This document shows positions 1-42,988 of a DNA stretch of 42,988 nt, one piece after another. Source of the DNA: a virus. Its lineage: Duplodnaviria; Heunggongvirae; Uroviricota; Caudoviricetes. Both the position numbers and the translations under genes were made by a program. The notes beneath the pieces are model-generated. The model was not told where the DNA came from. It did no database searches and saw only the letters and a list, made by a program, of their open reading frames with translations. The DNA lies in the IMG/VR virus record IMGVR_UViG_3300045988_149348. The stretch is one strand, 5' to 3'. How positions within the stretch are numbered: position 1 is the first letter of the stretch; each line of letters starts with the position of its first letter.

Positions 1-35
1 TTTACCGTTTCCTGTAAACCGAGGTATTCGATAAC
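1..35. repeat. gix/hix-like invertase crossover site (left copy); inverted-repeat partner of 42954..42988
   Basis: Bases 1-25 are the exact reverse complement of 42964-42988. Bases 10-35 (TTCCTGTAAACCGAGGTATTCGATAA) resemble the 26-bp Gin/Hin-family sites as recalled. The site lies inside the 3' part of the tail-fibre reading frame. Confidence 0.7.
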
Positions 36-1382
36 GGCGGCAACGGTCGATTTCGCAAGAATATCCCGCCCGACTTTTGTCAGAGTTGCCAGGCTGGCGA
101 CATCATTCCCCGTAAAATACGGAAACTTGTCTGCCGCAGTAGTAAGCCCGGCCAGCGCCGTCAGGGTGGCATCTTTCGGTTGCTTACCCGCAAGCGCGTT
201 AGTCATGGTGGTCGCAAAATTCGGGTCGTTTCCCAGCGCCGCCGCTAACTCGTTCAGCGTATTCAGTGCGTCAGGTGACGAATCTACAAGGGCGGCAATC
301 GCAGCCATAACATAAGCCGTGCTTGCGATCTGAGTATTGTTAGTACCTTTTGGCGCAGTTGGTGTTGTTGGTGTTCCGGTCAGCGCCGGACTGTTCAGGG
401 GCGCTTTCTTGTTCGTTTCATCCATTACCACCTTTACAGCTTTCGATGTCGCGGCCAGTGTTTCAGACGTGCTGTTGGTGGCACTACTGAGCTGAGTTAT
501 TCCCCTTACAGTCAGTGAAGCTACAGGCACATTTGTTATCTGATCCCACGAATGCGTGTGATTGGACGGAGCCTTTCCGGCCGCAAGATCATACGCTGCC
601 TTAACAGCCTTTGGTGTTGCTGCCAGCGTTTCAGACGTGCTGTTGGTGGCACTACTGAGCTGAACAATCCCTTTTCGCGCTGTGGTAGCGTCCTGTGCGG
701 TGTATTTAGCATTAGCCAGGTTATATGCTGCCTTAACAGCCTTAGGCGTCGCAGCAAACGTTTCAGACGCGCTATTGGTGGCGCTGCTAAGTTGAACAAA
801 GCCTTTTGAGGTTAAAGTTGCATCAGGATGATTACGTGATTGCTCATGTTTCACAATGGCTTGCTTAAGCCGCTTTGCTGAAACAGCAAGGGAATCATCT
901 GTACCTGCATCAATTTCTTGTTCATTAGCAAATCTTGCCACCCCAACAACAGTTTCGGTCGCGGGAGGATTAATAAACTCAATATCACCAAATGTAATAT
1001 TTTTAGTATCAAGAGTTTTAATTGCTATATCACTTGATATTAAAGCGATAGTAGATGATGCTTTATTTATTATTGCTTGTTCTTGTGAGTATACAGCAAA
1101 CAACGTACCCTTATTCGTATACAATCCTATTGTATGGACAACATACTCATCTTTACTATCATCCTTCGCTGTTACATGAATTGTATCAGGGGAAACAACT
1201 TTGCCACCTATTGTGGTAAGTCGTTTTATTTCGTTTGTTATATTTGTTTGTGAAGTTGACGTGACATAATATCTACTACCTAAACCAACAGAAACAATCT
1301 CAACTTTATTTGTTCCTGTTTTGTTGGCATTAACCAGCTCCTGACGCCCGGCGTCAGTCATCGTAAATAATAATTTACTCAC
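1..1382 (-). CDS. tail fibre protein, partial (3' end runs off window start); P2 gpH/Mu S-like N-terminus followed by tandem fibre repeats
   Basis: Hand translation of the minus strand gives an uninterrupted frame from GTG 1382 (AAGGA Shine-Dalgarno 7 nt upstream; alternative ATG 1361) to position 1. The N-terminus has a GLYTNKGTLFAV motif like P2 gpH; three copies of GIVQLSSATNSTSETLAATPKAVKAAY follow. Not in the ORF track because no stop lies within the window. Confidence 0.75.
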   Translation of the reverse strand, partial: MSKLLFTMTDAGRQELVNANKTGTNKVEIVSVGLGSRYYVTSTSQTNITNEIKRLTTIGGKVVSPDTIHVTAKDDSKDEYVVHTIGLYTNKGTLFAVYSQEQAIINKASSTIALISSDIAIKTLDTKNITFGDIEFINPPATETVVGVARFANEQEIDAGTDDSLAVSAKRLKQAIVKHEQSRNHPDATLTSKGFVQLSSATNSASETFAATPKAVKAAYNLANAKYTAQDATTARKGIVQLSSATNSTSETLAATPKAVKAAYDLAAGKAPSNHTHSWDQITNVPVASLTVRGITQLSSATNSTSETLAATSKAVKVVMDETNKKAPLNSPALTGTPTTPTAPKGTNNTQIASTAYVMAAIAALVDSSPDALNTLNELAAALGNDPNFATTMTNALAGKQPKDATLTALAGLTTAADKFPYFTGNDVASLATLTKVGRDILAKSTVAAVIEYLGLQETV

Positions 1383-1412
1383 GCTTAATTCCTTGAATAA
1401 ACAAATTGCGAA

Positions 1413-1994
1413 TTAGCACTCGCCAATTAATCGTATATAAGACACAGGCTGACAAGCACCAACAATACCGACACCACCAGAAACATCGGCAGCTTGCGAA
1501 AATGTAAATAATGTTCTTGCCGACTTTGCGCTCTTGATACTTCTTAACGTATCTTCCAGCATCTCTTTCGAAGGAACGGCACCATCAAAAGAGTTAATCG
1601 AAGCAACAATTGAGGCCGTATATGGTTCGCCAGGTGGTGATGTTTCAAACCATTCTGTTATGTTTACCTCTCCACCCAAGCTATTTACTACATCTTCAAC
1701 CGCTGCCCTTGTACCCTTTATTCGCTTTGTTCGTATTATTGATTTAAAAACAGAACGCTTTAACGATACAGGCCAACTATCCCTCCATGTATCAGCATTC
1801 CATTGCCAAGCTAAATGATCGAGAACAACTGAGTCCAGGTTATCAACAACGCTATATATTTCTGTCTTATATATTAAATTGTTAATTGCTTGTAGTTCAT
1901 CATCAATAGCTTTCGACATAGCTATCACGTTGGGATCTCTAGCTAAGTTAGGAGGTAAAACATCCAACAAGCTAACATTAAAGATATCAGCCAT
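1413..1994 (-). CDS. baseplate protein, P2 gpI / Mu gp48-like
   Basis: 193 aa; the LAWQWNADTWRDSWP...NITEWFETSPPGEP pattern matches the recalled gpI family signature; sits between the J-like gene and the fibre gene. Confidence 0.6.
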   Translation of the reverse strand: MADIFNVSLLDVLPPNLARDPNVIAMSKAIDDELQAINNLIYKTEIYSVVDNLDSVVLDHLAWQWNADTWRDSWPVSLKRSVFKSIIRTKRIKGTRAAVEDVVNSLGGEVNITEWFETSPPGEPYTASIVASINSFDGAVPSKEMLEDTLRSIKSAKSARTLFTFSQAADVSGGVGIVGACQPVSYIRLIGEC

Positions 1995-3111
1995 CCTCTA
2001 ACCCCGCATACTGGCAATTTATATTTCTCTCTCTGGCGACCTGCGTCTCTCCAACTACAGTAAATACAGGACTTGATATTTCTAATCTTTTAGCCCCGGC
2101 ATTTTTTAAACGTTGAATAATTTCATCTGGATTTATATCTCTTCCCATAACCGAACGTTGCCATTGTTTATACTCATCAAGAGCTTTCTCAACCTCACTT
2201 TGAATTAACGTTGTTCTGTTTTTGTCCGATGAGTTAATCCAGTATTTAATTATTATATCGTATTCAATGCTCTCTGGTTTCTTAACAAGAACTTTATCTG
2301 TGAATGGTCGAATATTAGTTGCAGAGAGAACGCTATTTATCTGCTCTAATAGTTCATCAGAAGGTATATCCCCGTTCTCTAACAAAGAACGGATTTCTAC
2401 AGTTCCGGGCGATGGTGTATATACATTCACATCTTTTATATTCTGATTGGCTGTTCTTGTCCAATATTTATAAGAATCCTCCGGCCCTGCTGTAGACAGT
2501 TTTTCCGGCGACAGTTTTATTCTTTCAGCATAATTATCATCTGACTCTGTATCAGCACCAGAATTAGATGTTGTTAGATTCCTTACGCTGGAAACATACG
2601 GCAACGGAGTCACCAACTCGTTTATTTGCCCAGGTAAAAATCCATTCCCCGATAAGCCAGGTATAACAGCATATCCTGAGACTGTACCAACTGTTTTCCC
2701 AGCTGGTATTTCCAACAAAACATCTGTTTGGAAAATAACACTATTTCCAGTTGAAATTTGAGTGCCAGCAGGTATTGTATATATCCCCGATAATTTTGTT
2801 GACAGATTAAACTCAAATGTAGTCAAGGCAGATTGAGCTTCCAGCCTAGGCGTATCCGTCAGATAGCCTATATGGTCGAGATATTCCCCCCCACCATATG
2901 TAAGAAGGTTTTGTTTTGCAGAAAAATCGATAGCTTTTCTTTGCTGTATAATAATCTCACACAATGACAAGATGAATAATCTACGTGGATCAGCAGGTGC
3001 TAATGTTTCACCTGTTATACTCTCAAAAGCCCTGATTGAACGAGTTGTTATATCAGTCGGGTTAGAATCTGCGAAAGTAATATCTGGCAAACCACCGCGC
3101 GGCAACGTCAT
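1987..3111 (-). CDS. baseplate J-like protein
   Basis: 374 aa, position between the W-like and I-like genes; overlapping start/stop typical of a baseplate operon. Confidence 0.55.
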   Translation of the reverse strand: MTLPRGGLPDITFADSNPTDITTRSIRAFESITGETLAPADPRRLFILSLCEIIIQQRKAIDFSAKQNLLTYGGGEYLDHIGYLTDTPRLEAQSALTTFEFNLSTKLSGIYTIPAGTQISTGNSVIFQTDVLLEIPAGKTVGTVSGYAVIPGLSGNGFLPGQINELVTPLPYVSSVRNLTTSNSGADTESDDNYAERIKLSPEKLSTAGPEDSYKYWTRTANQNIKDVNVYTPSPGTVEIRSLLENGDIPSDELLEQINSVLSATNIRPFTDKVLVKKPESIEYDIIIKYWINSSDKNRTTLIQSEVEKALDEYKQWQRSVMGRDINPDEIIQRLKNAGAKRLEISSPVFTVVGETQVARERNINCQYAGLEDG

Positions 3112-3428
3112 TCTCTAACTCCTATCACAAGTTTTGGCCTAATAAAACCATCAGAAACGTCCGTTCTTTCAAAAGTAACAGAATGGATAATCGCTCTAGG
3201 CTCAAACTCACTAATTTTTTGAATTATTTCTCGTGTTGCTGTAGCAATAAAAATTGGGCTGGGGCTATCAACAAGACTTGAATTAACTCCTAATTTTCTG
3301 GCATATGGTACAGTGCCAATCTGAGTATTAATAATAGTAGAGACATTTTGCAAAACTTCTTCTACAACTGTTTTGGGCGACCAATCAATCGAGTAAGAAG
3401 GTGATGATATGGTAAACGTATTATTCAT
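3108..3428 (-). CDS. baseplate wedge protein, GPW/gp25-like
   Basis: 106 aa, size and position as in P2 gpW / Mu gp46; coupled overlaps with both neighbours. Confidence 0.55.
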   Translation of the reverse strand: MNNTFTISSPSYSIDWSPKTVVEEVLQNVSTIINTQIGTVPYARKLGVNSSLVDSPSPIFIATATREIIQKISEFEPRAIIHSVTFERTDVSDGFIRPKLVIGVRE

Positions 3429-3892
3429 AATAATTTACCTAACGCACTTCTAGTTTTTGACTCTATATTGCCAGCAATATCAACTAATGCTTCTTTCAGA
3501 GAGGTCTGTCCGACTTCCTGTAATTTAATGCCGACGATAATCACTCGTGGATTCCCAGTTGGACCGAAATAAGTCCATGATTCCTCTATATCTGTAATTA
3601 TAAAATTACCAAAATACTGAATACCAATTACAACAGGATTTACTTCCTGAATTGATTGCATTGTCCTAAGTAATGAAAGCGCAGCCAATGGAACAATGCC
3701 AAGTGTTGTATCCAACCGCATATTAAAACTAACTTCATCCAGATCTGGACCTATATCCTCCAGAACAGGTTTAAGCCCAATAACATCATGGCGCGCTACA
3801 CGACGCTTTGACGTCCTTTTAAAATTGTTGAACGTATTCACCACTATTGATGAGGCAACAAAAGGCATTGTACCAAGCATACCCACAATCAT
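3425..3892 (-). CDS. tail/baseplate-associated protein, unassigned
   Basis: 155-aa ORF tightly coupled between the V-like and W-like baseplate genes. Confidence 0.4.
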   Translation of the reverse strand: MIVGMLGTMPFVASSIVVNTFNNFKRTSKRRVARHDVIGLKPVLEDIGPDLDEVSFNMRLDTTLGIVPLAALSLLRTMQSIQEVNPVVIGIQYFGNFIITDIEESWTYFGPTGNPRVIIVGIKLQEVGQTSLKEALVDIAGNIESKTRSALGKLL

Positions 3893-4509
3893 GCCTGAGC
3901 CTCCGTTGTCGGAGCGTATTCCCCCTGAGCTGTGTGATGGTGGCCTTTAGATTTAATCCCATCAACATCTATATCACCACCAACAACCTTAACATCCCCA
4001 GAAATTGTAGCTGCAACACCTCCAGCAGAAGATCCTTTCATTCCACCTTTGAAGGTTAGTAATCCTTCAACTGTAGCATTTCCGGTAATGATGGTTTCTG
4101 GAGCATCAATAGTTACGGTTCCTGTAGCCTTAACGGTTACATCTCCGACAGCATCAACAAGGAGTAAATTAGATTCTCTGTCTACCTCAATACGAGTTCC
4201 GTTATTAAATCTAATGACGCGTTTATTAACAGTATTAGATGGCGGCTTCTGTGTTTCATCATAAAAACTACCAAGAATAAAACCTTGTTGCGGCCCTGCG
4301 GGATGAAAGATACACAAAACTTGCTCACCAATATCTGGCATCCAGTAATCAGCATTCTTATCCGTATTTTTCACAATAACTGATAACTTTGCCGAAGTGA
4401 CGTTATCCTGATCATCGAAAGTAACTCTTGCTGTAACATCACCATCATCAATATCAGAAACAACGCCAACTCTTATAGTCTGACGTAATAATGTTTCTAA
4501 ATCATTCAT
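3889..4509 (-). CDS. baseplate assembly/spike protein V-like
   Basis: 206 aa; the WMPDIGEQVLCIFHPAGPQQGFILGSF motif matches the recalled Phage_base_V pattern. Confidence 0.65.
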   Translation of the reverse strand: MNDLETLLRQTIRVGVVSDIDDGDVTARVTFDDQDNVTSAKLSVIVKNTDKNADYWMPDIGEQVLCIFHPAGPQQGFILGSFYDETQKPPSNTVNKRVIRFNNGTRIEVDRESNLLLVDAVGDVTVKATGTVTIDAPETIITGNATVEGLLTFKGGMKGSSAGGVAATISGDVKVVGGDIDVDGIKSKGHHHTAQGEYAPTTEAQA

Positions 4510-4511
4510 AA

Positions 4512-5513
4512 TTAATACCCATTAATTACTCTTCGGACATCAATCGAGGTGGTATAACCACTAGCCCCAATTGAATGCACAGCTTTCGATATAAGATATT
4601 TTCCAGAAAATGAACCGAATCCGTCCAGATTTATAGTTACACCAGCTACCAATCTGGTGTCTCCAACCAATACTAAAGATCCTGTATTTTGATATCTATT
4701 TTTAAGCCGCAAAGCAGCCTTTGCCTTACGTTTTGCTTCATCTAAATTAGCTACCAGTTTTCTTATCTTAAGATTCGACCCTTCTTCTACGGATGGATCT
4801 ACCCAAGTATACGAAAGCGACTTTCTTTTTTTAGGTACGCGATATTTGCACGTGCAACTTTTATACAAATCTGTAGATTGTGTGCTAAAGCTATATCTGA
4901 TTATCTCATCAATACCTAACGTAAGCGTAGCGATAGGATCTTTTTGCTCAAACATCTCTTGAGCAAATATTATTAATTGGCTATCAGTGACCTTTAACGA
5001 CAACCCTTCATCCTGGCAAAGTCGATGGAGAAATTTTAAATCGCTTTCCTCCATTTGATCTTCACGCGCATAATATGGATTACTATCACCATCAATAAGA
5101 AACAACAGTTCAAGGTTAGCTAATTTAGCTATAGAGGTTGCTATATCTTTAAGAGTTGTTTTTTCCCATGCATTACTTTTTAAATCACGTCTAATGCCTG
5201 ATGAAACAGGAACAGAAACAGCAGTCACCTCAACAACAGAAGGTGGTCCAGAGCAAGTTATGCCATCTACCTGGAATTTCCCGCACTCAAGGACGATTTG
5301 ATTTATAGGCTTAAAGCTCAAATCAATAAAATCACCCTTTTTAGGTGTCCAGTCTCCAGACCATTTCCCATCATCATTTTTTAATATAATAGAAATATCA
5401 TCGACCTGACCATCTTCATTATCTGTATAAGACATTGACAAAACATCAGGTGACATATGAGCGGTAATATTTACATTCTGATATATAACATCAAAAAGCG
5501 TTTTACGTAACAC
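4512..5513 (-). CDS. tail protein D-like (late control D / baseplate hub)
   Basis: 333 aa directly downstream of the LysM-like X gene and tape measure; C-terminal G..YTTSIDV pattern as in the GPD family. Confidence 0.55.
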   Translation of the reverse strand: MLRKTLFDVIYQNVNITAHMSPDVLSMSYTDNEDGQVDDISIILKNDDGKWSGDWTPKKGDFIDLSFKPINQIVLECGKFQVDGITCSGPPSVVEVTAVSVPVSSGIRRDLKSNAWEKTTLKDIATSIAKLANLELLFLIDGDSNPYYAREDQMEESDLKFLHRLCQDEGLSLKVTDSQLIIFAQEMFEQKDPIATLTLGIDEIIRYSFSTQSTDLYKSCTCKYRVPKKRKSLSYTWVDPSVEEGSNLKIRKLVANLDEAKRKAKAALRLKNRYQNTGSLVLVGDTRLVAGVTINLDGFGSFSGKYLISKAVHSIGASGYTTSIDVRRVINGY

Positions 5514-5721
5514 TATTGCGTCTCCACGGAGGCAAATTGTTTACTGATATTGGCATAACCGGAGCATCAGGAACTTTAAGAATAATTCCCGCAGAAAAAA
5601 GCACCGTAAAGCGGTGCTCCGTATTAGCATCAATAAGAAGATAAGACAGGTACTCATTACCGTACAACTTTAACGCGATACTATCCCATGAGTCCCCTTG
5701 AACCGTTCTATAATCATCCAA
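5503..5721 (-). CDS. LysM-like tail protein X
   Basis: 72 aa; the TVQGDSWDSIALKLYG...ILKVPD pattern is LysM-like, as in P2 gpX. Confidence 0.55.
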   Translation of the reverse strand: MDDYRTVQGDSWDSIALKLYGNEYLSYLLIDANTEHRFTVLFSAGIILKVPDAPVMPISVNNLPPWRRNSVT

Positions 5722-8506
5722 AACTTAATCTCCGTTGTTGGAACATATGAGCACTCAATTTCTTCTCAAAATCAGAATATCCCGCATCTAATGCTCTTTT
5801 AGCTGCCGCCTCAGTTTCCTTTGGTGAACCAGCCGGAAGATTGATTACAGGTGAATAGGTTATTCCACCAGTCACAGCATTAACGTTCTGGCGAGGTCCA
5901 GAAGTCCCGGCGGCAGATATCCCGTGAGGTGATAAATTTGATTGCCCGAACTTGGTTGCTATTGCATTCTGTAAGCTGTTATTCCTGCTAACGCCTGATG
6001 CCAGAGTAGTCATTATTGCACCACCTGACTTTGTTAGCTGTGAGAATGGACCTTTTTTCGCGTCAGAGAACGGTAAATACTCACGTACAGAAGAAAAAAC
6101 GCCTTTCACTTCATTAATTAAAGCATTTGCTTTTGATTTTATCCCAGTGATTAACGTCTCAATTATTTTTGCGCCTGACTCACTCCAGTTTATTCCAGAC
6201 AAATAAGCCGTTACAGATTGGAATGCTCTTATAAAGAGTCCAACTGGTGAAAAACGCATAAAAAAAGATACCAGTGTATCTATGATTTTCTTTCCTGTTT
6301 CGCTCCAGTTAATACCAGAAAGGTAATTTGTTGTAAGTTTAAATGCTTTAATTAAGAACGGAAGCGGAGACATCCATTTAAAAGCACTAATTAATGTACT
6401 GTAAATTCTTACTCCTGCCGAACTCCAGTTTATGTTGGAAAGATAATCCCATGCTTTACCAAACATAGATATAATCCATCCATTGAGATCAAAGTTTAAG
6501 ATAAAGTTTTTTATAGCTTCAAACGATTTAACTGTATATTCCTTAACAGAAGGCCAAACTCTGACAGCATAATCTCTGATCTTATCCCAGTTCTGATAGA
6601 GCAATATTCCTGCGGCAACCAGCGCAGATATAGCCATCTGAATCCACCCGAAGGGTGTTAGCTTTGTCGCTACAGATAAAGCCAGCATAGCTACCCTACA
6701 CGCTATAACCACACTTTTCATGGTTAGAAACGCACCTGCCGCCATCACAATCTGAGACACAAAATTGGGGTTGTTAGCTACAAATTCACTAATTTTTGTA
6801 ATCAGAGGAACCAAAACACTAAGCGCGGCATTCAAAGCAGGTTGCAAGGCCTGACCAAAACTTAATGATGCATTGCTAGCCTGAATACGTAATTGTTTCA
6901 ATCGCTCCGCATTGTCTTTCGTTATGTTGGCAAAATCGCGGTCAATAACAGCACTTCCAGCACCAAGAGATGTTGCTTTGATTCTCTGGTATTCCTTCCA
7001 GTTTTGAATCATCGGACGAACAAAGTTCTGAACCTGCATATCGCCAAATAGCTCACCAAGTAACTTCTGATCTCCGTTCTTAGTCATTTTCATGACAGAA
7101 TGCATTGCAGCTTCGAATGGATTCTTCCCTTTTTTCTGCGCTGTTGTGACAATTTTATATAAATCTACACCGAAATTTTTCTTTGCTTTTTTTAGTGTTT
7201 CAGGGGAAAGTATTTTCGCCAAAAAGTTGTTCATATTATTAGCAGCCTCATCCGAAGTTGCAGCACCTTTGCGAGCTATCTGCAAAGCTGCCCCCATCGT
7301 CGCGGCGGCTTCTTTACCTCCCATTTTTAATGCCTGGAACTGGGCACCAAGCACAGGAAGATTTTTGGCCATATCTTTAAATTCAAAGTTTCCCTCTTTC
7401 CCTGCCTGAACCAGAATCCCCATTGCAGACTTCATTTGAGATGGATCAATCTTCAATGAGTCACTTAATGTAAATGATGCTTTCGAGACATCGAGGATAT
7501 CAGAGCCAGTAGCTGTAGCTGTTCGCCCAATAGTTAGTAGATTCGCCTGAGCCTCTTTATAATCCTGCCCAGCAGCGACGAGAAAACCCTGAGCAGCCTG
7601 AATATCAGATGCAAACTGGTTGGTAGCCGTTCCGGTAACAAGCATCGCCTGCCCCATCGCCTGAACTTCTTCCGGCTTCATATCTGCCGTAAGACCAATC
7701 ATTTTGTTTTCACGATTGAAATTTGCTGCATTGTTAGCAGCAGCAAATGCACCAGCCGCTACAGCACCAGTTTGTAATCCTGACCTTACAAGTTGACTCT
7801 TTGCCTCACCAAGATGCTCTCGCTTCAATTCACGCTGCCTTTCCAGAGCGCGGTTTAACTCCTCCTGAGCACGTTTTACTGCAAGAACATTTTTCCGTGC
7901 ATCAGCCAACGCATTTTTATAGCTGTTAATTTTATCAATACGTTGTTTTTCTAATGCCCGGTTAAGTTCCTCCTGCTGTTTTTTCACTTGCTGAACATTT
8001 GCTCTGGCTAAAGCCAAAGCCGTTCTGTAGCGGTTAACCTGCTCAACGCTACGGACCTGAGCCTCACGATTACGATCAATGCTGGCTTTAAGCTCTTTCT
8101 CTCTTGAGGCCAAAGCTCTGGCAGATGTATCAGCTCCCTGATAGGCAGACTTTAAAGCGGCCAGTTCTTCACGCTGAGAACGTAGTGATGCTCGTAAATT
8201 CGATGAATGTGTTTTTGCCTTCTCAAAGTCACGAAGCATCGCTCTGGTTGGATTGGCCGTGTTTTTTATTTGCTTCTGTAACTCTTCAACGCGAGCGGCA
8301 GCTTTATGATATTCGAGGGCAGTCTGTCCAACCTTTACTTTTACAGATTGTAGCTTTTGAATTTCCCCATGTTCTTTCGTTAATCCAGCAAGCTCGGCAT
8401 TTAATTTAGCAACAGCCTGATTAGCTGTAGTAAAACTTTTGGGGAGAGAGGCGGCAACTTTGCCACCAATTTCAAAAGCCAGCTTAAAGTTCTTATTGCT
8501 GGCCAT
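5714..8506 (-). CDS. tail tape measure protein
   Basis: 930 aa; coiled-coil N-terminal half with repeated QEELNRALE(K/R)QR units, hydrophobic central segment, three tandem ~35-aa YLSGINWSE.G.KII repeats; located between the chaperone genes and baseplate genes. Confidence 0.85.
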   Translation of the reverse strand: MASNKNFKLAFEIGGKVAASLPKSFTTANQAVAKLNAELAGLTKEHGEIQKLQSVKVKVGQTALEYHKAAARVEELQKQIKNTANPTRAMLRDFEKAKTHSSNLRASLRSQREELAALKSAYQGADTSARALASREKELKASIDRNREAQVRSVEQVNRYRTALALARANVQQVKKQQEELNRALEKQRIDKINSYKNALADARKNVLAVKRAQEELNRALERQRELKREHLGEAKSQLVRSGLQTGAVAAGAFAAANNAANFNRENKMIGLTADMKPEEVQAMGQAMLVTGTATNQFASDIQAAQGFLVAAGQDYKEAQANLLTIGRTATATGSDILDVSKASFTLSDSLKIDPSQMKSAMGILVQAGKEGNFEFKDMAKNLPVLGAQFQALKMGGKEAAATMGAALQIARKGAATSDEAANNMNNFLAKILSPETLKKAKKNFGVDLYKIVTTAQKKGKNPFEAAMHSVMKMTKNGDQKLLGELFGDMQVQNFVRPMIQNWKEYQRIKATSLGAGSAVIDRDFANITKDNAERLKQLRIQASNASLSFGQALQPALNAALSVLVPLITKISEFVANNPNFVSQIVMAAGAFLTMKSVVIACRVAMLALSVATKLTPFGWIQMAISALVAAGILLYQNWDKIRDYAVRVWPSVKEYTVKSFEAIKNFILNFDLNGWIISMFGKAWDYLSNINWSSAGVRIYSTLISAFKWMSPLPFLIKAFKLTTNYLSGINWSETGKKIIDTLVSFFMRFSPVGLFIRAFQSVTAYLSGINWSESGAKIIETLITGIKSKANALINEVKGVFSSVREYLPFSDAKKGPFSQLTKSGGAIMTTLASGVSRNNSLQNAIATKFGQSNLSPHGISAAGTSGPRQNVNAVTGGITYSPVINLPAGSPKETEAAAKRALDAGYSDFEKKLSAHMFQQRRLSFG

Positions 8507-8511
8507 TAGTA

Positions 8512-8694
8512 TTAATCCTCATTAAACACATCAATCCATGCGACGATTCGCCTCAACCGAAGCGAAAGCCAGTAGGATATAGGTGTTGATTGAGATGATT
8601 GAGATAGAGAACTCGCGGCCCTCATTATTTGCTTATCAATAGGTTTTTGCTCATCAAAACCTACGAGAGCAAAAAATTCTGTACCTTTTGACAA
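8512..8694 (-). CDS. tail assembly chaperone frameshift extension (E'/GT-like)
   Basis: -1 frame ORF overlapping the end of 8661..8942; the slippery heptamer T_TTT_TTG (minus strand, 8666..8660) would join the two frames. Confidence 0.45.
   Translation of the reverse strand: MSKGTEFFALVGFDEQKPIDKQIMRAASSLSQSSQSTPISYWLSLRLRRIVAWIDVFNED
8660..8666 (-). other. candidate programmed -1 ribosomal frameshift site (U UUU UUG)
   Basis: Heptamer in the zero frame of the chaperone gene, just before its stop; shifted reading continues as FFALVGFDEQKP, the 8512..8694 frame. Confidence 0.4.
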
Positions 8695-8942
8695 ACTTTA
8701 ACAAAGTCTTTCGCTGGCAATCCATTCAGATACTCTATTGGACGGCCAATACAGCGAGCAGCCAAGGCTGCATGGACTTTATTATCAAGTGATGTTTGAA
8801 CTGAAACATGCCCTTGAGATTGCAGTAAGTCCGATACCTCTAAAATATCACTGCCTTTTAGGTTGTCTAAATCAAGGTTGAGTTCAGTCACCGGCTCAAA
8901 GTCTTCAAAACGATATTCTTTACTTAATTTAACGGTTTCCAT
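8661..8942 (-). CDS. tail assembly chaperone (gpE/G-like)
   Basis: 93-aa ORF between tube and tape measure; its 3' end is overlapped by a -1 frame ORF. Confidence 0.55.
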   Translation of the reverse strand: METVKLSKEYRFEDFEPVTELNLDLDNLKGSDILEVSDLLQSQGHVSVQTSLDNKVHAALAARCIGRPIEYLNGLPAKDFVKVCQKVQNFLLS

Positions 8943-8951
8943 TTTGTCACC

Positions 8952-9473
8952 TTATAAACCTAAATCATCACGAACGCTTTTTAATATATCTTCACCATCA
9001 AAGATACAAATAAAGTTCAACTTATCAATTTCCAAGACTTCTTTTCCATCAATAAATAATTTGATATAGAGAACTTCAAATTCATTCTCTGAATCAGTAG
9101 CCTTTGCCACCTGTAGCGAACCTAAATCCAGTTTCTTAGGGTTTAGCTTCATTGAAGCCCGAATAGGAACCGTTTTATATTTTCCTGTTCCTGCATCATA
9201 AACCTGCTGGCTACCGCGAAAATCTACCTGATGCGATGAGGATAGAAATAATTTTGTACCAGCAGAGGTCAGAGTTCGCCATTTAAGAGAGACAGTCATT
9301 GGTTTGAAATGCCCCAGCGTTCCGCTCTCAAGCTCTCCAGCGATACCTGCACCACTAACAGTTTCTGTCATCATCTCAATTGATGGCAGCTTTGCGTCAG
9401 CAACACCGATAATACGGTTTCCCTCACCGTATACTGTAAAGTTAATAAGTCTCTCAGGAATTTGATTGCTCAA
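8952..9473 (-). CDS. tail tube protein
   Basis: 173 aa immediately downstream of the sheath gene, order as in P2 FI-FII / Mu L-M. Confidence 0.6.
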   Translation of the reverse strand: MSNQIPERLINFTVYGEGNRIIGVADAKLPSIEMMTETVSGAGIAGELESGTLGHFKPMTVSLKWRTLTSAGTKLFLSSSHQVDFRGSQQVYDAGTGKYKTVPIRASMKLNPKKLDLGSLQVAKATDSENEFEVLYIKLFIDGKEVLEIDKLNFICIFDGEDILKSVRDDLGL

Positions 9474-9489
9474 AGCAACCTCCTATTAT

Positions 9490-10953
9490 TTATTCAGAAA
9501 ACAAGTTCAGCAGATAATCAGGATTATATTCCATGACGAACTCTATATCTCTGGCAGGTGAGAATGGTGTCATTTTTACATGGAATTTAACAATCCCGTC
9601 CATCAATGACGTAATCGTGTTTTCAGACTGATCAAAGGTAACAACACCACCTGCAATATCCTGATTACCTGTGAGGCCGTTAAGCCAAATATTCGCACTT
9701 GTAACAATCGATTCAATTAATCGACGGTTTGCAGGATTGTCTATTTTTGACCAATGCGAAAGAATTAACGTATTACCCACCCAGTTAAACATACGTCGGC
9801 AAACACGAAATGCGTCTTTGGGGTCTGTAGATGTTGGATAAATAGCATTACGGTTTCCCCATGATTTCCAACCATCAAAATTAAGGCTTGTTACAATCCC
9901 CTGTCCATTTAAGTAGTTTGCCTGGCTAATGTTAAGCCATACTTCACTGCCATCTTTACGTACAGCACCGTCCATCTGTAGTTTTATATTTGACGGAGAA
10001 CGTGATGGAATATCACCATACTGACTATCCAGCAAGCATGTTGCGGCCGCTAAATGGGTTGAGTGATGGTAAATATTGTCACCAAGTTTCACCATCGGCC
10101 AGCACACTGTCTGGTTAGCGGCCATGTGATTATTGTTCTGTTTCCATTCAGGAACAGCCGAGTAATCACTGATAGTAGATTTATCGGTCGGTGCATCAGT
10201 TATGGCTTCTGCTTTGAACAATTCACTAATCAACGCGGCTTTAGCCGCCATTAGCTGACCAACTTCACTATCAGAACTAAATCCAGGCGCAATCACTTGT
10301 CCAGGAACCAACTTGAAGCGGGGATACACATCAGACAGTAACTCAAGCCCTGTATTGGCTTTAGTGTTGGAATCCACACCACCGATAATGTCATTTTTAG
10401 TTACGGCACCGGGATCAAGATGCGTATAACTAACCTTAAGAGTAGCGTCTTTTTCGGTAATTTTTCCTCCGCTAATAGCGGTAATGACCGTATAGCCATT
10501 ATCATCCAGCGCCAGCACATAATCGGTATCAACCGTTAACCCTGCCGAATCACCATCTGCTTTTTTCACAACAACAGATTTATATAAGACACCATCGTTA
10601 GAGAGCGTACCTTTCCCGCCAGAAAGTTTTACTACCTCATCAGTTACGTCTTTCTTATGCTTTGCTGGATCAAGCACATTGATAAATACAACTGGCGCAA
10701 CACCATATATTCCAAATGCAACTTTAATTACTTCGCTTAAAGTATATTTCTCGAAGTTTGTGCTATATCCTATTTTAGATACGGCCTCTGCGTATGTATA
10801 AGCAATGATAGGTTTATTTACCGCTGAGGCTGGATCTTCTAACTGATTAACAGGAGCTGTACCAAATGCGACAATCAACCCAGCACTAACTTGTACTGGA
10901 GGAGTTATAGATGTAGCCAGCTCAGATATATAAATACCGTGGCGATATCCCAT
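9490..10953 (-). CDS. contractile tail sheath protein
   Basis: 487 aa, position upstream of the tube gene; sheath-like size. Confidence 0.7.
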   Translation of the reverse strand: MGYRHGIYISELATSITPPVQVSAGLIVAFGTAPVNQLEDPASAVNKPIIAYTYAEAVSKIGYSTNFEKYTLSEVIKVAFGIYGVAPVVFINVLDPAKHKKDVTDEVVKLSGGKGTLSNDGVLYKSVVVKKADGDSAGLTVDTDYVLALDDNGYTVITAISGGKITEKDATLKVSYTHLDPGAVTKNDIIGGVDSNTKANTGLELLSDVYPRFKLVPGQVIAPGFSSDSEVGQLMAAKAALISELFKAEAITDAPTDKSTISDYSAVPEWKQNNNHMAANQTVCWPMVKLGDNIYHHSTHLAAATCLLDSQYGDIPSRSPSNIKLQMDGAVRKDGSEVWLNISQANYLNGQGIVTSLNFDGWKSWGNRNAIYPTSTDPKDAFRVCRRMFNWVGNTLILSHWSKIDNPANRRLIESIVTSANIWLNGLTGNQDIAGGVVTFDQSENTITSLMDGIVKFHVKMTPFSPARDIEFVMEYNPDYLLNLFSE

Positions 10954-11243
10954 TATTTAATCTCCATGATAGAAGAAGAAACTCTAGAGTACATTACATA
11001 CTCGACACTGGTTTTATCAGAAAGTCTTTTTTCTGCATCTGCAAAATCACTGGTTGCCACAAACAAACACTTTGCACCAGGAATATGTGATATTAATTTT
11101 TCACACTCTGGAGATAAGCCATTCTTAAATAGTTTATGCTTCAAAATTGAGAGTTGAGGGATTGTTGGTCCTATATATACAAATGTTTGAGCAACATCTT
11201 CCTTCTTTTCTATATCTTCTTTACTACTTTTCTTATTAGCCAT
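10953..11243 (-). CDS. hypothetical protein, AT-rich small ORF
   Basis: 96-aa ORF with locally low GC between head-tail joining genes and the sheath gene. Confidence 0.35.
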   Translation of the reverse strand: MANKKSSKEDIEKKEDVAQTFVYIGPTIPQLSILKHKLFKNGLSPECEKLISHIPGAKCLFVATSDFADAEKRLSDKTSVEYVMYSRVSSSIMEIK

Positions 11244-11729
11244 TTAGATAAACTCCTGAGACTGAATATTCTGAGGCTTTAATACTAGCCACGTTCCAGT
11301 TGCTTCCGTTATCCAATATGGATATGGTTGATCATCAAACATTCGCCATCTGATATCACCCTGAAAGAGAAATTTCTCTTCAAGTAAAGGCTTCTCCTGA
11401 AAATGAAACATCATCCTTTCAAGAAGAGCCATTACCCATTCATATCCAGTATGGTCCTCACAAAAACCACCTAGAAGAAACTTAACCTTAACTTCATCCG
11501 TTTCAGGCTGCATTCCTCCTTCCGTGGGTCTGATAATCACATGAGGAAATTCTGGCGGTTTATCTGGAGATGGTTGTGATTTAGGAGGCAAGTATCCTTT
11601 AAATATTGTTGGAACAAACAATTTAATATCGCTGTCTGTTTCATCATAAGGAGGCCCCTGCACTAATAAATCATGGAAAACCTCATGTTCCAACCGATTT
11701 TTTATTGCATCTATCAAAAGATTAATCAA
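11244..11729 (-). CDS. hypothetical virion protein (possible tail completion/neck)
   Basis: 161-aa ORF in the head-tail junction block; function assigned by position only. Confidence 0.35.
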   Translation of the reverse strand: MINLLIDAIKNRLEHEVFHDLLVQGPPYDETDSDIKLFVPTIFKGYLPPKSQPSPDKPPEFPHVIIRPTEGGMQPETDEVKVKFLLGGFCEDHTGYEWVMALLERMMFHFQEKPLLEEKFLFQGDIRWRMFDDQPYPYWITEATGTWLVLKPQNIQSQEFI

Positions 11730-12070
11730 ATCGGCATTCCTCTGTTAGTATTAACAGTGAGAGTTATTTCCAATACACCAACATTATCTGATACTTCATC
11801 AACAATATAATTTTTACCGTTGATTTTCATTGACTGGTCTTTGACAGGGAGAACAGGAAAATCTTTTCTTGAAACAAATAATATTATTTGCCCCTGATTT
11901 ATTCCCTCTGCAAACTCAGCATATGAGCGTTTATTACGCTCATGAATAAGGTCTGTATCAATAACGGCAAGGATATCCTTGCCGTCTATGTTATATGTAT
12001 CGGCAAACTCTTTTTCATTGAGGAATATTGCAGAAATATCTTGCGCTATAACCTCTTTGAAGGAGTTCAT
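11726..12070 (-). CDS. hypothetical virion protein (possible head-tail connector)
   Basis: 114-aa ORF, coupled overlaps with neighbours. Confidence 0.35.
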   Translation of the reverse strand: MNSFKEVIAQDISAIFLNEKEFADTYNIDGKDILAVIDTDLIHERNKRSYAEFAEGINQGQIILFVSRKDFPVLPVKDQSMKINGKNYIVDEVSDNVGVLEITLTVNTNRGMPI

Positions 12071-12462
12071 TACTTCTTATTACCTTTTTTTTGCGTTGAT
12101 TTTTTCGCATTACTGGTATCAGAAGTAGCTACAGATTCAGATGAATCATCAGCAACCATTTCCTCATTGCCGCCATCATCCTCAAACTCAACCTCGAATA
12201 CACAGCTACCCGCCTCCGTTCGCGTAATCAACCCCGCGTCCACAGCATCATTAACAGCAGATGCGTATCCATGCTCAAAAGCTAACTTAGCAGCATCATA
12301 GCCCCCAGCCGATGCCAAATCACCATCCTCTTCGGTGGCAATAGCATGTCCTGACGCAATCAGTTCGGCAATTCTGGAGTTATCCATTAGCCCATTAAGC
12401 AAACGGCCCGCTTTTAGCGAGCCGTGGCTTATCGTATCAATGTTTTTAATCAGTCTGGCCAT
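12070..12462 (-). CDS. hypothetical acidic protein downstream of major capsid gene
   Basis: 130 aa, acidic with Lys-rich C-terminal tail; position only. Confidence 0.35.
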   Translation of the reverse strand: MARLIKNIDTISHGSLKAGRLLNGLMDNSRIAELIASGHAIATEEDGDLASAGGYDAAKLAFEHGYASAVNDAVDAGLITRTEAGSCVFEVEFEDDGGNEEMVADDSSESVATSDTSNAKKSTQKKGNKK

Positions 12463-13506
12463 TTAAACCACCTTAGCCACCAGATAGGCATCAGCCACAC
12501 CAGGATTAGGCAGTGGAGATGACTTCATGGCAACATAACGGCCAGCCGGCTTACGAGTTACCCAGGTGTCTGGAACTCGTGGCGACTCAACAATCGTTAG
12601 AGTCTTTTCGGCGTCATCTACAAGCTCTACAGCACCATACAGCATCGTTCCTCGACCAGGAGAGCCAAAGAGGATCTTATCTTCCGGTACTAATGGTTCT
12701 GGTTTTCCTGTTTTATCATTGCGAATAAGTTCGTCGTAACCATAAAAATCGACACCTTCAAGATTGCCATAATGAGTTACGCCTTCTTCTAACTCCTTAG
12801 GCTCAATATACCCAAGCTCTTTTCGGCGATTATCAAGATATTTAGTTACTGCTTCATTTTTAACGAAGGCATCAACAACTTTTGCGCCCATTACGGCAAC
12901 ACGAGGTGTAAAACCTGAAGTTAGTGATACCCGACGTTTCCAGTTGCGAACATTGACCAACGGATCTGATTTTGCTGCACTCCATAAATCATCACCTGTC
13001 AGTTCAAGATATGGTTTATCTCCTTCCTCTTCAGGCCAAAAATAAACTGTGTCATCCACTCCTTCACCAACAATATCAACCTGCCCCGTAAACAAGACTT
13101 GTGCACACATCCATTCTTCACGGCGGTTAACCATTTCATCAAGCTCAAGCAAATCTTTACCTAATTGCGCGGCGGCTCGTTCTGCTGGCGATTTTGCGTT
13201 GTAAATATTCTCACCCGGAAGCCTGTTTAAAAGCAGCTCGGCTGTTGTTACCAAATCAGGTGCAACAAGTGGTGGCTCCAGAGTTCTCGTTACAAAGCCG
13301 CGTCGCTCAACGGTTTTTGAGCCAAAACCTTTACCAACAAACGGAGCCATAGTACGGCCACCGCGAACAAAATCCAGATCAACTTTCTTTGTATTAAAGG
13401 TCTGAACACCAGGAAAAAAGGTACGAAGAAGAAAACGACGAGCCTTGAAATTCTGAATAACAGGCTCAAGCATTGTACGTCGTTCAAAAATATCAATATT
13501 CGGCAT
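12463..13506 (-). CDS. major capsid protein, lambda gpE-like
   Basis: 347 aa; N-terminal FLLRTFFPGV...LDFVRGG pattern as recalled for the major capsid protein E family; follows the decoration-protein gene as in lambda. Confidence 0.7.
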   Translation of the reverse strand: MPNIDIFERRTMLEPVIQNFKARRFLLRTFFPGVQTFNTKKVDLDFVRGGRTMAPFVGKGFGSKTVERRGFVTRTLEPPLVAPDLVTTAELLLNRLPGENIYNAKSPAERAAAQLGKDLLELDEMVNRREEWMCAQVLFTGQVDIVGEGVDDTVYFWPEEEGDKPYLELTGDDLWSAAKSDPLVNVRNWKRRVSLTSGFTPRVAVMGAKVVDAFVKNEAVTKYLDNRRKELGYIEPKELEEGVTHYGNLEGVDFYGYDELIRNDKTGKPEPLVPEDKILFGSPGRGTMLYGAVELVDDAEKTLTIVESPRVPDTWVTRKPAGRYVAMKSSPLPNPGVADAYLVAKVV

Positions 13507-13526
13507 AAAAATACGACCTCTTTATA

Positions 13527-13910
13527 TTATGCAGATGGATTTTGTTGTGCGGTATTAAGGAATATCCCAACCTTCCGGCAAGCCAGATATACATCGGCAA
13601 TCTTTGCTGATTCAGGAAGGATAACCGCATGTGCATTGAACATTCCGGTCAGCCATGCTGTTCCAACTTGCGCTGAATCAGTCGCATCAATACTATGTTG
13701 AGCGATACAATACGGTTCTTTTGCCACCCCCTCACCAGAGAGATTTATTGGTGCCACAGTGACAACATTTGTTGTCTGATCAATACTGACAAAAGCAAGC
13801 AACTCACCTCGATTTACTTTACCGCTGGCAAGTTTAATACTTGTTGTAATTGCTGGCATACCACCAGAAATAATCAGATTATCTGGTTCAAATGAAAAAG
13901 ACTCTCGCAT
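13527..13910 (-). CDS. head decoration protein, gpD-like
   Basis: 127 aa between protease/scaffold and major capsid genes. Confidence 0.55.
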   Translation of the reverse strand: MRESFSFEPDNLIISGGMPAITTSIKLASGKVNRGELLAFVSIDQTTNVVTVAPINLSGEGVAKEPYCIAQHSIDATDSAQVGTAWLTGMFNAHAVILPESAKIADVYLACRKVGIFLNTAQQNPSA

Positions 13911-13919
13911 AAACTCACC

Positions 13920-15008
13920 TTAATTTTTATCGCGGTTTTTAAATACTGACCCAATAACATTTTTTACTACTTCAGCTTGTTTATCGCCGTTGTTTTCTGG
14001 TTGATTAACATCAACTGAATCATTCACCTCATTTGCGTCTTCTTGCCGTTGATTAAGAAAGTTTTTGTTACGCGCTCGCTCTGCATTCATAATTTCCAAA
14101 GCAAGTTCAGCCGCAGAAATTCCCGTTTTGAATTTTGCATTCTTAACCAGGTCGTCATGACCTGGAATTACGCTATTCTCGATTGTTTCAATGCGCTCGC
14201 GTTCTGATTTAACGCCCTCGTCTTTACCAGCATTAAAAACCTGATTGTATAATTCTGGATGTTTATTTTTTAATTCATCAAGAGTCACAACATCGTCCTC
14301 ATTTTGTTCATTTAATTCAGTAGATAATTCATTTTTATTTTGTGGCAACTTTGCGAGCGAATCAGGTAATTTTGAAAACCTTGATGCTTCAAAAGTTATT
14401 CCATTGAGCGAAAGCATCCCTTCCTTTATAGAAGCGGATAAGCGCATTGGTTTTTCAACTTCGTCAGCAAATCCAAGCTCTACAGCCTCTTCTGCATTTA
14501 GCCATGTTTCCTGATCCATTAGTTCAATTAATTTATCCTCAGAAAGCCCTGTTTTCTCCTTATATGCAGATAAAATACTATCTCGTATCTTATCCATCAT
14601 CTCAGCAATATCACGTAGTTCATCCGCATCACCAGCAGCAAATGTCCACGGATTATGGATCATCATCATAGCATTAGATGGGATAACAACTTTATCACCT
14701 GCCATTGCAATAATGGTTGCAGCCGATGCAGCAATACCATCAATATAAACAGTAATATTAGCCTTATGACGTTTTAATGAAGAAAGAATAGCTTGAGCAG
14801 TAAAAACAGAACCACCATAACTATTAATTTTTACGTTGATAGCATTTGATGATATATCCTTTAATTTATTAACTATGTCAGAAGAAGAAACCTCATCAAA
14901 TTCGCCAATATATCCGTAGATTAAAAGTTCAGCCGGAGAGTCATCTTCACCCGTGCTATTTTTTATTTCCCACCAATTAGGCATCATCTGTCTCCATATT
15001 TTGTTCAT
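13920..15008 (-). CDS. head maturation protease (S49/ClpP-like) with C-terminal scaffold-like region
   Basis: 362 aa; N-terminal INSYGGSV...IDGIAASAATIIAMAGDKVV resembles S49-type prohead protease; C-terminal half is charged and coiled-coil-like. Confidence 0.7.
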   Translation of the reverse strand: MNKIWRQMMPNWWEIKNSTGEDDSPAELLIYGYIGEFDEVSSSDIVNKLKDISSNAINVKINSYGGSVFTAQAILSSLKRHKANITVYIDGIAASAATIIAMAGDKVVIPSNAMMMIHNPWTFAAGDADELRDIAEMMDKIRDSILSAYKEKTGLSEDKLIELMDQETWLNAEEAVELGFADEVEKPMRLSASIKEGMLSLNGITFEASRFSKLPDSLAKLPQNKNELSTELNEQNEDDVVTLDELKNKHPELYNQVFNAGKDEGVKSERERIETIENSVIPGHDDLVKNAKFKTGISAAELALEIMNAERARNKNFLNQRQEDANEVNDSVDVNQPENNGDKQAEVVKNVIGSVFKNRDKN

Positions 15009-16551
15009 TTACCTCAGAAACAGGAGGCGTAATCAGCCCCAACTCACGGCGAGCATTCTCTTCTCTGCCACAAATTTGTGCGGTTTCTTCCCAGTTAAGA
15101 CCTGACATTTCAGCCGCTTCCTTTTCACGGGTAGAGAATGTTTCCTCAACACGCAGTTTTGCAGCTTTGACTTCTTTAAGGGGATCTAATTGGCCTTGTG
15201 ATGGGCCATACCATTGAGCGCCACTCCATGCAGCGCGATATTCAGGCCCATAAAAAAAACCAGGGGCAATAACACGACCTTTAGCAACGGCTTCGGCCAA
15301 CCATTCCTCATAGATCGGTTGGCAAAATGACTGAACCATCCAGTCACGTCGCATACGGAACATTTTCCAGGCTTCAAGTAATGCGGCCCTGCTTGCGCTA
15401 TAACTTGCTGTAAAATGCTTTACCAAAAGTTCGTAAGGGAGTTCTAAAGCAGCCCCAATTTGACGGCATATGGCGACAACAAAACCATCAAATGCCGTAT
15501 TTGGTCGCCCGGGATTTGCTGTATCTATCGACTCACCTTCACCCAAACTTACTATGGAGCCATTCCCCATTTCTTGGGTGTTATCATCATGGTTATCGAT
15601 CTGCTCGTACTGAGGGATACCCGATTCACCGACTGGTCCATCAGGAGCGTCTGTTTTAATAAAGACAGTAAACATCCCTGACACAACCGCAGCAACCAAT
15701 TCAGCATCGGTGTATCGTCCTAACTGCTTCAATGCTTCAATAACAGGAGCAAGAACAGGAACGCCACGGCGTTGCCCAGGCCTTTCAAAATCCTGCATGA
15801 CATGCAGAATATTTCTTCTTCCTGTTTTACTCCCATATGCTGGAATACGTTCCCACTTGCGGGTTACAAAACCAGAAGTCCCGGCTGGGTGATGTTTTGC
15901 AACCCAGTACGCCACAGGCTCGCTAAATTCACCAACCTCTACGCCACCGTAAAGATTTGGTATAAAACGATCCTCTGGATTGCAAACACGATCACCTTCA
16001 ATTAAATAGACGCACAAATCATATATAACACCCTTACGCTTAATAACTGGTAGCGCAGCAAATATATCGCCAGATGTTAACGCAGATATTTGGACCAATG
16101 ATTGCAATTGTCCAAAAGTACACATTCTTGATGCATCACAATTTGGAGAATCAGCCCATAATCTAAACTCACGCTCAACATGCTTTTCCCATGCTCGCGC
16201 TTCTTCCTGCGTCATCCCCAAGAAATCGGCATCAATGTTCGCATTTAGTTTTAAACCGGAACCAACAACGTTTGTCCTGATAGTTTTTATTGCGCCAACC
16301 GATAGCGGGTTTCCCATGAAGAGATCACGAGAACGCTCACGCAATTTATCTATATTTTTAACAATATCATCATCAGGAGAACCAGCTTTACTAAACCAAC
16401 CCCTTAATGATTTTTTATGAGTGCTTGCACCATGACGTGAATATCCAAGGTTATTAATACCTTCAAGTGCTTCTAACCGTTTTCTTGCCAAAGCTCGATT
16501 TAATGCCCTCTGAGGTGAAAACGGCGCAATAACTCGATCAAGAATATTCAT
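14977..16551 (-). CDS. portal protein, lambda gpB-like
   Basis: 524 aa between the gpW-like gene and the protease, as in lambda W-B-C order. Confidence 0.7.
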   Translation of the reverse strand: MNILDRVIAPFSPQRALNRALARKRLEALEGINNLGYSRHGASTHKKSLRGWFSKAGSPDDDIVKNIDKLRERSRDLFMGNPLSVGAIKTIRTNVVGSGLKLNANIDADFLGMTQEEARAWEKHVEREFRLWADSPNCDASRMCTFGQLQSLVQISALTSGDIFAALPVIKRKGVIYDLCVYLIEGDRVCNPEDRFIPNLYGGVEVGEFSEPVAYWVAKHHPAGTSGFVTRKWERIPAYGSKTGRRNILHVMQDFERPGQRRGVPVLAPVIEALKQLGRYTDAELVAAVVSGMFTVFIKTDAPDGPVGESGIPQYEQIDNHDDNTQEMGNGSIVSLGEGESIDTANPGRPNTAFDGFVVAICRQIGAALELPYELLVKHFTASYSASRAALLEAWKMFRMRRDWMVQSFCQPIYEEWLAEAVAKGRVIAPGFFYGPEYRAAWSGAQWYGPSQGQLDPLKEVKAAKLRVEETFSTREKEAAEMSGLNWEETAQICGREENARRELGLITPPVSEVNEQNMETDDA

Positions 16552-16787
16552 AAATCTCTTATCACCACTCGTTTAATTCGTGGGCCTCGGCGTATACCTG
16601 CTGATAATCTTTCTACTTCATTACGCCAGTAATCCATCTCTTTTCTGACTTCTGATAAATCCGCACGAGTTAACTGCCGCGTACCAAATTTATATGACTG
16701 ACCGCCAATAGCAATAGCGCGATATGCTTCCCGCCAGACAGATAACATCTCTCTGGCTTCAGTCAGAGAAAATGCTTCATTGTTCAT
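16548..16787 (-). CDS. head-tail joining protein, gpW-like
   Basis: 79 aa directly after the large terminase, as in lambda. Confidence 0.55.
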   Translation of the reverse strand: MNNEAFSLTEAREMLSVWREAYRAIAIGGQSYKFGTRQLTRADLSEVRKEMDYWRNEVERLSAGIRRGPRIKRVVIRDL

Positions 16788-16798
16788 TTATATTTCCT

Positions 16799-18655
16799 CT
16801 ATATGGTTACGCCTTTACTTATAACTCTACGACGTCTTCTACGTATACCTGACGAGTTCTGCACATACACATTACCTCGCATTTCCTGTTCGGCAAGCCA
16901 GTTAAAATTAGGGTTCAGAATTTCCATCGCGGCAGTTGCATAGTTACGGCAATCAAGAGGCTCGTTACGCTCGTAGACTTTCACCCACTTTTCTTTTGTC
17001 TGCCCATTTTTATATTCAAATATTTTTTTCTCTGATAATAATCCTTTAAAGTATTCGGTATCATATCCTCTGTCAGAATCTAATGGGAAATGCATATAAC
17101 CAGGACCAGGATCATGTAGTTTAATTCTTGCCATGATGGTCCCTTTACCATCATCAACCCCCAAATTAAACAACATAGCACCCACACGGTTATTATTACT
17201 TGGCTTTCCTATAAATGGTAAACCTACCCCACCACGCCCCCTGATAGAGTATATTCGCCTTGATTCTCTCGGCTTAGTAAAGCGATATACCTCTGTCGTA
17301 AAATGCCCACCAGAGTCAATACAAACGGAAGAAATCTGTAATTTTCGACCGTCACGGAATGACCAGCTACGGAGTAAGTATTCATCAAGTTGTTTCCAGA
17401 CAACATCTTGTGCGGGATCACCTGGGAATATTTTATATTCTATCCCCCATGACTCCTTACCTTTTCCCCAACCGACCAATTCACAAACTAAATACGTGTC
17501 CTGTACGTCAACACCAGCACTTAACAATAAAACATCATCTGGTAAAAACTCTTCAAACCTTATTCTGCGTTGCAACAAGTATTCAGGATCGATATCGTCT
17601 TTAGCATCCTCTTTCCATGGCTCACCCAGCTTAAGGTTAATAAACTCCATTAATCCATTTTTATCGCGGTTTCTGGTTGCTTCCGTAAATTCTTCAACCA
17701 GCTCTGACAATGCAACCCACGGGGAGTAAAGACTGTTAATATGAAAACCAACAATACCTTTAACTCCAGTATGTTCAGCTATCCATACCCCCTTCGCCAA
17801 CCAATCAACGTCTGGTTTACCAGATCCGCGCATAATCCCGCCGCACTCACAGCACTCATATCTGGCCGTTTCCGGTAACGCCTCACCTGAATCGCTCTTA
17901 TCCCATCTGACTTGCGACCATTTCATCACCTGCATGGTGCCACAACATGGGCAAGGAACATGGTAGTAACGCTGATCGGAGAGCTTAAACCACTTGTGGA
18001 TTTTGCTCGTTTCCTCCAAAACAGGAGTAGAAACAAAAACTTTCTTACGATTATGAAAGTTGGTAGTACGCTGAATACCTAGTTTTAGTGGGTCGCCCTC
18101 CTGCGTCACACCGTAACGATCAATCTCATCAGCTAACAGTATTCGAATTGGCCTGGATGCAAGACCTGCTGGGGAATTAGCACCAACAAGTGCTATATAT
18201 CCACCAGCGTAATGCTTCATACGTATAGTCGTGCTGGACTTTTTGGCTGCACCGCGCCCCTCTTTCCCTTCATGCAGCTTGTGTTTCAAACCAGGGGAAT
18301 ATTTGAACGTCGGATCAATACGCTCCTTTGAAAAAGCCTCAGCCGCCTCTACCGTTGGATAAATCATCAACTGAGGAGATGGCTCCTGATCTGCAAAGTA
18401 ACCCATAACATTTAGCTGTAATTCGGATTTACCAATTTGTGAGCTACATTGCATCACTACTGTTTCTGTATCAGCGTCACCAATAACATCCATTGGTTCA
18501 CGCAAATATGGCACTCGGCTTGTACGCCACGGCCCTGGCTCTGGAGACGTTCCCGGCGCTACATGACGATACTTATCAGCCCATTCGGAAACAGTTAGCC
18601 GTGATTTAGGGCGAAGCGCACGGAAAAAAGCGGTGCTCCATACTGTTTCGCCCAT
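16799..18655 (-). CDS. terminase large subunit, GpA family
   Basis: 618 aa; N-terminal TVSEWADKYRHVA...VMQCSSQIGKSEL pattern as recalled for lambda gpA; cysteine cluster CPCCG...CCECGG. Confidence 0.8.
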   Translation of the reverse strand: MGETVWSTAFFRALRPKSRLTVSEWADKYRHVAPGTSPEPGPWRTSRVPYLREPMDVIGDADTETVVMQCSSQIGKSELQLNVMGYFADQEPSPQLMIYPTVEAAEAFSKERIDPTFKYSPGLKHKLHEGKEGRGAAKKSSTTIRMKHYAGGYIALVGANSPAGLASRPIRILLADEIDRYGVTQEGDPLKLGIQRTTNFHNRKKVFVSTPVLEETSKIHKWFKLSDQRYYHVPCPCCGTMQVMKWSQVRWDKSDSGEALPETARYECCECGGIMRGSGKPDVDWLAKGVWIAEHTGVKGIVGFHINSLYSPWVALSELVEEFTEATRNRDKNGLMEFINLKLGEPWKEDAKDDIDPEYLLQRRIRFEEFLPDDVLLLSAGVDVQDTYLVCELVGWGKGKESWGIEYKIFPGDPAQDVVWKQLDEYLLRSWSFRDGRKLQISSVCIDSGGHFTTEVYRFTKPRESRRIYSIRGRGGVGLPFIGKPSNNNRVGAMLFNLGVDDGKGTIMARIKLHDPGPGYMHFPLDSDRGYDTEYFKGLLSEKKIFEYKNGQTKEKWVKVYERNEPLDCRNYATAAMEILNPNFNWLAEQEMRGNVYVQNSSGIRRRRRRVISKGVTI

Positions 18656-18660
18656 GAGGT

Positions 18661-19221
18661 TTATTCTTCCTGCTTAATAAATCGGGATTCCTGGAGCGCC
18701 TGAAGCGCAAAATTAATCTCGTCTTCAATAATGCGTTCGATCTCCCTGGCTGTTTTGCCTTCACAACGGGGAGCTGCTCTTGGAGCAATACTAAATAAGC
18801 GGCTACGCAATTCATTAGCTGCCAGAAATGCATCATCCCTGACCGCATCTTTAGCGATGAGAGAGCCTTCCTTTTCTTCAAATTCAAGGCGTTTCAGCTT
18901 TGCCTGATAAATTTTTTCTGCGGTCTTAGCCTTGTTGAATTGCACCGCAACACCGGAAGTACCACCAGCTAATCCGGCATCATCAGCGGGTAACTCTGGT
19001 TGTTCCGAAGATATCCCATGCCCTCTTTTTCCATTTTCAGCAGATACCTCACGACCAACCTGTCGGCTCGCTTCATAAGCCGCACTGGCTTTATCAAAAT
19101 CCAGCTTGCCGCTTTTCAGCACTGGAATGCGACCGGAACGACAGAGCTTCGTAACCATTGCCGGAGAAATACCTTTCCGGCGGGCAAACTCTGACTTACT
19201 GACGATGGCCATTACTTGCAA
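18661..19221 (-). CDS. terminase small subunit, Nu1-like
   Basis: 186 aa with N-terminal helix-turn-helix (VSKSEFARRKGISPAMVTKLCRSGRIPV) immediately upstream of the large subunit. Confidence 0.6.
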   Translation of the reverse strand: MQVMAIVSKSEFARRKGISPAMVTKLCRSGRIPVLKSGKLDFDKASAAYEASRQVGREVSAENGKRGHGISSEQPELPADDAGLAGGTSGVAVQFNKAKTAEKIYQAKLKRLEFEEKEGSLIAKDAVRDDAFLAANELRSRLFSIAPRAAPRCEGKTAREIERIIEDEINFALQALQESRFIKQEE

Positions 19222-19802
19222 CCATTAGCAAGATACTGAACAAATCCCTCATGCGTTTCATGCGCGTCGTGGTACTGACGATAAACATCCAGCAACAATG
19301 CAATTTCCATATCCGTCGCGGGAATACGTTCTTTATCAATAGCCAGGTACTTAATTTGAACAACAGGGGAAGAATTATCGTCTTCTTCCTGCGGCTGTTC
19401 ATCGCTTAACATTTCGTCAAGCTCTGCATCATTAAACCCAAGCAGATCAATATCAAAATCATCATCCATTAACTCTTTGACTTCTTCGGCCAGAAGCTGC
19501 ATATCCCAGCCAGCATTTAAGGCCAGCTTGTTATCTGCAATCCTGTACGCCTTCTTCTGTTTTTCAGAAAGGTTACTCAACCGAATCGCCGGAACTTTAT
19601 CCATTTCCAAAATTTCGGCTGCTGCAAGCCGCCCATGCCCCGCAATCAGTTCATTCTTTTCATCGATCAGCACAGGATTAGTGAAACCGAACTCACGGAT
19701 ACTGTTCACCAACTGCTCAACTTGCTCATCTGAATGAGTCCGTGAATTTTTGGCATATCTGAGCAGCTTACCGACTGGTAAATATTCGATTTTTAGAGCC
19801 AT
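19212..19802 (-). CDS. ParB/Srx N-terminal domain protein (paralog 1)
   Basis: 196 aa; NSRTHSDEQVEQLVNSIREFGFTNPVLID...IAGHGRLAAA is a ParB N-domain-like motif; paralog of 22469..23092. Confidence 0.6.
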   Translation of the reverse strand: MALKIEYLPVGKLLRYAKNSRTHSDEQVEQLVNSIREFGFTNPVLIDEKNELIAGHGRLAAAEILEMDKVPAIRLSNLSEKQKKAYRIADNKLALNAGWDMQLLAEEVKELMDDDFDIDLLGFNDAELDEMLSDEQPQEEDDNSSPVVQIKYLAIDKERIPATDMEIALLLDVYRQYHDAHETHEGFVQYLANGCK

Positions 19803-20359
19803 TTTTTAACCGCCATAACACAACAGGTTAAAGAAAACTGTTTAACTTATTGATACTAAAAGAGAAAAATGACGATCTTTTTACTCATAAAGAATCACAC
19901 AAACCAGCATAATCATCTGATTTTATTAAGTTTTTATAAGTAAAAAGGATCTTGCGATGGTTTTTTGGTTAAAAGATTGGATGTATTTGCATGATTTATA
20001 ACGATTTTTATCAGAACAACATCACATTGGTTAAAGATCTGCGCGTATCTTGATGATCTAAAAGAAAATTTTCTACTTTCTTTTTACCAGCACAAGCACA
20101 GCAAAAAATCACGTTTTCCCAATATTTTTCAATGAGATGAGTAAATTTCTTTTACCGCAACTTTTAACCTAACTTTTTTCACGTTTAGCTAGCCGAACAT
20201 CGGGGTTCGAATGACCCGCATCCAACGCTTTTGGCCAGAAGGACCCAATTCTGCCGGACGATGAAACGATGCTCGTGCACCCCCACAGACAGCCTGCGAG
20301 CGACGCTACAGAACACAGTGAATACACTCTGCATAACAACACCATCAACCACACGATGA

Positions 20360-21079
20360 TTAACGAGAGAAGGTCTTAGAAAGAATGTCATCAATAGCCT
20401 TTGTGACTTCATCAGCAAACGCATCCTCACCAGCACGCAGCGCCACGCCATGCCAATCAAGACGCTGCGAATAGTTAGGTTGCTGGATAAACGTAAGGAT
20501 CAACGTAGGACGCCGCCCAACGCGCTGCCAGACGCCTGGTTGAAGCGGGTTACTTGTACCAGGTCGAACAACAAAAAACTCCGTAGGCTTGCCCTGACGG
20601 CGATTTTGATGCGCATCTCGCTGAACTCTTAGGCCAGATAAGACCTGCTGTAATTGCCCCCGCGAAATATTCCCGTATTTGTCCAGCTTTGCGCCGGGAC
20701 CAGGAGCAAGCTGCCAGCCGTTAGGCAAATATCCACCAGCCCTTAGCGCCCCTTCTGAGCGTTTGTACTGTCGTTGGCCACCTTCGATTTGCGGAGTCAA
20801 CGTTACAGGGGCTGGCGTTCCTCCCCATTCACGAGCATACACAATGGCTGTAGGATCACTCTTCTTTGCGGCCAAAACGTAAGTAGAGTTCTGAATCCAC
20901 GGCGTGGGCCTGTCAAATACCCGATTAATTTCATTCTTAATCGCAGCCTGAGAAGCCTTTGCCGTTCTGGTTGCCGCAAGCGCCATTGCGAACGGCAATT
21001 CGCGTTCTTCAAGGCGCTGGAGTTGTCGTTGAATATCCTGAGAAGAAAAATCCATCTTTATCTCAATTCTGTCAGCCAC
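20360..21079 (-). CDS. hypothetical protein
   Basis: 239-aa ORF in the GC-rich block between the ParB-like genes; no recognised motif. Confidence 0.4.
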   Translation of the reverse strand: MADRIEIKMDFSSQDIQRQLQRLEERELPFAMALAATRTAKASQAAIKNEINRVFDRPTPWIQNSTYVLAAKKSDPTAIVYAREWGGTPAPVTLTPQIEGGQRQYKRSEGALRAGGYLPNGWQLAPGPGAKLDKYGNISRGQLQQVLSGLRVQRDAHQNRRQGKPTEFFVVRPGTSNPLQPGVWQRVGRRPTLILTFIQQPNYSQRLDWHGVALRAGEDAFADEVTKAIDDILSKTFSR

Positions 21080-21095
21080 CAGCGCCTCCTACACA

Positions 21096-22475
21096 CTACT
21101 TAATCAACGGCCGGAAAGCCGCCAGCACATCATCAGATCGTCCGATTGTTGAACCACCAGGCAACGGCAACTCAAACTCAAAACGAACAGCTTTCTCCAG
21201 ACTCGCCCAACTAAGGGAATCATCGTTAATGACGTGCAAATACCAGCTCTTACAGTTGAATATTGACCGCTTAATCCTGAAACCATGTACACGACACAAC
21301 TGCTTCACTTCCTCATCAGAGTGAAACTTCTGGTAAAACCAGTGCCCCTTCCGGTACAACGCGGTAAAACCGTTATGATCAATAAAATAAAGCCGGCTTT
21401 TGGAACTCGCCGCTTGTGTCTGCTTCAGGACTGTTTCCAGCTCTCCACGGCTACGGCCAGAAAAGAATATTGACCCACCAGCTTTACACAGCCCTTTCAG
21501 AACCGTCAGAACGGACCATTCAGCCTCGACACTATCGACCGAGTTCAAAACGCTATCGCAAATCACGTAGTCGTAACGCCCTCGCGTTTTTAAGTCGTCC
21601 ACCAGCGTATCAATCATCCGGTTTGTTGCGGTCCTATCCAGAGTGTTTCCAGCGCCCTTACGGCGGAAAAGCTCAAGATCATGCAGGTTATATCCCTTTG
21701 CCCTGAGCATTCGCGCGTAGTCTCCCTGACCCGAACCAAAATCAATTCCTCTTGGCGTCTTGGCAATGATCGGGAGGATCAACGACTCATACAGGTTTGA
21801 TTTCAGGCTGCCACCATTACGCAACCGCATAAGCTGCGCATACGTCTGGATGTATGTTGTTTTCTCCAGATGAGAATACTCAAATACACCATAAGTTTTA
21901 TTCAGATAACTTTGGTATTTTTCCTTCTCAACATCAGGGATCACAAACACCGTTAGCGGTGTGCGCGTCATCTTCGCTGCTAATGCATACTGAGCACAGT
22001 GAATAACCTCGCCAGACTGCGTAGCAACACAACCACCCCACGGACCATACTTGATAACCAGTTCCGCTATGTTCTTTCGAACATATGCCATTTTCGCGCG
22101 CATATTGCCTGAGATCTGGCTTGCCGATACCTGAACAAAACCATGCTTATCTTCCAGACCTGACACCCTGCAACGCTCATCTCCGCTGTCAAAATCCGTT
22201 CCGTTATGCAGTTGGTTAAACCGTACTTCGTCGTATACCGTCGTTTCACAGGGCAACACATACACCGCAGCACGCGTTATTCCCAACTTACGTAGCGCCT
22301 TCGTCCTTTGGTGTCCCGCCACCAGCAAATCGCCGCGCACTATCAATGGCTTCACAAGCCCCAGCTCCCTGACGCTTTCCGCCAGCCTCGCAAGATCATC
22401 CTCACCGATAAAACGCGGGTTATATTCCGCGCCGCGTAGGTGCGTTATGTCGTAATTGAGATGAAGCATCAGCAC
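21096..22475 (-). CDS. ParB N-domain / class I SAM-dependent methyltransferase fusion protein
   Basis: 459 aa; N-terminal ParB-like motif (PLIVRGDLLVAGHQR); C-terminal Rossmann methyltransferase motifs (GIDFGSGQGDY, LHDLE, YDYVICDSVL); no DPPY-type motif seen. Confidence 0.55.
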   Translation of the reverse strand: MLMLHLNYDITHLRGAEYNPRFIGEDDLARLAESVRELGLVKPLIVRGDLLVAGHQRTKALRKLGITRAAVYVLPCETTVYDEVRFNQLHNGTDFDSGDERCRVSGLEDKHGFVQVSASQISGNMRAKMAYVRKNIAELVIKYGPWGGCVATQSGEVIHCAQYALAAKMTRTPLTVFVIPDVEKEKYQSYLNKTYGVFEYSHLEKTTYIQTYAQLMRLRNGGSLKSNLYESLILPIIAKTPRGIDFGSGQGDYARMLRAKGYNLHDLELFRRKGAGNTLDRTATNRMIDTLVDDLKTRGRYDYVICDSVLNSVDSVEAEWSVLTVLKGLCKAGGSIFFSGRSRGELETVLKQTQAASSKSRLYFIDHNGFTALYRKGHWFYQKFHSDEEVKQLCRVHGFRIKRSIFNCKSWYLHVINDDSLSWASLEKAVRFEFELPLPGGSTIGRSDDVLAAFRPLIK

Positions 22476-23092
22476 ACCTCCCCAGCCAGCAATGCGGATA
22501 CAAATCCGATATAGCTGCCATTATCATCAACATAACGAGACACCGCGCAGTCAAAACGATCCGCTTCCTCATCCGTTGCCGGGATTTTATGACCTCCAAA
22601 TGACAGGTACTGAACTTTTACGCCTGATTTGGCCTCATCCTTCTCAAATGGGATATCCATACCCTCTGTGTCATCGTAGACCGCCGCACTCAATAAGTTA
22701 TCCAGTTCGCGCTGAGTAAAACCAATTGAGTCCAGAGCAAAATCATCGGCCGCAAGATCTGCAAGCTCCGCGCTTAACAACTCTTCATCCCAACCAGCAT
22801 TCAGCGGAATACGGTTGTCGGCCAGACGATATGCCTTCTTCTGATTCTCCGTTAGCCCTTCCAGAACAATGCAGGGAACGTCATCCATCCCCAACTGAGT
22901 GGCCGCAGCAATTCGACCATGACCAGCAATTACAACGTTGTTCTCGTCTATCAGGATCGGATTAGTCCATCCGTACTCCTGTATGCTGGCAACAATCTGA
23001 TCTACCTGCTCCACGGAGTGTGTGCGAGCGTTCTTTTCATAACCAATCAACACAGAAAGTGGTAAAGAAACCACATTAAGATGTTTTGTCAT
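22469..23092 (-). CDS. ParB/Srx N-terminal domain protein (paralog 2)
   Basis: 207 aa; NARTHSVEQVDQIVASIQEYGWTNPILID...IAGHGRIAAA; shares the C-terminal KIPATD motif with paralog 1. Confidence 0.6.
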   Translation of the reverse strand: MTKHLNVVSLPLSVLIGYEKNARTHSVEQVDQIVASIQEYGWTNPILIDENNVVIAGHGRIAAATQLGMDDVPCIVLEGLTENQKKAYRLADNRIPLNAGWDEELLSAELADLAADDFALDSIGFTQRELDNLLSAAVYDDTEGMDIPFEKDEAKSGVKVQYLSFGGHKIPATDEEADRFDCAVSRYVDDNGSYIGFVSALLAGEVC

Positions 23093-23214
23093 GCCGTTTA
23101 TCCGCTAAAATCCCCTCGCTTGTGCAAGCAAGTGGGCCTCGGTTTGTATCCACGGCACCCTGTGGGTATGAATGACTGTCGTCAGGTCGCAACTGACGGC
23201 GGGTGAGAGTGAAT

Positions 23215-23290
23215 TGGTGGCCCCTACCGGATTTGAACCGATGACCGTGCGATTATGAGTCGCCTGCTCTAACCACTGAGCTAAGGGGCC
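23215..23290 (-). tRNA. tRNA with CAU anticodon (Met or Ile2/lysidine type)
   Basis: 76-nt cloverleaf folded by hand: 7-bp acceptor stem, GCTC/GAGC D stem, anticodon loop CUCAUAA, T loop TTCAAAT, 3' CCA encoded. The 5' 42 nt match E. coli ileX-type tRNA as recalled. Confidence 0.8.
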
Positions 23291-23459
23291 ATATTTGATC
23301 TGTTTGTCTGGTGTGGCGCCGCGCACGAAAATCCCAGCCAATAAATTCAGGATTTTTGGGCGCGGCGGCATATCAGACAAACATGGTTGATGCGTGCGCC
23401 CATGAGAAAAGCGCATAGAATGTTGTAACTATATATTTATATAATTATAGAAATATATA

Positions 23460-23669
23460 TTACTTGGGGCAGTTGATTTCCCATGCCCTGTTATGAGCCA
23501 GAATATCTTTCTTTGTCTGGCGGTCCATAACATCGATATCGTGATCAGTCAGGTAGATGGGCTTTACCCAATCACAGGCGGTATCAACCACCACCGGGAC
23601 GCTTCCACGACTCCCGCAGCTCGCGATCAACATCGTCATCAGCCATATGGTTAACACTCTGCTGTACAT
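23460..23669 (-). CDS. o-spanin, Rz1-like lipoprotein
   Basis: 69 aa with lipobox LIASC; overlaps the 3' end of the Rz-like gene in another frame. Confidence 0.55.
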   Translation of the reverse strand: MYSRVLTIWLMTMLIASCGSRGSVPVVVDTACDWVKPIYLTDHDIDVMDRQTKKDILAHNRAWEINCPK

Positions 23670-23862
23670 TCCCCACCTCTTTTGTCACTTCTATACGCCG
23701 CTCCGCAGTGGCTTTTACGGCGGCTGCATTCTCATTAATGCGCTGCTTTTCAGCTTCATCTTCGGCCTTTTCTCGCCCCTTCATACGACCAAAACCAAAC
23801 GCACCGAATGCAACCAATATAACGGTGCCGATAAATGACAAAACGGCTTTCAAACCAGTCAT
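23584..23862 (-). CDS. i-spanin, Rz-like
   Basis: 92 aa; N-terminal transmembrane segment then charged coiled-coil; directly downstream of the endolysin. Confidence 0.55.
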   Translation of the reverse strand: MTGLKAVLSFIGTVILVAFGAFGFGRMKGREKAEDEAEKQRINENAAAVKATAERRIEVTKEVGNVQQSVNHMADDDVDRELRESWKRPGGG

Positions 23863-24401
23863 ACCACCACTCGCTCTTTCATCCAGCCGTAGACAAACGA
23901 CTCATTAGCCTCGCGCTTCTCCGCCAGCTCCAGATAGCGTTCGCCCTGCGTACAGTTCAGCGACGTCAGCATCACCCGTTCGCCGTCTTTTCCCCGATTC
24001 CCAAGATAAGCACGTAGCGCATTAATGGTACGTGGACCGATTCGTCCGTCTGCATCCAAATCGGGATACAGCTTCCCGCGCAGGTTGAACACATTCAGCC
24101 AGCGTTGAAGCATTTTTGACGCCACTGTTGGCCCCATGTTCACCCCCGTGTCACACAGCTCTGCGGCAATATCAGAGGATAATGCGGCCACCTGATCAAA
24201 GCGTGGTCCGTACCAGTAATCAGCCTCAAGGATTTCCAGTGCCTGTTCGCGGGTTAAATCGCGCATATCGCCACGGTATCCATGAGCACGGGCAGTGTTC
24301 TGAGTAATGCCCCACTTTGTTGGGCCTCCCTTGTCGTCAGGGTGATCCACATAGCCGCCCTCTTTTCCAAGAACGCTGTTAAAAATCTCATCTTTGGTCA
24401 T
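23859..24401 (-). CDS. endolysin, GH108-type muramidase with peptidoglycan-binding domain
   Basis: 180 aa; N-terminal EGGYVDHPDDKGGPTKWGIT motif as recalled for glycoside hydrolase family 108 lysins. Confidence 0.7.
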   Translation of the reverse strand: MTKDEIFNSVLGKEGGYVDHPDDKGGPTKWGITQNTARAHGYRGDMRDLTREQALEILEADYWYGPRFDQVAALSSDIAAELCDTGVNMGPTVASKMLQRWLNVFNLRGKLYPDLDADGRIGPRTINALRAYLGNRGKDGERVMLTSLNCTQGERYLELAEKREANESFVYGWMKERVVV

Positions 24402-24684
24402 GATTAAACCCTAATGCGTCAACTATCCGCGCCAGATTGCCCCTGAAATACAGAACAACGATGCAGATAATCAGATTTCCAATAACCACCAGCCAGTGGG
24501 ATTCTTGATAAAGACCGAACACATAACGGAAGGGAACATTGGCGTATACAATGACGTAGATATAAGCCAGAAAGGAAACAAATGGACGATGCCTGGAGTC
24601 TTTCCGTCGATAAAGCATCAGCGCCATTACTATTACTGTGCAAAGCACCGCATTAATCAGTGCTGACGGGTCACTGCTTACCAT
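24388..24684 (-). CDS. membrane protein, holin/antiholin-like
   Basis: Multi-pass hydrophobic ~98-aa ORF (from internal Met) between the holin-like gene and endolysin. Confidence 0.4.
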   Translation of the reverse strand: MVSSDPSALINAVLCTVIVMALMLYRRKDSRHRPFVSFLAYIYVIVYANVPFRYVFGLYQESHWLVVIGNLIICIVVLYFRGNLARIVDALGFNHDQR

Positions 24685-25066
24685 TTGAACCCCCTCCACG
24701 TAAGCGGGAAAGCATTCCAAAGATGCTACCGAGATCCTGGCTGTTTACGAACGTGAGGATTTTAATTGTCAATGCAGCCACAATAACCGCACCAAGTGCA
24801 TCAAGAGGACGATCGTTGTAGCTGGTCCATTTGGCAAGAAATGAGCCAACTAACGGCGCTCCAATCACTCCAACAATGAACGATGTAAAGAAATAGCCAA
24901 TCAGCTTGAGACGGCTAATATTCACCGCTGTAGCAACATAGAAAACAGCGCCAGCAAATGCCCCGAATACAACGCCGTAATCAATACCAGTTGCAATACC
25001 AAAAACGCTGGCACCCATCAGGCCACCAGCAGCAACGGCCGTACCGGAAATTGGTTCTGCTGACAT
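24671..25066 (-). CDS. holin-like membrane protein
   Basis: 131 aa, Gly/Ala-rich transmembrane segments, first gene of the lysis cassette; GAGGA Shine-Dalgarno 5 nt upstream. Confidence 0.5.
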   Translation of the reverse strand: MSAEPISGTAVAAGGLMGASVFGIATGIDYGVVFGAFAGAVFYVATAVNISRLKLIGYFFTSFIVGVIGAPLVGSFLAKWTSYNDRPLDALGAVIVAALTIKILTFVNSQDLGSIFGMLSRLRGGGSNGKQ

Positions 25067-25080
25067 TGAAATCCTCGTTA

Positions 25081-25110
25081 AAAAAAAAGCCCCGCCGAAA
25101 AAGGCAGGGC
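25081..25110 (-). terminator. rho-independent terminator immediately upstream of the holin gene
   Basis: Minus strand: GCCCTGCC-TTTTTC-GGCGGGGC hairpin followed by eight U residues; ends 15 nt before the holin start codon. Confidence 0.7.
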
Positions 25111-25452
25111 TTCATAAAGCAACAAATTACGCGGTAATCGCTTAACGCAGTTTTACTACGTTAAATGAAACACTACACCCAGTTACCACCTAAAACAAGG
25201 TTTCCCCATAAAAAAACCTTCATATCGTGGTTAATCGATCAATAAAAAAGCAATGTTCAACTTTTTACCAACCGAACATCCCGACCAGGACTTCCATAAT
25301 ATTCGCCGATATGCCACTGCTTAAGTTGAGTAATCTTCTCCAACTTAACTCCCATAGAGTCCAGTTTCTGCCATGTTTTCGGTTGTATGTGCTTCATTAC
25401 CCGCTCTGAATATCTGAATACTGCTCGTAAGCGCATGGCTTCTCACTACAGC

Positions 25453-25878
25453 TTATATATGTTCACGACTGGACTTCCAGAATATCCACGCCAGATCAAC
25501 ATTCTGGTCTTGGTAATTCATCCCTTCGTTGGCACGAAGCAATAATGTTTCATGGTTTTTATCACCCGCATGAAACCTGACAAGTGCTTCGAACTTTTCG
25601 CGCCCATCATCCGGCACTACCGCCGTTGGCGGCGCGGAGAATAGAGGTTTAGGTGATATTTCCGCACGTTTTGCGTATGCTTCAACTGTGTCAGGGTTAA
25701 ACAGGATTATGTTTTCACCGCATTCCCACGCTACCGGCTCTGCTTCCAGCGATGCCAGCGCGATACGAAACACATTGGCAAGCAGGCTGCTTGAAGATTG
25801 GTTATCGTGCGCCGGGTCGCTCAGGAAACCAGTGATGAATGATTTAATTTCCGCGTTTTCTCTGGTAATAGTGGTCAT
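25453..25878 (-). CDS. hypothetical protein
   Basis: 141-aa ORF, last gene of the accessory block. Confidence 0.4.
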   Translation of the reverse strand: MTTITRENAEIKSFITGFLSDPAHDNQSSSSLLANVFRIALASLEAEPVAWECGENIILFNPDTVEAYAKRAEISPKPLFSAPPTAVVPDDGREKFEALVRFHAGDKNHETLLLRANEGMNYQDQNVDLAWIFWKSSREHI

Positions 25879-26390
25879 GCCGCGTATCCTTCTTTCTTAT
25901 TAACAATTACACCGTCATATATTTCATTAAGGTGCCCTCTCAACTCCATGCGCCTTAATGCAGATAACATGTAATCGCATTCAACCTGCTTATTCCCAGT
26001 AAATGGCTTATCGTCAGGATTACCCCAACAGCAATTACCCTTGGGCCACCCATGTACTTTCCGTACTCTTCCGTTAACAACGTGAAGCAATCCCCAGCCA
26101 GGCGGTAAATCCTCAACTGAAATAATTCCCGGCTCACTAATAAAGAATCGCCAGTCGCCCATTCCAAGAGACGGATTTTTACGGAAACGCTTTTTTCTAT
26201 CTGCCAACAAGTCAGCACGAGAACACTTCGCCTCTATCAAGCATGATGCTGAATTTCTGAATCCCATAGCATCTGGCTGTTCTCCGGTACTGGTTACAGC
26301 TATAAAGCGGTCATGAAAGCAAACCTTGAACCCGTTGCGCTTAAGGAACTTGTACGCAATCTGACAGAGTTCGCGGTGTGTTAACGCCAT
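25875..26390 (-). CDS. putative PD-(D/E)xK-fold nuclease-like protein
   Basis: 171 aa from ATG 26390 (AAGGAG upstream); D...CLIEAKC arrangement resembles a D-ExK catalytic motif; assignment tentative. Confidence 0.4.
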   Translation of the reverse strand: MALTHRELCQIAYKFLKRNGFKVCFHDRFIAVTSTGEQPDAMGFRNSASCLIEAKCSRADLLADRKKRFRKNPSLGMGDWRFFISEPGIISVEDLPPGWGLLHVVNGRVRKVHGWPKGNCCWGNPDDKPFTGNKQVECDYMLSALRRMELRGHLNEIYDGVIVNKKEGYAA

Positions 26391-26575
26391 CTCACTCTCC
26401 TTTAGTGCGCAGATAACAGTGGTTTTTCCAGCGGTTTTGCGCCGCGCTACGCTTATCTTTGACTCCCTCTCTGGCAATTCCAGAATATAAGTACAACACC
26501 ACACGGCGATTGCTAACTCTCAACCACTGGCTGGGATAGCAACGTCTGTATACACGGGAAATAAGCATCTTTGCT

Positions 26576-26863
26576 TTACGGTTTTTCATCGTTTGCCCCC
26601 TGCTTTTCTGCCCTTAACACCATGCGAGAACCATCATCCAGCTCCCAATTGATTTCACCGCCTTCTGCCATGACAAGATGCCAAACGAGTTGTGCGGCCT
26701 CGTTGGTTACATCACGACCGCGATCATTGCCTACACGGCGTTTTGTTCCGTCACCTAAATCGCGCATTTTGGCCAACACGATGGTTTTTGATAGCGGTGA
26801 AAAACCAAGCTGTAGCCGTGCGGAATTACTCACTGGTTGCCCCCTGAATACGTTTAAACTCAA
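26576..26863 (-). CDS. hypothetical small protein
   Basis: ORF track only; start uncertain. Confidence 0.3.
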   Translation of the reverse strand: MSLNVFRGQPVSNSARLQLGFSPLSKTIVLAKMRDLGDGTKRRVGNDRGRDVTNEAAQLVWHLVMAEGGEINWELDDGSRMVLRAEKQGANDEKP

Positions 26864-27518
26864 TTACCCATACCCACGGGTTAGATAGCCAGTTCTCTTG
26901 CCCGTAAATACCGCGCCAGATATCACCAAAGCCAACGCGATAAACAGCTTCCGGCGGTGTAATCTTGTACGTCGCCGGAGATGCGCCTTCCGCTTTAGCA
27001 TCTGCCTCGCTCATGTCATGCAGCCGTTCCACACGCACGTCGGTAATTTCCAGCAAAATACGCGAAGCCCAGCGCGGCATGTGAATTGATGGACGCCACC
27101 CGCCATCAAACTTTTCATTCACAGTGTGAGGTTTCCAGTCGACATCATCGGGTATCGACCATAAGCCGTAATCACCCTGCTTTTGCTCACAACTGGCCCG
27201 ATAAATCCTTGCTGCGTTCTTCTCATCGCCACGACAAAGGCTGTCGTTCCAGTCCACACTGCAACCATCCTCATTGCCTAATATCGCCCACGCTTCACGG
27301 ACCCATATGCGATCACCAACGTTACCGAACGGGCATAAACCATGTTCCGGTGCATCCATAACGTGGGTATAGACACCATTGCGTTTCTTTGTCGGTTTAC
27401 GGATAACCAGGCAGTTATCGGCCCTGACATTTTTTACAGGTCGGCGAGTCTGCGTCTTCCTGCCTTCGAGGATGGCCCTGACCATCGCATCATTAAAAAT
27501 CATGCCGCGCTCTTTCAT
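26826..27518 (-). CDS. ASCH-domain-like protein
   Basis: N-terminal MIFNDAMVRAILEGRKTQTRR matches the GxKTxExR-type ASCH signature as recalled; start set at an internal Met (27518) to avoid overlap with the upstream gene. Confidence 0.45.
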   Translation of the reverse strand: MKERGMIFNDAMVRAILEGRKTQTRRPVKNVRADNCLVIRKPTKKRNGVYTHVMDAPEHGLCPFGNVGDRIWVREAWAILGNEDGCSVDWNDSLCRGDEKNAARIYRASCEQKQGDYGLWSIPDDVDWKPHTVNEKFDGGWRPSIHMPRWASRILLEITDVRVERLHDMSEADAKAEGASPATYKITPPEAVYRVGFGDIWRGIYGQENWLSNPWVWVIEFKRIQGATSE

Positions 27519-27523
27519 CTTGC

Positions 27524-27889
27524 TCACTTCAACTCCTCCCGACGACGTTCCTGAAGCTCTAGCATTGCGGCTCGGAAATCCTGCCACCATTCCTCATCGG
27601 CTACTGGGGTGTTCCGCTCCAGCACCTTGTCCGCATCGGCGATCAGGTTTGCCAGACTCTTGTCTGAAATCTTCGTTACCGGAGTCGTTGGTTGCTCAAC
27701 CTGCCCGATAGGTTTTATCGTGCTCAAAAGGAGGCGACGGCGGGAAAGAGGTGCCCCACAACGACGGCCATCTTCCTTGCGATATGTTTCTTTCGGACCA
27801 ACACACCAGGTTGTCGGCGTCTCGCGCAACTTCACTTTTTTCTCACCATCATTGGTAATGATTATTCCGGTATGGGTTTTGATGCTCAT
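27524..27889 (-). CDS. hypothetical protein
   Basis: 121-aa ORF, coupled with neighbours. Confidence 0.4.
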   Translation of the reverse strand: MSIKTHTGIIITNDGEKKVKLRETPTTWCVGPKETYRKEDGRRCGAPLSRRRLLLSTIKPIGQVEQPTTPVTKISDKSLANLIADADKVLERNTPVADEEWWQDFRAAMLELQERRREELK

Positions 27890-28167
27890 GCCACAGCCCC
27901 TCTCAACGGCTTAACTTTGGCTAATAAGGTGTTAAACAACATGGAGTTAGGATTCATGCCAAATGGCAATTCCGGTTTAGCGGAGTAGTACAGGCAACCA
28001 TTTATTTTCCTGGTTGTTATCTGTCCTTCGGCAACCATGCTTCTCAGTCTGCAACGCATAGAGTTCTGCGACACACCAATGTGCTCCGCGATTACGTCCA
28101 CTTTTGAACATGGGTGATCGGTCAGGAAATTAATCACATCTTGGGGGTTAATAATTTTGCGTTTCAT
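27886..28167 (-). CDS. small winged-helix DNA-binding protein (putative regulator)
   Basis: 93 aa from ATG 28167; helix-turn-helix-like segment VDVIAEHIGVSQNSMRCRLRSMV; AT-rich motif copy directly upstream. Confidence 0.45.
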   Translation of the reverse strand: MKRKIINPQDVINFLTDHPCSKVDVIAEHIGVSQNSMRCRLRSMVAEGQITTRKINGCLYYSAKPELPFGMNPNSMLFNTLLAKVKPLRGAVA

Positions 28168-28244
28168 TGTCGAGGCGTCCTTATACATTTATATAAATAT
28201 ATAATTCTATATACGGCGGGAGACATCCCGCCGTAGGCTTACTG

Positions 28245-29312
28245 TCAGGCTTTCAATAGCGATTCTTTCAGATATCGGGCATCAGCCAGGGCGTTTGGAG
28301 TAATCTTGCGAACCCATGCATTACGGGTTGGACTCCACTTAAAGGCGCGTGATTTAAGCAGCGAACGAATGTTTGCCTCTGGTTTGCCAGGGAAATAAAA
28401 CAGGATGCGGTTATCCTCTGGATCTATCTCCATAGAAAAGCCGTCGTATTCTTCGCGCTGTGCTCCTGTTACAGACTTGACCGATTCAAGCTCCTTAATA
28501 CGGCTCTGTAGTCGTTTGATTTCGGCGTTATTGTTGCTCAGTGCGTATGAAGGGAATCCGATGCGCCCACAGAAATCTCCGGCCAGTAACTCTTTGGCTT
28601 CGCTTTCTGTAAACCTGAGATCGATTAATGCAGAAAGCTGCTGTAATTGGTCTTTTTTGTATTTGCGAATGGCCTTATTTGCGGCCTTCATTTTGACGTG
28701 TGACTTCATGCAGCCTTGCAGCTTACGAAGCAACTTAAATAGCGCATCAGGATCATCAGACGAAATTCCATTACGACCAACACCTGCGGCTTTGCTCTCG
28801 TAGTGTGATGCTTTACTTTCGCATTCAACAAAGGCTTTTCTGAATAACGCATCAGCTTTAGACAAACGGCGGCGATGGCCTTTCGCGCTATAATGGTCAA
28901 CTAAAATCGGCTGGCCTAACGGGATCACATCCAACAGGTCATGCGCTCGCTTATGCGCTACCGCACCTTCTTTTCTGGCTTTTTCTGCACGAGCAACATA
29001 TCGGGCAAGACGCGCGTTCTGGCGTTCCTGATAGGTGTTTACGTAATCATCTCCGCGCTGCTGCTGTTCAAGCCATGCTTTGCGCAGATCTTCTGTTACG
29101 TCCACCAGCTCCGCAGGGATACAACCAGTTTGGGCTTCATAAGAGTAACCATCCTCATAGATACGCCCATCGTCTTCAACAAAGAAAAAGGTTTCGTGCT
29201 CATCGCTTTTGACCATACGACCATTAACATGGCGTAATAGGTAGCCAGTATCAGTGCTTAACAGGCTGTTAGGGTTGTTGATCCAGTCAGAAATAATTAC
29301 TTGTTTATTCAT
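28245..29312 (-). CDS. hypothetical protein (possibly DUF3560-like)
   Basis: 355-aa ORF, first gene after the Q-like gene; GGAG ribosome-binding site; preceded by copy A of the shared ~100-bp leader. Family assignment from memory only. Confidence 0.5.
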   Translation of the reverse strand: MNKQVIISDWINNPNSLLSTDTGYLLRHVNGRMVKSDEHETFFFVEDDGRIYEDGYSYEAQTGCIPAELVDVTEDLRKAWLEQQQRGDDYVNTYQERQNARLARYVARAEKARKEGAVAHKRAHDLLDVIPLGQPILVDHYSAKGHRRRLSKADALFRKAFVECESKASHYESKAAGVGRNGISSDDPDALFKLLRKLQGCMKSHVKMKAANKAIRKYKKDQLQQLSALIDLRFTESEAKELLAGDFCGRIGFPSYALSNNNAEIKRLQSRIKELESVKSVTGAQREEYDGFSMEIDPEDNRILFYFPGKPEANIRSLLKSRAFKWSPTRNAWVRKITPNALADARYLKESLLKA

Positions 29313-29318
29313 CAGATT

Positions 29319-29420
29319 TCTCCGGTTTAACCAGGGCGGGTATCGCTCGGTTTCGGGTATAACCTTAGGAAATTTTTTCCCACCTGTAAAGCACTTTTTA
29401 TATAAATCTATAATTATATA
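29319..29420 (-). promoter_or_regulatory. duplicated ~100-bp promoter/leader module, copy A (candidate Q-dependent late promoter region)
   Basis: Near-identical to 38909..39021 (3 differences seen by eye); sits between the Q-like stop codon and the next start codon; contains TTTACA-17-TAAGGT and an AT-rich 20-mer. Confidence 0.55.
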
Positions 29421-29481
29421 TTTATAGATTTTCGATGTTCCCGATGTCTACACACCATCAAAACAGCTCAAAATGACACTT

Positions 29482-29859
29482 TCACTCTCTTCTCTTTTTC
29501 AAATAGTCGACAACATACGCCCTGGCTTTTGCCAGCTTCCGGCGATACTGTCTGAGACTAAGAGAAAGGGCGTGGGCTTTATCAATATGCGGTGCATTTA
29601 TGTCGAGGCCCCGAATCTCCCACGCCCCGTATTCAATTCGGACAACCAGCGCCGCAGTCTCATCAACTACCGTGAGGGCCGTCACCGCTCCCTCGATACT
29701 GGTTTCCAGTGAGTCATTTGGTGCGCCGCCCCCTCCGGTAAACTGGCAACGCGTAACCATCATCATTTCTAACATCGACGCGAAACCGCTACGGGCGTTG
29801 CAGCCATTGCGCACCCACAGCGCCCATAGCTCAAACAAGCTATCCAGATCGCGTCTCAC
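29482..29859 (-). CDS. antitermination protein Q-like
   Basis: 125 aa; LFELWALWVRNG and EYGAW motifs resemble the 82/21-type Phage_antitermQ family as recalled; promoter-like repeat directly downstream. Confidence 0.55.
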   Translation of the reverse strand: MRRDLDSLFELWALWVRNGCNARSGFASMLEMMMVTRCQFTGGGGAPNDSLETSIEGAVTALTVVDETAALVVRIEYGAWEIRGLDINAPHIDKAHALSLSLRQYRRKLAKARAYVVDYLKKRRE

Positions 29860-29862
29860 TGT

Positions 29863-30195
29863 TCAGATCTCCCGTATCGTGACGGGATAAAGCGCCTCTA
29901 CCTGCTTTTTCTTCATGATGTAGACGTCTGTTCGCACACCTTTAGTGTCGACACAATCAATCGTCCCATCGTCATAAAACACCATGAAATCAAGTTTATA
30001 AACGACACCACCTGGCAGATTAAAAGGCACCTGCATAAGAAACGTCACAACGCGGCCAGCTTTTCTCAGTAGCTTCAGTTCGCAGTAGTAATCAGCCTCT
30101 TTTTTGCTATCAAAAGCGATATCATCGACAACCGTTTTTTTATTGCCGTATTTGCTTTTCCTGGTCGCTGGTTTGCGAAAGCCGGTATATCTCAT
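29863..30195 (-). CDS. DUF1064-like protein (nin-region type)
   Basis: 110 aa; YGNKKT...FDSKKEADYY...YKLDFMVFY pattern as recalled for DUF1064. Confidence 0.5.
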   Translation of the reverse strand: MRYTGFRKPATRKSKYGNKKTVVDDIAFDSKKEADYYCELKLLRKAGRVVTFLMQVPFNLPGGVVYKLDFMVFYDDGTIDCVDTKGVRTDVYIMKKKQVEALYPVTIREI

Positions 30196-30596
30196 TTGGT
30201 ATCCCCTGGTACTTCACCAAGACTAAGATCAAACCCAATTTCGTCTTTAACTGACTGCGGCAACAGCTCCCACGTCTGCGCACACAAAAATTCATCGGTG
30301 CCATAACGCTCAACAAAGCGAGCACAATTACTCAGGGGAGGGTGACGAACGGCAATATGCGGAGGCACGCGCCCACCACCAGGCACAACACCGCGATGAT
30401 GTGGTGCGCACAACCCAAAGCTATGGAAGTGGCAATTCTCATCAACGCTGCCGTAATCAGGATCGTGATGTAGTTCCGTCCACAGCTCTGGATTCTCAAT
30501 TTCACGGCCATCAATAATGCAAGCTATGCAACCCACGTGAGTGAGCACCGCTTGTATATAAAGTTTCTCTTTCTTCGTTGGTGTACGTCCGTTCAT
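30192..30596 (-). CDS. putative zinc-binding HNH-type nuclease (Ref/NinG-like recombination protein)
   Basis: 134 aa; Cys/His cluster GCIACIIDG...LHHD...CHFHSFGLCAPHH. Confidence 0.4.
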   Translation of the reverse strand: MNGRTPTKKEKLYIQAVLTHVGCIACIIDGREIENPELWTELHHDPDYGSVDENCHFHSFGLCAPHHRGVVPGGGRVPPHIAVRHPPLSNCARFVERYGTDEFLCAQTWELLPQSVKDEIGFDLSLGEVPGDTK

Positions 30597-30829
30597 CAGC
30601 GCCCCTTACCATTGATAAAGAGGTTGAACTCGTTGATTAACTGGACATACATGCTTCTGGCCGCGTAGTTCTTTGCCAGCTCTTTACGGGATGAGATCCC
30701 GCAAAACTCACGCAGAATCACAGAGGCCTCAGAACTGTTTGAAACGTTCTTCCCTGTTTTACTGGTCAGAAAGCGCCAGAATTGGGGATTCTGGCAATGC
30801 ATCGCAGCACCGCGAACATAACTACTCAT
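30596..30829 (-). CDS. hypothetical protein (nin-region)
   Basis: 77-aa ORF, coupled start/stop with neighbours. Confidence 0.4.
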   Translation of the reverse strand: MSSYVRGAAMHCQNPQFWRFLTSKTGKNVSNSSEASVILREFCGISSRKELAKNYAARSMYVQLINEFNLFINGKGR

Positions 30830-31341
30830 TGATGGCCCCCGTCATTTCTGGTGCTTTTCACCGTGCGGCTTCTTAAAAACCTGCCATCACGAACAACAGA
30901 CACTTCTCGTTTACCCAACCTCATTTCACGGCGGTAACATTCAGAAAATGCCTCGTCCGGCATCATATAAATGCGACGCTTCGCCTCCGTATCCAGAAGG
31001 GAACGGCTTGGGGTTACATATAAAAACGACTCATCAATAGGGACAAAACCACGAGCAAGAATTGCTGGCAGAATGCCAGGAAGAACGCAGAAAACAGCTC
31101 CACGATGCAGCAACATCTGGTACTCCATGACCTCCGTTATCCCCGTGACTACTGTTACGGTGTCACGTCTGTTACGGCTGGCAACCAGTCGCTGCACACG
31201 TCCAATTTTCTGATCTACAGATAGATGTTTGCTATCGTTATCAATATGATCGATAACAAATCCTTTAATCGTTTGATCAAGGTAGTGCACCACCTTCGAT
31301 TGAATCTGGTGATTATCACCAAAGAAGGCCAGAATCATCAT
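30826..31341 (-). CDS. hypothetical protein
   Basis: 171-aa ORF in the early operon. Confidence 0.4.
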   Translation of the reverse strand: MMILAFFGDNHQIQSKVVHYLDQTIKGFVIDHIDNDSKHLSVDQKIGRVQRLVASRNRRDTVTVVTGITEVMEYQMLLHRGAVFCVLPGILPAILARGFVPIDESFLYVTPSRSLLDTEAKRRIYMMPDEAFSECYRREMRLGKREVSVVRDGRFLRSRTVKSTRNDGGHQ

Positions 31342-31832
31342 TCCTCAAGCCTCCCGAGTGCTGAACGCCGGGCGTTGCTAATCTCCTTATGAATCAGCTC
31401 GATATCGCTGGAATCTTTATTCTTAAACTCCAGCATGGCAATCGCATCACGAACCTCTGAAACGGTTACGTGTGAGTGTTTCCAGCGAGCAATGAATCGC
31501 GGACCGCGTAGATTGCAACGCTCCGCAGGCATCCCCAGCTCAGAGAAAACCGCTTTCAGCCTTGATAAGCAGTTAACAGGGAGATTCCCTTTGATCTTGT
31601 TCTGCCGAACCGATGTGCCATCGCTACGCTGGCGCTGACGTTCGGCAAAATCTGCCGCCCATTGCTGGACGTTAATCCGGCCTTCCGAATACGCCACCAG
31701 CAGCGTCAGGTTATCCGCACGAGGGAATCTCTCGAAGCGATACCAGGCACCAATCAGTGATGACGTAAAGCCAAACTTTCTGGCAACACCAATTTGGCCT
31801 CCATTTTCGTCAACCCACTCCTGAAAGGTCAT
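31338..31832 (-). CDS. Cro/YdaS-like DNA-binding protein with C-terminal extension
   Basis: 164 aa; N-terminal helix-turn-helix QIGVARKFGFTSSLIGAW; first gene leftward of the divergent operator region; GGAG ribosome-binding site. Confidence 0.55.
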   Translation of the reverse strand: MTFQEWVDENGGQIGVARKFGFTSSLIGAWYRFERFPRADNLTLLVAYSEGRINVQQWAADFAERQRQRSDGTSVRQNKIKGNLPVNCLSRLKAVFSELGMPAERCNLRGPRFIARWKHSHVTVSEVRDAIAMLEFKNKDSSDIELIHKEISNARRSALGRLEE

Positions 31833-31850
31833 TTAACGAACTCCAGTTAA

Positions 31851-31865
31851 ACCACGATATGTGGT
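31851..31865. promoter_or_regulatory. operator, ACCAC-N5-GTGGT family (ACCACGATATGTGGT), Cro-side
   Basis: Perfect 15-bp inverted repeat in the cro leader; imperfect neighbour ACCACATATCGTGAG at 31872..31886 falls in the spacer of a TTGAAA-17-TTTAAT promoter on the minus strand. Confidence 0.6.
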
Positions 31866-31953
31866 ATTAAAACCACATATCGTGAGTTTTTCAATGGGCG
31901 AAACAAAAAATAACCTTCTATTTGTGGTCCACCTCTCGTCTTACCATGTGAAA

Positions 31954-31968
31954 ACCACTAAATGTGGT
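31954..31968. promoter_or_regulatory. operator, ACCAC-N5-GTGGT family (ACCACTAAATGTGGT), repressor-side
   Basis: Perfect inverted repeat just upstream of a TATAAA -10-like hexamer (31973..31978) and the CI-like gene start. Confidence 0.6.
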
Positions 31969-32005
31969 AATGTATAAATAACCCACCATTCACGATTGAT
32001 GAGAC

Positions 32006-32662
32006 ATGAAAAGCAACGACGAGAACATCAAGAAAGAAATAGGTCTGCGCATTCAGACTCTACGGAAACAATCCGGCATGACTGCCGGAGATCTCCAGCA
32101 AGTCACTGGAATAGGCTTAAGCACCTTGCAGAACTATGAGGCCGGATTAAGACAACCATCTATACCTGCCATCAAGAAAATCGCGCACGCCCTGAAAGCA
32201 TCAGCGCCTTATATCGCGTGCTTAACAGATAACCCGTTCCCACCCCAGAATACTAACGCTCCTGTTATTCCTGGGCTTGTAGCTATAAAAAATGACATAG
32301 CATCGCACGCCGGAGAAAAGCCAGTGCTGGCGATAGAACAGGAGATTCTACGAAGCAAGAACATCAACCCATCGTCTCTGTCAGTTCTCCAGAGCAACGA
32401 TGAGTTAATGTCACCAACAATATCCCCTGGCTCCCAAGTCCTGATTAATACAGACGATACAGAGATTCATGAGGGGATCTATGCCCTTGAAGACAGAAAT
32501 GGCCTGGTTGTTTTGAGGCACTGTAGAGTCATACCGGGTGACAATGCTGTTATGCTGTCAACCGAAAGGGATGCTGAAATGAACACTAAGCATCTGAATA
32601 ACGAGGAATTTAAGCGTTATAAAGTTCTTGGCCGCGTAGTTAGTGTTGTCAACTGGTTATGA
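32006..32662 (+). CDS. CI-like repressor (HTH_XRE N-domain + LexA/S24-like C-domain)
   Basis: 218 aa; N-terminal helix-turn-helix (LQQVTGIGLSTLQNYEAG); C-terminal ELMSPTISPGSQVLIN aligns by eye with the S24 GDSMxPxIxxGDxVLVD motif. Confidence 0.7.
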   Translation: MKSNDENIKKEIGLRIQTLRKQSGMTAGDLQQVTGIGLSTLQNYEAGLRQPSIPAIKKIAHALKASAPYIACLTDNPFPPQNTNAPVIPGLVAIKNDIASHAGEKPVLAIEQEILRSKNINPSSLSVLQSNDELMSPTISPGSQVLINTDDTEIHEGIYALEDRNGLVVLRHCRVIPGDNAVMLSTERDAEMNTKHLNNEEFKRYKVLGRVVSVVNWL

Positions 32663-32704
32663 TACACAGCACGGCGAAAGCCGTGCATTTCTACGCTCAA
32701 AAAA

Positions 32705-32719
32705 ACCACATTTTGTGGT
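32705..32719. promoter_or_regulatory. operator, ACCAC-N5-GTGGT family (ACCACATTTTGTGGT)
   Basis: Perfect inverted repeat between the CI-like gene and 32755..33129, followed by TTGACA. Confidence 0.55.
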
Positions 32720-32754
32720 TTTGACAACATGTAAAAGTATAAAAGAGGCTACGC

Positions 32755-33129
32755 ATGGAATTACATACAGCCAATAAAAATGAAACTCTGATCACTGCTG
32801 GAATCGAAATCCAAGCGTTGAACATAGCGATTGAGTGTATGTTATGCCAAATCATTGATAATGAGAAAGATATCGACTGGATAGAATCTATCCTTCATCT
32901 GGCATCAGAACAAAAAGTCTGCCTCAAAACGGCCTTGCAATACGATGTGCCAGCGGTATCGAAGCTGTGCCAGCCATTGATGGCATATAACAGGGCTATT
33001 ATTTCTGTATGCCTCATGATTCTTGATGAAAACACCCCTCTTAGCGACCGCTCAGAAGCTGCTCTAACCCTCTCACGTAAACAGCGACATCTAGCAAATC
33101 AACTGATATCAACGATAGCTGACCTCTGA
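32755..33129 (+). CDS. hypothetical protein downstream of the repressor gene
   Basis: 124-aa ORF with its own operator copy upstream. Confidence 0.45.
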   Translation: MELHTANKNETLITAGIEIQALNIAIECMLCQIIDNEKDIDWIESILHLASEQKVCLKTALQYDVPAVSKLCQPLMAYNRAIISVCLMILDENTPLSDRSEAALTLSRKQRHLANQLISTIADL

Positions 33130-33264
33130 CTGCAAGCGGGCTAACGCCCGCTTATATGATTATAGATTTATATAATTATATAAAACGCTTTCCATCCGCC
33201 AAAAAGTTGGTTATGCTTACCTCGTTCTATAAATATAGATTTATAGAATTATATAACCAAACAC

Positions 33265-33933
33265 ATGGAGTCTCGACAAATGACTATCTCTGTAGGTATT
33301 TTCAACGGAAAAGGCGGCGTAACCAAATCAACAATTGCCCGTGCTTTAGCAGTTGCTTATGCAAAGGCTGGCTGGAATGTATGCCTGATCGATATGGATG
33401 TGCTTAACGGAACGGTAACGCGTTGGGTACAACGCAGAATGGCCAACAATATCGAACCAGCAATCGCGGCGCAGCCGTGCGGCACACCATCACAAGTCCA
33501 GAAAATCATCGAATCAGAAGTATACGACCTGGTTATCGTTGATGGCGGTGCCTACGCATCTGAATCAGTACCGAAGCTATCTGAATTTCTGGATATGGTT
33601 ATTTTGCCAACCCGATTCTCTACCGATGACCTGGAAACCACCGTTAACACTGCTCACGGCATCGTTAAAAAGGGTGTGCCAATCAAGAAAATTTGCATGG
33701 TGTTTTCCGGCGCGGCTGAAAATGAAGCTGACTATATTGAAGCCCAAGAGTACCTGGCTAATACGCCATACTTTGTTGTCGATAAGTACATTCCCCACAA
33801 GCCAGCTCTGAGCAAAGCTCAGGATAAGGGCTTAAGCCTCATTGAATGCTCATACGTTGCGCCACGCAAAAAGGCAGACGACGTTATTCAGGGGATTATC
33901 AACCAGCTTGAGGCTCTGACTACTGCCGCGTAA
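33265..33933 (+). CDS. ParA-family partition ATPase (small, type Ib-like)
   Basis: 222 aa; deviant Walker A GKGGVTKST near the N-terminus; followed by a small ribbon-helix-helix-like gene; AT-rich repeats upstream. Confidence 0.7.
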   Translation: MESRQMTISVGIFNGKGGVTKSTIARALAVAYAKAGWNVCLIDMDVLNGTVTRWVQRRMANNIEPAIAAQPCGTPSQVQKIIESEVYDLVIVDGGAYASESVPKLSEFLDMVILPTRFSTDDLETTVNTAHGIVKKGVPIKKICMVFSGAAENEADYIEAQEYLANTPYFVVDKYIPHKPALSKAQDKGLSLIECSYVAPRKKADDVIQGIINQLEALTTAA

Positions 33934-33976
33934 TATATAATTATAGTTTTATAGATTTATATAAGAGGGGATACAC

Positions 33977-34225
33977 ATGGCCGCACCATCAAAACCACCA
34001 AAGAAGAACAGCAAAGGCGTACCGCCATCGATCGAACAACCGCAGGTTTTCGACCCGACTGAAACGCCAACCAGAACCAAATCAGGTGGGGCACAAATGG
34101 CGTTTAACGTCGACCCTGAATTTAAACGCGAGTACAAAACGTTCGCCAGCTCAATGGATATGTCATTGAAAGAAGTGCTGACAAAATCTTTTGAGTTACT
34201 CAAGGCTCAATACAACCAGAAGTAA
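33977..34225 (+). CDS. ParG-like ribbon-helix-helix partition/centromere-binding protein
   Basis: 82 aa; basic Pro-rich N-terminal tail and C-terminal RHH-like segment (MAFNVDPEFKREYKTFA...); immediately downstream of the ParA-like gene. Confidence 0.5.
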   Translation: MAAPSKPPKKNSKGVPPSIEQPQVFDPTETPTRTKSGGAQMAFNVDPEFKREYKTFASSMDMSLKEVLTKSFELLKAQYNQK

Positions 34226-34254
34226 GAGAAGGTGACGGCCTCCAGCGCCAACTG

Positions 34255-34437
34255 TTGGCCGTCGCGACACAACAAGGGGAATTTGTTATGTCCGAGCAAC
34301 AATATACACGGTTACTGAAAACTCGTCTAACCGACCTCAAACGGCTGCAAGCTGGTCGCTTATTTGCCCTGCTATCCACCAGGCCAGAATGGGTACGTGA
34401 AGCAGTTCTGAAAGGCTTAATGCGCTCCAGCGTTTAA
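34255..34437 (+). CDS. hypothetical small protein
   Basis: 60-aa ORF; last ORF before the hairpin at 34454..34469. Confidence 0.3.
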   Translation: MAVATQQGEFVMSEQQYTRLLKTRLTDLKRLQAGRLFALLSTRPEWVREAVLKGLMRSSV

Positions 34438-34446
34438 ATTCAACCA

Positions 34447-34469
34447 TAAAAAAGGCCCCCGAAGGGGCC
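34447..34469 (-). terminator. rho-independent terminator (minus-strand orientation)
   Basis: GGCCCC-CGAA-GGGGCC hairpin with an A-run on the plus side, giving a U-run on the minus strand after the small peptide ORF. Confidence 0.55.
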
Positions 34470-34475
34470 TAATCG

Positions 34476-34598
34476 CTACTTGCTGCTAATGTTTATCGTC
34501 ACATTCAGAGCGTTATCAGTAATCTTCCAACCCTCCCCATGTGGCGTAAACAAAGCTCCAGTAACAACGATAAAAATACACATGTAGTATTTTTTCAT
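34476..34598 (-). CDS. small hydrophobic peptide (40 aa), candidate membrane peptide
   Basis: MKKYYMCIFIVVTGALF...; AAGGG 8 nt upstream of ATG 34598; own terminator downstream. Low confidence. Confidence 0.3.
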   Translation of the reverse strand: MKKYYMCIFIVVTGALFTPHGEGWKITDNALNVTINISSK

Positions 34599-34976
34599 TG
34601 TGTGGCCCTTACAGGCCGTTTCACGGCATCCCCACCGACGAAAATGACGCGAGAGCAAGCACGCTGTTTGTGCCTGCGTGGTACGGCAAGTGGATAATCC
34701 TTTCCTGAAAGTCGGTGCCCGGTTGCGAATCGGCGAAAAGGCCCCGCGTAATGTTACACCGCAGCCCCTTCATAATGAAGGGATAAAAATGTATTGTTTT
34801 TCATTAGGTTAAATACACACCACAAAAATCACTCGCTTTTGTGCTCTAATAAACCAAATTTATTTGGACAATTTTATTCAGTTGGGTAAGAATATGGTTG
34901 CTGTTTGTGCTTGCGTGGTTGTATTTATACAACAACGTAATGCTGAAAGGACCGCGAATCCGATCAGCACGAAAGA

Positions 34977-35002
34977 ACCGTCCTCAAAAGGACGGTTTTT
35001 TT
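34977..35002 (+). terminator. rho-independent terminator (plus strand)
   Basis: ACCGTCC-TCAAAA-GGACGGT followed by TTTTTT; overlaps the 3' end of the minus-strand gene 34984..35556. Confidence 0.6.
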
Positions 35003-35556
35003 GTTTCTCCCCCTTCCTTCCCAAATGATTCAAATGTTAATGAGAGTGAATCATTTGATATGTTCGATTTAGCGCCGTTATCGACCCAATTTCTGTATGC
35101 TTCATCACAACAGTACCTTACAGCAGTTGGAGTAACAGGGATGCCGCCCCCAAATGAGAATCCCATTGAGCTAATGCTAACTCTTTCGAATGGCCTATTT
35201 CTCAATGCTTCAAACCCCTTGCTATTAAAGTAACGCAGCATCAGAGGTAAAAGGTTATCCTCGTCCTGACTGATTGTTCCAGGGAAAAAGTAGTAACCAT
35301 AACGGTTAAATTCGGGAATAAGAATTTCTACCAATGACATGAAATTCACTGGAGTAATATTAAGGGCTGTGAAAGCACCAAAAAGGGCGTCAACTGTTAA
35401 TACAGACTGCCCGTTCTCTATCTTTGTCCATGCGTTTGGTGTTTTTCCAGCAGCTTGAGCCAGCACTCCTTGATGCACACCTCTTTCTAGCCTAAGTTCT
35501 TTTATGATCATTAGGTGAATTGTTGAAAAACATGAGTTTTTTGACTGTTCAATCAT
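34984..35556 (-). CDS. HTH_XRE-family DNA-binding protein with uncharacterised C-terminal domain
   Basis: 190 aa; helix-turn-helix VLAQAAGKTPNAWTKIENGQSVLTVD; GGGGA ribosome-binding site 6 nt upstream of ATG 35556. Confidence 0.55.
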   Translation of the reverse strand: MIEQSKNSCFSTIHLMIIKELRLERGVHQGVLAQAAGKTPNAWTKIENGQSVLTVDALFGAFTALNITPVNFMSLVEILIPEFNRYGYYFFPGTISQDEDNLLPLMLRYFNSKGFEALRNRPFERVSISSMGFSFGGGIPVTPTAVRYCCDEAYRNWVDNGAKSNISNDSLSLTFESFGKEGGETKKPSF

Positions 35557-35692
35557 TTTTTATCCCCATACTGAATTTTTTCTTGTTCCCGACTTTAACA
35601 AAACCCCACAACTCAGGACTGATTGATTCCTTACAGGAACTATACATTCCCATTTTTAGCATATCAAGAAAATTAAAAGCCCCGCATTCAAA

Positions 35693-35707
35693 CCCACACT
35701 ATGTGGT
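35693..35707. promoter_or_regulatory. operator, ACCAC-N5-GTGGT family (CCCACACTATGTGGT, one mismatch)
   Basis: Immediately upstream of an extended -10-like TGTTAAAAT (35711..35719) that precedes the candidate small-RNA region. Confidence 0.5.
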
Positions 35708-35737
35708 TTAGTCTGTTAAAATCCCTCTGTATTGACA

Positions 35738-35839
35738 TAAATGCGCCATTGGTGGACACTTTCCGAGCCGTAGCAAAATCTACGGTCGGGATTGGAACCC
35801 CGTAGACACAATGGCGCATACCGCGTTAGCGGTTTTTTT
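35738..35839 (+). ncRNA. candidate c4-like antisense regulatory RNA with intrinsic terminator
   Basis: Structured ~100-nt region: GCGCCATTG...CAATGGCGC long-range stem, CCGTAG/CTACGG inner stem, then ACCGC-GTTA-GCGGT plus UUUUUUU terminator (35820..35839). 35789..35817 is complementary in two blocks (CATTGTGTC, GTTCCAA) to 35917..35941 in the downstream leader. Confidence 0.5.
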
Positions 35840-36005
35840 ATGCGTAAAGCACTGCTACACCCAAATTATGGTGGGGCGTGCGGGGGAGTCGTAAGACTCG
35901 CCGGTTCGTCATTGTGTCCGGTAGTTCCAACCCTGCACGTCTCACCACCCAATGATTGGAACCTGACGGTGGTGAGTATCCTTAACCTTTAAGGGAATCA
36001 TCACA

Positions 36006-36197
36006 ATGACAAACCTACCCCATGACTATTACGTCAACCTCGTAAAGATCCTTCTCAAGAAAGCCTCATACGCCGATAAAGTCCGCCTGGCTGAAATCAT
36101 CGAGCGCGAAGCTATGCGCATCGCCAGCAACGATAACGCTGTTTCTGACGCAAAAATCTCCCTCGTAACCAAAGTAGTTATGGGAGGTGCAAAATGA
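36006..36197 (+). CDS. icd-like small ORF, translationally coupled to the antirepressor gene
   Basis: 63-aa ORF whose TGA stop overlaps the ATG of the next gene (ATGA); AAGGG ribosome-binding site lies in a CCTTAA/TTAAGG hairpin. Confidence 0.5.
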   Translation: MTNLPHDYYVNLVKILLKKASYADKVRLAEIIEREAMRIASNDNAVSDAKISLVTKVVMGGAK

Positions 36198-37375
36198 AAA
36201 CGCTTCCGATCGTTAACACCCTACAGCCTATCCTGCATAACCAGATCCCCGTTATCACTACTGAACTACTGGCAAAGCTATACGGCACAGACGTTGATAA
36301 CATCAAAAAAAATTACTCACGTAACGCAACCCGCTTTATTGAAGGAAAGCATTTTTTCAAAGTGGCTGGCGATGAGTTAAAAACTTTGCGAGTGACTTTA
36401 AGTCACTCACAAAATTTGCGACTAGTTTTAAACGAGTCACAAAATGAAGTGCAAATTTCCCCCAAGACTCGCTCTCTCATCCTCTGGACAGAACGCGGGG
36501 CTGCACGTCATGCCAAAATGCTTGAAACTAACCAAGCGTGGGATGTATTCGAACGGCTGGAAGACTGCTATTTCAGCCAGAACGCGCAAACGGCCGCGAC
36601 CGTAACCGTCTCGCCAAACAATGCTCGTGAGGTTGTCGATACGCTCAACGCCAAACCGATGTTTTACATTAAAGTGTGCAACAACGAGCCACTCACAACC
36701 TCAGCCGATGTTGCCCAGGCATTCAGCACCACAAACAATTCCATCGTTATGGCCATCGATGCGCTACGCATTCCTCGCACGGCTGCGGCGCGTCACTTCT
36801 TTAAAGAGCAACGACCGTTGGAAGGAAGCGACCGCGAAATAACAATCTATCGCATGACAAAAGACGGATTTACCTTGCTCATGGAGAGCATCGACGGTCC
36901 AGGCGTGAAAGATATCAAGCTGGCCTACATTGAAGCCTTTAACGCTATCAGCAGCGTGTTAAAAACACAGTACGAGCGTGATCTGGCTAAACGACTGTAC
37001 CAGGAAAAAACGATTATCCGCGCGGCAACAGAGCATAATCGGCTATTAACGGAACCGAACTACAGGAAGGAACTAATCAAGGAGTTTGACAAGGCAACAG
37101 GGAAAACCAAAGCGGCGCTAAATCTGCCAGCAATGACTCAGGAAAATGTGATATCAGCCTTACTTCTTGATCTGCTCAGAAACGCCAGAGCACTTATCAG
37201 CTTTGACGAAAACCTGAATCCTCAGCTCAAGCTACTACCACCGACAGGCAAAGTAGTCGACCAGGCTGATCACAACAGCATACTCAGCGTACTGGATGCA
37301 AACCTGCCAGCCAGGACACTACAGGATCTGATAAAAACATGTGCTGATAAGCTGGCACAGAAAAGCAGACCATAA
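36194..37375 (+). CDS. antirepressor-like protein (ORF6N/KilA-N-like N-domain + Rha-like domain)
   Basis: 393 aa; N-terminal ITTELLAKLYGTDVDNIKKNYSRNATRF (ORF6N-like) and central PLTTSADVAQAFSTTNNSIVMAIDAL (Rha-like), as recalled; GGGAGG ribosome-binding site. Confidence 0.6.
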   Translation: MKTLPIVNTLQPILHNQIPVITTELLAKLYGTDVDNIKKNYSRNATRFIEGKHFFKVAGDELKTLRVTLSHSQNLRLVLNESQNEVQISPKTRSLILWTERGAARHAKMLETNQAWDVFERLEDCYFSQNAQTAATVTVSPNNAREVVDTLNAKPMFYIKVCNNEPLTTSADVAQAFSTTNNSIVMAIDALRIPRTAAARHFFKEQRPLEGSDREITIYRMTKDGFTLLMESIDGPGVKDIKLAYIEAFNAISSVLKTQYERDLAKRLYQEKTIIRAATEHNRLLTEPNYRKELIKEFDKATGKTKAALNLPAMTQENVISALLLDLLRNARALISFDENLNPQLKLLPPTGKVVDQADHNSILSVLDANLPARTLQDLIKTCADKLAQKSRP

Positions 37376-37377
37376 CT

Positions 37378-37399
37378 ACAAGGGGCTACGGCCCCTTAC
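37378..37399 (+). terminator. rho-independent terminator after the antirepressor gene
   Basis: AAGGGGC-TAC-GGCCCCTT hairpin followed by a T-rich tract. Confidence 0.55.
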
Positions 37400-38112
37400 T
37401 CTTTTCTCTCTTATCAACGCCAGAGACTTTCTGAAAATCCTTTCGAATAGCGTCAGCATCACGCGCCAAGCCCATACTGGAATGCGTCGCCATATGACGA
37501 AAATGATCAACTGCCGGAAACAAAGAAATAATGGACCCAATAGCTTGCAGCAAACTCGCTTTTCTACGCATCATAATTCCACCATAACCGATAACCACCC
37601 TTCAGACACAACCCCCCCTCCCCCCATACAGGGTGCCCTTTACCGGAGTTCCGGCCCCTTCTCAAAAGCATCAAAAAAAGCTCGAGATCGAGTACCGGAA
37701 CTCATGCCACCAGATAGCTCCACATCGTTTCCAATGCTTCGCCGCCGTGTGCGCCCTGTGGCCCACAATCATGCCATTGGTCGTCTGATATACCTTCTTC
37801 TGCTCATAGAGCACAGGCGAGTTGTCGCACTCCTGCCTTTCTCAGACTCGACTTAGTTTAGATCGCTGTTCCTGGCTTGCGTCAGCACACTTTCCCCTTG
37901 TACGCATACCCGCGCGCCACTTCGCCCAAAAACACCGAACCCAACGAAGTGGCAAAGACAACGACGCGAGCGTGAGTCTGAAATGGGCACCAGTAAAAAA
38001 GGGGTTGCAGGCGCAAAAAGATTTGATTATCTTTAGACGCAAGAAAGCCGCCCCAATCAAGAGGTGTCTTTTTAAATCCAGCCTACCAAGCAAGATTTAA
38101 ATTTCAGACTGA

Positions 38113-38137
38113 AAACCGCCCGGCAAGGCGGTTTTTG
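38113..38137. terminator. bidirectional rho-independent terminator
   Basis: ACCGCC-CGGCAA-GGCGGT hairpin flanked by AAAA on one side and TTTTT on the other; downstream of the minus-strand operon 38901..38185. Confidence 0.6.
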
Positions 38138-38184
38138 TCTTTCTGGCGCTTACATTACACCACCATAAAACGATCCGTAAAGGA

Positions 38185-38457
38185 TCATTTGATCCCTTGT
38201 TCCAATTCTGACGACACTTTAACCTTTTCCCATACAAGGGTTTGCAGCCTTAACAGAATCGCATCTTTATCAAGGTGTGAAAGATCCTTAACCATATCGT
38301 CAAACGACAGAACGCGAATGGCCATCTCAATGACCCTCGGCGGCTCCCCCTTCTCATATCGCTTATATGTAGCCAACGATATCCCAAATTCTTCGGCGGC
38401 TCGCTCCTGCGTCCAGTTCATCCCACGACGCCATAATTTCAATTCATAACCCGTCAT
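38185..38457 (-). CDS. Cro/C1-type helix-turn-helix DNA-binding protein
   Basis: 90 aa from ATG 38457 (GAGGAGG upstream); WTQERAAEEFGISLATYKRYE helix-turn-helix. Confidence 0.55.
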   Translation of the reverse strand: MTGYELKLWRRGMNWTQERAAEEFGISLATYKRYEKGEPPRVIEMAIRVLSFDDMVKDLSHLDKDAILLRLQTLVWEKVKVSSELEQGIK

Positions 38458-38520
38458 AGCATCCTCCTCGCACAATATTAACACTCGCAAAGTGTCAAAA
38501 TGACACTTTGCGCATTGTGT

Positions 38521-38901
38521 TTACTTAACGAGGAATAAAAATGGTTTATTGTTCGGCGGTGTAATCGGGGCTGGCTCGCTTTTGCTCATGCGGTCAGTGT
38601 ACCAGGCCAGCTCCTTGTCAAAGTAAGCCTGATTAAAATAGGCCATGAATGTGGTTTCAAATCCATAACGACCGCTAATACGCAGCATCTGATTGCCGTT
38701 CTCTGTTTCCAGATATACCAGGGCACGCTCCTGATTCTCCTTCAGCCAGGTTAAAGCCTCATCGCACGAGGACACACGATACTCATCATCGTAGCCGTCA
38801 TCGATGCGGCTTGAAGAAGAACGGCAAATCACGCCAACAGAACCAGCCAGGATAGTTTGAATTTTAAGGAAAGCGTTTTTGCGGATTTTAATCATGCTCA
38901 T
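38521..38901 (-). CDS. hypothetical protein driven by copy B of the duplicated leader
   Basis: 126-aa ORF; 5' region identical to that of 28245..29312 up to the ribosome-binding site. Confidence 0.45.
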   Translation of the reverse strand: MSMIKIRKNAFLKIQTILAGSVGVICRSSSSRIDDGYDDEYRVSSCDEALTWLKENQERALVYLETENGNQMLRISGRYGFETTFMAYFNQAYFDKELAWYTDRMSKSEPAPITPPNNKPFLFLVK

Positions 38902-38908
38902 CGGGTTA

Positions 38909-39021
38909 TCTCCGGTTTAACCAGGGCGGGTATCGCTCGGTTTCGGGTATAACCATAGGAAATTTTTTCCCACCTGTAAAGAACCTTTTTATATAAATCT
39001 ATAATTATATAACTCTATGAG
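38909..39021 (-). promoter_or_regulatory. duplicated ~100-bp promoter/leader module, copy B
   Basis: Near-identical to 29319..29420, including the TATAAATCTATAATTATATA 20-mer. Confidence 0.55.
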
Positions 39022-39065
39022 CACAAAAAAGCCCCTTTGCAACAGGGGCTTATCATTCGTTCTGA

Positions 39066-39365
39066 TCAGATGTTAAACGCTATTCGTTTTCCTGTGGGAA
39101 GCTCAACATCCAGGCTTAATTTGCCTCCCATAGCTTCAACGTAACGCTTTAATGTCGCCAGCTTTAAATCATTTCCGCGCTGCTCCAGCTTTGTTACTGC
39201 TGGCTGGCTTATACCCATCGCCTCAGCAACCTGTTTTTGTGATAACTGGAGTTCTTCACGCATCATCTGCAAGCCGACCTCAAGAATCATCTCATCTGCC
39301 ATTTCTTTAATTCGCGCCTGGCTTTCAGGTGAACGGCTGGCAATCACCTCATCTAATGTTCTCAT
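39066..39365 (-). CDS. HigA-like antitoxin (HTH_XRE)
   Basis: 99 aa; helix-turn-helix LSQKQVAEAMGISQPAVTKLEQ; start overlaps the stop of the upstream toxin-like gene. Confidence 0.6.
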   Translation of the reverse strand: MRTLDEVIASRSPESQARIKEMADEMILEVGLQMMREELQLSQKQVAEAMGISQPAVTKLEQRGNDLKLATLKRYVEAMGGKLSLDVELPTGKRIAFNI

Positions 39366-39718
39366 TACTTGCTCTCCAGTGTGTTCAGATGTGCTGCAAA
39401 CTCATCCTCAGCTATACGCACCAGTTTTTTATAAAACCGCTTATCGTTACTTTTGTCTCCTGCACAAAGAACGATAGCCCGGCGAATCGGATCGAACGCA
39501 TAAAAGGCTCTTATCGGACGGCCAGAAAACTGAACGCGAAGCTCTTTCATATTTTTGTACCGAGAACCTTTTACGGTATCGGCATATGGCCTGGGTAACT
39601 CAGGTCCGTAAACCTGTAGATTTTTCAAATCAGCCAAAACCTTTTCCTGAAGAGCGTCTTCTTGCTCATTTAGCCAGTCGTCAAATCGCTGGCTAAAAAG
39701 TACCGTCCACATGATCAA
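39365..39718 (-). CDS. HigB/RelE-family (Gp49-like) addiction-module toxin
   Basis: 117 aa; W.V.F...F..WL...GS....MKELR...YRA.Y......IVL..G.K pattern as recalled for the killer-protein family; toxin-first order. Confidence 0.6.
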   Translation of the reverse strand: MIMWTVLFSQRFDDWLNEQEDALQEKVLADLKNLQVYGPELPRPYADTVKGSRYKNMKELRVQFSGRPIRAFYAFDPIRRAIVLCAGDKSNDKRFYKKLVRIAEDEFAAHLNTLESK

Positions 39719-39956
39719 TCCTATAACCTGTAGTTTATATCACTAACTATATAACCCGTAGATTATAATTTCAAGAAAAACGGGGCTATTTAACATAATG
39801 GACGTTATCGGCACCACCGGAGCACCGTTCATTGTCGGATCTAAAAAATCCGCTCAAAAGATCATGTTTTCCTGGGCGTTTTCCACCGTTTTTTATGTTG
39901 CTTATTTGTTAATAAAATCTCGTTTCCAGTTTCGCCTCATTTTCGACGCGAAAGCC

Positions 39957-40247
39957 CTATTTTTGTGACTTTACTCCTGGCATATGGACTTCCCAGCGCC
40001 GAATCCCCATAGCTGCGCAAAAATCAGCCACATAATTCAATCCCGCCCATTCGCGGATACCACCACGGGCTTTTTCAATGAAAACGGCAATCCCTTTTTT
40101 ATTGAGAGCAAAAAGCCGCCAGCTTTTTGTCACTTCGTCCTGGGTAGCCACAACACAAGTGAAAGCTCCCATGCGATACAGGTCCAAGAACTCTTTGCGT
40201 GTTTTGCGTACAAGTTCCATAACAAACCTCATATTTGCATGTTTCAA
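39957..40247 (-). CDS. hypothetical protein
   Basis: 96-aa ORF, 4-nt overlap with the upstream HTH gene. Confidence 0.4.
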   Translation of the reverse strand: MKHANMRFVMELVRKTRKEFLDLYRMGAFTCVVATQDEVTKSWRLFALNKKGIAVFIEKARGGIREWAGLNYVADFCAAMGIRRWEVHMPGVKSQK

Positions 40248-40543
40248 ACATCTGTTTTGTTATCAATGAAGATTAACCCTAACCCAGCGAAGTAACACAG
40301 CAGCGCCCAGGCTGCATACGGAATGCTGGATCTGGATGTGGACTCCTTTAACATCTGCCAGTTGCGAACATTGCGACTATCTTTTAAGCCAAGTTTTTTG
40401 GCCAACTGCGAGCCGCTCATTCCGGTCAGGCCAATGACTGCCCGAACTTCTCCACATGTAGGAGATTCCCATTCATCCGCTTTTTTTAAACAAGCCGGAT
40501 TCAACATTTTTAAAACAGTATCTTTATCCATAACCATCTCCAT
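40244..40543 (-). CDS. helix-turn-helix protein with hydrophobic C-terminal segment
   Basis: 99 aa; MSGSQLAKKLGLKDSRNVRNW helix-turn-helix-like; AGGAAA-TC-TTTTCCT palindrome upstream. Confidence 0.4.
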   Translation of the reverse strand: MEMVMDKDTVLKMLNPACLKKADEWESPTCGEVRAVIGLTGMSGSQLAKKLGLKDSRNVRNWQMLKESTSRSSIPYAAWALLCYFAGLGLIFIDNKTDV

Positions 40544-40895
40544 TTATTATATCTACGATGGTAGGAAATCTTTTCCTATGTGGCAATAGAAATTTACTAC
40601 ATTGCGTATAAGACAAGTTTTCTATGTCTAATAGGAAATGATGTTTCTTACGTTTTATCGCGTTCTGATGGCTACTGTGTGCGTATTTATCGACGTTTAT
40701 TGATAAGGCTCGCTCCTTCCTCCTGCAAAGCCCGGCCGTAGGCCTTATTTCGGCCTTATATAAATTGATTTTGTATAGTTCGAAACGCGCCGTTTCGAAA
40801 AGGATGATCAGGCTGCTCCATGCCTCCGGCAAGTGCCGGAGGAGGTATATTTGAGCGTAGCGATTCGAACCGGCGCGAGCTTTAGCTCGCTGCAA

Positions 40896-41174
40896 GGGCG
40901 AACATATTCACAGGCAAAGCCTGCGTAAGTTAAATAAAGAAAGTCTTAATAAAAGAAAGTGATTTTGCATTTATTTGTTTAGTGCATCTATTATAAAAAA
41001 CCATTTGCATATATATATCAAAACTGTGGATAACTTTATTAGCCGATGCCTGTAAAGGCGATATTTTTGCTGTGTTCAGGTTTAGAGAAAATTAATTTAG
41101 ATTGTTTTTTGAACAGATGTTTTATTGCGACGTAGATAATCCTCCGGTAAAACCGGATTCATCATTCAGGTGGG
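40896..41174. other. candidate replication origin region downstream of repA
   Basis: AT-rich non-coding stretch with a perfect DnaA box (TTATCCACA on minus strand, 41025..41033); position relative to repA as in IncFII oriR. Confidence 0.45.
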
Positions 41175-42023
41175 TTAATGTTGGAGTGATTTCCAGGTCT
41201 TTCTTAACCTGTTATAACGCTGCTCAACGAGGGATCGTAAATATGCAAGGTCAGCACCTGGATACATGCCATCAGCAAATTCCTGACTAACCTCTCTAGT
41301 GATTTGATGACGAAGTTCGGCCTCTCCCTTTTCCTGAACAAGACGCGCAGCTCTCTCCGCTGCTTTCTGTTTTGCCTTTATCTCTCTGGCCGTCTTCCTC
41401 TGACGCCATACATTCTCCATCTGCTCCTGAATAACAATACGCTTATAATCAGCCTCCGTTATCGCTTTTTTAAGCCGTTCGCTATTCTTCGCATTGAAGT
41501 AATTAAGTTTCTGGCTAACCGCACGTCTCCATGCTTGTTCAGTAATACCAACGGTTTCCAGCAGTTGATCACGAATCTCTATTTTCGCTGGCCAATACTG
41601 TTTATTCACCCGATCCCAGCGACGTTCATAATCAATAAAACCTAACGCTTTCAGTTGCGACAACGCCCTTGTACAGCGCGTTATAGACTTGTTCCCAGCT
41701 TCGGATACGGTAGACAGGCCGCAAAAATCAGCCAACGCCTCAGCACTAGCCAGAACCCGCTTAGAAATGATGTTTACATGGTGCAAAATCGCAGCGATCA
41801 CAGCATTAATCGCCCGACGACGATGCTCGTTTATCCGGCGCTTCCGCTCTGACGGTTGATTAACGTAGAACGCAACCTCACACGTAAGATCACGCCCATT
41901 AATGCGCTGTAAAGCATCAGATAACACCAGCGGCAGCTTGTGCGTATGGTGCTTTGGAGGCTGGAACTCCGGCGACAAATTACAAACGTAAGCTGAACGT
42001 AGAGACGGCATTGGTCTATCCAT
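41175..42023 (-). CDS. repA: plasmid replication initiator RepA, IncFII RepA1-like
   Basis: 283 aa from ATG 42023; CGLSTVSEAGNKSITRCTRALSQLKALGFIDYERRWD matches the RepA1 core motif as recalled. The ORF track's longer form (to 42185) starts at a TTG. Confidence 0.75.
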   Translation of the reverse strand: MDRPMPSLRSAYVCNLSPEFQPPKHHTHKLPLVLSDALQRINGRDLTCEVAFYVNQPSERKRRINEHRRRAINAVIAAILHHVNIISKRVLASAEALADFCGLSTVSEAGNKSITRCTRALSQLKALGFIDYERRWDRVNKQYWPAKIEIRDQLLETVGITEQAWRRAVSQKLNYFNAKNSERLKKAITEADYKRIVIQEQMENVWRQRKTAREIKAKQKAAERAARLVQEKGEAELRHQITREVSQEFADGMYPGADLAYLRSLVEQRYNRLRKTWKSLQH

Positions 42024-42067
42024 ATGTTCGCTCTTGCGTCCACGGAAAACCAACGTATAATGGGAGT

Positions 42068-42148
42068 TGTCGATGCGCCCATGGATATTGTTGTTGGTTT
42101 TCCGTGGATGTCGCAAGAAGCCCGCAGATTTATCTGCGGGCTTTTTGT
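42068..42148 (+). ncRNA. candidate CopA-like antisense RNA (countertranscript to the repA leader)
   Basis: Plus-strand promoter TTGCGT-16-TATAAT (-10 at 42056..42061); stem-loop CCAUGGA/UCCGUGG; terminator GCCCGCAGA-TTTA-TCTGCGGGC plus TTTTT (42120..42146); lies 45-125 nt upstream of repA on the opposite strand. Confidence 0.55.
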
Positions 42149-42190
42149 TTCCATATCTGGTCACTTTCCAACCAGACACCCACAATCATA

Positions 42191-42205
42191 ACCACGTTAC
42201 GTGGT
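42191..42205. promoter_or_regulatory. operator, ACCAC-N5-GTGGT family (ACCACGTTACGTGGT), upstream of repA
   Basis: Perfect 15-bp inverted repeat in the spacer of a putative minus-strand promoter with -10 TATGAT. Confidence 0.55.
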
Positions 42206-42335
42206 TTTAAGAGAACTCTACCACAACACTTTCGGTCATGCACGAAGTCTCTCACTGATCGAACGATAATCCACCAGTAAAAGGATCTAAATTGGATCTC
42301 GTTTTGCGAGCATCATACTACTGGCCTAACTCCAG

Positions 42336-42890
42336 TCAATGATTCCCAGCCGGAAACCTGCGGTAAAGCGTGGATAAGGTAACATCGAAGATAATCGCTA
42401 TCCGCTTACGTGAAACACCATTCGCAATAAGCCTTCCGATCTGTTCCCATTGCTCTGGTGCCAATTTTGAGCGGCGTCCTCCTATCCTGCCGTTAGCCCT
42501 TGCCACCGCCAATCCTGCACGCGTTCTTTCAATCATATTTTCCCGCTCCATCTCTGCGACTGCACTCAGCATCGTGTAGGCAAAGCGGCCAATTGAAGTG
42601 CTAATTTTTATCCCTTCCGTAATCGAAATAAACTCAATGTTGTTTGATAAAAAATAGTTAAGTAAATCAACAAGATGAATCAGAGAACGCCCCATTCGGT
42701 CCAGCTTCCAGACAATAACCGTATCGCCCGGCCGTAACACCTTCAGTAGCTTATCAAGTCCTGGTCGTTTTGATTTAGCACCGGATATTTTATCTTCAAA
42801 AATCCGGTCACATCCTGAACTCCTGAGCGCTTCCAGTTGTAATTCCAAATTCTGGTCAAAAGTTGACACCCTCGCATAACCATATTGCAT
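42336..42890 (-). CDS. serine recombinase, Gin/Hin/Cin-family DNA invertase
   Basis: 184 aa; YARVSTFDQNLELQ catalytic-serine motif, VWKLDRMGRS, C-terminal GRIGGRR...LSTLYRRFPA helix-turn-helix; closely parallels Gin as recalled; gix-like site about 65 bp upstream. Confidence 0.8.
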   Translation of the reverse strand: MQYGYARVSTFDQNLELQLEALRSSGCDRIFEDKISGAKSKRPGLDKLLKVLRPGDTVIVWKLDRMGRSLIHLVDLLNYFLSNNIEFISITEGIKISTSIGRFAYTMLSAVAEMERENMIERTRAGLAVARANGRIGGRRSKLAPEQWEQIGRLIANGVSRKRIAIIFDVTLSTLYRRFPAGNH

Positions 42891-42953
42891 ACTTTCTAAA
42901 CCGCGATTGTTGCTAAAAGCGGAAAAAAATATCGTTCAGACGACACAGAGGCA

Positions 42954-42988
42954 ATTCGCAAAAACCTCGGTTTACAGGAAACGGTAAA
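42954..42988. repeat. gix/hix-like invertase crossover site (right copy); inverted-repeat partner of 1..35
   Basis: Reverse complement of 42954..42979 is TTCCTGTAAACCGAGGTTTTTGCGAA; 25-bp perfect inverted repeat with window positions 1..25. Confidence 0.7.

Follow-up and report, generated by a model that had tools for sequence, protein, structure and literature searches.

The classic example of a plasmid prophage is phage P1 (Punavirus P1), which lysogenizes as a plasmid without an integrase. P1 carries partition and addiction modules, a Ref nuclease, a serine-invertase fibre switch, a repressor whose operators are scattered along the genome, and the immI module, where the transcript is processed into a C4 antisense RNA that in turn blocks a small ORF coupled to the antirepressor. 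The 42,988-nucleotide stretch of DNA analysed here (the window) resembles P1 in each of these respects. It belongs to an element half the size (~46 kb versus 94 kb), whose virion genes are unrelated to those of P1 (a lambda-type head with a P2-type tail) and whose terminase is of the GpA type and inferred to be of cos type, whereas P1 packages headfuls. Its RepA belongs to the IncFII/L-M type and is accompanied by an antisense candidate, in contrast to the iteron-controlled RepA of P1; no separate lytic replicon (repL) was found in it; its ParA is of the small type, without a ParB-type partner; and DNA similarity between P1 and the window is limited to ~1.4 kb. N15 differs in being linear, and the SSU5-supergroup types are roughly 100 kb. 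By sequence the element falls in none of the curated phage-plasmid types (P1, N15, SSU5/pHCM2/pSLy3/pKpn/pMT1, AB, and cp32); it does share their lifestyle class, in the sense of PMC7969092 and PMC12977533. PMC7969092 names pSLy3 and further SSU5-supergroup types, all of them siphoviruses. Taken as a whole, the window is very probably explained by such a phage-plasmid: a temperate myovirus that persists in lysogens as a circular, low-copy plasmid of ~46 kb.

The original prediction, made from this DNA alone, had proposed a phage-plasmid of unusual architecture. Comparison of whole genomes bears out the lifestyle and contradicts the rarity, as the element is already known and common in public records of E. 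coli plasmids and phages. Dozens of circular, non-mobilizable Escherichia plasmids of 46–52 kb, among them the 48.5-kb plasmid of E. coli ATCC 25922, are 98%–99% identical to the window over nearly its whole length. Phages vB_YpM_39/41/44 (deposited host Yersinia pestis EV76) are equally close (98%–99%), and near-identical genomes have also been deposited as E. coli phages; among the curated types, only short patches of P1 match. Among 5,426 complete E. coli genomes, 72 carry related sequence, and of the 87 related places in them 86 are plasmid-borne and one is chromosomal. As the window is not closed, the plasmid state of this isolate rests on these relatives.

The two ends of the window are informative in this regard, and carry the following features:

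1..25: left gix-like crossover site, inside the tail-fibre gene; terminal inverted repeat with 42964-42988
42964..42988: right gix-like crossover site, an inverted copy of 1-25
3..1361, minus strand: constant N-terminal part of the tail fibre (Pfam Phage_fiber_2, 1.7e-56), mapping to 43826-45186 of the complete relative L001
42336..42890, minus strand: Gin-type serine DNA invertase (Pfam Resolvase and HTH_7)

The first 25 bases are the reverse complement of the last 25 (TTTACCGTTTCCTGTAAACCGAGGT), and the core TTCCTGTAAACCGAGG, which we take to resemble gix, also flanks the invertible segment of L001. The best match of the invertase among solved structures is the DNA-invertase 3UJ3 (E 1.6e-61), with which it aligns over its full length. 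As in the G segment/Gin system of Mu (also P1 Cin and Salmonella Hin), one crossover site lies inside the fibre gene and the other adjoins the invertase gene, and the fibre C-termini of the relatives come in alternative forms, each paired with a separate assembly gene; the difference from Mu is that the invertible segment lies outside the window. In complete circular relatives a ~3.0-kb invertible segment (L001 45187-48213), which encodes the C-terminus of the fibre, bridges the two ends. It occurs in both orientations among near-identical plasmids, which indicates that the host-range switch is active and agrees with the Gin-type fibre inversion that had been predicted. The window is thus a contig broken at the invertase crossover sites, and is nearly the entire element, the ~3-kb fibre segment being its sole missing piece.

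An integrated prophage, with an integrase and att sites just past the window ends, would suit a linear, unclosed sequence and the one chromosomal place in 87. This explanation is largely refuted, and we consider it highly improbable: one and the same crossover site of the invertase stands, inverted, at either end, every complete relative examined joins them through the 3-kb fibre segment without an integrase, and the other 86 places are plasmid-borne. Since only the fibre segment is missing, neither chromosome nor integrase lies beyond the ends, where the original prediction had looked for the sign that might overturn it. Its statement that no integrase is present also holds; the invertase is the only recombinase in the window, and none is listed in the RefSeq annotation of three whole relatives.

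Most of the left half of the window is devoted to virion and lysis genes:

1413..11243, minus strand: P2-type contractile tail and baseplate (I, J, W-like, V, D, X, tape measure, assembly chaperone, tube, and sheath, the last named solely from annotation of relatives)
11244..19221, minus strand: lambda-type head and packaging module (Pfam; annotation of the relatives L001 and L005)
19212..23092, minus strand: ParB/Srx-like proteins (196 and 207 aa), a ParB_N-methyltransferase fusion (459 aa), and a 239-aa protein (Pfam ParB_N, Methyltransf_23)
23584..25066, minus strand: lysis cassette (Pfam Phage_holin_8, Phage_holin_3_7, Glyco_hydro_108, PG_binding_3)

The tail module matches Pfam Tail_P2_I, Baseplate_J, GPW_gp25, Phage_base_V, Phage_GPD, Phage_tail_X, PhageMin_Tail, and Phage_tube (tube FII), and the tail-fibre repeats are also matched by Pfam. 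The head module comprises a candidate small terminase, a GpA-type TerL (GpA_ATPase 1e-76, GpA_nuclease 1e-84), DUF6148, a lambda-family portal (Phage_portal_2, 7e-101), a ClpP-type protease (CLP_protease), a decoration-like protein, capsid protein E (Phage_cap_E, 2e-55), and head-tail adaptors. The ParB-like group sits upstream of the packaging genes, and position 20216, where the deposited phage genomes begin, may mark a cos region. With two holin-family proteins, a GH108 endolysin bearing a peptidoglycan-binding domain, and a small 92-aa protein in the lysis cassette, the predicted full virion and lysis gene set is confirmed.

These genes could nevertheless belong to a cryptic phage-like plasmid that makes no infectious particles and is kept only by RepA, ParA, and its toxin-antitoxin systems. 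In our literature search, no publication describing virions or plasmid maintenance of the lineage was found; the lineage appears without a name in the phage-plasmid papers searched, and its phage status rests on GenBank records only. A 3.2-kb block of the relatives, including an MT-A70 methyltransferase, is absent from the window, and some relatives have IS insertions or truncations. However, the structural, packaging, and lysis ORFs of the window are all full length (equal to those of relatives where compared coordinate by coordinate), the structural genes are 98%–99% conserved across hosts, near-identical genomes were deposited as phages, either with Y. pestis EV76 named as host or as E. coli phages, and the fibre switch is found in both states. 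We therefore regard a cryptic plasmid as unlikely.

The plasmid side of the element begins with its replicon:

41175..42023, minus strand: repA, replication initiator of the IncFII/L-M superfamily (conserved start probably 42011)
40930..41170, minus strand: candidate plasmid origin, called by position (a DnaA box, then an AT-rich stretch)
42036..42150, plus strand: candidate antisense copy-control RNA opposite the repA leader (a long hairpin, then a terminator hairpin with a U run)

RepA matches Pfam IncFII_repA (6e-44) and NCBIfam RepA_IncFII_LM (232 bits against a cut-off of 70), as do the initiators of IncFII (R1/R100) and IncL/M replicons, and fails the strict NCBIfam incFII_RepA model (79 bits against 447); the nearest plasmid RepA outside the group is at most 37% identical. 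The replicon is therefore "IncFII-type", as predicted, at the superfamily level and not in the strict sense. The arrangement is also shared with these replicons, with a structured antisense candidate opposite the leader and an origin-like region downstream of repA. A single perfect DnaA box occurs in the window (41025-41033), ~145 bp downstream of the gene, though the box count alone is not significant. Of the predicted RepA/CopA pair RepA stands, and CopA is reduced to the antisense candidate, which has a structured fold (-68.6 kcal/mol, z = -9.9), no Rfam CopA match even at E<=1, and no consensus promoter. Further differences are that a phage-type operator takes the place of a CopB-like gene and that a tap-like leader peptide is not established in the element.

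Partition and addiction functions are encoded as follows:

33147..34225, plus strand: partition module (parA 33280-33933; 82-aa gene 33977-34225)
39066..39712, minus strand: higBA-type toxin-antitoxin, toxin first (HigB 39365-39712, Pfam Gp49 7e-23; HigA 39066-39365, HTH_3 and HTH_37)
34448..35003: candidate type I toxin-antitoxin pair, a ryfA/timP-like RNA and a divergent small RNA candidate

The HigBA assignment was correct, and ParA is recognized as an ATPase by both Pfam and NCBIfam. TATA box arrays with 8-bp spacing flank parA (33153-33253 and 33934-33961; 11 hits versus 0 expected). The 82-aa protein, which had been called ParG, has no homology to ParG and no Pfam, PDB, or fold match; its AlphaFold model shows a disordered tail followed by two helices, and its position makes it a candidate centromere-binding protein. 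The ryfA/timP-like RNA (34448-34746, minus strand; Rfam ryfA, 136.6 bits) encodes a 40-aa hydrophobic peptide. The divergent RNA candidate (34900-35003, plus strand; promoter 34865-34893) is complementary to it at 19 of 20 positions; repeat family D8 and the fold add to the evidence for the pair.

Next to these modules lies a P1 immI-like antisense immunity operon:

34984..35556, minus strand: 190-aa HTH protein divergent from the operon (Pfam HTH_3/HTH_31; promoter-like site 35667-35639)
35692..37375, plus strand: the immunity operon (Rfam C4, isrK, and c4-a1b1; complementarity search)
35692-35708: putative operator of the operon
35733: -35 hexamer TTGACA of the operon promoter
35767-35839: IsrK-like leader with a1/b1 targets and a terminator
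35864-35952: C4 RNA (Rfam, 77.8 bits, E 1e-13)
35956-35962 and 36002-36010: a2 and b2, the latter covering the ATG of the 63-aa ORF
36006-36197: 63-aa ORF
36194-37375: antirepressor, overlapping the 63-aa ORF as ATGA (Pfam ORF6N and Phage_pRha (Rha); PHROG anti-repressor families)

The a' and b' segments of C4 are complementary to both a1/b1 and a2/b2. Of the predicted c4, icd, and ant, the first and last are borne out, and the 63-aa ORF has no homology to Icd, a label that is positional only. At the Gifsy-1 IsrK/AnrP locus of Salmonella, an IsrK-family RNA with a terminator likewise lies directly upstream of the antirepressor in the same transcript; here, however, the IsrK-like leader overlaps the a1/b1 decoys and a complete C4 RNA comes after it, which gives the module the look of a P1/Gifsy hybrid.

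Phage and plasmid modules appear to be linked by putative repressor operators:

32006..32662, plus strand: CI-like repressor (Pfam HTH_3 and a weakly S24-like C-terminal domain)
31850..31969: three putative operators between the repressor gene and the early operon (starts 31850, 31871, and 31953), kept in the Salmonella relative L004
32704..32720: perfect putative operator between the repressor gene and orf124/parA, kept in L004 at 34525
42190..42206: perfect putative operator AACCACGTTACGTGGTT in the leader of repA, with a conserved promoter-like site (42339-42312) on one side and the antisense target on the other
25453..31832, minus strand: early operon, running divergently from the repressor gene and encoding a Ref nuclease, DUF1064, DUF3560, a small MarR-like protein, and many proteins of unknown function

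The repressor matches PHROG 4 ("transcriptional repressor") over its full length (1e-26). Its putative operator motif, AACCAC-N5-GTGGTT, occurs eight times versus 1.4 expected, a count reached in none of 100 shuffles, and six of the eight matches are in regulatory intergenic locations, in keeping with the predicted repressor regulon. Operator positions are conserved in L004; in the repA leader (27462 in L004), where the region is 74% identical, the half-sites are kept and the spacer differs. No good -35 hexamer was found at the repA-leader operator and no LexA box near the immunity genes. Conservation of the leader operator suggests a new inference from sequence, that induction would lift repression of the repA replicon. 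As predicted, the early operon has no recognizable helicase, primase, polymerase, or initiator in Pfam, PHROGs, or NCBIfam, with one exception, the DUF3560 protein, whose C-terminus matches a PHROG labelled "primase" and whose relatives often carry an ArdC_N fusion.

The operators bear on a further explanation, in which an ordinary prophage has landed in a small plasmid unrelated to it, or was joined to one by faulty assembly. Mosaic gene content, with short patches resembling P1, Stx phages, and P2-like fibre genes, might be read this way. Yet over 60 closed plasmids, each sequenced independently, share the gene order, which recurs in Salmonella at 74% identity, and the operators link the phage and plasmid modules. 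Moreover, the replicon is found nowhere outside the phage-sized element: it is confined to 62 plasmid records, all non-mobilizable, and those listed (40 of the 62) are all phage-sized. A chimera or assembly artefact has, in our estimation, almost no chance of being correct.

A mode of action can be proposed for the phage-plasmid. In lysogeny, the CI-like repressor would bind its motif at the early promoter, the immunity-RNA operon, the repA leader, and a fourth place downstream of its own gene. The leader operator and the antisense RNA would keep RepA low, ParA and the 82-aa protein would segregate plasmid copies, and HigBA, probably together with the timP/timR-like type I pair, would kill plasmid-losing cells. 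C4 is predicted to pair with two sites of its own transcript, one covering the start codon of the 63-aa ORF; as this ORF would be translationally coupled to the antirepressor, pairing would keep the latter off, as in P1 immI. Should this block fail, the antirepressor would inactivate CI, allowing expression of early, late, and lysis genes. Because the early operon lacks replication genes, the derepressed repA replicon probably supplies lytic replication too. The invertase would alternate fibre C-termini and so change host range.

The window also carries one tRNA gene:

23218..23290, minus strand: tRNA with anticodon CAT

ARAGORN calls it Met, and PGAP calls the same gene in the relative L006 Ile.

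The element in the window is already known and ordinary: plasmid and phage records alike contain near-identical sequences, and phage-plasmids are a well-established class. The original prediction had called its combination of modules unusual, a description that these deposits do not bear out. Megablast searches of phage records with the window in two halves returned the Yersinia phages vB_YpM_39, 41 and 44 at 98–99% identity over most of its length; their records are 49 kb and circular and give Y. pestis EV76 as host. Two further matches are partial E. coli phage records, and the phage status of the lineage is that given by the GenBank records vB_YpM_39/41/44 and vB_EcoM-613R2/473R2. Only five phage records have a large terminase at least 99% identical to this one; eight have one at 60%–80%, and the rest fall below 60%. 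The lineage is thus poorly represented among deposited phages. Among plasmid records, the structural half matches dozens of 46–52 kb circular, non-mobilizable Escherichia plasmids (98%–99.5% identity over 100% of its length), including the 48,488-bp plasmid of E. coli ATCC 25922.

Of 5,426 complete E. coli genomes, 72 are hit by a 10-kb probe of head and tail genes; the lineage is thus present in ~1.3% of them, the reference strain ATCC 25922 included. An extrachromosomal circular prophage state is seen in these relatives, as 86 of the 87 matching places are plasmids. The remaining place is chromosomal, and one IMG/VR contig with this repA (L011) is 68,543 bp, larger than the element; an integration, a cointegrate or a concatemer might explain each case. 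The lineage is also found in Salmonella and Klebsiella aerogenes, and probably in Citrobacter: Salmonella Weltevreden has a syntenic 47,244-bp circular plasmid whose repA region is 74% identical, and protein-level relatives lie on ~46-kb contigs of Klebsiella aerogenes, Enterobacter and Citrobacter.

Bases 1–25 of the window are the reverse complement of the last 25 (TTTACCGTTTCCTGTAAACCGAGGT), with a core, TTCCTGTAAACCGAGG, that resembles the gix sites of phage Mu. The window is collinear with the circular plasmid NZ_AP025749.1 (L001), in which only positions 45187–48213 lie between the two ends. This segment carries two fibre C-termini, one the alternative to the other, and a pair of fibre-assembly genes that face in opposite directions. 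Since it occurs in one orientation in L001 and a second near-identical relative (L002) and in the opposite orientation in two others (L003 and L006), it inverts in nature. The element shares three features with Gin/Cin/Hin-type systems: a serine invertase, crossover sites in inverted orientation and a choice of fibre ends. Because the ends are inverted repeats bridged by the fibre segment, the window is a contig broken there, comprising ~43 kb of a closed circle of roughly 46 kb. The prediction would have been refuted by chromosomal flanks with an integrase beyond the window; the ends do not bear this out, as what lies past these crossover sites in relatives is the fibre segment, with neither chromosome nor integrase. 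No integrase is annotated in the relatives, in agreement with the claim that the element lacks one. Some relatives carry a 3.2-kb variable block, with an MT-A70 methyltransferase and small ORFs, that is absent from the window (junction 23202/23203, versus L001 18783–21999), and the regions at 25.4–27.5 kb and 34.7–36.5 kb are also mosaic between relatives.

The full virion and lysis gene set that had been predicted is complete by Pfam. Head and packaging genes are lambda-type (GpA-type large terminase, lambda-family portal, ClpP-type protease, capsid protein E), the tail is P2-type (tube FII, D, X, V, W-like, J, I and tape measure), and the lysis cassette consists of two holin-family proteins and a GH108 endolysin. 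ORF lengths, where compared, are those of deposited phages. The plasmid-type initiator and partition functions expected of a phage-plasmid are represented by RepA and ParA (Pfam and NCBIfam). Between the lysis and packaging genes (19212–23092) lie three proteins with ParB/Srx domains, of which one also has a fused methyltransferase domain. The genomes deposited as phages all begin at window position 20216, which may be the cos site. A tRNA at 23218–23290 has the anticodon CAT and is called Met by ARAGORN and tRNA-Ile by PGAP in relative L006.

The early operon (25453–31832, minus strand) encodes a Ref nuclease, a DUF1064 protein, a DUF3560 protein and a MarR-like small protein; the rest are unknowns, none longer than 355 aa. 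No helicase, primase, polymerase or initiator match was found in it with Pfam, PHROGs or NCBIfam, and the reported absence of phage replication genes from this operon therefore holds. Only one PHROG labelled "primase" is matched, and that by the C-terminal portion of the DUF3560 protein; relatives of this protein are often fused to an ArdC N-terminal domain and named antirestriction proteins. Elsewhere, ~600 bp at 37575–38180 have no convincing ORF and are unannotated in relatives, and base skew there is unusual (AT skew 0.18 at 36–38 kb).

What remains of interest is modest, and lies in the regulatory wiring. The gene for the CI-like repressor (32006–32662; 218 aa) is divergent from the early operon. 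An autocleaving (S24) repressor was considered and rejected: Pfam gives a weak match below cut-off, matches to solved structures are confined to the HTH domain, and on visual inspection the catalytic serine motif seems to have been replaced. Allowing up to two mismatches, the palindrome AACCAC-N5-GTGGTT has eight matches in the window against 1.4 expected, a number reached in 0 of 100 shuffles. Six of the eight are at regulatory positions, as would befit the predicted repressor regulon:

Between the repressor gene and the early operon: three operators
After the repressor gene: one operator
Between the divergent promoters of the 190-aa HTH gene and the immunity-RNA operon: one operator
42190–42206, repA leader: one operator, a perfect copy

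The Salmonella relative keeps half-sites before the repressor gene, after it and in the repA leader, with different spacers.

The c4 and ant-like components of the predicted immunity module were both recovered. A C4 antisense RNA is matched by Rfam (RF01695, 77.8 bits versus a gathering score of 45); the c4-a1b1 model reaches 38.8 bits, under its gathering score of 46.7. Within C4, the segments GTCATTGTGTC and GTTCCAA show complementarity to two sites upstream (a1/b1, 35792–35798 and 35805–35813) and two downstream (a2/b2, 35956–35962 and 36002–36010). The b2 site covers the ATG (36006) of a 63-aa ORF, the stop of which overlaps the antirepressor start as ATGA. The antirepressor itself has ORF6N and Rha domains and matches several PHROG anti-repressor families. 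The 63-aa ORF has the position and the overlap with ant expected of icd; its one hit is an unnamed PHROG, with none in Pfam, and so it is not an Icd homologue by these searches. An IsrK-family RNA (35767–35839, 67.7 bits) with an intrinsic terminator lies between the immunity promoter and C4, overlapping the a1/b1 decoy sites. The logic is that of P1 immI, with C4 pairing at the start of an ORF coupled to the antirepressor, and since the IsrK-family RNA sits before C4 over a1/b1, the module as read from sequence combines features of P1 immI and of Gifsy-1 IsrK/AnrP. Only one LexA box match occurs in the window, which is chance level; it is inside a head gene, and none is near the immunity genes.

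The replicon had been described as IncFII-type with a CopA. RepA matches Pfam IncFII_repA (6e-44) and passes NCBIfam RepA_IncFII_LM (232 bits, cut-off 70) but misses the strict equivalog incFII_RepA (TIGR03474; 78.9 bits, cut-off 446.9). In translated searches RepA is found at 86% identity or more only in this group of 62 plasmids, and the next RepAs are at most 37% identical. Given the missed strict model and the distance to the nearest outside RepAs, "IncFII-type" is true at the superfamily level only. More distant relatives, sought for covariation, were absent from a genome-contig scan, and in a viral-contig collection the RepA copies are 86%–100% identical, with nothing more diverged. CopA fared less well: no Rfam family is matched at gathering threshold, nor RF00042 at E ≤ 1. 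Its place opposite the repA leader is taken by a non-homologous antisense candidate (42036–42150, plus strand), a long hairpin followed by a terminator hairpin and U run, with a predicted fold of −68.6 kcal/mol (z = −9.9). No consensus promoter was found for it. The replicon region has no CopB-like ORF, and it also lacks a short ORF finishing at the start of repA, as a tap-like leader peptide would. A 10-codon ORF (42207–42239, minus strand; MTESVVVEFS) ends exactly at the repA-leader operator, is kept in the Salmonella relative as MESVMIEFF, and has three GATC sites just upstream (42230–42305). The only perfect DnaA box in the window (TTATCCACA, 41025–41033) is ~145 bp downstream of repA and is followed by an AT-rich stretch. 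IncFII-type origins lie downstream of repA at such a place, and the origin call is thus a positional likeness to R1/R100.

ParA is confirmed by Pfam and NCBIfam as a small Walker-type ATPase (217–222 aa; CbiA/ParA and ParA_partition families). The adjoining 82-aa protein had been called ParG, a name without support in Pfam (E ≤ 10), a PDB sequence search or Foldseek against PDB. Its AlphaFold model is modest (pLDDT 65), with a disordered N-terminal 40 residues followed by two predicted helices, and is compatible with, though not proof of, a ribbon-helix-helix fold. TATA boxes with 8-bp spacing lie on both sides of parA. A small Walker-type ParA and arrays of short boxes beside the par genes are common to this element and to ParF/ParG (type Ib) partition. 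TATA-N4-TATA-N4-TATA gives 11 hits in the window against 0 expected, in arrays located as follows:

23430–23457, TATA-box array
28182–28211, TATA-box array
29401–29420, TATA-box array
33153–33253, TATA-box array
33934–33961, TATA-box array
38992–39011, TATA-box array

Besides surrounding parA, the arrays stand immediately before several unrelated genes, and their relative positions are unchanged in L004, the Salmonella relative. Such a distribution points either to several centromeres or to a global regulon under the small partition protein. A ~115-bp cassette of box array, conserved 5′ leader and ribosome-binding site occurs twice (29300–29426 and 38898–39024), before the DUF3560 gene and a 126-aa gene; alignment of relatives reveals a third copy, before the gene adjoining the MT-A70 methyltransferase.

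The repressor operators permit a proposal for how replication might be coupled to immunity. A conserved promoter-like site (TTGACT-16-TATGAT, 42339–42312) lies ~100 bp upstream of the repA-leader operator, at which there is no clear −35 hexamer. The CI-like protein would be the binder of the operators, and in lysogeny, bound at the repA leader, it would limit repA transcription and keep RepA low. The antirepressor would inactivate this repressor, and derepressed repA could then drive a runaway replication in place of the phage replication genes that the early operon lacks. The array network spans six or seven promoters and is conserved, and would make the partition protein a global regulator like Omega of pSM19035. 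That one plasmid-type replicon serves both lifestyles, while this network makes the small partition protein a global regulator, is a tentative idea that we consider somewhat improbable. Repressor control of repA, if confirmed, would offer a compact model of a switch between copy-controlled and lytic replication in one replicon.

The element resembles P1 in immunity logic and lifestyle but is not a member of P1, N15, the SSU5 supergroup or other named types. The pSLy3 group was a candidate but was rejected; pSLy3 belongs to the SSU5 supergroup (PMC7969092), and no SSU5-type phage-plasmid record is among the best matches listed for this element. Since it falls outside the named types and is split at the invertible segment in draft assemblies, the lineage is easy to mislabel. 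In one 2026 paper a Salmonella Enteritidis relative is called a "mosaic prophage/genomic island" (PMC13552960). The literature yielded no paper on vB_YpM_39/41/44, on vB_EcoM-613R2, or on the ATCC 25922 plasmid as a phage-plasmid, and none describing the lineage as one, the 780-element supplement list of PMC7969092 lying outside the search. Phage-plasmid status changes how spread (by infection, not conjugation), stability and gene cargo are read.

The predicted HigBA module is present in the order of a HigB/Gp49-family toxin gene followed by an HTH antitoxin gene. A further pair, absent from the original list of modules, lies at 34448–35003. Rfam assigns one RNA here to ryfA (136.6 bits), and it encodes a hydrophobic peptide of 40 aa (MKKYYMCIFIVVTGALFTPHGEGWKITDNALNVTINISSK). 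Diverging from it is a candidate small RNA (34900–35003) that has a promoter and a terminator and is complementary to it at 19 of 20 positions. The two resemble the type I toxin-antitoxin pair timP/timR and would give the element a second addiction module.

Follow-up and report, generated by a model that had tools for sequence, protein, structure and literature searches.

As judged from sequence comparisons, the 557-nt non-coding gap at positions 19803-20359 of the 42,988-nt stretch of viral DNA that we analysed here (the window) is very probably, with a probability of about 0.88, a lambda-type cosQ-cosN-cosB site of a temperate myovirus of ~48 kb that is maintained as a plasmid. The cos ends of this lineage are already implicit in GenBank records; our literature search for a description of cos in this lineage, and a search by phage name for a paper on the Yersinia phages vB_YpM, found none.

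The window encodes an IncFII-type RepA (41175-42185) and a ParA (33265-33933) with its own small gene downstream, and a serine resolvase and a CI-like repressor (HTH_3 plus a weak S24 match) are present in the regions 42336-42890 and 32006-32662. As these genes stand beside a complete set of myovirus morphogenesis and late genes, we regard the window as a phage-plasmid. Among 5426 complete E. coli genomes, 72 (about 1.3%) carry DNA of this element with 96-99.5% identity, and 71 of these 72 copies reside on plasmids of 39-52 kb, mostly 47-52 kb, among them pATCC25922_4 of the reference strain ATCC 25922. The Yersinia phages vB_YpM_39, 41 and 44 possess a TerL protein that is 100% identical to that of the window, and their DNA matches the gap at 96.5-98% identity over the matching part (up to 517 nt). 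Since these three near-identical phages were isolated as plaque formers on Yersinia pestis EV76, we conclude that the element makes infectious virions. Elsewhere in the window, a small-ORF region carries three GATC sites within 23 nt (38172-38194), followed by GGTTAAAG at 38217-38224; this site may be regulatory or origin-related.

An earlier note on this DNA had singled out the gap as the only long non-coding interval of the late region, with an AT-rich left half and a GC-rich right half of local dyad symmetry, and had read it as a candidate cos or packaging-recognition region. The gap is indeed real and non-coding. Flanked by the minus-strand genes at 19212-19802 and 20360-21079, it contains no credible ORF, RefSeq leaves it unannotated in 71 of the 72 E. 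coli copies, and it is the longest intergenic gap between positions 1400 and 25500, where the runners-up measure 386 and 200 nt. Its left half is AT-rich as described, with a GC content of 0.293 over 19803-20160 versus 0.444 for the whole window, and the lowest-GC 358-nt stretch of the entire window begins at 19822. For the right half, in which relatives differ by indels, the claimed direction was correct but the size of the effect is modest (GC 0.51-0.54), and the dyad symmetry does not rise above chance: this part contains two short palindromes, centred on GCTAGC (20183-20198) and on TGGCCA (20228-20241), and its predicted RNA fold gave z = -1.04 against 200 shuffles, 32 of which folded equally well. 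Searches of the gap revealed no Rfam matches and trivial tandem repeats only, and a scan of 19600-20600 for sigma-70 promoters and intrinsic terminators returned no sites.

On the minus strand, the gene for a 239-aa protein (20360-21079) is followed by the gap, the ParB_N gene, terS, terL and then the genes for portal, protease and capsid. The features on which our reading relies are listed below in this order, and phage coordinates (bp) are counted from the predicted left end at window position 20216.

20247-20359, no strand assigned: hypervariable spacer of 113 nt from the stop codon of the upstream gene to cosQ, unconserved and with many indels among relatives
20240-20246, minus strand: cosQ-like heptamer GGGTCCT, at -30 to -24 from the top-strand nick, with a 23-nt spacer
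20205-20216, minus strand: predicted cosN, the 12-nt cohesive-end sequence GGTCATTCGAAC, a 12-mer unique in the window and located at the record ends of relatives
20170-20204, minus strand: right flank of cosN, CCCGA-N7-CTAG (CTAG at 20189-20192), with an I2-like spacer and an A6 tract, phage bp 13-47
19212-19802, minus strand: ParB_N-domain (ParB/Srx-like) gene, 196 aa, between cosB and terS; PF02195, phrog_620
18661-19212, minus strand: TerS with N-terminal helix-turn-helix; phrog_57 (E = 7e-42), weak Cox/AbiEi-type helix-turn-helix matches over residues 5-39
16799-18655, minus strand: TerL of the GpA family; PF05876 (E = 7e-76), PF20454 (E = 1e-84)

The TerL protein is 28% identical to lambda gpA over 92% of its length (E = 1e-50), and its gene starts 1.55 kb downstream of cosN. 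Terminases of the GpA family are cos enzymes. The TerS start codon, an ATG at 19212, agrees with the RefSeq gene model; a BLASTP comparison of TerS with lambda Nu1 gave E = 0.41, no match to Pfam Phage_Nu1 was obtained, and a PDB sequence search with TerS returned nothing. The packaging system thus appears to work like that of lambda, yet its TerS is by sequence not a member of the Nu1 family. Of the neighbours named in the earlier note, the ParB_N protein, the small terminase and the GpA-family TerL were confirmed, while the small subunit is to be viewed as a functional analogue of Nu1 and not as its sequence homologue. The 196-aa ParB-like protein gave weak PDB matches to the N-terminal domains of ParB, Noc and Spo0J, and no helix-turn-helix or DNA-binding domain beyond ParB_N was detected in it. 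The stop codon of its gene overlaps the start of terS as TAATG; the gene occurs in the Vibrio relatives and is missing from two other relatives (L034, L035) and from the prophage relatives. Two more ParB_N proteins are encoded just upstream of cos (21096-22475 and 22469-23092), one of them fused to a methyltransferase (PF13489), and a tRNA-Met (CAT) gene is located on the minus strand at 23215-23290, between this ParB-like/methyltransferase block and the lysis genes; the tRNA is annotated in vB_YpM_41 as well.

The position of cosN is suggested above all by the ends of related database records (a slash marks a nick or record boundary in the following). Two of the Yersinia records, OR545054 and OR545053, begin with GGTCATTCGAAC/CCCGATG at window position 20216 and end with GGATGCG, while the third, OR545055, begins 12 nt further on with CCCGATG and ends with GGATGCG GGTCATTCGAAC. 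Hence, these three records, which are flagged as circular, use two start registers whose offset of exactly 12 nt is the cosN 12-mer. Five Vibrio phages (63-65% TerL identity) have linear records that terminate at the homologous site. Those of PVP-XSN and R20L start with GGTGCTCGCGAC/CCCGCG and end with GAGCG, and in X29, for which the authors report defined ends, and in R19R, the 12-mer is split between the two record ends after 11 and 10 nt, respectively. The record of XM1 (PP580404.1) carries GGTGCTCGCGAC at both ends, plus one extra A at its finish, as expected for a 5' overhang that was filled in and A-tailed during library preparation. This XM1 genome is consequently over-long by 13 nt in the database, an artefact of the record.

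Two further kinds of evidence come from sequencing libraries. In an IMG/VR contig with 58% TerL identity (L035), an adapter tail, GCTCTTCCGATCT, is fused to GGTAGGCGCGGC/CCCGA at the same aligned position; this contig, 3300045988_118791, still begins with 13 nt of Illumina adapter (bp 1-13), likewise a database artefact. In the Acinetobacter phage HFM1 (46% TerL identity), a 5' cohesive end determined with PhageTerm is annotated in the context GCG/GGACCGAGGAC/CCC. A scan of IMG/VR for the adapter tail joined to either end of this phage's own 12-mer found nothing, and when the opposite end of the L035 contig was sought, only chance coding matches came up. Four matches in metagenome contigs were set aside as unrelated; in L060 the 12-mer follows the adapter without cosQ or flank similarity.

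From these boundaries we infer nicks at 20217/20216 on the minus strand and at 20205/20204 on the plus strand, which would make 20216 bp 1 of the phage. The record boundaries of the relatives imply an overhang of 10 nt (R19R), 11 nt (X29 and HFM1) or 12 nt (XM1 and vB_YpM_44), which leaves an uncertainty of up to 2 nt in its length. All these ends combined would locate the cut site to a precision of 2 nt and make a 5' overhang the most likely one, a polarity read from library-preparation chemistry. The two-fold symmetry of cosN, as read from the sequence, is weak (GGGT...ACCC). Unique, non-permuted ends at this site are indicated by the GenBank records of the near-identical Yersinia phages and of the Vibrio relatives; in place of the redundant, permuted DNA of a headful or pac mechanism, the ends of the relatives fall at one nucleotide position. 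For the cos reading of the earlier note, the ends of related records, the adapter junction, the PhageTerm annotation and the cosQ offset of lambda (see below) all argue in favour, and the outcome that it had named as speaking against itself, termini mapping elsewhere or permuted, is the opposite of what the database records of the relatives point to. Its placement of the site in the gap stands as far as the predicted cut at 20205-20216 lies inside the gap, at the boundary of the two halves and not in a dyad-symmetric element.

The second pillar of our reading is the heptamer GGGTCCT, a single copy of which exists in the window. The right end of lambda (J02459) carries this heptamer at an identical offset, as do Vibrio, IMG/VR and prophage relatives. 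When aligned at the nick, the lambda right end reads ACGGGTCCTTTCCGGTGATCCGACAGGTTACG/GGGCGGCGACCT and the window TTGGGTCCTTCTGGCCAAAAGCGTTGGATGCG/GGTCATTCGAAC, and GGGTCCT occupies positions -30 to -24 in both. We take the cosQ of lambda to be bp 48473-48479 (Wieczorek & Feiss 2001), which is exactly the GGGTCCT heptamer. Lambda-like cos sites are composed of cosQ, cosN and cosB and have 12-base 5' extensions, and their 7-bp cosQ is highly conserved and needed for the termination of packaging (PMC4669245, PMC4856287, PMC9026076). By analogy, we infer a cosQ role for the heptamer at 20240-20246. Conservation among the relatives starts abruptly at cosQ and runs on through cosN, CCCCG and CTAG, and every relative with a TerL identity of 50% or more keeps the CCCCG motif with CTAG 7-8 nt further on. 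The spacer that follows in the window has its counterpart in the I2 spacer of lambda at ~bp 18-50 (PMC4856287).

A scan of species-representative genomes for the signature GGGTCCT-N20-GCGGGT-N8-CCCCG returned about 65 loci (L067-L131), versus ~0.02 expected by our own estimate. In 32 of them, the gene for a GpA-family TerL that is 24-56% identical to that of the window follows on the same strand after 600-810 nt; the others have too little downstream sequence or stem from high-GC genomes, and the matches in high-GC actinobacteria look like chance because no TerL is present downstream. As a mark of prophage cos sites ahead of GpA-family terminases, the signature was found in Pseudomonas, Paenibacillus, Brevibacillus, Neobacillus, Domibacillus, Sporomusa, Sutterella, Roseomonas and Devosia, and signature loci show a clade-specific repeat motif that starts about 45-50 nt from the nick. 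An exact scan of the species-representative genomes for cosQ together with the 12-mer of the window gave 0 matches. The lambda cosQ heptamer and its 23-nt spacing hence recur next to GpA terminases in prophages of both Gram-negative and Gram-positive hosts, which provides a simple sequence rule for the computational location of cos sites. In the Enterobacter phage Arya (NC_031048.1; 32% TerL identity), GGGTCCT lies at -24 to -18 from the right end of the record, so that the deposited start may be ~6 nt off the true nick.

The AT-rich part of the gap contains a repeat array. The 402 nt between cosN and the start codon of the ParB-like gene hold nine copies of GGTWAAAAR, some in either orientation and none with more than one mismatch, whereas 1.5 +/- 1.3 are expected from 2000 local dinucleotide shuffles, none of which reached nine (0/2000). 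Likewise, five of the eight window copies of GGTTAAAR are located inside the array. Its parts are as follows.

20161-20169, minus strand: proximal repeat S1, GGTTAAAAG, phage bp 48-56
20148-20156, minus strand: proximal repeat S2, GGTAAAAGA, phage bp 61-69
19803-20147, minus strand: distal AT-rich repeat array, putative extended cosB or accessory binding sites
20080-20088, minus strand: S3, a GGTWAAAAR match
20029-20037, plus strand: S4, a GGTWAAAAR match
19967-19975, plus strand: S5, a GGTWAAAAR match
19939-19947, plus strand: S6, a GGTWAAAAR match
19877-19885, minus strand: S7, a GGTWAAAAR match
19826-19834, plus strand: S8, a GGTWAAAAR match
19803-19811, minus strand: S9, a GGTWAAAAR match
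19989-20078, no strand assigned: segment absent from Yersinia phage vB_YpM_44 (OR545055), a clean 90-nt deletion that removes S4 and two GATC sites

In lambda and N15, R3 is found at ~bp 48-65, and the spacing between it and cosN is critical (PMC9026076). By analogy with these phages, S1 and S2 (20148-20169, minus strand, bp 48-69) can be assigned as the R3-equivalent part of cosB. Both are kept in relatives with 88% TerL identity, and GTTAAC-type repeats are found at the same place in a relative with 77% TerL identity (L028) and in the Vibrio phages. Conservation islands in the alignment of the relatives coincide with the repeats, and the motif itself differs by clade: it is GGT(T/A)AAAAG in the E. 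coli/Salmonella elements, GTTAAC in L028, GTTAACA(C/G)TT in the Vibrio phages (five copies between cosN and the ParB-like gene), GGTGGTAACTA in L035, the palindrome GTTCATGAAC in L034 and CTTTCG in Paenibacillus prophages. As vB_YpM_44 forms plaques without the segment 19989-20078, this segment is probably dispensable, and so, at least partly, is the distal array. Its length, about three times that of the lambda cosB, together with the 90 nt missing in a viable phage, suggests that part of the array may serve a second purpose. The IHF consensus has a single match in the gap (19843-19855), which is unconserved and far from cosN. A Dam-regulated site like the pac site of P1 was considered for the four GATC sites of the gap, three of which abut repeats, and was set aside; GATC is not enriched window-wide and the gap sites are only partly conserved.

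Collectively, these data lend themselves to a packaging model that is drawn by analogy with lambda. TerS would bind the proximal repeats via its N-terminal helix-turn-helix and thereby position TerL on cosN. TerL would introduce nicks staggered by 12 nt around GGTCATTCGAAC (20216-20205), and 5'-protruding cohesive ends would ensue. After nicking, the complex would stay on the repeat-bearing end, and packaging would proceed leftward in window coordinates, taking up the ParB-like gene, terS, terL and the head genes, until it is terminated at the next cos by a reaction involving cosQ. That the repeats are bound by TerS, as in lambda, is the assumption on which this model draws. The repeat motif varies together with the presumed recognition-helix region of TerS, as GGTWAAAAG is found with ISPAMVTKL, GTTAAC with LSRPAVTKL, and GTTAACA or GGTAACT with SHVWV.KL. 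Because the motif tracks the presumed recognition helix in this manner, and clades without a nearby ParB gene keep their repeats, TerS appears to be the most economical candidate for the repeat-binding protein.

One may ask, nevertheless, if cosQ and cosN function as described while the array is bound by the adjacent ParB-like protein, with TerS using the proximal sites or none; the array would then be a centromere-like loading or nucleation site that aids packaging, protects the end or regulates the operon. The ParB_N gene borders directly on the array and its translation is coupled to that of terS, two further ParB_N proteins are encoded just upstream of cos, and longer arrays (~400 nt in the window, and 140 nt holding five repeats in the Vibrio phages, versus ~100 nt in L035 and typical prophages) occur only in clades with a ParB-like gene. 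However, the same motif also occupies the R3-equivalent position beside cosN, clades without any ParB gene near cos still possess clade-specific repeats, the ParB_N domain is highly conserved between the E. coli element and the Vibrio phages though their motifs differ, and the 196-aa protein has no detected helix-turn-helix or DNA-binding domain besides ParB_N. We therefore deem binding of the array by the ParB-like protein unlikely, and favor TerS as the protein that would read the repeats. The length of the repeat array and the ParB-like gene that separates cosB from terS are in any event somewhat unusual for a cos site. In a more speculative proposal, for which we see only a slim chance, array and ParB/Srx-fold gene, along with the two further ParB_N proteins encoded upstream of cos, would form an accessory packaging-recognition layer in this clade, in which a ParB-like protein loads on the G(G/A)TWAAAAR sites, several of them directly next to GATC. 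If this were true, the ParB-like protein would mark, condense or gate the cos end for the terminase, the layer would distinguish the lytic packaging substrate from the resident plasmid copy, and a new class of cofactor for cos packaging in phage-plasmids would have been found.

The AT-rich half could alternatively be a replication origin of the plasmid or of lytic growth, or a partition site, with the repeats as iterons or parS and cos as an incidental neighbor. Such a role would fit the most AT-rich stretch of the window with its approximately nine short repeats, its four GATC sites, three of them next to repeats, and an adjacent gene of the ParB family. The genes that an origin or partition site would be expected to have at its side are far away, however: RepA (41175-42185) and ParA (33265-33933) are encoded at a distance of 13-21 kb, and neither a Rep nor a ParA gene adjoins the gap. 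The sole Rep gene, of the IncFII RepA family, lies 21 kb away from the would-be iterons, and the neighbor of the would-be parS has the N-terminal domain of ParB only and sits in the terminase operon. Moreover, relatives that are not plasmids, namely lytic or temperate Vibrio phages and integrated prophages, share repeats beside cosN, and a 90-nt deletion inside the array is tolerated. An origin or partition function of this region is consequently very improbable to us. The idea that the record starts reflect mere annotation convention while packaging is headful or begins at another site can draw on the circular label of the Yersinia records, for which no methods paper was found, and on the habit of many submitters to rotate genomes to the terminase region, but it is hardly credible, as convention would not put starts 414 nt ahead of the first gene, in two registers exactly 12 nt apart, and at the same nucleotide position in records of several independent submitters, leaves the 12-nt terminal repeat with its extra A and the adapter junction unexplained, and would not match the cosQ offset of lambda next to a terminase from a family of cos enzymes.

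With cos placed in the gap, the genome ends and the packaging direction would be fixed for a phage-plasmid lineage present in ~1.3% of the complete E. coli genomes. This should enable a correct orientation of these genomes, predictions of the DNA that is packaged or mobilised via cos, and the design of cosmid-like vectors; studies of packaging specificity may take modest leads from the expanded array and the ParB-like insertion.

One of the systems to which the predicted cos site can be compared is Acinetobacter phage HFM1 (OR246918.1), whose record annotates a cohesive end. It shares with the window a GpA-family TerL (46%), the context GCG/GG......AC/CCC, and TerS and TerL genes immediately downstream; unlike the window, it has an annotated overhang of 11 nt and no ParB-like gene, and its nearest counterpart to cosQ is GAGTCTC at -33 to -27, with no exact GGGTCCT at -30 to -24.

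The Vibrio phages X29, phi 2, Rostov 7, vB_VpaM_XM1, PVP-XSN, R19R and R20L, members of the proposed 'Weiviridae' (PMC11432961), are closer, and our search of the literature on them found no description of a cos site. With TerL proteins of 63-65% identity, they display the same order of cos, ParB-like gene, TerS and TerL, the same cosQ, the same nick context GCG/GGT...C/CCCG and the same CTAG. They differ from the window in their 12-mer, GGTGCTCGCGAC, in their repeat, GTTAACA(C/G)TT, and in a distance from cosN to the first gene of ~140 nt versus 402 nt.

A further point of reference is lambda cos, along with those of N15, 21 and phi80. The likeness consists in a GpA-family TerL and a cos site just upstream of the terminase genes, in a CG before the left nick, in a stagger of 12 nt with 5' overhangs, both of them predicted for the window, in an AT-rich spacer that is followed by repeats from ~bp 48 onward as in R3, and in packaging toward the terminase and head genes. 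The cohesive ends themselves are unrelated (GGGCGGCGACCT in lambda versus GGTCATTCGAAC in the window), and three R sites over 120 nt in lambda stand against approximately nine repeats over 400 nt here. In contrast to lambda, the window has no conserved IHF consensus between the first repeats, and its TerS has no detectable similarity to Nu1. It is set apart from lambda as well by a ParB_N gene between cosB and terS, by a myovirus virion, and by a prophage that is an IncFII-RepA plasmid.

Follow-up and report, generated by a model that had tools for sequence, protein, structure and literature searches.

An intact CAU tRNA gene of the tRNA-Ile2 type, predicted to read AUA, on an E. coli phage-plasmid

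Results and discussion

A single tRNA gene between the lysis cassette and a ParB_N/Srx block

The DNA analysed here is a phage stretch of 42,988 bases (the window, by which we mean the whole stretch at its full length). ARAGORN reports one tRNA gene in it, with the anticodon CAT at position 34 (Table 1). The gene lies on the minus strand and reads GGCCCCTTAGCTCAGTGGTTAGAGCAGGCGACTCATAATCGCACGGTCATCGGTTCAAATCCGGTAGGGGCCACCA, 76 nt with the CCA encoded. The match to Rfam family RF00005 scores 67 bits against a gathering score of 29 (E=1.4e-12), the four helices and the T-loop GTTCAAATC are present, and 20 of the 21 cloverleaf pairs are standard, the sole exception being G-A at 27-43. An earlier note on this DNA had described a complete 76-nt cloverleaf with encoded CCA and a CAU anticodon and had proposed a tRNA-prediction tool as the check; both ARAGORN and Rfam accept the fold, at exactly the bases that the note gave, and the strand, which it left unstated, is minus. 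An ORF of 103 aa that overlaps the tRNA (23105-23416) was treated as spurious.

In the direction of transcription the early genes are followed by two holins, the GH108 endolysin and the spanin-like ORF; then come the tRNA, the ParB_N/Srx block, the terminase and the head and tail genes, and the structural genes that follow the terminase are rich in AUA. The lysis genes match Phage_holin_8, Phage_holin_3_7 and Glyco_hydro_108+PG_binding_3 in Pfam, in agreement with the RefSeq annotation of relatives, and the spanin-like ORF matches the Rz-like spanin of mEp390. The tRNA had been placed between a ParB block and the lysis cassette, and that position stands, with the genes on either side all on the minus strand. 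The identity of the block does not: its ORFs encode ParB_N/Srx-domain proteins ahead of the terminase and not a partition system, and in the annotation of the related ATCC 25922 plasmid the partition-type ParA and the RepA initiator of this family are encoded away from it.

Table 1 Features of the window and of the records compared with it
Feature	Position	Strand	Basis or remark
Packaging/structural genes (ORFs)	1-19802		
ParB_N/Srx-domain block, three ORFs	19212-23092	minus	downstream of tRNA; Pfam and RefSeq annotation
ParB_N/Srx ORF fused to methyltransferase domain	21096-22475		one of the three ORFs of the block
tRNA 3' trailer, 12 nt	23203-23214	minus	ends at joint 23202/23203, where ~2.8-kb cargo is missing
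tRNA gene assigned to tRNA-Ile2 (ileX/P1 trnI type), CAU, 76 nt with encoded CCA	23215-23290	minus	ARAGORN, Rfam RF00005, alignments, RefSeq labels
Rfam RF00005 match	23218-23290		
Hairpin/palindrome, 83 nt, near-perfect, 34-nt arms	23301-23383	either	just upstream of tRNA
AT-rich block (minus strand …ATATATTTCTATAATTATATAAATATATAGTTACAACATTC…)	23415-23462	minus	between lysis genes and hairpin
Lysis cassette: two holins, GH108 endolysin, spanin-like ORF	23460-25066	minus	upstream of tRNA in transcription direction
ryfA RNA	34448-34746	minus	full-length Rfam RF00126 match, 136.6 bits against gathering score 80
isrK-like RNA	35767-35839	plus	67.7 bits
C4 antisense RNA	35864-35952	plus	77.8 bits
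Cargo junction in comparison records	L003 4243-7000; L001 2987-5838; L002 7340-7343		
P1 trnI	NC_005856.1 70933-71008		annotated 'tRNA-ile2 (CAT)'
Stx2 phage ileZ	comparison record L251 1501-1576		top anticodon-stem pair A27-C43
tRNA set of P1-like 94-kb E. marmotae plasmid	comparison record L129 5005-6086		

The host element is a phage-plasmid

Over most of its length the window is ~98-99% identical to Yersinia phages vB_YpM_39/41/44 and, to a similar degree (~98-99%), to ~58 circular plasmids of 47-50 kb from E. coli and close relatives, including the plasmid of the reference strain E. coli ATCC 25922. PLSDB holds 58 records with the tRNA-hairpin segment and 58 with the family terminase gene (each at no less than 80% coverage, counted as separate sets), numbers that speak for strong retention of the tRNA in the family. 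The ATCC 25922 plasmid encodes RepA, ParA, a RelE/ParE-family toxin, P2-like tail genes, terminase, portal protein and capsid protein, whereas neither a tyrosine integrase nor TilS is annotated on it, the only recombinase being a small recombinase-family protein. Judged by its sequence, the host element is a ~48-kb P2-tailed myovirus phage-plasmid of E. coli with RepA and ParA. Two sources on this phage-plasmid family, PMC11177050 (whose phage is a putative member) and bioRxiv 10.1101/2022.06.29.498070, make no mention of the tRNA.

A plasmid with RepA/ParA whose tail genes are P2-like is not lambdoid, and the lambdoid Q/lysis setting suggested by the earlier note has to be given up: there is a single tRNA, it follows the lysis genes instead of preceding them, and the window contains no cluster of tRNAs between Q/pR' and stx/lysis genes of the kind found in lambdoid late regions. 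A parallel in that direction is ileZ of Stx phages, likewise a phage-borne tRNA-Ile2 near late and lysis functions. It is, however, only 84% identical to the window tRNA and belongs to a three-tRNA cluster of a lambdoid prophage, ileZ-argN-argO, which lies downstream of Q and ahead of stx. In the window both stx and a tRNA cluster are missing, and the RefSeq records of the family list no Q.

Sequence determinants point to isoleucine

The gene was aligned to ileX, ileY, metT and metZ of E. coli K-12 (NC_000913.3), and PGAP annotation of identical sequences served to represent isotype-specific tRNA calling. The window tRNA matches ileX at 68 of 76 positions and is much less similar to metT/metU or to the initiator gene metZ. 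Positions 1-42 and 66-76 are without any difference from ileX; the first of these spans runs from the 5' acceptor strand through the D arm, the 5' half of the anticodon stem and the anticodon loop, and takes in most of the 3' half of that stem. This bears out the statement in the earlier note that the 5' half is of the ileX type. The anticodon loop, CUCAUAA with CAU, is that of ileX, and the tRNA shares this loop, the TilS determinants and the discriminator A73 with both chromosomal AUA decoders, the lysidine-modified products of ileX and ileY.

E. coli TilS requires C4-G69 and C5-G68, and the U4-A69/A5-U68 pairs of tRNA-Met block it (PMC2500205; PMC1635315; PMC11947777); both required pairs are present here. 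TmcA, which acetylates C34 of tRNA-Met to ac4C, needs C27-G43, C30-G40 and G44 (PMC2500205), and the window tRNA has none of these, carrying G27-A43, G30-C40 and C44 in their place. The alignment thus contains none of the elongator tRNA-Met features at either set of positions. The marks of initiator tRNA-fMet are a C1xA72 mismatch, A11-U24 and G29-G31/C39-C41 (PMC1635315). All are missing from the window tRNA, which has G1-C72, C11-G24 and C29 G30 A31, and since it lacks the mismatch, A11-U24 and the G29-G31 run it is not an initiator. The identity elements recognised by IleRS are said to have been given by Nureki et al. in 1994 as A73, U12-A23, C29-G41 and C4-G69, and all four are found.

Existing labels for this one 76-nt gene disagree. 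The identical sequence is tRNA-Ile in RefSeq/PGAP records of E. coli plasmids (e.g. NZ_CP020518.1) and tRNA-Met in the GenBank records of Yersinia phages vB_YpM_39/41/44 (OR545053-55), while ARAGORN returns 'tRNA-Met (cat)' for the window gene. ARAGORN names a tRNA by its anticodon only, so the three CAU tRNAs are indistinguishable to it and its label carries no weight; for the same reason a naive ARAGORN run, as the earlier note proposed, would mislead. An elongator tRNA-Met reading AUG would fit the ARAGORN and GenBank labels as well as the report that tRNA-Ile2 acts as a Met tRNA when unmodified (PMC1635315), but we consider it extremely improbable. C4-G69/C5-G68 stand in place of U4-A69/A5-U68, the C27-G43, C30-G40 and G44 set is missing, the gene is far closer to ileX than to metT, whose acceptor and anticodon stems are different over their whole length, and RefSeq labels the same sequence tRNA-Ile. 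The evidence favours Ile, and the 76 bases are well supported as an intact isoleucine tRNA-Ile2 that would read AUA if lysidine-modified. Conversion of C34 to lysidine and charging with isoleucine would be expected from determinants measured on other E. coli tRNAs.

A diverged tRNA-Ile2 lineage shared with P1

The window tRNA departs from ileX at eight of 76 positions. On the 3' side of the anticodon arm U43 is replaced by A and U44 by C; in the T stem G49-C65 becomes A-U and U51-A63 becomes C-G, both compensatory changes, and C50-G64 becomes a U-G wobble, such that all three altered pairs still pair; in the loop G59 becomes A. The nearest described relative is trnI of P1, with 72 of 76 positions identical (the four substitutions, window/P1, are C6/T, A26/T, T50/C and A59/G). 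Both lie on E. coli phage-plasmids with AUA-rich genes, and P1 trnI has the same departures from ileX at A43, C44 and the T-stem pairs A49-U65 and C51-G63, the features by which, together with its location on a phage-plasmid, we place the window gene in the P1 trnI lineage. The two settings differ. The flanks are unrelated, and P1 trnI is preceded by tciC and followed by ban, with the annotated C1-controlled ban promoters ~2.2 kb upstream of it and trnA and trnT also upstream, whereas the window gene is a single tRNA with the lysis cassette on one side and the packaging genes on the other.

The anticodon arm GGCGACTCATAATCGCACGGTC, which includes A43 and C44, was present in more than 120 IMG/VR contigs among the matches listed and in one of 185,579 species-representative genomes, there on an 83-kb contig with P1-type flanks. 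A search for a chromosomal donor with the exact 3' half of the tRNA gave no matches in the same 185,579 genomes, and since no donor is visible the lineage looks confined to mobile elements. It also occurs in P1-like plasmids of 80-95 kb, inside tRNA clusters. The 121 lineage copies listed comprise 13 variants, in which every stem change preserves pairing and variation is limited to the unpaired positions 26 and 59 or to C/T changes opposite G. One diverged tRNA-Ile2 lineage therefore appears to circulate between two unrelated families of E. coli phage-plasmids, the P1-like elements and the 48-kb family, while being absent from the chromosomes sampled.

A P1-like 94-kb plasmid of E. marmotae carries a tRNA-Ile2 of this lineage beside tRNA-Ser(TGA), Thr(TGT), Tyr(GTA) and Arg(TCT), a larger set than the Asn/Thr/Ile trio of P1.

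The tRNA occupies a variable cargo slot

In nearly all relatives the tRNA is followed by ~2.8 kb of cargo, an MT-A70 methyltransferase gene and five or six small ORFs, which BLAST and the junction sequences show to be missing from the window. Plasmid pN10e carries an independent deletion that ends 2 nt from the window joint and again spares the tRNA, so that two independent deletions removed the adjoining cargo and ended 12-14 nt past the tRNA. The exact tRNA-ParB junction of the window was found in no other complete E. coli genome, PLSDB plasmid or phage record searched. A diverged relative, the S. salamae plasmid CP053324.1 (terminase about 80% identical), has no tRNA; backbone homology to it ends ~6 nt before the tRNA 5' end and resumes at ~23195-23202. 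Because homology stops beside the tRNA and resumes past it, the tRNA sits in a variable cargo slot. Most E. coli members have the tRNA plus ~2.8 kb (MT-A70 methyltransferase, small ORFs) in this slot, S. salamae has ~3.5 kb of different ORFs there, and the window has the tRNA alone with a ~5-nt leader and the 12-nt trailer. The window thus offers a clean natural case in which the tRNA is the sole piece of cargo retained when the adjoining cargo was deleted.

This arrangement raises the question of whether the tRNA is a passenger, a landmark of recombination, retained for reasons at the DNA level, that marks a hot spot for cargo insertion or a former attachment site. Its place at the edge of a slot whose contents differ (2.8 kb in E. 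coli, 3.5 kb in S. salamae, none in the window), the two independent deletion joints 12-14 nt from its 3' end and the occurrence of its lineage between unrelated flanks in P1-like elements would all be in keeping with that idea. The ATCC 25922 member, however, has no tyrosine integrase and the complete family records are circular plasmids; the gene is full length with CCA and its stem substitutions all preserve pairing; and the slot does not depend on the tRNA, because the S. salamae relative has the slot without it. We therefore regard a landmark role as unlikely.

Just upstream of the tRNA lies a hairpin with a folding energy of -40.3 kcal/mol (z=-6.4). The tRNA-less S. salamae relative has this hairpin too: 27 pairs are shared, there are four compensatory changes, and no pair is broken. 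On the strength of this conservation the hairpin is assigned to the phage backbone and not to the tRNA. It may serve as a leader structure, a terminator, an RNase III/processing site or a protein-binding palindrome. At a permissive E-value Rfam finds only the tRNA in 23000-23600, the sub-threshold miRNA/plastid matches to the hairpin and the antisense strand being meaningless.

The S. salamae relative also retains the AT-rich block farther upstream with hardly any change, and the block is almost invariant where the matching segments of this region are only 71-76% identical between relatives. It may be a regulatory site or an (activator-dependent) promoter that serves the tRNA and the late genes downstream. 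A sigma-70 consensus scan of 22400-24500 returned no minus-strand promoter, the P1 C1 operator (ATTGCTCTAATAAATTT, up to 3 mismatches) gave a single chance-level match at 34856, far from the tRNA, and the -22 boxes of the P1 late promoters LPpac and LPhot have no match near the tRNA.

AUA-rich genes and a probable role in AUA decoding

Codons were counted with one simple ORF rule applied to the window and to a 50-kb sample of E. coli K-12. Across all ORFs of the window AUA accounts for 17.3 of every 1000 codons and for 27% of Ile codons; the corresponding figures in the K-12 sample are 3.0 and 5% (odds ratio 5.9, Fisher p=4e-37). The earlier note had asked for this comparison with the host in the late genes, and the packaging/structural genes downstream of the tRNA are the richest part at 21.6 per 1000 (32%), followed by the remaining genes at 14.9 (24%) and the ParB block at 9.4 (18%); the lysis genes right upstream of the tRNA have almost no AUA, 3.9 per 1000 (6%). 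The 225 AUA codons are the most numerous of the host-rare codons, and the enrichment ratio of 5.7 is second to that of AGG (5.9). The enrichment of AGA and AGG is close to that of AUA, but the element has no tRNA-Arg. Other carriers of the lineage are similar, with 16.3 AUA per 1000 codons on the ATCC 25922 plasmid, 12.9 in sampled P1 DNA and 14.6 on a P1-like plasmid, so that their AUA use is about four to six times that of the K-12 chromosomal sample.

The proposal that this is a tRNA-Ile2 reading AUA once lysidine-modified is accordingly supported on several fronts, by the 5' 42 nt identical to ileX, the TilS pairs, the missing TmcA determinants, the RefSeq tRNA-Ile label and the 5.7-fold AUA frequency relative to the K-12 sample. 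We think it likely that the gene is a functional phage-plasmid tRNA-Ile2 that supplements the scarce AUA decoder of the host while AUA-rich genes are expressed. Supply of an AUA decoder in lytic growth is the best explanation because AUA is so much more frequent in the window than in K-12 and most frequent in the structural genes downstream. This reading draws its support from the identity determinants, from how well the gene is conserved, from the bias towards AUA and from a location just ahead of AUA-rich late genes. Minus-strand transcription would probably proceed with the late genes or at their head; RNase P would trim the 5' end, the CCA being already encoded; and host TilS would convert C34 to lysidine, which should turn a methionine/AUG tRNA into an isoleucine/AUA one. 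The additional tRNA would then top up the host AUA decoder, chiefly for the packaging and structural genes directly downstream. The lineage to which it belongs is almost restricted to mobile elements and shared with P1 as trnI; in the 48-kb family the gene occupies a variable cargo slot and stays there despite the loss of other cargo. The tRNA is not essential to this phage type, because the diverged S. salamae relative does without it.

Phage tRNAs can evade tRNA-targeting defences, and a role in counter-defence or host independence would have the gene replace a degraded, depleted or cleaved host tRNA-Ile2, with A43, C44 and the T-arm changes aiding escape. In keeping with this, the lineage is found essentially only on mobile elements, and its positions 43/44 and T stem set it apart from all chromosomal tRNA-Ile2 genes sampled. 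Anticodon nucleases usually attack the anticodon loop, however, and here that loop is identical to the host's; we know of no nuclease that targets tRNA-Ile2, and the AUA enrichment is a simpler reason for carrying the gene. A counter-defence role thus seems very unlikely, and we retain AUA-decoder supply as the working interpretation.

The open pair at the top of the anticodon stem

A43 turns the G27-U43 wobble of the host into an unpaired G-A and leaves an anticodon stem of 4 bp. None of the nine lineage variants aligned has the host-type G27-U43 top pair, a feature defined by the enterobacterial sequences compared here; all nine have G27-A43. An alignment of 15 sequences, with the host types and Stx ileZ among them, shows standard pairing throughout at 20 of the 21 pairs; 27-43 alone is open, and only in phage-borne lineages. 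The top pair of Stx-phage ileZ is likewise unpaired, as A27-C43, whereas host ileX/ileY have G-U. We rejected the generalisation that 27-43 is open in all phage tRNA-Ile2 genes. Pectobacterium phage Ymer, Erwinia phage Gungnir39 and Proteus phage ABTNLPp2 carry tRNAs of the same isotype and presumed role that are identical to ileX over all 76 nt, unlike the window gene with its diverged mobile-element lineage. Because these exact copies keep G27-U43, the open pair is specific to certain lineages and not general.

Two published observations bear on what the open pair might do. Substitutions in the anticodon stem are reported to impair E. coli TilS (PMC11947777), and lysidine modification could be less efficient here because G27-A43 replaces the host G27-U43. 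Moreover, a 4-bp anticodon stem opened at the top has recently been reported to let a C34 anticodon read a third-position A, as with tRNA-Trp CCA reading UGA (PMC13092985). Since G27-A43 is conserved across the lineage and Stx ileZ is independently open at A27-C43, adaptation instead of drift can be contemplated: by analogy, the phage tRNA could read AUA before or without lysidine, or be handled differently by TilS/TmcA. We give this idea little credence and hold it to be decidedly unlikely. If it were true, a burst of transcript that outran TilS would put Met at AUA.

Phage-borne tRNA-Ile2 is already known from P1 trnI and Stx ileZ, and this exact sequence is already a RefSeq tRNA-Ile; only the conserved unpaired G27-A43 and the restriction of the lineage to mobile elements are mildly unusual. 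Our understanding of phage tRNAs is unchanged by these results.

Other structured RNAs in the window

Away from the tRNA locus, Rfam also matches a ryfA RNA, and an isrK-like RNA and a C4 antisense RNA lie in tandem (Table 1). The tandem pair stands just upstream of ORFs at 36006-37375, where the annotation of a relative gives an ORF6N-domain protein, and looks like a P1/P7-style antisense immunity module.

Follow-up and report, generated by a model that had tools for sequence, protein, structure and literature searches.

Four-unit arrays of 8-bp iterons, at and away from the parA/parG locus of an enterobacterial phage-plasmid, as predicted binding sites of a ParG-like protein

AT-rich repeats recur in the intergenic regions of an Escherichia coli/Salmonella phage-plasmid, both around its partition genes and far from them, which raises the question of what the repeated unit is and which protein, if any, recognizes it. 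The DNA that we analysed (the window, a single stretch of 42,988 nucleotides) is that of an E. coli/Salmonella phage-plasmid of ~48 kb. A first-pass annotation had described the repeats as at least seven copies of a 20-mer. The motif family proved to be real and to occupy exactly seven places (≤0.17 expected), but the 20-mer is only a slice of a larger structure: each place holds an array of four contiguous 8-bp iterons (4 × 8 bp; S1–S7) with the consensus TTATAKAW, in which A3, T4, and A5 are invariant in 28 of 28 units. Tandem Repeats Finder picks out six of the seven arrays at a period of 8, with TTATATAA as the consensus, and no eighth array was found elsewhere in the 43-kb window. Of the seven positions given in the first-pass annotation, the first (23428..23441) covered only part of S1 and the last (39002..39021) was ~10 nt off, with the exact 20-mer at S7 lying at 38992-39011.

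The annotation had proposed to give up the family should it not be enriched over a composition-matched background; it was enriched under shuffles and Markov chains alike. Allowing up to three mismatches, TATAAATCTATAATTATATA gave 11 overlapping matches against 0.00 expected from dinucleotide shuffles, and TATA-N4-TATA-N4-TATA with up to one mismatch gave 23 matches against 0.09 expected, all of them within the seven sites. A harsher background, built from Markov chains of order 1–3 trained only on 3.55 kb of local intergenic DNA with the arrays included, yielded 0.02–0.17 expected clusters compared to the seven observed, and none of 1000 simulations exceeded two. One exact match of the 20-mer in an unrelated viral contig of 21–34% GC (L013) is a chance match and might suggest that all matches are low-complexity AT-rich sequence. 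That explanation retains practically no probability, given seven clusters over a background trained on the arrays themselves and array positions that are kept in a Salmonella relative of ~80% identity; a chance origin was rejected by the shuffle, spaced-motif, and Markov-background statistics. Copies had also been described as occurring in both orientations, and several as internally dyad-symmetric. The former holds for the + strand, but relative to the downstream gene six of the seven arrays point in the same direction, and the apparent symmetry is explained by the commonest unit, TTATATAA, being identical to its own reverse complement.

Three arrays lie at the partition locus, all on the + strand. 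S4 (33152..33183; iterons TTATATGA TTATAGAT TTATATAA TTATATAA) directly follows a hairpin and stops 5 nt short of the -35 box of a putative parA promoter (33189..33217, +; -35 TTTCCA, 17-nt spacer, -10 TATGCT), placing it at about -37 to -72. This promoter was read from the sequence and scores 8/12, under the cut-off of our promoter scan; its hexamer positions are kept in the Salmonella relative and in L022 (-10 TATCAT), with a diverged spacer sequence. S5 (33225..33256; TTCTATAA ATATAGAT TTATAGAA TTATATAA) would cover about +1 to +32 of the resulting transcript, upstream of the parA ribosome-binding site, and S4 and S5 flank this conserved sigma-70-like promoter. The parA gene (33280..33933, +) encodes a small Walker-type partition ATPase of 217 aa that matches the Pfam families CbiA, ParA, and MipZ and the PHROG “ParA-like partition protein” (2e-39), as well as NCBIfam ParA_partition, with 4.3e-22 across the whole 203-position profile, yet under the curated cut-off. 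The gap between parA and the parG-like gene is filled by S6 (33933..33964; ATATATAA TTATAGTT TTATAGAT TTATATAA), which abuts the parG ribosome-binding site. Three copies are thus found at the par genes as first described, but they are not strict brackets of the pair, since two lie upstream of parA, one between the genes, and none downstream. A small (~200–220 aa) Walker-type ParA without an N-terminal DNA-binding domain and, at the sequence level, iterated short repeats at the par promoter with a predicted centromere/operator role are both present here, as in type Ib partition systems.

The gene behind S6 (33977..34225, +) encodes an 82-aa protein that we propose as the binder of the arrays, and its position and size fit a centromere-binding protein directly downstream of parA. 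A disordered Lys/Pro-rich N-terminal tail precedes a predicted ribbon-helix-helix (RHH) region; in the AlphaFold monomer (mean pLDDT 65), residues 1–40 are disordered and followed by a short extended segment and helices 47–59 and 62–79. The protein itself has no Pfam match at E ≤ 0.01 and no NCBIfam match, does not fall into the ParG family PF09274, and its monomer model gave no match in Foldseek. It has about 100 remote homologs of 75–90 aa, and a Pfam search with 52 of them found RHH_10 in 26 and ParG in three (weak, best 2.7e-4). Among solved structures the best match of the family profile is ParG of TP228 (PDB: 1P94), which is weak (E = 0.4) and extends over the RHH region, for which hhalign gives a probability of 80%.

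We compared the locus with 11 other ParA+RHH systems, one close relative and ten at 27–43% RHH identity. All ten distant loci fetched, from conjugative plasmids, P2-like phage-plasmids, and lambdoid phage-plasmids, have the RHH homolog directly downstream of a 211–221-aa ParA, and upstream of parA all 12 systems show their strongest or tied-strongest periodicity at a lag of 8. Most share the layout array, promoter, array, RBS, parA, array, RBS, parG, built from a lineage-specific unit (e.g. TTAAAGAA, TTAACGAA, or TTAACGCA compared to TTATAGAA in the window). Exceptions among the distant loci are L033, without an array between parA and parG, and L032, with a GC-richer palindromic arrangement. 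Beta-strand residues also seemed to match the iteron core, on the basis of few lineages, and L035, L023, and L021 combine units of more than one type.

No genes other than those for ParA and the RHH protein are shared by all compared loci, which leaves the RHH protein as the sole shared DNA-binding candidate. The first-pass view that the repeats are protein-binding sites tied to the ParA/ParG pair, rather than plain -10 boxes, gains support from this comparison, as homologous modules keep the 8-bp period with different units in mostly like placement, and separate sigma-70-like promoters stand beside the arrays, not within them. The arrays are probably type Ib centromere/operator iterons, predicted to be bound by the ParG-like RHH protein and extended into a small regulon. 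The 82-aa protein would bind them cooperatively with one dimer per iteron, and S4, S5, and S6 would form the centromere for the partition complex. By analogy with other type Ib systems, these three arrays would double as the operator for autorepression of the par operon.

The remaining four arrays, all on the - strand, lie upstream of unrelated units. S1 (23429..23460; iterons in gene direction ATATATAT TTCTATAA TTATATAA ATATATAG) precedes a long hairpin, tRNA-Met, and the late region. S2 (28181..28212; ATATAGAA TTATATAT TTATATAA ATGTATAA) lies directly 3' of the hairpin after the DUF3560 gene and abuts the ribosome-binding site of a 93-aa winged-helix gene. S3 (29398..29429; ATCTATAA ATATATAA TTATAGAT TTATATAA) ends 7 nt from the -35 box of the promoter before DUF3560 (-35 TTTACA, 29390-29385; 17-nt spacer; -10 TAAGGT, 29367-29362), whose -10 is followed by a leader of ~55 nt and a ribosome-binding site. 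S7 (38989..39020; TCATAGAG TTATATAA TTATAGAT TTATATAA) comes after the terminator of a HigBA-like toxin-antitoxin module and 8 nt before the -35 box of the promoter of a 126-aa gene (-35 TTTACA, 38980-38975; 17-nt spacer; -10 TATGGT, 38957-38952). The two promoter + leader halves (29313..29397 and 38902..38988, both - strand) are near-identical and make up repeat family D2 (81 nt, 96% identical). S3 and S7 belong to a portable iteron + promoter + leader cassette, and together with S8, which is not one of the seven arrays of the window, each is placed 7–8 nt upstream of a -35 box within it. One correction concerns the gene behind S1, as this array precedes the hairpin and tRNA-Met instead of the 103-aa ORF.

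The two complete relatives, of 48.5 kb (plasmid of E. coli ATCC 25922) and 47.2 kb (Salmonella), carry the seven arrays plus one more, with none in the structural-gene or repA regions of either. Relatives of ~80% nucleotide identity keep the array positions where the S4–S5 spacer has diverged, a persistence which suggests that the arrays are under selection. Among plasmid records the cassette is present in 62 and parAG in 61, and the single extra record examined belongs to this family too, as a deleted derivative of 32 kb; arrays in this collection are confined to the family carrying the parAG of the window.

Every array is found at a 5' gene end and includes TATAAT-like hexamers, and S3, S4, and S7 occupy the position of UP elements just upstream of a -35 box, all of which would also be expected of AT-rich promoter parts (-10-like hexamers or UP elements) that serve host RNA polymerase with no dedicated protein. 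We regard this as improbable. A strict 8-bp period and a constant four units are not properties of UP elements, S5, S6, and S2 are found either downstream of a -35/-10 pair or at a distance from one, and homologous modules use units such as TTAACGCA, without a -10-like hexamer, at the 8-bp period and in mostly like placement. The promoter scan (-10 with a -35 box 16–18 nt upstream) places no gene-directed sigma-70 promoter inside the arrays; sigma-70-like pairs instead adjoin them, at 38980-38952 (from the scan) and as the conserved TTTCCA/TATGCT pair. No convincing sigma-70 promoter could be placed for S1, S2, or S6.

H-NS prefers AT-rich, TpA-rich DNA, and the arrays are very AT-rich, contain many TpA steps, and lie at promoters, as would high-affinity sites at which the host nucleoid proteins H-NS, IHF, or Fis silence or bend promoters. 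The invariant A3, T4, and A5 (28 of 28 units) with fixed period and copy number, the variation of the unit with the RHH lineage in other hosts, and the confinement of the arrays to the parAG family of the plasmid collection make such sites very unlikely. No match to the IHF consensus, WATCAANNNNTTR, was seen by eye in any array.

Several HTH regulators are encoded nearby, and a different element-encoded regulator (the 93-aa winged-helix protein, a CI-like repressor, or a 190-aa HTH protein) might bind the arrays instead. P1-type phage-plasmids scatter repressor operators across the genome, and the P1 C1 repressor has many dispersed operators controlling separate operons of the plasmid prophage. 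In the window, however, that role fits a separate palindrome family, AACCAC-N5-GTGGTT, and not the TATA-type iteron arrays; the palindrome is found at six regulatory sites and is a plausible operator family for the CI-like repressor, making the small HTH proteins less likely as array binders. HTH dimers usually bind palindromes, and short tandem repeats suit an RHH protein better; furthermore, the distant loci that retain 8-bp arrays around parA/parG lack all of these regulators. We give this reading little probability, if slightly more than the nucleoid proteins.

A close parallel to the par locus is the type Ib partition system ParF/ParG of TP228, where ParG recognizes tetramer boxes with regular 4-bp AT-rich spacers, direct and inverted, with one dimer per box, and the boxes are both operator and centromere (PMC3130281). 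As in TP228, a small Walker ATPase is followed by a protein of ~76–82 aa that combines a flexible tail at its N terminus with an RHH domain at its C terminus (predicted here), and the short boxes recur at an 8-bp period, which in the parH centromere and OF operator of TP228 is tetramer plus 4-bp AT-rich spacer. The box here is ATAK within TTATAKAW rather than ACTC, and the repeats form seven four-unit arrays, one of them between parA and parG and four remote from the par locus, rather than one contiguous block of 20. The window protein has no match to the Pfam ParG model.

Arrays at several operons including non-partition genes recall omega of pSM19035 (inc18), an RHH centromere-binding protein (ParB) and global regulator whose repeat arrays overlap several promoters and which activates its ParA only on four or more contiguous repeats (PMC9499535). 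The arrays of the window have exactly that functional minimum of four units each, and their location at the 5' ends of parA, parG, DUF3560, the 126-aa gene, the winged-helix gene, and the tRNA-Met/late region is omega-like by position only. Omega units are 7-bp heptads (WATCACW) in arrays of 7–10, compared to 8-bp TTATAKAW; its host is a Firmicute plasmid rather than a phage-plasmid, delta and omega are transcribed separately, and no sequence similarity between the window protein and omega was detected. The dispersed centromere sites of the linear phage-plasmid N15 reportedly affect late-gene expression. Like N15, the window is a phage-plasmid with sites for a partition protein (predicted here) scattered through the genome and not clustered. 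N15, however, has four such sites (IR1–4, SopAB; PMC7205306), single 16-bp palindromes for a type Ia HTH ParB (SopB), whereas the window has a small RHH-like partner and tandem iterons, all at 5' gene ends and several travelling as a promoter cassette.

Since four arrays lie upstream of unrelated genes, the ParG-like protein may regulate genes other than its own. Within the phage-plasmid family, the starts of four or five further transcription units would have acquired such arrays, of which S2 abuts a ribosome-binding site much like S6; the partition protein would also set expression of the genes behind them, and the extra arrays may add centromere capacity. S3, S4, and S7 (about -37 to -72) could activate rather than repress, or merely act as AT-rich UP elements. 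Most distant systems keep their arrays inside the par locus, so the dispersed copies of the window might also be by-products of promoter duplication. A bolder view, which we consider unlikely though less so than any of the rival binders above, is that the protein and the dispersed arrays form a copy-number-sensing switch linking plasmid maintenance with the lytic programme. As long as the element stays a plasmid prophage, the autoregulated protein would fill all 7–8 arrays, and the DUF3560 (primase-like) gene, the winged-helix/lysis operon, and the tRNA/late region would be kept low. Runaway replication upon induction would then raise the number of arrays until the protein is titrated away, and derepression would follow genome copy number. 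Through the portable cassette, newly acquired accessory genes could join the circuit.

Our analysis offers a predicted function for an 82-aa protein that is “hypothetical” in dozens of E. coli/Salmonella phage-plasmids, including that of the reference strain ATCC 25922, and the same annotation covers about 100 remote homolog clusters. It also provides a simple sequence signature by which a broad family of ParA+RHH partition systems can be defined: 8-bp iterons surround the parA promoter and mostly also lie between both genes. In the phage-plasmid family of the window, the arrays seem to have been duplicated to the starts of other transcription units, in part with a reusable promoter cassette, and a type Ib system of an enterobacterial phage-plasmid would thereby join the precedents of omega and N15. 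The predicted link between plasmid segregation and the control of phage genes is directly testable, and cloned arrays would be expected to behave as incompatibility or curing determinants of such plasmids.

The seven intergenic sites that the first-pass annotation had described as copies of an AT-rich 20-mer form a genuine recurrent motif family, but the repeating unit is an 8-bp iteron with four contiguous copies per site. At up to three mismatches, the 20-mer gave 11 overlapping matches in the window against 0 expected, and the skeleton TATA-N4-TATA-N4-TATA (≤1 mismatch) gave 23 against 0.09, all within the same seven places. Chance is excluded as an explanation: even under a harsh background of Markov chains (order 1–3) trained on 3.55 kb of local intergenic DNA with the arrays included, only 0.02–0.17 clusters were expected, and more than two occurred in 0 of 1000 simulations. 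Placed in register, each site (arrays S1–S7) resolves into four units, and Tandem Repeats Finder independently returned a period of 8 with the consensus TTATATAA. Together the 28 units give the consensus T-T-A-T-A-K-A-W, in which A3, T4 and A5 never vary. The dyad symmetry noticed earlier in several copies follows from TTATATAA being its own reverse complement. No further arrays were found in the window.

By megablast, the 23–40 kb region of the window is 97–99% identical to ~60 plasmids of ~48 kb, circular and non-mobilizable, carried by E. coli, E. albertii, E. fergusonii and Klebsiella, one of which resides in E. coli ATCC 25922; there are also matches to Yersinia phages vB_YpM_39, 41 and 44. 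In annotated relatives, genes for a myovirus-type tail, terminase, portal and lysis occur alongside RepA, a HigBA-like toxin-antitoxin pair, a CI-like repressor and ParA, which identifies the element as a phage-plasmid. Two complete relatives, from E. coli (L002) and Salmonella (L026), possess the same seven arrays plus an eighth, S8, and arrays are absent from their structural and repA regions. Because no arrays lie near repA, their identity as RepA iterons or a replication origin was ruled out. Among viral contigs, the exact 20-mer was found in 17 stretches of the window's own family and in one further contig of 21–34% GC (L013), which was dismissed as a chance hit. Among the papers searched, we found none that mentions the motif, and none on the related Yersinia phage vB_YpM_41 either.

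Three of the arrays belong to the partition locus: S4 and S5 lie upstream of parA, and S6 occupies the gap between parA and parG. For comparison, ten distant loci (RHH protein identity 27–43%) were fetched by finding homologs with an alignment profile and then their encoding contigs, among which are one resembling a conjugative plasmid, P2-like phage-plasmids, lambdoid elements and a Halomonas plasmid. In all ten, the ribbon-helix-helix (RHH) homolog is directly 3′ of a 211–221-aa ParA. When lags were compared fairly, a period of 8 bp came out strongest, or shared first place, upstream of parA for 12 of 12 systems. Most follow a common order, in which an array, a promoter, a further (often inverted) array and a ribosome-binding site precede parA, and another array and ribosome-binding site lie between parA and parG. 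The units are specific to the lineage: TTAAAGAA or ATAAAGAA in L023 and L028, TTAACGAA and TTCTTTAT in L021, and TTAACGCA or TTGACGAA in L027. A single position separates the window unit TTATAGAA from TTAAAGAA. L033 has no intergenic parA–parG array, and L032 has a palindromic, GC-richer arrangement. Nearer relatives (L022, with 79% identity of the RHH protein, and the Salmonella plasmid, with about 80% nucleotide identity over parAG) have retained TATA-type arrays in identical positions, with diverged flanks. In the AT-rich contig L030, which encodes a distant ParA+RHH pair and a Rep3 initiator, a series of iteron-like matches spaced at ~48 bp extends over ~640 bp (3641–4280), roughly 1 kb 5′ of parA; it could be either a field of Rep iterons or a separate, large centromere.

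The only genes common to all compared loci are those for ParA and the RHH protein, and small ParAs are not known to carry a sequence-specific DNA-binding domain, which leaves the RHH protein as the sole common candidate for the binder. Host nucleoid proteins may bind as well, yet they explain neither the lineage-specific units nor the restriction of the arrays to the parAG family. Lineages with a predicted β-strand of the type -NF[KRLVT]V- have TTAA[A/C]GAA-type units, and a CTATA core occurs with the β-strands -AFNV- (window family), -TFNM- (L032) and -QFHV- (L034). That β-strand type tracks the iteron core is suggestive but no proof; a one-to-one code between strand residues and core fails, since L021, L023, L028 and L035 mix AAAG and ACGA units.

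The candidate itself, the 82-aa protein encoded after parA, had no match in Pfam or NCBIfam and corresponds to a PHROGs entry annotated as unknown. AlphaFold predicts a disordered tail (residues 1–40), a short extended segment (MAFNVD) and two helices. An exhaustive HMMER search recovered about 100 remote homolog clusters of 75–90 aa that share a conserved KG-PP tail followed by -NF-V--EF--EFK-FA---DMSM-ELL; among these homologs, Pfam matches were to RHH_10 (26/52), Antitox_RHH (12/52) and ParG (3/52). The best PDB match of the family profile was the RHH region of ParG (1P94), a weak hit (E = 0.4), and hhalign to that region gave a probability of 80%. On these four lines of evidence we treat the protein as an RHH protein with ParG-like architecture, and we do not assign it to the Pfam ParG family. 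A phmmer search of PDB sequences with the 82-aa protein gave no matches, and a Foldseek search of the PDB with its model, a monomer with a long disordered tail, returned only ribosomal matches, which are meaningless. The window ParA had a single match among solved structures, ArsA (5.6e-6), with ParF not reaching the reporting cut-off of 1e-5. According to the annotation of relatives, the late region also opens, close to the terminase genes, with three proteins that have ParB/Srx N-terminal domains (22469–23092, 21096–22475 and 19212–19802; minus strand); these bear no relation to the ParA/RHH pair and are not its centromere-binding protein.

Every array sits at the 5′ end of a transcription unit, and S2, S4 and S7 are directly 3′ of a hairpin terminating the preceding gene. 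S4 and S5 are 41 nt apart and enclose a σ70-like pair (TTTCCA, 17 nt, TATGCT), from which we infer that S4 spans roughly −37 to −72 and S5 roughly +1 to +32. Both L022 (TATCAT) and the Salmonella plasmid conserve the hexamer positions of this putative parA promoter, with a diverged spacer sequence. S6 adjoins the parG ribosome-binding site, as S2 does that of a 93-aa winged-helix gene. S1 is followed by a hairpin with 34-bp arms (23301–23383) and a tRNA-Met gene (anticodon CAT; 23215–23290, minus strand). The 216-nt leader-plus-tRNA region folds with z = −4.1, and a 103-aa ORF at 23105–23416 is spurious because both features overlap it. The arrays could be read as plain promoter or UP elements, but that reading accounts neither for the constant period and number of units, nor for the arrays placed downstream of promoters, nor for the homologous arrays devoid of −10-like hexamers.

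We therefore favor, with fair confidence and on sequence comparison, the explanation that the arrays are RHH-bound centromere/operator iterons that have spread to other transcription-unit starts. By analogy with ParG, one RHH dimer would bind each 8-bp unit, with four binding cooperatively per array. ParG boxes recur at an 8-bp period with one dimer each, and the same repeats serve as operator and centromere (PMC3130281); the 8-bp period at the par locus described here is alike. S4, S5 and S6 would then serve partition-complex formation and parAG autoregulation, and at the dispersed arrays the same protein would control DUF3560, a 126-aa gene, the winged-helix operon and the tRNA/late region, with either negative or positive sign. 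The omega system offers a precedent in repeat arrays that overlap several promoters and in ParA activation that needs at least four contiguous repeats (PMC9499535). Dispersed arrays might also provide extra centromere capacity, comparable to the IR sites of N15. The N15 sites are dispersed and affect late genes. There are four of them (PMC7205306).

The dispersed arrays, four in the window and five in the E. coli and Salmonella relatives, lie 4.5–10.5 kb from parAG, each where a gene begins; of the five, three form part of a portable cassette. This cassette of ~125 nt comprises four iterons, 7–8 nt, a σ70-like promoter (TTTACA, 17 nt, TAAGGT/TATGGT) and a leader of ~55 nt that includes a ribosome-binding site; copies are located at 29313–29429 (S3) and 38902–39020 (S7) in the window and at 32528–32650 (S8) in L002. 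Their near-identity reaches the ATG of three unrelated genes: DUF3560, the 126-aa ORF and, in L002, an ORF after an MT-A70 methylase. A structured RNA in the leader was ruled out (z = −1.0). In its upstream half, the parA promoter (TTATATAA-AACGC-TTTCCA) resembles the cassette (TTATATAA-AAAGTGC-TTTACA), a likeness that suggests that the cassette derives from a duplicated S4/parA promoter module. Within the plasmid collection, 62 records carry the cassette, most in three copies, and 61 carry parAG; the single additional record that was examined is a deleted derivative of 32 kb. As a negative control, we looked for elements combining the same genes with a different partition system and found none; the DUF3560 region is confined to the window's family. 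In most distant systems the arrays keep to the par locus, with two exceptions: L023 has one extra array about 400 bp beyond parG (10644–10675), and L036 has one or two at other gene starts (12875–12898 and 6146–6169). These are phage-plasmids too, and their extra arrays consist of each element's own iteron type and sit where non-par genes start. Limited dispersal is thus not unique to the window's family.

An S7-type cassette was also observed in a 27.7-kb conjugative cfr plasmid (NZ_CP140467.1), where an IS26 copy truncates it (3990–4050) to three iterons and the −35 box beside the same HigBA-like module. At 5449–6465 this plasmid encodes a ParA of its own (247 aa) together with a 77-aa protein, the latter having, by eye, the same tail and an RHH-like pattern (β-strand QLNLYVD). 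The arrangement points to exchange between conjugative plasmids and the phage-plasmid.

The CI-like repressor was considered as binder of the arrays and rejected because a separate palindrome family, AACCAC-N5-GTGGTT, fits it better. This palindrome has 8 matches in the window (≤2 mismatches) against 1.4 expected. Six occupy regulatory spots, namely the divergent early-left operon/CI-like repressor region, the stretch before a 124-aa ORF, that before the c4/ant region, and the repA start (31850–31866, 31871–31887, 31953–31969, 32704–32720, 35692–35708 and 42190–42206). They are probably the operators of the CI-like repressor, and if so, repA would be under immunity control. Rfam matches to isrK (67.7 bits) and C4 antisense RNA (77.8 bits), with a c4 a1/b1 target slightly under threshold, lie upstream of an ORF6N/Rha antirepressor gene; the region (35754–35952 and 36194–37375, both plus strand) is a P1/P7-type immI (c4-ant) module, co-resident with a lambda-like CI repressor in one element. 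A full-length ryfA sRNA match (34448–34746, minus strand; 136.6 bits, E = 2e-35) is found just 3′ of the par operon terminator.

Type Ib partition with an RHH protein and iterons doubling as operators is already known, and so is a centromere-binding protein with a broader regulatory role. What appears to be new is the assignment of such a system to this widespread phage-plasmid family and its homolog clusters, which number roughly 100, the 8-bp architecture common to the family, including an intergenic parA–parG array in most systems, and the spread of four-unit arrays, via a reusable cassette, to the starts of other transcription units.

Follow-up and report, generated by a model that had tools for sequence, protein, structure and literature searches.

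In the lambdoid phages, a terminator that stands before the holin gene and is overridden by Q is a textbook principle, laid out as pR'-qut-tR'-S in lambda and phage 21. Stx phages have pR' and tR' ahead of their accessory genes, which hence depend on Q. Lambda 6S RNA, AsxR and AgvB are prophage small RNAs that end in a terminator and lie beside the holin operon. In Stx-type prophages, the terminator-ended sRNAs PasA, PasC and PasD1 are reported to adjoin the holin/lysozyme operon typically (2026 preprint). The binding element of Q21 consists of two direct TGAGCA repeats between the -35 and the -10 (PMC6606751).

A terminator is found about 45 nt upstream of the holin gene in nearly all IMG/VR prophages with an 82–83% identical holin, and its stems are many and unrelated. 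Two lambdoid prophages were dissected, one with a lambda-type Q (L035, PF03589) and one with a DUF1133/PF06530 Q (L013), and both show the order Q, promoter, STnc100 RNA (identified with Rfam), one or two terminators, holin. Many lambdoid prophages, L035 included, carry accessory genes in the interval from Q to the holin. A terminator abutting the holin gene, seen both in lambdoid prophages and at the Pas sRNA loci, is therefore the norm in Q-regulated phages. In L013 (5950–5998), L035 (5955–5998) and most of L010–L082, a conserved CCCCTC-N-GAGAGG hairpin is present between the terminator and the ribosome-binding site (RBS), AAGAGGGGG; its CCCCTC may pair with GAGGGG of the RBS, which would place the holin of these lambdoid prophages under translational control.

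The locus compared here with these systems lies in a 42,988-nt sequence of a tailed virus (Caudoviricetes; IMG/VR record IMGVR_UViG_3300045988_149348), the whole of which is hereafter called the window. It is nearly identical to ~48-kb circular E. coli plasmids and to the Yersinia phages vB_YpM_39/41/44. In the fully annotated relative pP136-7, used here for the layout, an XRE-type repressor is divergent from a long one-directional array, which starts with early genes, a Ref nuclease, DUF1064, the 125-aa Q-like gene, DUF3560 and a variable accessory block, continues with two holins, a GH108 endolysin, a spanin, a tRNA and methyltransferase/ParB genes, and then with terminase, portal, capsid and a P2-like contractile tail; RepA, ParA and a toxin-antitoxin pair are encoded elsewhere. 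This combination of a phage array, whose early region is of lambdoid style, with RepA, ParA and toxin-antitoxin genes identifies the element as a phage-plasmid. The group is a widespread and uncharacterised one of ~48-kb Enterobacteriaceae phage-plasmids, and includes a plasmid of the reference strain E. coli ATCC 25922. Above threshold, Rfam identifies ryfA, isrK and C4 antisense RNA in the window, at 34448–34746 (minus strand), 35767–35839 (plus strand) and 35864–35952 (plus strand); C4 and isrK, also found in the relative L085, point to a P1/P7-type immI-like antisense immunity module. The features of the late control region are the following.

29482–29859, minus strand: Q-like gene encoding 125 aa (phrog_5285), the last conserved gene of the early operon, with remote Q21-family homology
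25453–29312, minus strand: accessory block between the Q-like gene and the terminator (DUF3560, HTH/MarR-like and others), with a content that varies between plasmids
25086–25113, minus strand: terminator stem-loop GAAGCCCUGCC / UUUUUC / GGCGGGGCUUU, from consensus scan, folding, T-run ranking and homologue comparison
25080–25088, minus strand: U9 tract of the terminator, directly after the stem, uninterrupted, on the same strand as all neighbouring genes
25064–25076, minus strand: holin RBS GAGGA (25072–25076) and start codon ATG (25064–25066), read from the sequence
24671–25066, minus strand: holin, Phage_holin_8 (Pfam, E 1.7e-37), the first gene past the terminator
24388–24720, minus strand: second holin-family gene, Phage_holin_3_7 (Pfam)
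23859–24401, minus strand: endolysin, Glyco_hydro_108 and PG_binding_3 (Pfam)
23460–23862, minus strand: probable spanin pair, assigned from sequence features only

A first-pass annotation had described a strong intrinsic terminator abutting the holin RBS, and the present analysis confirms it. On the minus strand, positions 25113–25064 read GAAGCCCTGCC-TTTTTC-GGCGGGGCTTT, followed by the T-run and by AACGAGGATTTCA-ATG. The G+C-rich core of the stem is 8 bp long (25103–25110 paired with 25089–25096, one G-U), and grows to 11 bp by recruiting the first three U; the consensus terminator scan reports the stem at 25113..25086 with 11 pairs, 7 of them G-C, a loop of 6 nt and a T-rich tail. The 8-bp core that had been described therefore stands, but the U8 tract given with it is in fact U9, and the distance from its end to the holin ATG is 13 nt, containing the GAGGA Shine-Dalgarno, rather than 15. 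In the IMG/VR copies of the terminator, the tract is 8–9 T long.

The region 25060–25130 folds with an energy of -24.7 kcal/mol (z = -4.4), which none of 200 shuffles equalled, and the hairpin window alone reaches -20.2 kcal/mol. I also ranked all 210 T-runs of at least five residues, on both strands of the whole window, by the energy of the hairpin just upstream. At least seven T together with a hairpin of -15 kcal/mol or stronger occur only at the terminator site; across 20 dinucleotide-shuffled versions of the window, this combination turned up once overall. It is also by far the strongest of the nine terminator-like sites that the consensus scan returned in 23000–31000. A chance origin of the terminator is excluded. 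Its signal is unidirectional, because on the plus strand the hairpin precedes TTCATAAAGC. From this architecture, the hairpin and U9 tract are predicted to work in vivo as a functional Rho-independent terminator.

Scans of the window show that this is the only strong intrinsic terminator in a ~31-kb co-directional array, which extends from the early promoter region (about 31.9 kb) to the tail genes, with no strong terminator in the 4.4 kb between the Q-like gene and the terminator site. Within the tail operon, a terminator-like hairpin-T6 on the minus strand (5575–5600) was dismissed as a second terminator near 5600, since it is inside a 72-aa LysM/gpX-like ORF (5503–5721). This ORF sits between the tape-measure and gpD genes and is unannotated in the RefSeq relative. 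The large structural genes also contain tandem-like direct repeats, with three 93-nt copies at 415–807 and, in the tape-measure gene, three copies of a 45-nt repeat placed 120 nt apart (6165–6449).

A promoter between the terminator and the holin is impossible, as 13 nt are left there, and the lysis mRNA (holin, endolysin, spanin) can therefore arise only by read-through. The earlier statement that transcription of the lysis genes must pass the terminator thus holds. A promoter in 25111..25452 had been offered as an alternative to antitermination, and a conserved promoter-like core does exist in that interval (25170–25198); such a promoter would nevertheless be upstream of the terminator, and read-through would still be needed. 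A Q-independent promoter downstream of the terminator, named as the observation that would speak against the proposal, is physically excluded by the same gap. The structural genes, which had also been thought to need antitermination, are placed further downstream of the lysis genes, and for these the claim is not sustained. An AT-rich iteron with a TATAGT promoter-like site follows the lysis cassette (23421–23468), so that the structural genes may own a promoter, and in sister plasmids a copy of the 103-bp promoter module described below lies between the lysis and structural genes, in the interval from the MT-A70 gene to the structural genes; the window is without that copy. The spanin pair consists of a 92-aa ORF (23584–23862) and an overlapping 69-aa lipoprotein-like ORF (23460–23669). 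Just past the cassette is a minus-strand tRNA with a CAT anticodon (23215–23290), which ARAGORN assigns to Met; RefSeq labels its homologue tRNA-Ile, presumably of the lysidine type.

The designation of gene 29482..29859 as Q-like gained support once the whole protein family was considered. The 125-aa protein alone has no Pfam match even at E 10, is thus below the Pfam gathering threshold for PF06530 (Phage_antitermQ), and has no PDB sequence match; phrog_5285 is of unannotated function, and the close homologues (at least 57% identity) are all unannotated. An exhaustive profile search yielded 130 family representatives at 50% identity. A profile of 110 members matched the Q21 chains 6jnx/6p18 over 87 positions (E 3.6e-5), the only significant match in the PDB. 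Individually, 20 of the 110 members match phrog_79 and five match phrog_943, both labelled "anti-termination protein Q-like", and weak matches to PF06530 were obtained for 10 (best E 1e-4). In the Q21 fold, N-terminal helices pack on a helix-turn-helix like that of sigma region 4. The AF2 model of the 125-aa protein (pLDDT 77) is all-helical, with residues 23–46 disordered. Foldseek places Q21 in the four best positions and then sigma region 4, with E-values of 0.3–0.9 and TM scores of about 0.5, none of them significant; matches to sigma region 4 and ECF sigma come up nearly as easily as those to Q21. The hhalign comparison of the Q-like family to the low-diversity DUF1133/PF06530 alignment (21% probability, 30 columns) was uninformative. 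From these results, I take the 125-aa protein to be a probable distant relative within the Q21 lineage, one that may act as an antiterminator. This is a first functional hypothesis for phrog_5285 and its about 130 representatives at 50% identity.

In all relatives examined, the conserved early operon ends with the Q-like gene, behind the Ref/DUF1064 genes, and 3–7 kb of variable small genes come next, before the lysis or terminase genes. Because it is found in every one of them, the separation of Q and lysis genes is a family trait. The first-pass annotation had considered the 4.4-kb separation unusual; accessory genes at this place are too common in lambdoid prophages for that, but the layout does differ in that the only strong terminator comes after the accessory block and not beside the Q gene, and this is conserved family-wide. 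The Q-like gene of L083 and that of L087 each overlap the gene that follows. A 12-pair terminator is found 52 nt before the holin in L087, and L088 has two tandem terminators past an upstream stop codon, the second lying 15 nt ahead of the next ATG. L088 independently repeats the argument made above, since its 15-nt gap again has no room for a promoter. Strong co-directional terminators are also present downstream of the Q-like gene in L083, L102 and L103. In L083 (9104–9200), a distant family member, a promoter-like TTAATA-16-TATATT is followed by a strong terminator about 50 nt on and then by small genes; this site is 0.7 kb past the Q-like gene and may be what corresponds to pR'/tR' in that lineage.

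A 431-nt stretch spanning the terminator is present in 70 of 5426 complete E. coli genomes, nearly always on plasmids, with 95–100% identity. In the plasmid of strain ATCC 25922 (NZ_CP009073.1), the match is at 29423–29785. The left boundary of this homology is variable, as illustrated by pMB9272_3, which shares only 25067–25254, joined to another upstream gene, and therefore defines a non-coding block of ~190 nt. This block is kept in E. coli plasmids with or without the small ORF upstream of it. Its elements, and that ORF, are as follows.

25257–25436, minus strand: small ORF of 59 aa (phrog_9594), conserved at the protein level in Klebsiella/Salmonella relatives (58–69% identity)
25067–25254, minus strand: conserved non-coding block ending in the terminator, in single copy in the window, from plasmid and relative comparisons
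25197–25220, minus strand: upstream hairpin AAGG...CCUU followed by GUUUU, with an invariant outer stem and a variable interior
25170–25198, minus strand: putative promoter core, TTGTTT (25193–25198), 17-nt spacer, TAGTGT (25170–25175), a weak match (PWM 6.96)
25143–25163, minus strand: 5' hairpin UAACGUAGU-AAA-ACUGCGUUA of a putative ~85-nt RNA, with an invariant stem

The small ORF is missing from some E. coli plasmids and is unannotated in the RefSeq and PLSDB records examined; a scan of genome contigs with its alignment (25257–25436) gave no match. The best sigma-70 match near the terminator, TTAAGC-17-TATTAT (25296–25324), was rejected as an essential element, because it is inside this ORF and absent from plasmids that keep only 25067–25254 (pMB9272_3). 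Beyond E. coli, PLSDB contains two Salmonella plasmids (L100, L101) with the block at about 71% identity, and a further diverged copy is present in the Klebsiella aerogenes contig L087, which was reached via the Q-like protein. In these three, the block is followed by genes for a 95-aa holin and for a Phage_lysozyme endolysin, neither of which resembles the lysis proteins of the window. The block is therefore part of the phage-plasmid backbone, not of the lysis cassette. It is absent from the family members L083, L085 and L088, and is confined to one subgroup of the family.

An alignment of 5 sequences from 3 genera (three lineages) shows the invariant outer stem of the upstream hairpin, a 57-nt core with 7 variable columns, a variable linker of ~35 nt, and the terminator. 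The right arm and U-tract of the latter are invariant, and the top of its stem is CC/GG in E. coli and CTT/AAG in Klebsiella and Salmonella; these changes are still predicted to pair, but the covariation evidence from three lineages is thin. Each version of the block gives the same two-hairpin fold, with z from -3.9 to -6.0. Within the core, TTGTTT, TAGTGT and the exact 17-nt spacing are invariant in all 5 sequences. Of the variable columns, the spacer contains four, the discriminator two and the hairpin loop one, and the hexamers and hairpin stem none, a placement that would suit a promoter, as a post hoc argument. As a sigma-70 match the core is weak, its PWM score of 6.96 comparing with about 300 sites in the window that score at least 7. 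Should the core act as a promoter, its transcript would run from about 25163 to U9 (25080), as an RNA of ~85 nt predicted to consist of the 5' hairpin, the linker, the terminator hairpin and the U tail. At about +1..+6 of this predicted transcript, TAACGT resembles a -10 element, and the spacer of the core contains GTGGTA and GTGTAG, 11 bp apart. Both recall, as a lead only, the sigma-dependent pause and direct-repeat Q-binding elements of phage 21; no convincing Q-binding or sigma-dependent pause element was found. A boxA/boxB (nut-like) reading of the 5' hairpin was dropped, as its boxA-like part runs into the stem and an N-like gene is not apparent. Rfam, with its prophage sRNA families such as STnc100, AsxR and AgvB, gives nothing at gathering threshold in the block, its sub-threshold E-value matches being driven by the terminator alone, as is the score of the STnc100 model (23.4 bits against a threshold of 47). 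With the core, the scan of viral contigs returned near-identical copies only, and that of genome contigs (core DNA pattern) only chance matches in unrelated phyla.

Other promoters of the array were considered as well. The best minus-strand sigma-70 match between 25 and 30 kb, TTTACA-17-TAAGGT (29362–29390), is found just after the Q-like gene, within a module that occurs twice in the window:

29319–29420, minus strand: copy 1 of the 103-bp promoter module, a candidate Q loading site, from the sigma-70 match and repeat comparison
38909–39011, minus strand: copy 2 of the module, 97% identical to copy 1

In copy 1, TTTACA (29385–29390), 17 nt containing GGAAA-N3-TTTCC, and TAAGGT (29362–29367) lead into the 5'UTR of the DUF3560 gene. 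There are three copies of the module in pP136-7 and two in L087, and with 2–3 copies per genome the TTTACA-17-TAAGGT site was rejected as a unique pR'. The module comprises TTTACA, 17 nt, TAAGGT or TATGGT and a conserved leader to the ATG, and is located ahead of unrelated genes (L002 21603–21704, 28198–28366 and 37101–37202; L087 3711–3813 and 11422–11505), which suggests a co-regulated set of promoters. In L087 and L100, an extra gene separates the Q-like gene from the module. An AT-rich palindrome that follows the Q-like gene (29405–29430) was rejected as a Q-binding element: it recurs upstream of lysis-side genes in L083, and is not Q-specific because it is part of a family of AT iterons with an 8-bp period found at seven sites, including the parA region. 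These iterons are made of TTATATAA/TTATAGAT units, are partly palindromic and intergenic, and lie at 23421–23468, 28173–28212, 29398–29429, 33152–33183, 33225–33264, 33933–33972 and 38981–39020. Two clusters flank the parA region, and the rest accompany sequences that resemble promoters of accessory and late genes; comparable AT-rich repeats stand beside TATAGT hexamers in L088 and L083. A small centromere-binding/repressor protein could bind the iterons and so couple partition to the silencing of phage promoters, for which ParG/omega or the dispersed N15 centromeres would be analogues.

I consider it fairly probable that the terminator is a tR'-type gate before the lysis genes, overridden by a Q21-like antiterminator. 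It would separate the early and accessory genes from the lysis cassette of the ~48-kb circular phage-plasmid. In the plasmid-prophage state, it would stop transcripts from the accessory-gene promoters, as well as those from the promoter-like core of the block, the latter giving the ~85-nt RNA. On induction, the 125-aa Q21-like protein would modify RNA polymerase so that it disregards the hairpin and proceeds into the lysis genes, following the logic of lambda pR'-tR'-S. The conservation of the terminator in front of non-homologous lysis genes counts for this gate, as do its strength and uniqueness, the gap without room for a promoter in L088, the links of the protein family to Q, and the order of Q, promoter, terminator and holin in the lambdoid prophages. 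Against it stand the missing Pfam and PDB matches of the 125-aa protein itself, the weak sigma-70 match of the core, the absence of the block from L083, L085 and L088, and the distance of the Q-like gene from any promoter-terminator pair. Candidates for the Q loading site are the conserved core within the block and the repeated 103-bp module after the Q-like gene. The more specific idea of a "split" Q system, where the Q21-like protein would act 4.4 kb downstream of its own gene at a weak promoter and loading site in the block, is put forward tentatively. The in-block promoter would then make the ~85-nt terminated RNA in the prophage state, possibly doubling as a regulatory sRNA, and the same promoter would feed the lysis genes after induction, with the accessory genes uncoupled from late control.

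A related reading, possible in my view but rather doubtful, is that the block is mainly a stand-alone sRNA gene, which uses its own promoter TTGTTT-17-TAGTGT to make the ~85-nt RNA, with a U-tail that could bind Hfq. Shielding of the holin would then be a by-product, which makes this reading compatible with a gate, and different from it in what selection mainly maintains. Invariant hexamers and an invariant first ~25 nt, followed by a variable middle and a kept terminator, are the conservation expected of an sRNA, and the units fold with z from -3.9 to -6.0. The location is also that of PasA, PasC and PasD1 beside the holin/lysozyme operon (2026 preprint) and of STnc100 in lambdoid relatives. 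However, the weak promoter match, the confinement of the block to one family subgroup, and the lack of any Rfam family at threshold, with sub-threshold matches that are terminator-driven, speak against it.

Whether Q is involved at all may also be questioned. The terminator could be a passive insulator at an operon end, with the lysis genes expressed by leaky read-through once upstream promoters are derepressed, and the 125-aa protein could be another sigma-region-4-like regulator, for instance an activator, and not an antiterminator. The remoteness of the Q21 relation and the Foldseek matches to sigma region 4/ECF sigma would fit this, as would the several dispersed AT-iteron promoters that an activator or repressor could control, and the promoter-like sites that the structural genes seem to have downstream of the lysis cassette. 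I nonetheless regard it as improbable: a hairpin of 11 bp and -20 kcal/mol followed by U9 is expected to terminate efficiently, a leak is hard to square with the two terminators that L088 stacks before the next gene, and where the PDB and PHROG give a significant link to function, it is to Q alone. Finally, by analogy with put of phage HK022, the core and its hairpins might form a cis-acting RNA that makes polymerase terminator-resistant without any protein, so that only transcripts containing the block would reach the holin. The two conserved hairpins and the invariant single-stranded stretch just upstream of the terminator are what such an element could look like, but the conserved hairpin shows no covariation and the block no similarity to any known RNA family, and a constitutive cis-antiterminator right before a terminator would make the latter pointless for upstream transcripts; this is very improbable.

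A terminator before the holin that is overridden by Q, the reading preferred here, is not new as a principle. What is new is its setting, in a phage-plasmid, with a very divergent and unannotated Q-like family and with accessory genes upstream of the late terminator, and with a compact control block, itself conserved, from which a short RNA may be made. If the gate operates as proposed, this 190-nt control region would decide whether the plasmid-prophage lyses its host, and a core that proved to be where Q loads would provide a very divergent example for the comparison of Q-binding and pause elements.

Compared with the switch of lambda and phage 21, the locus likewise has a strong terminator just before the lysis cassette and a long co-directional late array, a probable Q21-lineage protein at the end of the early operon, and possibly a short terminated leader RNA. 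In contrast to that switch, 4.4 kb with a variable accessory block separate the Q-like gene from the terminator; in characterised Q systems the Q gene is adjacent to the promoter-terminator pair, and none is seen beside the Q-like gene here. Q21 has 162 aa, the Q-like protein 125 aa and no PF06530 match, and a TGAGCA repeat element of the Q21 type is absent. The host element is instead a RepA/ParA plasmid-prophage with a P2-like tail. Like PasA, PasC, PasD and STnc100, the block is directly upstream of the holin and ends in a hairpin and U-tract, though without sequence or covariance-model similarity to these sRNAs. The locus shares with Stx phages the insertion of accessory genes between antiterminator gene and holin, but here the only strong terminator follows the accessory block. 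Because of this position, the accessory genes would not need antitermination, and unlike those of Stx phages they would escape Q control.

Follow-up and report, generated by a model that had tools for sequence, protein, structure and literature searches.

A composite accessory gene block between a Q-like gene and the lysis genes of an Escherichia coli phage-plasmid

In the viral record IMGVR_UViG_3300045988_149348, of which the whole stretch of 42,988 nucleotides (the window) was analysed, the region that separates the Q-like gene from the lysis cassette raises the question of whether its genes are late-expressed cargo or belong to another kind of accessory region. The initial annotation had described positions 25453–29312 as seven accessory genes inserted at a classic cargo site of a lambdoid phage. 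This was partly confirmed, in that the ORFs are real, but both the setting and the gene count had to be revised. The closest matches to the window are circular plasmids of 47–52 kb, which account for all of the close relatives, plus Yersinia myophages, and the window encodes an IncFII RepA, ParA, a Gp49/HTH toxin-antitoxin pair and an invertase, but no integrase. The element is thus a ~48-kb E. coli myovirus-type phage-plasmid with a plasmid lifestyle; an integrated lambdoid prophage was rejected because of the missing integrase, the IncFII RepA, ParA and toxin-antitoxin genes, and the circular plasmids among the relatives. Neighbouring genes encode a Ref-type nuclease and a DUF1064 resolvase-like protein.

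The block consists throughout of tightly packed ORFs on the minus strand, as are the Q-like gene, the promoter and hairpin of the DUF3560 gene, and the small gene, non-coding element, terminator and holin gene described below. Every block ORF matches a PHROG family (E 1e-27 to 1e-233), indicating that these are genes and not chance ORFs, and the base composition resembles that of the adjoining DNA. There are eight genes instead of seven, as a 65-aa gene (26392–26589; phrog_1380, E 1.9e-31 over the full length) had been missed; in the ORF list it is masked by an over-extended 209-aa ORF, and a gene is annotated at this position in relatives. The true starts are most likely 28167 for the winged-helix-like protein (93 aa; 100 aa with start 28188 in the ORF list), 27518 for the ASCH-like protein (230 aa), 26833 for the DUF7446 protein (85 aa) and 26390 for the nuclease-fold protein (171 aa). 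None of the block products has a recognised core lytic role, which bears out the absence of housekeeping phage functions noted before. Rather than a single inserted cassette, the block is a three-part composite.

The first part is the gene of a 355-aa DUF3560 protein (28245–29312), predicted to be monocistronic with its own promoter. The DUF3560 assignment, earlier raised as a candidate, is confirmed by Pfam PF12083 well above threshold (E 2.6e-31; 108.7 bits against a cut-off of 27.2 bits; residues 94–216), and the protein begins with a β domain, continues with a long helical DUF3560 core and ends in a C-terminal α/β domain. Its C-terminal half matches a PHROG labelled “primase” (2e-37). We know of no system in which the function of DUF3560 has been demonstrated. 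A total of 727 homologues were found. Homologues are carried by 434 plasmids, 232 of them conjugative. One full-length homologue (54% identity) accompanies ArdA, SSB, PsiB and PsiA in an F-like leading region, and in IncW plasmids the gene is situated between ardC and ssb. Some homologues are fused to ArdC-N. Upstream of the gene a sigma-70-like promoter is predicted (TTTACA-17-TAAGGT, 29362–29390), with a 5′UTR that extends to 29313. This promoter cassette is ~90% identical to a second copy at 38902–39018 and to two copies in the relative L024, where the promoter scan flags it as TTTACA-17-TATGGT; 62 non-mobilizable plasmids carry ~3 copies of it each, copies from one genome co-vary, and another copy appears to head a plasmid-backbone operon. 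Just past the DUF3560 stop codon a GC-rich hairpin, ACGGCGGGA-tgtc-TCCCGCCGT (28213–28234), can be read from the sequence and is also present in L024; it lacks a T-run and was therefore not called by the terminator scan. Judged by this arrangement, repeat array, sigma-70 promoter, fixed 5′UTR, gene and GC hairpin would form a self-contained unit.

The second part, kept in the E. coli lineage, is a predicted operon that encodes a winged-helix-like protein (27886–28167), the 121-aa protein g121 (27524–27889), an ASCH-like protein (26826–27518) and a DUF7446 protein (26576–26833; Pfam PF24233, 5e-17). The winged-helix-like protein matches phrog_1687 (labelled MarR-like or MarR family; 5e-32), but its Pfam matches to HTH_24, FaeA and TrmB are all sub-threshold, so that the earlier winged-helix call is retained as a weak one; a weak match to Ren-like exclusion proteins was also found (phrog_142, E 0.002). 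g121 is made up of two modules and matches phrog_7520 (6e-84), with the N-terminal part similar to phrog_1226 and the C-terminal part to phrog_14672, and gave no match in Pfam. The ASCH-like protein belongs to phrog_874 (3e-91). Its similarity to Pfam ASCH (PF04266) reaches 15 bits against a cut-off of 21.2 bits (E 0.03–0.006), the best E-value among the alleles (0.0057) is still below threshold, and PDB profile matches to ASC-1 are weak (E 0.26). Since 97%-identical proteins carry the RefSeq label “ASCH domain-containing protein” but Pfam stays below its threshold, the ASCH assignment of the initial annotation is likewise kept as a weak call. The alleles of this protein fall into two groups that differ by a replaced middle segment, giving the gene a mosaic centre.

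The third part, comprising the distal 65-aa gene, the nuclease gene (25875–26390) and the gene of a 141-aa mosaic protein (25453–25878), is by its matches mosaic cargo common to Stx and P1-like elements. For the 171-aa protein the proposed PD-(D/E)xK relationship holds: it has a restriction-endonuclease-like α/β fold and the catalytic motif E...PD...(D/E)xK, of which 32 homologues all keep E37, P39-D40 and E53-A-K55, making it a putative nuclease. The 141-aa protein is of the type found in the Ea22/DUF551 neighbourhood (phrog_660, phrog_924, phrog_5117), and its gene is replaced in relatives or matches at only 51–60%. The 65-aa and nuclease genes are 94–97% identical at the nucleotide level to genes in the ea/b regions of lambda-like and Stx phages and in a P1-like Ea22/DUF551 region, and some homologues are fused to Ea22 or DUF551 modules. 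Near-identical genes are thus shared with these regions, but their genome position and operon differ; in Stx phages it is the early-left ea region that carries the homologues, rather than the Q-S interval. The distal end is swap-prone and appears to have been exchanged with ea-type regions of Stx/lambdoid prophages and P1-like plasmids.

Comparison with relatives separates the parts further. The genes of the DUF3560 protein, the winged-helix-like protein and g121 are 98–100% identical in all 13 close relatives, on par with core genes; the ASCH-like and DUF7446 genes occur in most relatives (DUF7446 not in all), and the distal genes are swapped. The term “inserted” therefore fits only the distal part, but not the genes conserved like core genes. 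In relatives at 59–70% protein identity the flanks are kept and the interval holds DndB, a DNA methylase and many small ORFs, while more distant relatives of the same type are without DUF3560 and the nuclease; DUF3560 is conserved wherever it is retained in the enterobacterial clade. On the strength of these comparisons the Q-like-to-lysis interval is a hypervariable accessory region of the element family. The proposed cargo site is supported to this extent, but not in its stx-type, Q-driven anatomy, since the block has predicted promoter cassettes of its own and is followed by a terminator.

The 125-aa Q-like protein (29482–29859), which is shorter than the 162-aa Q21, appears to be remotely related to the Q21 family of antiterminators. 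By itself it has no match in Pfam, but a profile of 106 remote relatives matches Q21 (PDB 6JNX/6P18) with an E-value of 2.2e-5 at profile positions 4–91, and nine of these relatives match Pfam Phage_antitermQ (PF06530) at up to 1e-4. The “Q-like” label thus stands as remote homology. In lambda and Stx phages pR′ is located directly after Q, and cargo lies downstream of tR′. Here, the promoter adjacent to the Q-like gene is the multi-copy cassette that is used elsewhere too, so the gene is not directly upstream of a target promoter of its own; neither a Q-binding element nor a sigma-dependent pause site could be made out. The candidate late element is found ~4.2 kb away. Past a sharp downstream recombination junction at ~25450 follow a conserved small gene of 59 aa (25257–25436; phrog_9594, 9e-46), whose product is 50% identical to its Enterobacter homologue despite divergence at the DNA level. 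Next comes a conserved non-coding element (25135–25250), which is present in all relatives regardless of the preceding gene and, when the window is compared with L024, exceeds the coding DNA beside it in conservation. This element is a candidate for a late promoter and for the site at which the antiterminator loads. Behind it, a strong intrinsic terminator (25086–25113; 11-bp stem with seven GC pairs, T9 run) ends ~20 nt ahead of the ATG of the first holin gene (24671–25066; Phage_holin_8, 1.7e-37), the start of the lysis cassette; in L024 and in the relative L018 a terminator of different sequence occupies the equivalent position. A strong terminator (25113–25086 in the direction of transcription) that precedes the late holin gene is the arrangement expected for a read-through antiterminator. 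The Q21-like protein would probably act at the non-coding element and terminator before the holin gene and, if so, the block would be outside the Q-dependent late transcript. A scan of the element before the holin gene found no canonical sigma-70 promoter, so that the site of Q action is a putative one.

A different kind of control is suggested by AT-rich arrays. Only seven stretches in the window have at least 90% AT, and these are seven intergenic repeat arrays, two of them in the block, three flanking parA, one after the lysis genes and one before a 126-aa backbone gene. They show an 8-bp periodicity with a TTATA-type box as the unit, and the array motif has 10 matches against 0 expected. 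In the block, site 3 (29392–29433) lies upstream of the DUF3560 promoter and site 2 (28180–28214) heads the winged-helix operon; in L024 the hairpin, array and leader of site 2 precede DndB, so that the same cassette heads DndB in the Enterobacter relative and the winged-helix gene here. The array motif differs between three diverged lineages and within each lineage is common to parA and the Q-to-lysis interval, and the small proteins encoded next to ParA are homologous across lineages while differing in the predicted β-strand. In the window this protein is 82 aa long, with a tail that is basic and a C-terminal core that is conserved; it gave no significant match in Pfam, and one homologue weakly matches HicB/RHH (E 0.009). 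It is a candidate ribbon-helix-helix protein similar in type to ParG or omega. Short tandem repeats that occupy the parA promoter as well as further promoters are also the layout of ParG/omega-type operator arrays. Alternatively, the arrays could be generic UP elements, H-NS or IHF sites, or centromere sites without a regulatory role.

Taken as a composite, the block is best explained as a plasmid-style establishment and accessory region with the arrays as candidate operators, and not as stx-type Q-driven cargo, a reading to which we assign a probability of about 0.5. The repeat arrays would serve as operators for the ParA-adjacent small protein, such that entry of the DNA into a naive cell leaves the block genes de-repressed in a burst and the plasmid state then holds them low. 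The probable role of the accessory DNA-handling products, namely the DUF3560 protein with its DNA-binding-like C-terminal domain, the nuclease and the ASCH-like protein, would be to aid establishment of the replicon on entry. Such switching would resemble that of the ArdK/StbA-controlled establishment genes of conjugative plasmids, among which DUF3560 homologues lie beside ssb, ardC, ardA and psiB. In the ardC-orf7-ssb region of R388, ArdK acts as a repressor of the promoters together with StbA, a DNA-binding partition protein responsible for part of the repression, and promoter activity overshoots after transfer (PMC3937220). Shared with the establishment regulons of R388 and the F-like leading region are a DUF3560 gene (the ORF of R388 being assigned by gene position only) and several separate promoters with a common operator, here a putative one; the phage-plasmid differs in that double-stranded DNA is injected by a phage instead of single-stranded transfer, and in being without ssb, psiB, ardA and ardC genes. 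Early transcripts that read through the whole block may be an alternative to such control.

Other readings draw on part of the same evidence. A classical lambda/Stx moron-cargo site, with toxin, exclusion or anti-defence genes expressed late from a Q-dependent promoter upstream of them, would account for the hypervariable interval, the relation of the upstream gene to Q21 and the presence of the distal genes in Stx-phage accessory regions; like the Q-S interval, the locus has variable accessory DNA between an antiterminator gene and a lysis cassette whose genes would be expressed only past a read-through terminator. The relative L019 has a promoter-like site followed by a terminator ~750 bp past the Q-like gene, and more terminators through the accessory region. 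We nevertheless consider this reading doubtful, because in the lineage of the window the block is followed, not preceded, by the strong terminator and by the leader, the non-coding element with the highest conservation, ~4.2 kb from the Q-like gene, and the block has its own promoter cassettes in a plasmid-prophage without integrase. The DUF3560 promoter is a multi-copy cassette whose other copy would drive a backbone operon, where late read-through makes no sense, the first three genes are conserved like core genes, most relatives have a further two, and the Stx-phage homologues sit in the early-left ea region. PADLOC, too, gives this reading no match.

That the block is a nin-like module, in which the DUF3560, nuclease and ASCH-like proteins serve recombination or replication in the lytic cycle of an element without recognisable lytic replication genes, is quite unlikely in our view. 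It would agree with the Ref-type nuclease and DUF1064 neighbours, the confirmed PD-(D/E)xK fold, the “primase” PHROG match and the conservation of DUF3560 where retained, but no primase, helicase or initiator domain is detectable, distant relatives of the same type do without DUF3560 and the nuclease, the nuclease and 141-aa genes are freely swapped, and plasmid homologues of DUF3560 occupy leading or establishment regions, not replication modules. Least probable is a defence or superinfection-exclusion island run from the resident plasmid to guard the host against other phages. Its genes could be active from their own promoters in the plasmid state, a nuclease-fold protein and a small DNA-binding protein are at hand, DndB occupies the same socket in the Enterobacter relative, and the Ren-like similarity hints at exclusion; against this, there is no ATPase, sensor or effector architecture of the usual kind, and PADLOC-DB v2 matched no defence-system protein, six of the seven block proteins compared being without a match and the seventh giving one SoFic match (0.006) over a helix-turn-helix stretch. 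The leading-region location and the ArdC-N fusions instead place DUF3560 on the incoming-DNA side of the conflict.

Within the establishment reading, a further possibility is proposed tentatively, as something we hold to be rather less than evenly likely: the partition protein could be a global repressor that acts through the dispersed 8-bp arrays, with the three promoter cassettes, evolving in concert, as fixed expression sockets for swapped establishment and accessory genes. If so, DUF3560 would have been borrowed from the leading regions of conjugative plasmids as one socket gene, infection would give an unrepressed burst of socket genes followed by shutdown, and a conjugative-plasmid-style establishment regulon would reside inside a phage, between antiterminator and lysis genes. 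Ribbon-helix-helix partition proteins that double as regulators are represented by omega of pSM19035 and ParG of TP228, and dispersed sites elsewhere by the centromere sites of the phage-plasmid N15 and the KorB sites of RK2. The window shares with these systems short tandem-repeat arrays at the parA promoter and at promoters elsewhere on the replicon and, with omega and ParG, a small protein with a disordered basic tail encoded beside a small ParA. It differs in that the putative site is an 8-bp TTATA-type box, read from the DNA, and in that the putative targets include accessory genes of a phage as well as a site with the lysis genes on one side and the tRNA and packaging genes on the other.

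The window encodes an IncFII RepA (1e-43), ParA, a Gp49/HTH toxin-antitoxin pair and a resolvase-type invertase, and no integrase was found in it. Among complete E. coli genomes, every top match to positions 23000-32000 is a circular plasmid 47-52 kb long. One such plasmid, NZ_AP022818.1, combines tail genes of the P2 type and a terminase resembling that of lambda with RepA, ParA, a RelE-type toxin pair and a tail-fibre invertase. The window is collinear with the genomes of three isolated Yersinia myophages. Rfam places isrK and a P1-type C4 antisense RNA directly 5' of an ORF6N/Rha antirepressor gene (35767-35952 and 36194-37375, both plus strand), a set that constitutes a P1/P7-type ImmI immunity module, besides the XRE repressor gene at 32006-32662. 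The element is a phage-plasmid, with RepA and ParA and without an integrase, and not a lambdoid prophage; nor is the locus of the accessory genes at 25453-29312 the lambdoid Q-S cargo site to which the initial annotation had assigned them. A survey of phage-plasmid types includes no E. coli type matching this size and morphology, and the names of the Yersinia phages gave no literature match. ACCAC-N-GTGGT palindromes occur at 31853-31884, 31947-31968 and 32705-32726, in or near the divergent XRE repressor/cro-like region; the main repressor probably uses them as operators, and they are distinct from the AT-rich arrays described below. In the interval that separates the partition genes from the immunity region, 34448-34746 (minus strand) matches the ryfA sRNA family over its full length (137 bits).

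The accessory block occupies 25453-29312 on the minus strand as a tight run of ORFs with a GC content of 45-52%, similar to that of the adjoining DNA. Each ORF strongly matches a PHROG family (E 1e-27 to 1e-233), and therefore the ORFs are genes. The 355-aa protein belongs to Pfam DUF3560 (E 2.6e-31) and the 95-aa ORF to DUF7446 (E 5e-17); the ASCH match (E 0.04, below threshold even with an allele profile) and the winged-helix matches (E about 0.01) are sub-threshold in Pfam. A 65-aa gene (26392-26589, minus strand; phrog_1380, E 2e-31), annotated in relatives, is hidden beneath an over-long 209-aa ORF. The genes first described largely stand and DUF3560 is confirmed, with one gene having been missed and the ASCH and winged-helix assignments remaining below threshold. 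When gene starts are set by comparison with the RefSeq annotation of relatives (28167 for the winged-helix gene, 27518 for the ASCH-like gene, 26833 for DUF7446 and 26390 for the PD-(D/E)xK-like nuclease, all on the minus strand), neighbours from the winged-helix gene through the 141-aa gene abut or share 4-14 nt, which on sequence grounds is an operon pattern. For the nuclease family, neither Pfam nor the PDB gave a significant sequence match, and phrog_5429 gave a weak one; this last match, together with PDB entry 3DNX, which we take to be a representative of the MmcB family, forms the presumed link of the nuclease to MmcB. Single-sequence PDB searches with four of the proteins gave no significant match, and Rfam gave none inside the block.

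A comparison by tblastn with 13 close relatives (E. coli plasmids, a Yersinia phage and IMG/VR contigs) separates a conserved proximal part from exchanged cargo. DUF3560, the winged-helix protein and the 121-aa protein that follows it are 98-100% identical, the same as the flanking core genes. All 13 carry the ASCH-like gene, which falls into two allele groups (72-78% vs 96-98%) that differ through a replaced central segment, and DUF7446 is kept in most. The nuclease and 141-aa genes are swapped for Ea22-like, DUF551 or other genes, and the nuclease segment shares 94-97% nucleotide identity with early-left DNA of Stx phages, where it adjoins DUF551 and antirepressor genes, and likewise with P1-like plasmids. 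The variation has a sharp downstream limit at about 25450, beyond which the 380 bp leading to the holin gene are common to all relatives, whatever gene precedes. More distant members of this element type preserve the gene order XRE repressor, cro-like gene, Ref-like gene, DUF1064 and Q-like gene. What follows differs: an Enterobacter plasmid (L024) retains DUF3560, followed by DndB and other genes; two lineages with 59-63% Q identity lack DUF3560 and have 8-9 kb of small, unrelated genes plus a DNA methylase; and in a relative further removed still, nine small genes separate the Q-like gene from the terminase. The interval is therefore the hypervariable region of the family, and its proximal part is now fixed in this lineage. 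This bears out half of the earlier interpretation, in that the block is the accessory region of the family and encodes no known core function. The single insertion also proposed is not supported, and a recent one is ruled out, by the uniform base composition and by proximal genes as conserved as the core.

Only seven stretches of at least 90% AT occur in the window. All of them are intergenic, each an array in which an 8-bp repeat of the TTATA type occurs four or five times (10 matches to the motif vs 0 expected). Two lie in the block, in the gaps between the Q-like gene and DUF3560 (29392-29433) and between DUF3560 and the winged-helix gene (28180-28214). The others are located after the spanin genes (23419-23466), upstream of parA (33151-33186 and 33225-33257), between parA and an 82-aa gene (33930-33966), and upstream of a 126-aa backbone gene (38982-39018); three arrays directly follow GC-rich hairpins. 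The DNA that runs from the array to the DUF3560 start includes TTTACA-17-TAAGGT as well as a fixed 5'UTR, and is a near-duplicate of the stretch before the 126-aa gene. This promoter-plus-5'UTR cassette of about 130 nt (array, TTTACA-17-TA[AT]GGT and fixed leader) lies at 29300-29433 and 38894-39018 in the window and at 26936, 34191 and 43078 in L004, a relative with RefSeq annotation, where the third copy heads a second accessory region absent from the window. It was found in 62 plasmids, all non-mobilizable and almost all of 44-49 kb, with about three copies each; the two or three copies in a plasmid precede unrelated genes. Copies within a genome are more alike than orthologous counterparts between genomes, which indicates concerted evolution. 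A second cassette (hairpin, array and leader) heads the winged-helix gene in the window and DndB in the Enterobacter relative; the DndB-family gene (PF14072; L024 9145-10203) there occupies the socket that holds the winged-helix operon in the window. Each of the diverged lineages (L018, L019 and L024) has its own array motif, common to parA and the post-Q interval. The 82-aa gene (33977-34225, plus strand), located just after parA, encodes a protein with a Pro/Lys-rich tail and a conserved C-terminal core. Across lineages the small proteins encoded beside ParA are homologues, each with a basic tail and a C-terminal core that is conserved, and they differ in the predicted beta-strand. The 82-aa protein gave no significant Pfam match and could, judging from its sequence, be a ParG- or omega-like RHH protein; its L019 homologue carries an AT-hook-like GRGRPRK motif.

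The gene behind the first cassette has a wide distribution on plasmids. Most of the 727 DUF3560 homologues are about 265 aa long, corresponding to residues 90-355 of the window protein, and some are fused with ArdC-N (PF08401) or polyvalent-protein domains. One full-length homologue (54% identity) is part of an F-like leading region, where it comes after the ArdA, SSB, ParB-like, PsiB and PsiA genes and adjoins an SLT gene; the gene is found between ardC and ssb/ardK in an IncW plasmid and near ssb in pIPO2T, and it has been counted among the leading-region genes of pO157 (PMC11125564). Of 434 plasmids with a homologue, 232 are conjugative. We infer that the arrays are putative operators of the partition-linked small protein, and that the block would be transcribed from its own promoters in a burst of expression upon entry. 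The closest documented parallel to the proposed regulation is R388, in which both ArdK and the partition protein StbA repress the promoters of ardC, orf7, ssb, orf12 and orf14, and these promoters overshoot after transfer (PMC3937220). The DUF3560 gene may correspond to the orf7 unit of R388, as judged by gene position in an IncW relative only. Further analogues are omega of pSM19035, ParG of TP228, KorB of RK2 and the dispersed centromeres of N15. The block would be a variant of known accessory and establishment regions, with an unusual wiring to putative partition-type operator arrays.

The 125-aa protein encoded at 29482-29859 can be accepted as Q21-family-like by remote sequence homology. 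It has no Pfam match and a weak NCBIfam match to the PA0613 family. A profile of its close homologues was too shallow, and Q21 was reached via a search of 1.8 billion representative proteins, which yielded 129 relatives; a profile of 106 of them matches the phage 21 Q antiterminator (PDB 6JNX/6P18) with E 2.2e-5 over profile positions 4-91, nine of the 106 match Pfam Phage_antitermQ, and several match sigma-70 region 4 models. A strong intrinsic terminator (25113-25086, minus strand) ends about 20 nt before the holin ATG and is kept at the same place, with a different sequence, in L018 and L024; since it directly precedes the holin gene, holin transcripts must read through it. Upstream of the terminator, a 59-aa gene (phrog_9594), whose product is 50% identical in L024 despite diverged DNA, is followed by about 115 nt of non-coding DNA conserved better than the adjoining coding DNA. 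This stretch, downstream of the block, is the most plausible candidate site of the late promoter and of antiterminator action, and the Q-like protein would act at this element before the holin gene. A sigma-70 scan of the minus strand found no canonical promoter in either gap, that before the holin gene included, and TTGTTT-17-TAGTGT in the leader, read by eye, is a weak candidate late promoter. The leader is confined to this family; a hairpin between its two conserved blocks was dropped because it is not maintained in L024. With the terminator and conserved leader downstream of the block and separate cassettes heading its genes, control of the block by Q is not evident, and Q-driven cargo fits the anatomy less well than regulation from the arrays. 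The same applies to a nin-like lytic module for DNA metabolism and to a defence island, for which PADLOC found no defence protein among all seven proteins and returned nothing usable. In L019, a promoter-like site at 9294-9390, some 750 bp downstream of the Q-like gene, is followed about 50 nt further by a strong terminator, resembling pR'-tR', and several more terminators lie within its accessory region.

Phage-plasmids are common in clinical E. coli and transfer genes between the gene pools of phages and of plasmids. If the establishment reading is true, a phage has taken up the logic by which conjugative plasmids establish themselves. This logic would comprise DUF3560 as a leading-region gene, multiple promoters controlled by a single partition-linked repressor, and a burst of expression upon entry. 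The reading would give a tractable handle on the role of DUF3560, which is carried by hundreds of conjugative plasmids, and on the plugging of accessory genes into fixed regulatory sockets. Otherwise the block amounts to an ordinary variable region made up of uncharacterised phage genes.

Beyond the lysis genes, the window lacks a second variable region of ~3-4 kb that lies between a tRNA gene and a ParB-like gene in relatives (window 23093-23214 vs L004 24833-27889) and carries an MT-A70 methyltransferase, DUF2513 and small ORFs. With its 42,988 bp the window seems to be a complete contig, as an identical protein is on record from a JGI contig of that length. The tRNA gene (23215-23290, minus strand) is called Met (CAU anticodon) by ARAGORN and, in relatives, tRNA-Ile by RefSeq, the latter presumably denoting the lysidine-modified CAU type; a 34-nt inverted repeat (23301-23383) lies just upstream. 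The ParB-like gene (22469-23092), the sole window counterpart compared, has no Pfam match at E up to 1e-5 and is 99-100% identical in relatives. RefSeq annotates three proteins with ParB/Srx N-terminal domains upstream of the terminase genes at L004 20952-24832 (window counterpart 19212-23092, minus strand), and plasmid leading regions, too, typically carry ParB-like nucleases.

Follow-up and report, generated by a model that had tools for sequence, protein, structure and literature searches.

Six palindromic sites matching or closely resembling ACCAC-N5-GTGGT (ACCACNNNNNGTGGT) were found in the window, by which we mean the whole 42,988-nucleotide stretch of viral DNA that was analyzed. Judging from the sequence, these sites are likely the operators of a CI-like repressor, and probably also of the protein encoded at the Cro position, with one switch serving the lytic genes, the anti-repressor gene ant, and the plasmid initiator gene repA. 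We infer the identity of the binding protein, the locations of the promoters, and the direction in which the sites regulate. A regulon of this design is already known from N15 and P1; what is new here is the unstudied and widespread phage-plasmid family in which it is found.

Because of the matches of its relatives and the annotation of a complete one, we read the window as most of a myovirus phage-plasmid of about 48 kb. Region 31300 to 33200 is 99% identical to the three Yersinia pestis phages vB_YpM_39/41/44 (about 49 kb) and, equally at 99%, to 58 complete plasmids in PLSDB (about 46 to 52 kb, non-mobilizable, nearly all from Escherichia). The annotation of the complete relative NZ_CP062206 (L001 below) contains a myovirus structural module, lysis genes, and an early operon, together with a helix-turn-helix gene, ParA, a Rha-family gene, a HigB/HigA-like pair, RepA, and a Hin-type invertase. 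The relatives are recorded as circular, and the protein clusters of the family have more than 200 members; such elements are common in Escherichia of clinical and animal origin. Pfeifer et al. (2021) curated eight groups of phage-plasmids, and a check showed that the element falls outside all of them. Literature searches by phage name, plasmid accessions, and topic yielded no study of this phage-plasmid family, including its regulation.

Using CI as the query, tblastn found Salmonella plasmids (65% identity) and a Serratia plasmid (33%), and IMG/VR contigs added groups with CI identities of 62 to 65% and 29 to 32%. Contigs from Citrobacter amalonaticus and Enterobacter cloacae were retrieved through homologues of orf124 and of the 164-amino-acid protein described below, and a profile search of genome contigs with the CI alignment found no relative. 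We refer to L003, L005, L015, L016, L026, and L028 as the ACCAC-type lineages, with L003/L005/L015 forming the Salmonella lineage, and to L004 and L017-L020 (CI identity of about 30%; together about 119 kb of similar composition) as the distant lineages. Gene order was identical across all relatives compared.

An exact pattern scan of the window, the check that had been proposed beforehand, returned four perfect copies of the palindrome, at 31851, 31954, 32705, and 42191, and these are the four 15-bp repeats that the earlier note had listed. The number expected is 0.02, and none of 100 dinucleotide shuffles reached 4. It had been allowed that the pattern might be just as frequent in DNA of similar composition; the roughly 119 kb of the distant lineages holds no perfect copy. 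Two further sites had been described as one-mismatch variants, which is right for 35693 (CCCACACTATGTGGT) but not for 31872 (ACCACATATCGTGAG), where two of the ten specified positions differ (GTGAG). Flanking bases lengthen the palindrome to AAACCAC-N5-GTGGTTT. A 21-bp weight matrix, trained only on the sites of four relatives with the window excluded, recovered exactly the six sites with scores of 25.9 to 31.6 bits, and 31872 ranked fourth despite its two mismatches (26.3 bits). The next match scored 14.4 bits, leaving a gap of 11 bits, and the maxima in 200 shuffles had a median of 9.8, a 95th percentile of 15.9, and a largest value of 22.2 bits. In an unbiased count of all spaced palindromes (half-sites of 4 to 6, gaps of 0 to 12), ACCAC-N5-GTGGT was the top non-TA-rich motif (P of 2.9e-8). 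The TA-rich palindromes that topped the same count stem from the repeat arrays around parA. One-mismatch matches also occur within structural genes at 1203, 5233, and 23049, and their matrix scores fall within the shuffle range. One of them forms a pair, 23049/23070, with the 21-bp spacing of the O1 and O2 sites below; it falls within the opening 15 codons of a conserved ParB/Srx gene, has scores in the shuffle range, and was rejected as a seventh and eighth site.

Three of the six sites fall between 31833 and 32005, a 173-bp interval that is exactly the gap between two divergent genes. The features of this region are as follows.

31338 to 31832, minus strand: Cro-position gene, 164 amino acids, first gene of the leftward operon
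31851 to 31865: O1, perfect ACCACGATATGTGGT, 27.7 bits, covering about +1 of the leftward early promoter-like element
31866 to 31894, minus strand: leftward early promoter-like element, read by hand, TTGAAA (31894-31889), 17 nt, TTTAAT (31871-31866)
31872 to 31886: O2, ACCACATATCGTGAG, two mismatches, 26.3 bits, occupying the 17-nt spacer of the leftward promoter-like element
31954 to 31968: O3, perfect ACCACTAAATGTGGT, 25.9 bits, 38 nt upstream of the cI start
32006 to 32662, plus strand: cI-like gene, 218 amino acids, with HTH_3 at the N terminus and a degenerate S24-like domain at the C terminus

The immunity switch that had been placed in this interval is thereby upheld, with divergent genes and with O1, O2, and O3 in the gap between them, conserved in seven lineages. 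The centers of O1 and O2 lie 21 bp apart, two helical turns, and this spacing suits cooperative binding. Both the O1 orthologues and the spacing are kept in L003, L005, L015, L016, L026, and L028. A MAFFT alignment of the switch interval from seven lineages placed most of the invariant columns on the AACCAC halves of the three operators: the left half of O2 (AACCAC) was invariant in all seven, and both halves of O3 were nearly so. O3 is a probable site of autoregulation or a Cro site; no cI promoter could be placed from the sequence. A promoter scan program listed nothing within 31833 to 32005, the early element being left out because its -10 hexamer, TTTAAT, lacks the A at -11. Its -35 (TTGAxA) is conserved in the seven-lineage alignment, and the -10 hexamers that the distant lineages carry there are better. 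A 36-bp hairpin or terminator-like structure spanning O1 and O2 was also considered as a functional feature and rejected, since the spacers are non-complementary in other lineages.

We then examined the two proteins encoded at the switch. The product of 32006 to 32662 had been taken for a repressor, an assignment that agrees with its matches to Pfam HTH_3 (4.5e-11) and to PHROG_4, "transcriptional repressor" (9.6e-27), and with a weak S24-like C terminus (Peptidase_S24, 18.4 bits, under the cutoff of 23.3). Its recognition helix, STLQNYEAG, does not vary between lineages, in keeping with the conserved CCAC core of the operators. Sequence searches of the PDB with CI and with its C-terminal half gave generic helix-turn-helix matches only, or nothing. 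In an alignment with LexA and lambda CI, the S24 catalytic Ser is replaced by Leu and the Lys by Arg or Leu in every family member, and Ala-Gly is absent from the cleavage position. From these residues, CI is probably not SOS-cleavable. The 164-amino-acid protein has no Pfam match (E up to 10) and no NCBIfam match, and its AF2 model is poor (pLDDT of about 57 [57.5]), which is insufficient for a fold search. A profile search against 1.8 billion representatives found its N-terminal 70 or so amino acids to be homologous to free-standing proteins of 70 to 82 amino acids, one of which matches YdaS_toxin (8e-7) and, weakly, P22_Cro. Thus, the 164-amino-acid protein appears Cro-like only by its position and by transitive remote homology, and this part is fused to a second, C-terminal domain. 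It is encoded at the switch and conserved in all lineages.

The fourth site lies beyond cI, at the position that OL has in lambda.

32669 to 32686, plus strand: hairpin after cI, GCACGGC-GAAA-GCCGTGC
32705 to 32719: distal operator, perfect ACCACATTTTGTGGT, 31.6 bits, the best in the window
32755 to 33129, plus strand: orf124, predicted four-helix-bundle protein, AF2 pLDDT of 91.9

In relatives, the hairpin after cI is a clear intrinsic terminator with a T-run. The operator at 32705 stands midway in the roughly 55 bp between this terminator and the orf124 ribosome-binding site. It is orthologous in all ACCAC-type lineages, and the distant lineages have two tandem variant sites. No canonical promoter overlaps it, and a TTGACA at 32721 has no properly spaced -10. 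Searches of the PDB and BFVD with the orf124 model gave generic matches (E > 0.01). The protein evolves fast, with 46 to 59% identity between lineages whose ParA proteins are 93 to 96% identical. A terminator-like hairpin separates orf124 from parA, which is followed by a gene for an 82-amino-acid protein (parB82). Arrays of TTATAGAT/TTATATAA with an 8-bp period bracket parA at 33152-33264 and 33933-33972 and, from their sequence, would be the usual form of a type Ib centromere/operator.

The fifth site lies upstream of the anti-repressor module.

35693 to 35707: ant-side operator, CCCACACTATGTGGT, one mismatch, 25.9 bits
35732 to 35760, plus strand: main isrK/c4 promoter-like element, TTGACA (35732-35737), 17 nt, GACACT (35755-35760)
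35767 to 35839, plus strand: isrK-like RNA, Rfam RF01394, 67.7 bits, above the gathering score
35864 to 35952, plus strand: C4 antisense RNA, Rfam RF01695, 77.8 bits against a gathering score of 45
36006 to 36197, plus strand: icd-position open reading frame, 63 amino acids, ATGA overlap with the anti-repressor gene
36194 to 37375, plus strand: anti-repressor gene (ant), 393 amino acids, ORF6N and Rha domains, PHROG anti-repressor families down to 3.7e-60

A c4-like RNA/icd/ant region had been recognized here from the letters alone, and the Rfam matches to isrK and C4, followed by a 63-codon frame overlapping an ORF6N-Rha anti-repressor gene, agree with it. The operator is centered 67 nt upstream of the isrK 5' end, at the same position in L001, L016, L026, and L028 (the E. 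coli, Yokenella, Citrobacter, and Enterobacter lineages), and the site is present in four to five lineages. At the isrK-upstream position of the Salmonella lineage (L003/L005/L015), it is absent. The main isrK element, whose predicted start is the isrK 5' end, is conserved in L001, L003, L005, L016, L026, and L028, and it does not overlap the operator. What the operator does overlap is the -35 zone of a possible extended -10, TGTTAAAAT (35714-35722), a hypothetical second promoter. In L016, L026, and L028, the site is followed after 8 nt by an extended -10-like TGGTAGATT of the same kind as at repA. Because the site lies clear of the main isrK promoter and the Salmonella lineage has no copy of it, control of ant appears to be optional. 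Near the ant operon there is no LexA box (CTGT-N8-ACAG), the sole match in the window being at 11742, within structural genes.

The last site lies at the start of the repA leader.

41175 to 42155, minus strand: repA, IncFII-type initiator, Pfam IncFII_repA (PF02387), 1.1e-43
42036 to 42150, plus strand: predicted CopA-like countertranscript, a long stem-loop with a terminator, antisense to the repA leader
42191 to 42205: repA-side operator, perfect ACCACGTTACGTGGT, 30.7 bits, at about +1 to +18 of the extended -10 element
42215 to 42223, minus strand: extended -10 element, TGgTAGAGT, 9 nt upstream of the operator, read by hand

Both Pfam and NCBIfam (RepA_IncFII_LM, 231.5 bits against a cutoff of 70) identify RepA as an IncFII-type initiator, in line with the earlier guess of a plasmid initiator gene. 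Translation probably begins at the ATG at 42023, for a product of 282 amino acids; in L003 and L026, repA is annotated as 277 amino acids. The plus strand from 42030 to 42160 folds with -68.8 kcal/mol (z of -8.9), and Rfam gave no match to a CopA-like family for the leader, even at E up to 1. The stretch from hin (stop at 42336) to repA contains no minus-strand open reading frame of at least 50 amino acids that could be a CopB gene, and in L001 no replication initiator other than RepA is annotated. The operator is orthologous in L003, L005, L015, L026, and L028, with lineage-specific variants in L004, L017, and L018/19, and TGnTAGAGT is conserved upstream of repA in every lineage. A stronger promoter-like sequence, TTGACT-16-TATGAT (42339-42312), lies farther upstream of the operator, so CI might only block elongation there. 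The earlier note had the outlying sites overlapping putative promoters. This holds for the repA site, which is at a predicted start; the ant site overlaps only a hypothetical promoter, and none could be placed at 32705.

To compare the sites across lineages, we used both CI identity groups. The 62 to 65% group, which includes the Salmonella, Yokenella, Citrobacter, and Enterobacter relatives, has ACCAC-N5-GTGGT with at most one mismatch at O1/O2, at O3, after the cI terminator, and upstream of repA. Orthologous copies differ at 7 of 130 half-site positions and at 32 of 65 spacer positions, a contrast that is inflated by how the sites were found. In the group with CI identities of about 30%, the switch operators are AACYACA-N4-G.G variants, such as GACTACAAAATGTGTTA, and TGnTAGAGT upstream of repA is followed by GACCCCGAAATGTGGTTT in L004, GCTCCCAATTTGTGGTTT in L017, and GACTACAAAACGTAGCA in L018/19. 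Each of these repA-side variants resembles the same lineage's own switch operators. This tracking of the switch operators by the repA-side site is the strongest indication that a single protein recognizes both. The proposal that a single repressor coordinates the lytic genes, the anti-repressor, and replication is, at the level of sequence, strengthened by sites at orthologous places in five further lineages; the comparison could have told against that idea and did not.

Several other explanations of the six sites were weighed. Unlikely, in our view, is that the palindromes are bound mainly by the 164-amino-acid protein rather than by CI, or are divided between the two. That protein lies at the switch in every lineage, its N-terminal part is homologous to Cro-sized proteins, one of them matching the YdaS and P22_Cro models, and a lambda-type Cro shares the operators of CI. 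However, it is biologically sensible for a lysogenic repressor to shut down repA, ant, and the early promoter, and it is the CI recognition helix that stays invariant alongside the conserved operator core. The N15 group points the same way: CB of N15 binds the sites at repA, whereas Cro of PY54 does not, binding only OR3 (PMC4488713). A somewhat more doubtful reading keeps CI as the binder and changes what two sites do: 32705 would be a looping partner for O1 to O3, and 35693 would activate or tune isrK/c4, keeping Ant off. Neither site is overlapped by a canonical promoter, 32705 lies some 750 to 850 bp from the switch, and the exact conservation of the -67 position in four lineages suggests phasing to the main isrK promoter. 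Set against this, the TGGTAGATT element 8 nt past the ant-side site in L016, L026, and L028 suits repression of a second promoter, and the distal operator is centered in the short gap that separates the cI terminator from the ribosome-binding site of orf124, where the distant lineages carry two tandem sites.

The centromeres of N15 are sopC repeats scattered over the genome, and the palindromes might likewise be dispersed centromere sites of the ParA/ParB82 partition system that lie near promoters only incidentally. This we hold to be improbable. The site at 32705 is upstream of the orf124-parA-parB82 block, and the motif is unchanged between lineages whose ParA/ParB82 proteins are 89 to 97% identical, but parA has repeat arrays of its own that differ from the ACCAC palindromes, and because of these arrays the centromere reading was rejected. 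The terminator-like hairpin between orf124 and parA also speaks against it, as does the exact placement of three sites, with 21-bp phasing, on the control region of the divergent cI and cro. Least credible of all is that only the copies between cI and cro are operators and that the outlying ones are chance matches or functionless remnants. One-mismatch matches do exist inside structural genes, but these score within the shuffle range, whereas the outlying sites score at least as high as O1 to O3 and persist in as many as five further lineages at orthologous positions, where spacers and flanks have diverged; 0.02 perfect matches are expected per window, the comparison between lineages already contradicts this reading, and chance is ruled out for all six sites. 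We therefore return to the reading in which CI binds the six sites as a repressor.

On that reading, CI dimers at O2, in the promoter spacer, and at O1, on the start site, would shut the leftward early promoter, and O3, just upstream of cI, would serve autoregulation and limit cI expression. From 32705, past the cI terminator and at the position of OL/PL in lambda, CI would silence orf124. At 35693, it would damp transcription of isrK-c4-icd-ant in most lineages, on top of the c4 antisense RNA. At 42191, it would lower initiator transcription on top of the CopA-like countertranscript and so fill the role that CopB plays in replicons of the R1 type. If CI were then lost, the early genes would be released, and Ant and RepA would both increase along with them. 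Because RepA is the sole initiator annotated in L001, loss of CI would also supply extra initiator for lytic replication, as has been proposed for N15 on loss of its repressor (PMC4488713). Since the S24 dyad is lost and no LexA box is nearby, induction would most likely proceed through Ant and not through RecA-stimulated cleavage, and Ant synthesis would be gated by the c4-type RNA, as in P1.

A bolder version of this scheme is one that we put forward only tentatively. In it, the prophage repressor has replaced CopB as the copy-number controller of an IncFII-type replicon and may also repress its own anti-repressor module, yielding a self-locking, non-SOS switch, and orf124 is a new immunity-specific factor, for example, an inactivator or a helper of CI. 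If this is true, plasmid copy number, lysogeny, and induction form one circuit with a trigger other than the SOS response. The map of six sites is a testable wiring diagram that couples the state of the plasmid to that of the phage. After N15, it would be the second and an independent case in which a prophage repressor acts on the promoter of a plasmid initiator, here in an IncFII-type replicon, and would suggest that such coupling is a recurrent solution for phage-plasmids.

Among the closest known systems are N15 and phiKO2. They too are plasmid prophages with an operator consensus both in the repressor/cro interval and at the initiator promoter (here a predicted promoter), and they too have a separate anti-repressor locus. 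The N15 repressor CB binds at OR and, at the repA promoter, at two OL sites (PMC4488713). Here there is one site at repA, and RepA is of the IncFII type with a predicted countertranscript, whereas the RepA of N15 is a multidomain protein. N15-type elements are linear plasmids with a protelomerase; in contrast, the relatives here are circular, carry a myovirus module, and have no protelomerase annotated in L001. Close homology of CI to telomere-phage repressors was not detectable in the phage collection.

P1 shares with the element dispersed operators of the primary repressor (here predicted ones) and a c4 RNA followed by a small open reading frame overlapping ant. Its C1 protein represses the c4-icd-ant operon (PMC8198154) and acts through dispersed operators (PMC8546580). 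However, the P1 operators are 17-bp asymmetric sequences, 22 in number, as against six palindromic sites here; C1 is not HTH_3/S24-like; and it controls the lytic replicon repL, not the plasmid repA. Moreover, an isrK-like RNA precedes c4 in our element, and Ant has ORF6N and Rha domains. An isrK RNA upstream of an anti-repressor-type gene is also found in Gifsy-1 (PMC4825925). The element resembles Gifsy prophages both in this arrangement and in pairing a repressor that is non-cleavable (here by prediction) with an anti-repressor. Gifsy-type repressors are inactivated by anti-repressors, not by cleavage, and the anti-repressors are LexA controlled, whereas the ant operon of our element has no LexA box nearby.

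The IncFII replicons R1 and R100 share the RepA family (PF02387) and a long leader. Their countertranscript and their protein operator at the promoter of the leader have predicted counterparts here, the former a strongly folding RNA that ends in a terminator. They differ in that our element has neither a CopB gene nor room for one, its operator has the consensus of the prophage repressor, and its predicted countertranscript has no Rfam CopA match. Lambda is matched in the layout of the switch: a divergent repressor and cro, three related palindromes, a further operator past the cI terminator facing an outward gene, operators of 15 to 17 bp with a 5-bp spacer (TATCAC-N5-GTGATA in lambda), and a two-domain repressor. 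Unlike in lambda, the S24 Ser and Lys are replaced and Ala-Gly is missing, the Cro-position protein has 164 amino acids and an extra domain, the sites outside the switch are single rather than triple, and the element is a plasmid rather than an integrated prophage. Because of its IncFII-type replicon, its few palindromic operators, its lack of an S24 dyad, and its two-domain Cro-position protein, the element stands outside the N15, P1, and lambda families; it would work like N15 and P1, with a switch laid out as in lambda.

The spacers of the putative operators O1 (31851) and O2 (31872) of the CI-type switch are mutually complementary, so that O1 and O2 can be drawn as a hairpin with a 13-bp stem (31853-31884), which is followed on the + strand by a T-run and scored as terminator-like in our scan. 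This complementarity is not retained in the relatives L003 (Salmonella lineage), L016 (Yokenella), and L026 and L028 (Citrobacter and Enterobacter lineages) and is therefore probably incidental or the product of conversion between the two sites. Between O2 and O3 (31954), about 40 bp from each, the block ACCTTCTATTTGTGGT(T/C) at 31913-31929 contains one good GTGGT half-site and is kept in the ACCAC-type lineages L003, L005 (also Salmonella), L016, L026, and L028. This block may belong to the cI promoter region or act as a fourth, weak site of the switch.

The product of orf124 (32755-33129), the gene behind the distal operator at 32705, is predicted with high confidence to form a four-helix bundle (pLDDT 92). 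Its identity to its counterparts in relatives is 46 to 59%, versus 62 to 65% for CI and 93 to 96% for the neighboring ParA. This divergence, faster than that of CI and next to a well-conserved ParA, suggests that orf124 is part of the immunity-specificity module.

Two operator-like sequences, AACACAGAAAGTGGT and ACCACATTAAGATGT, lie 21 bp apart within 23049-23084, at the 5' end of a ParB/Srx-like gene (codons 1 to 15), and are kept in Salmonella relatives. We rejected them as operators, given that their scores with the 21-bp weight matrix trained on relatives' sites fall within the range of the shuffled window and that coding constraint explains the Salmonella conservation. Nearby, the ORF at 23105-23416 is probably spurious because a tRNA gene overlaps it:

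23218-23290, - strand, tRNA gene (Rfam, 67 bits; tRNA-Met in a Yersinia phage annotation)

The plasmid initiator gene repA is preceded by a strong promoter-like element:

42339-42312, - strand, TTGACT-16-TATGAT, between hin and repA

Directly downstream of it is a GGATC repeat pair (42283-42299), with a further GATC at 42257-42260. A similar GATC-bearing pair occurs in all lineages, Serratia included; Dam/SeqA control and a binding site are both possibilities. Within 42023-42185, the longest repA ORF, with a PGAP-style start at 42155, crosses the terminator of the predicted countertranscript. Annotations of relatives place the repA start at an ATG some 130 nt downstream of this (277 aa), and the counterpart in the window is the in-frame ATG at 42023 (282 aa). 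The portion upstream of this ATG may be a leader peptide or noncoding.

Between the par genes and isrK lies a cargo insert, missing from L001 (NZ_CP062206) and L003, which consists of the following:

34448-34746, - strand, ryfA-like RNA (RF00126, 136.6 bits)
34900-34919, 20-nt repeat copying part of the ryfA-like RNA
34984-35556, - strand, HTH_3 gene (190 aa), with a good match to a promoter, TTGATA-17-TATAGT, at 35667-35639

An additional plasmid maintenance function, assigned from relatives' annotation, is located between the ant locus and repA:

39066-39718, RelE/ParE (HigB-like) toxin gene and HTH antitoxin gene

The strongest TA-rich palindrome signals of the window come from repeats on both sides of parA:

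33152-33264 and 33933-33972, TTATAGAT/TTATATAA repeat arrays, 8-bp period

These arrays probably belong to a partition system of type Ib, as its centromere/par operator.
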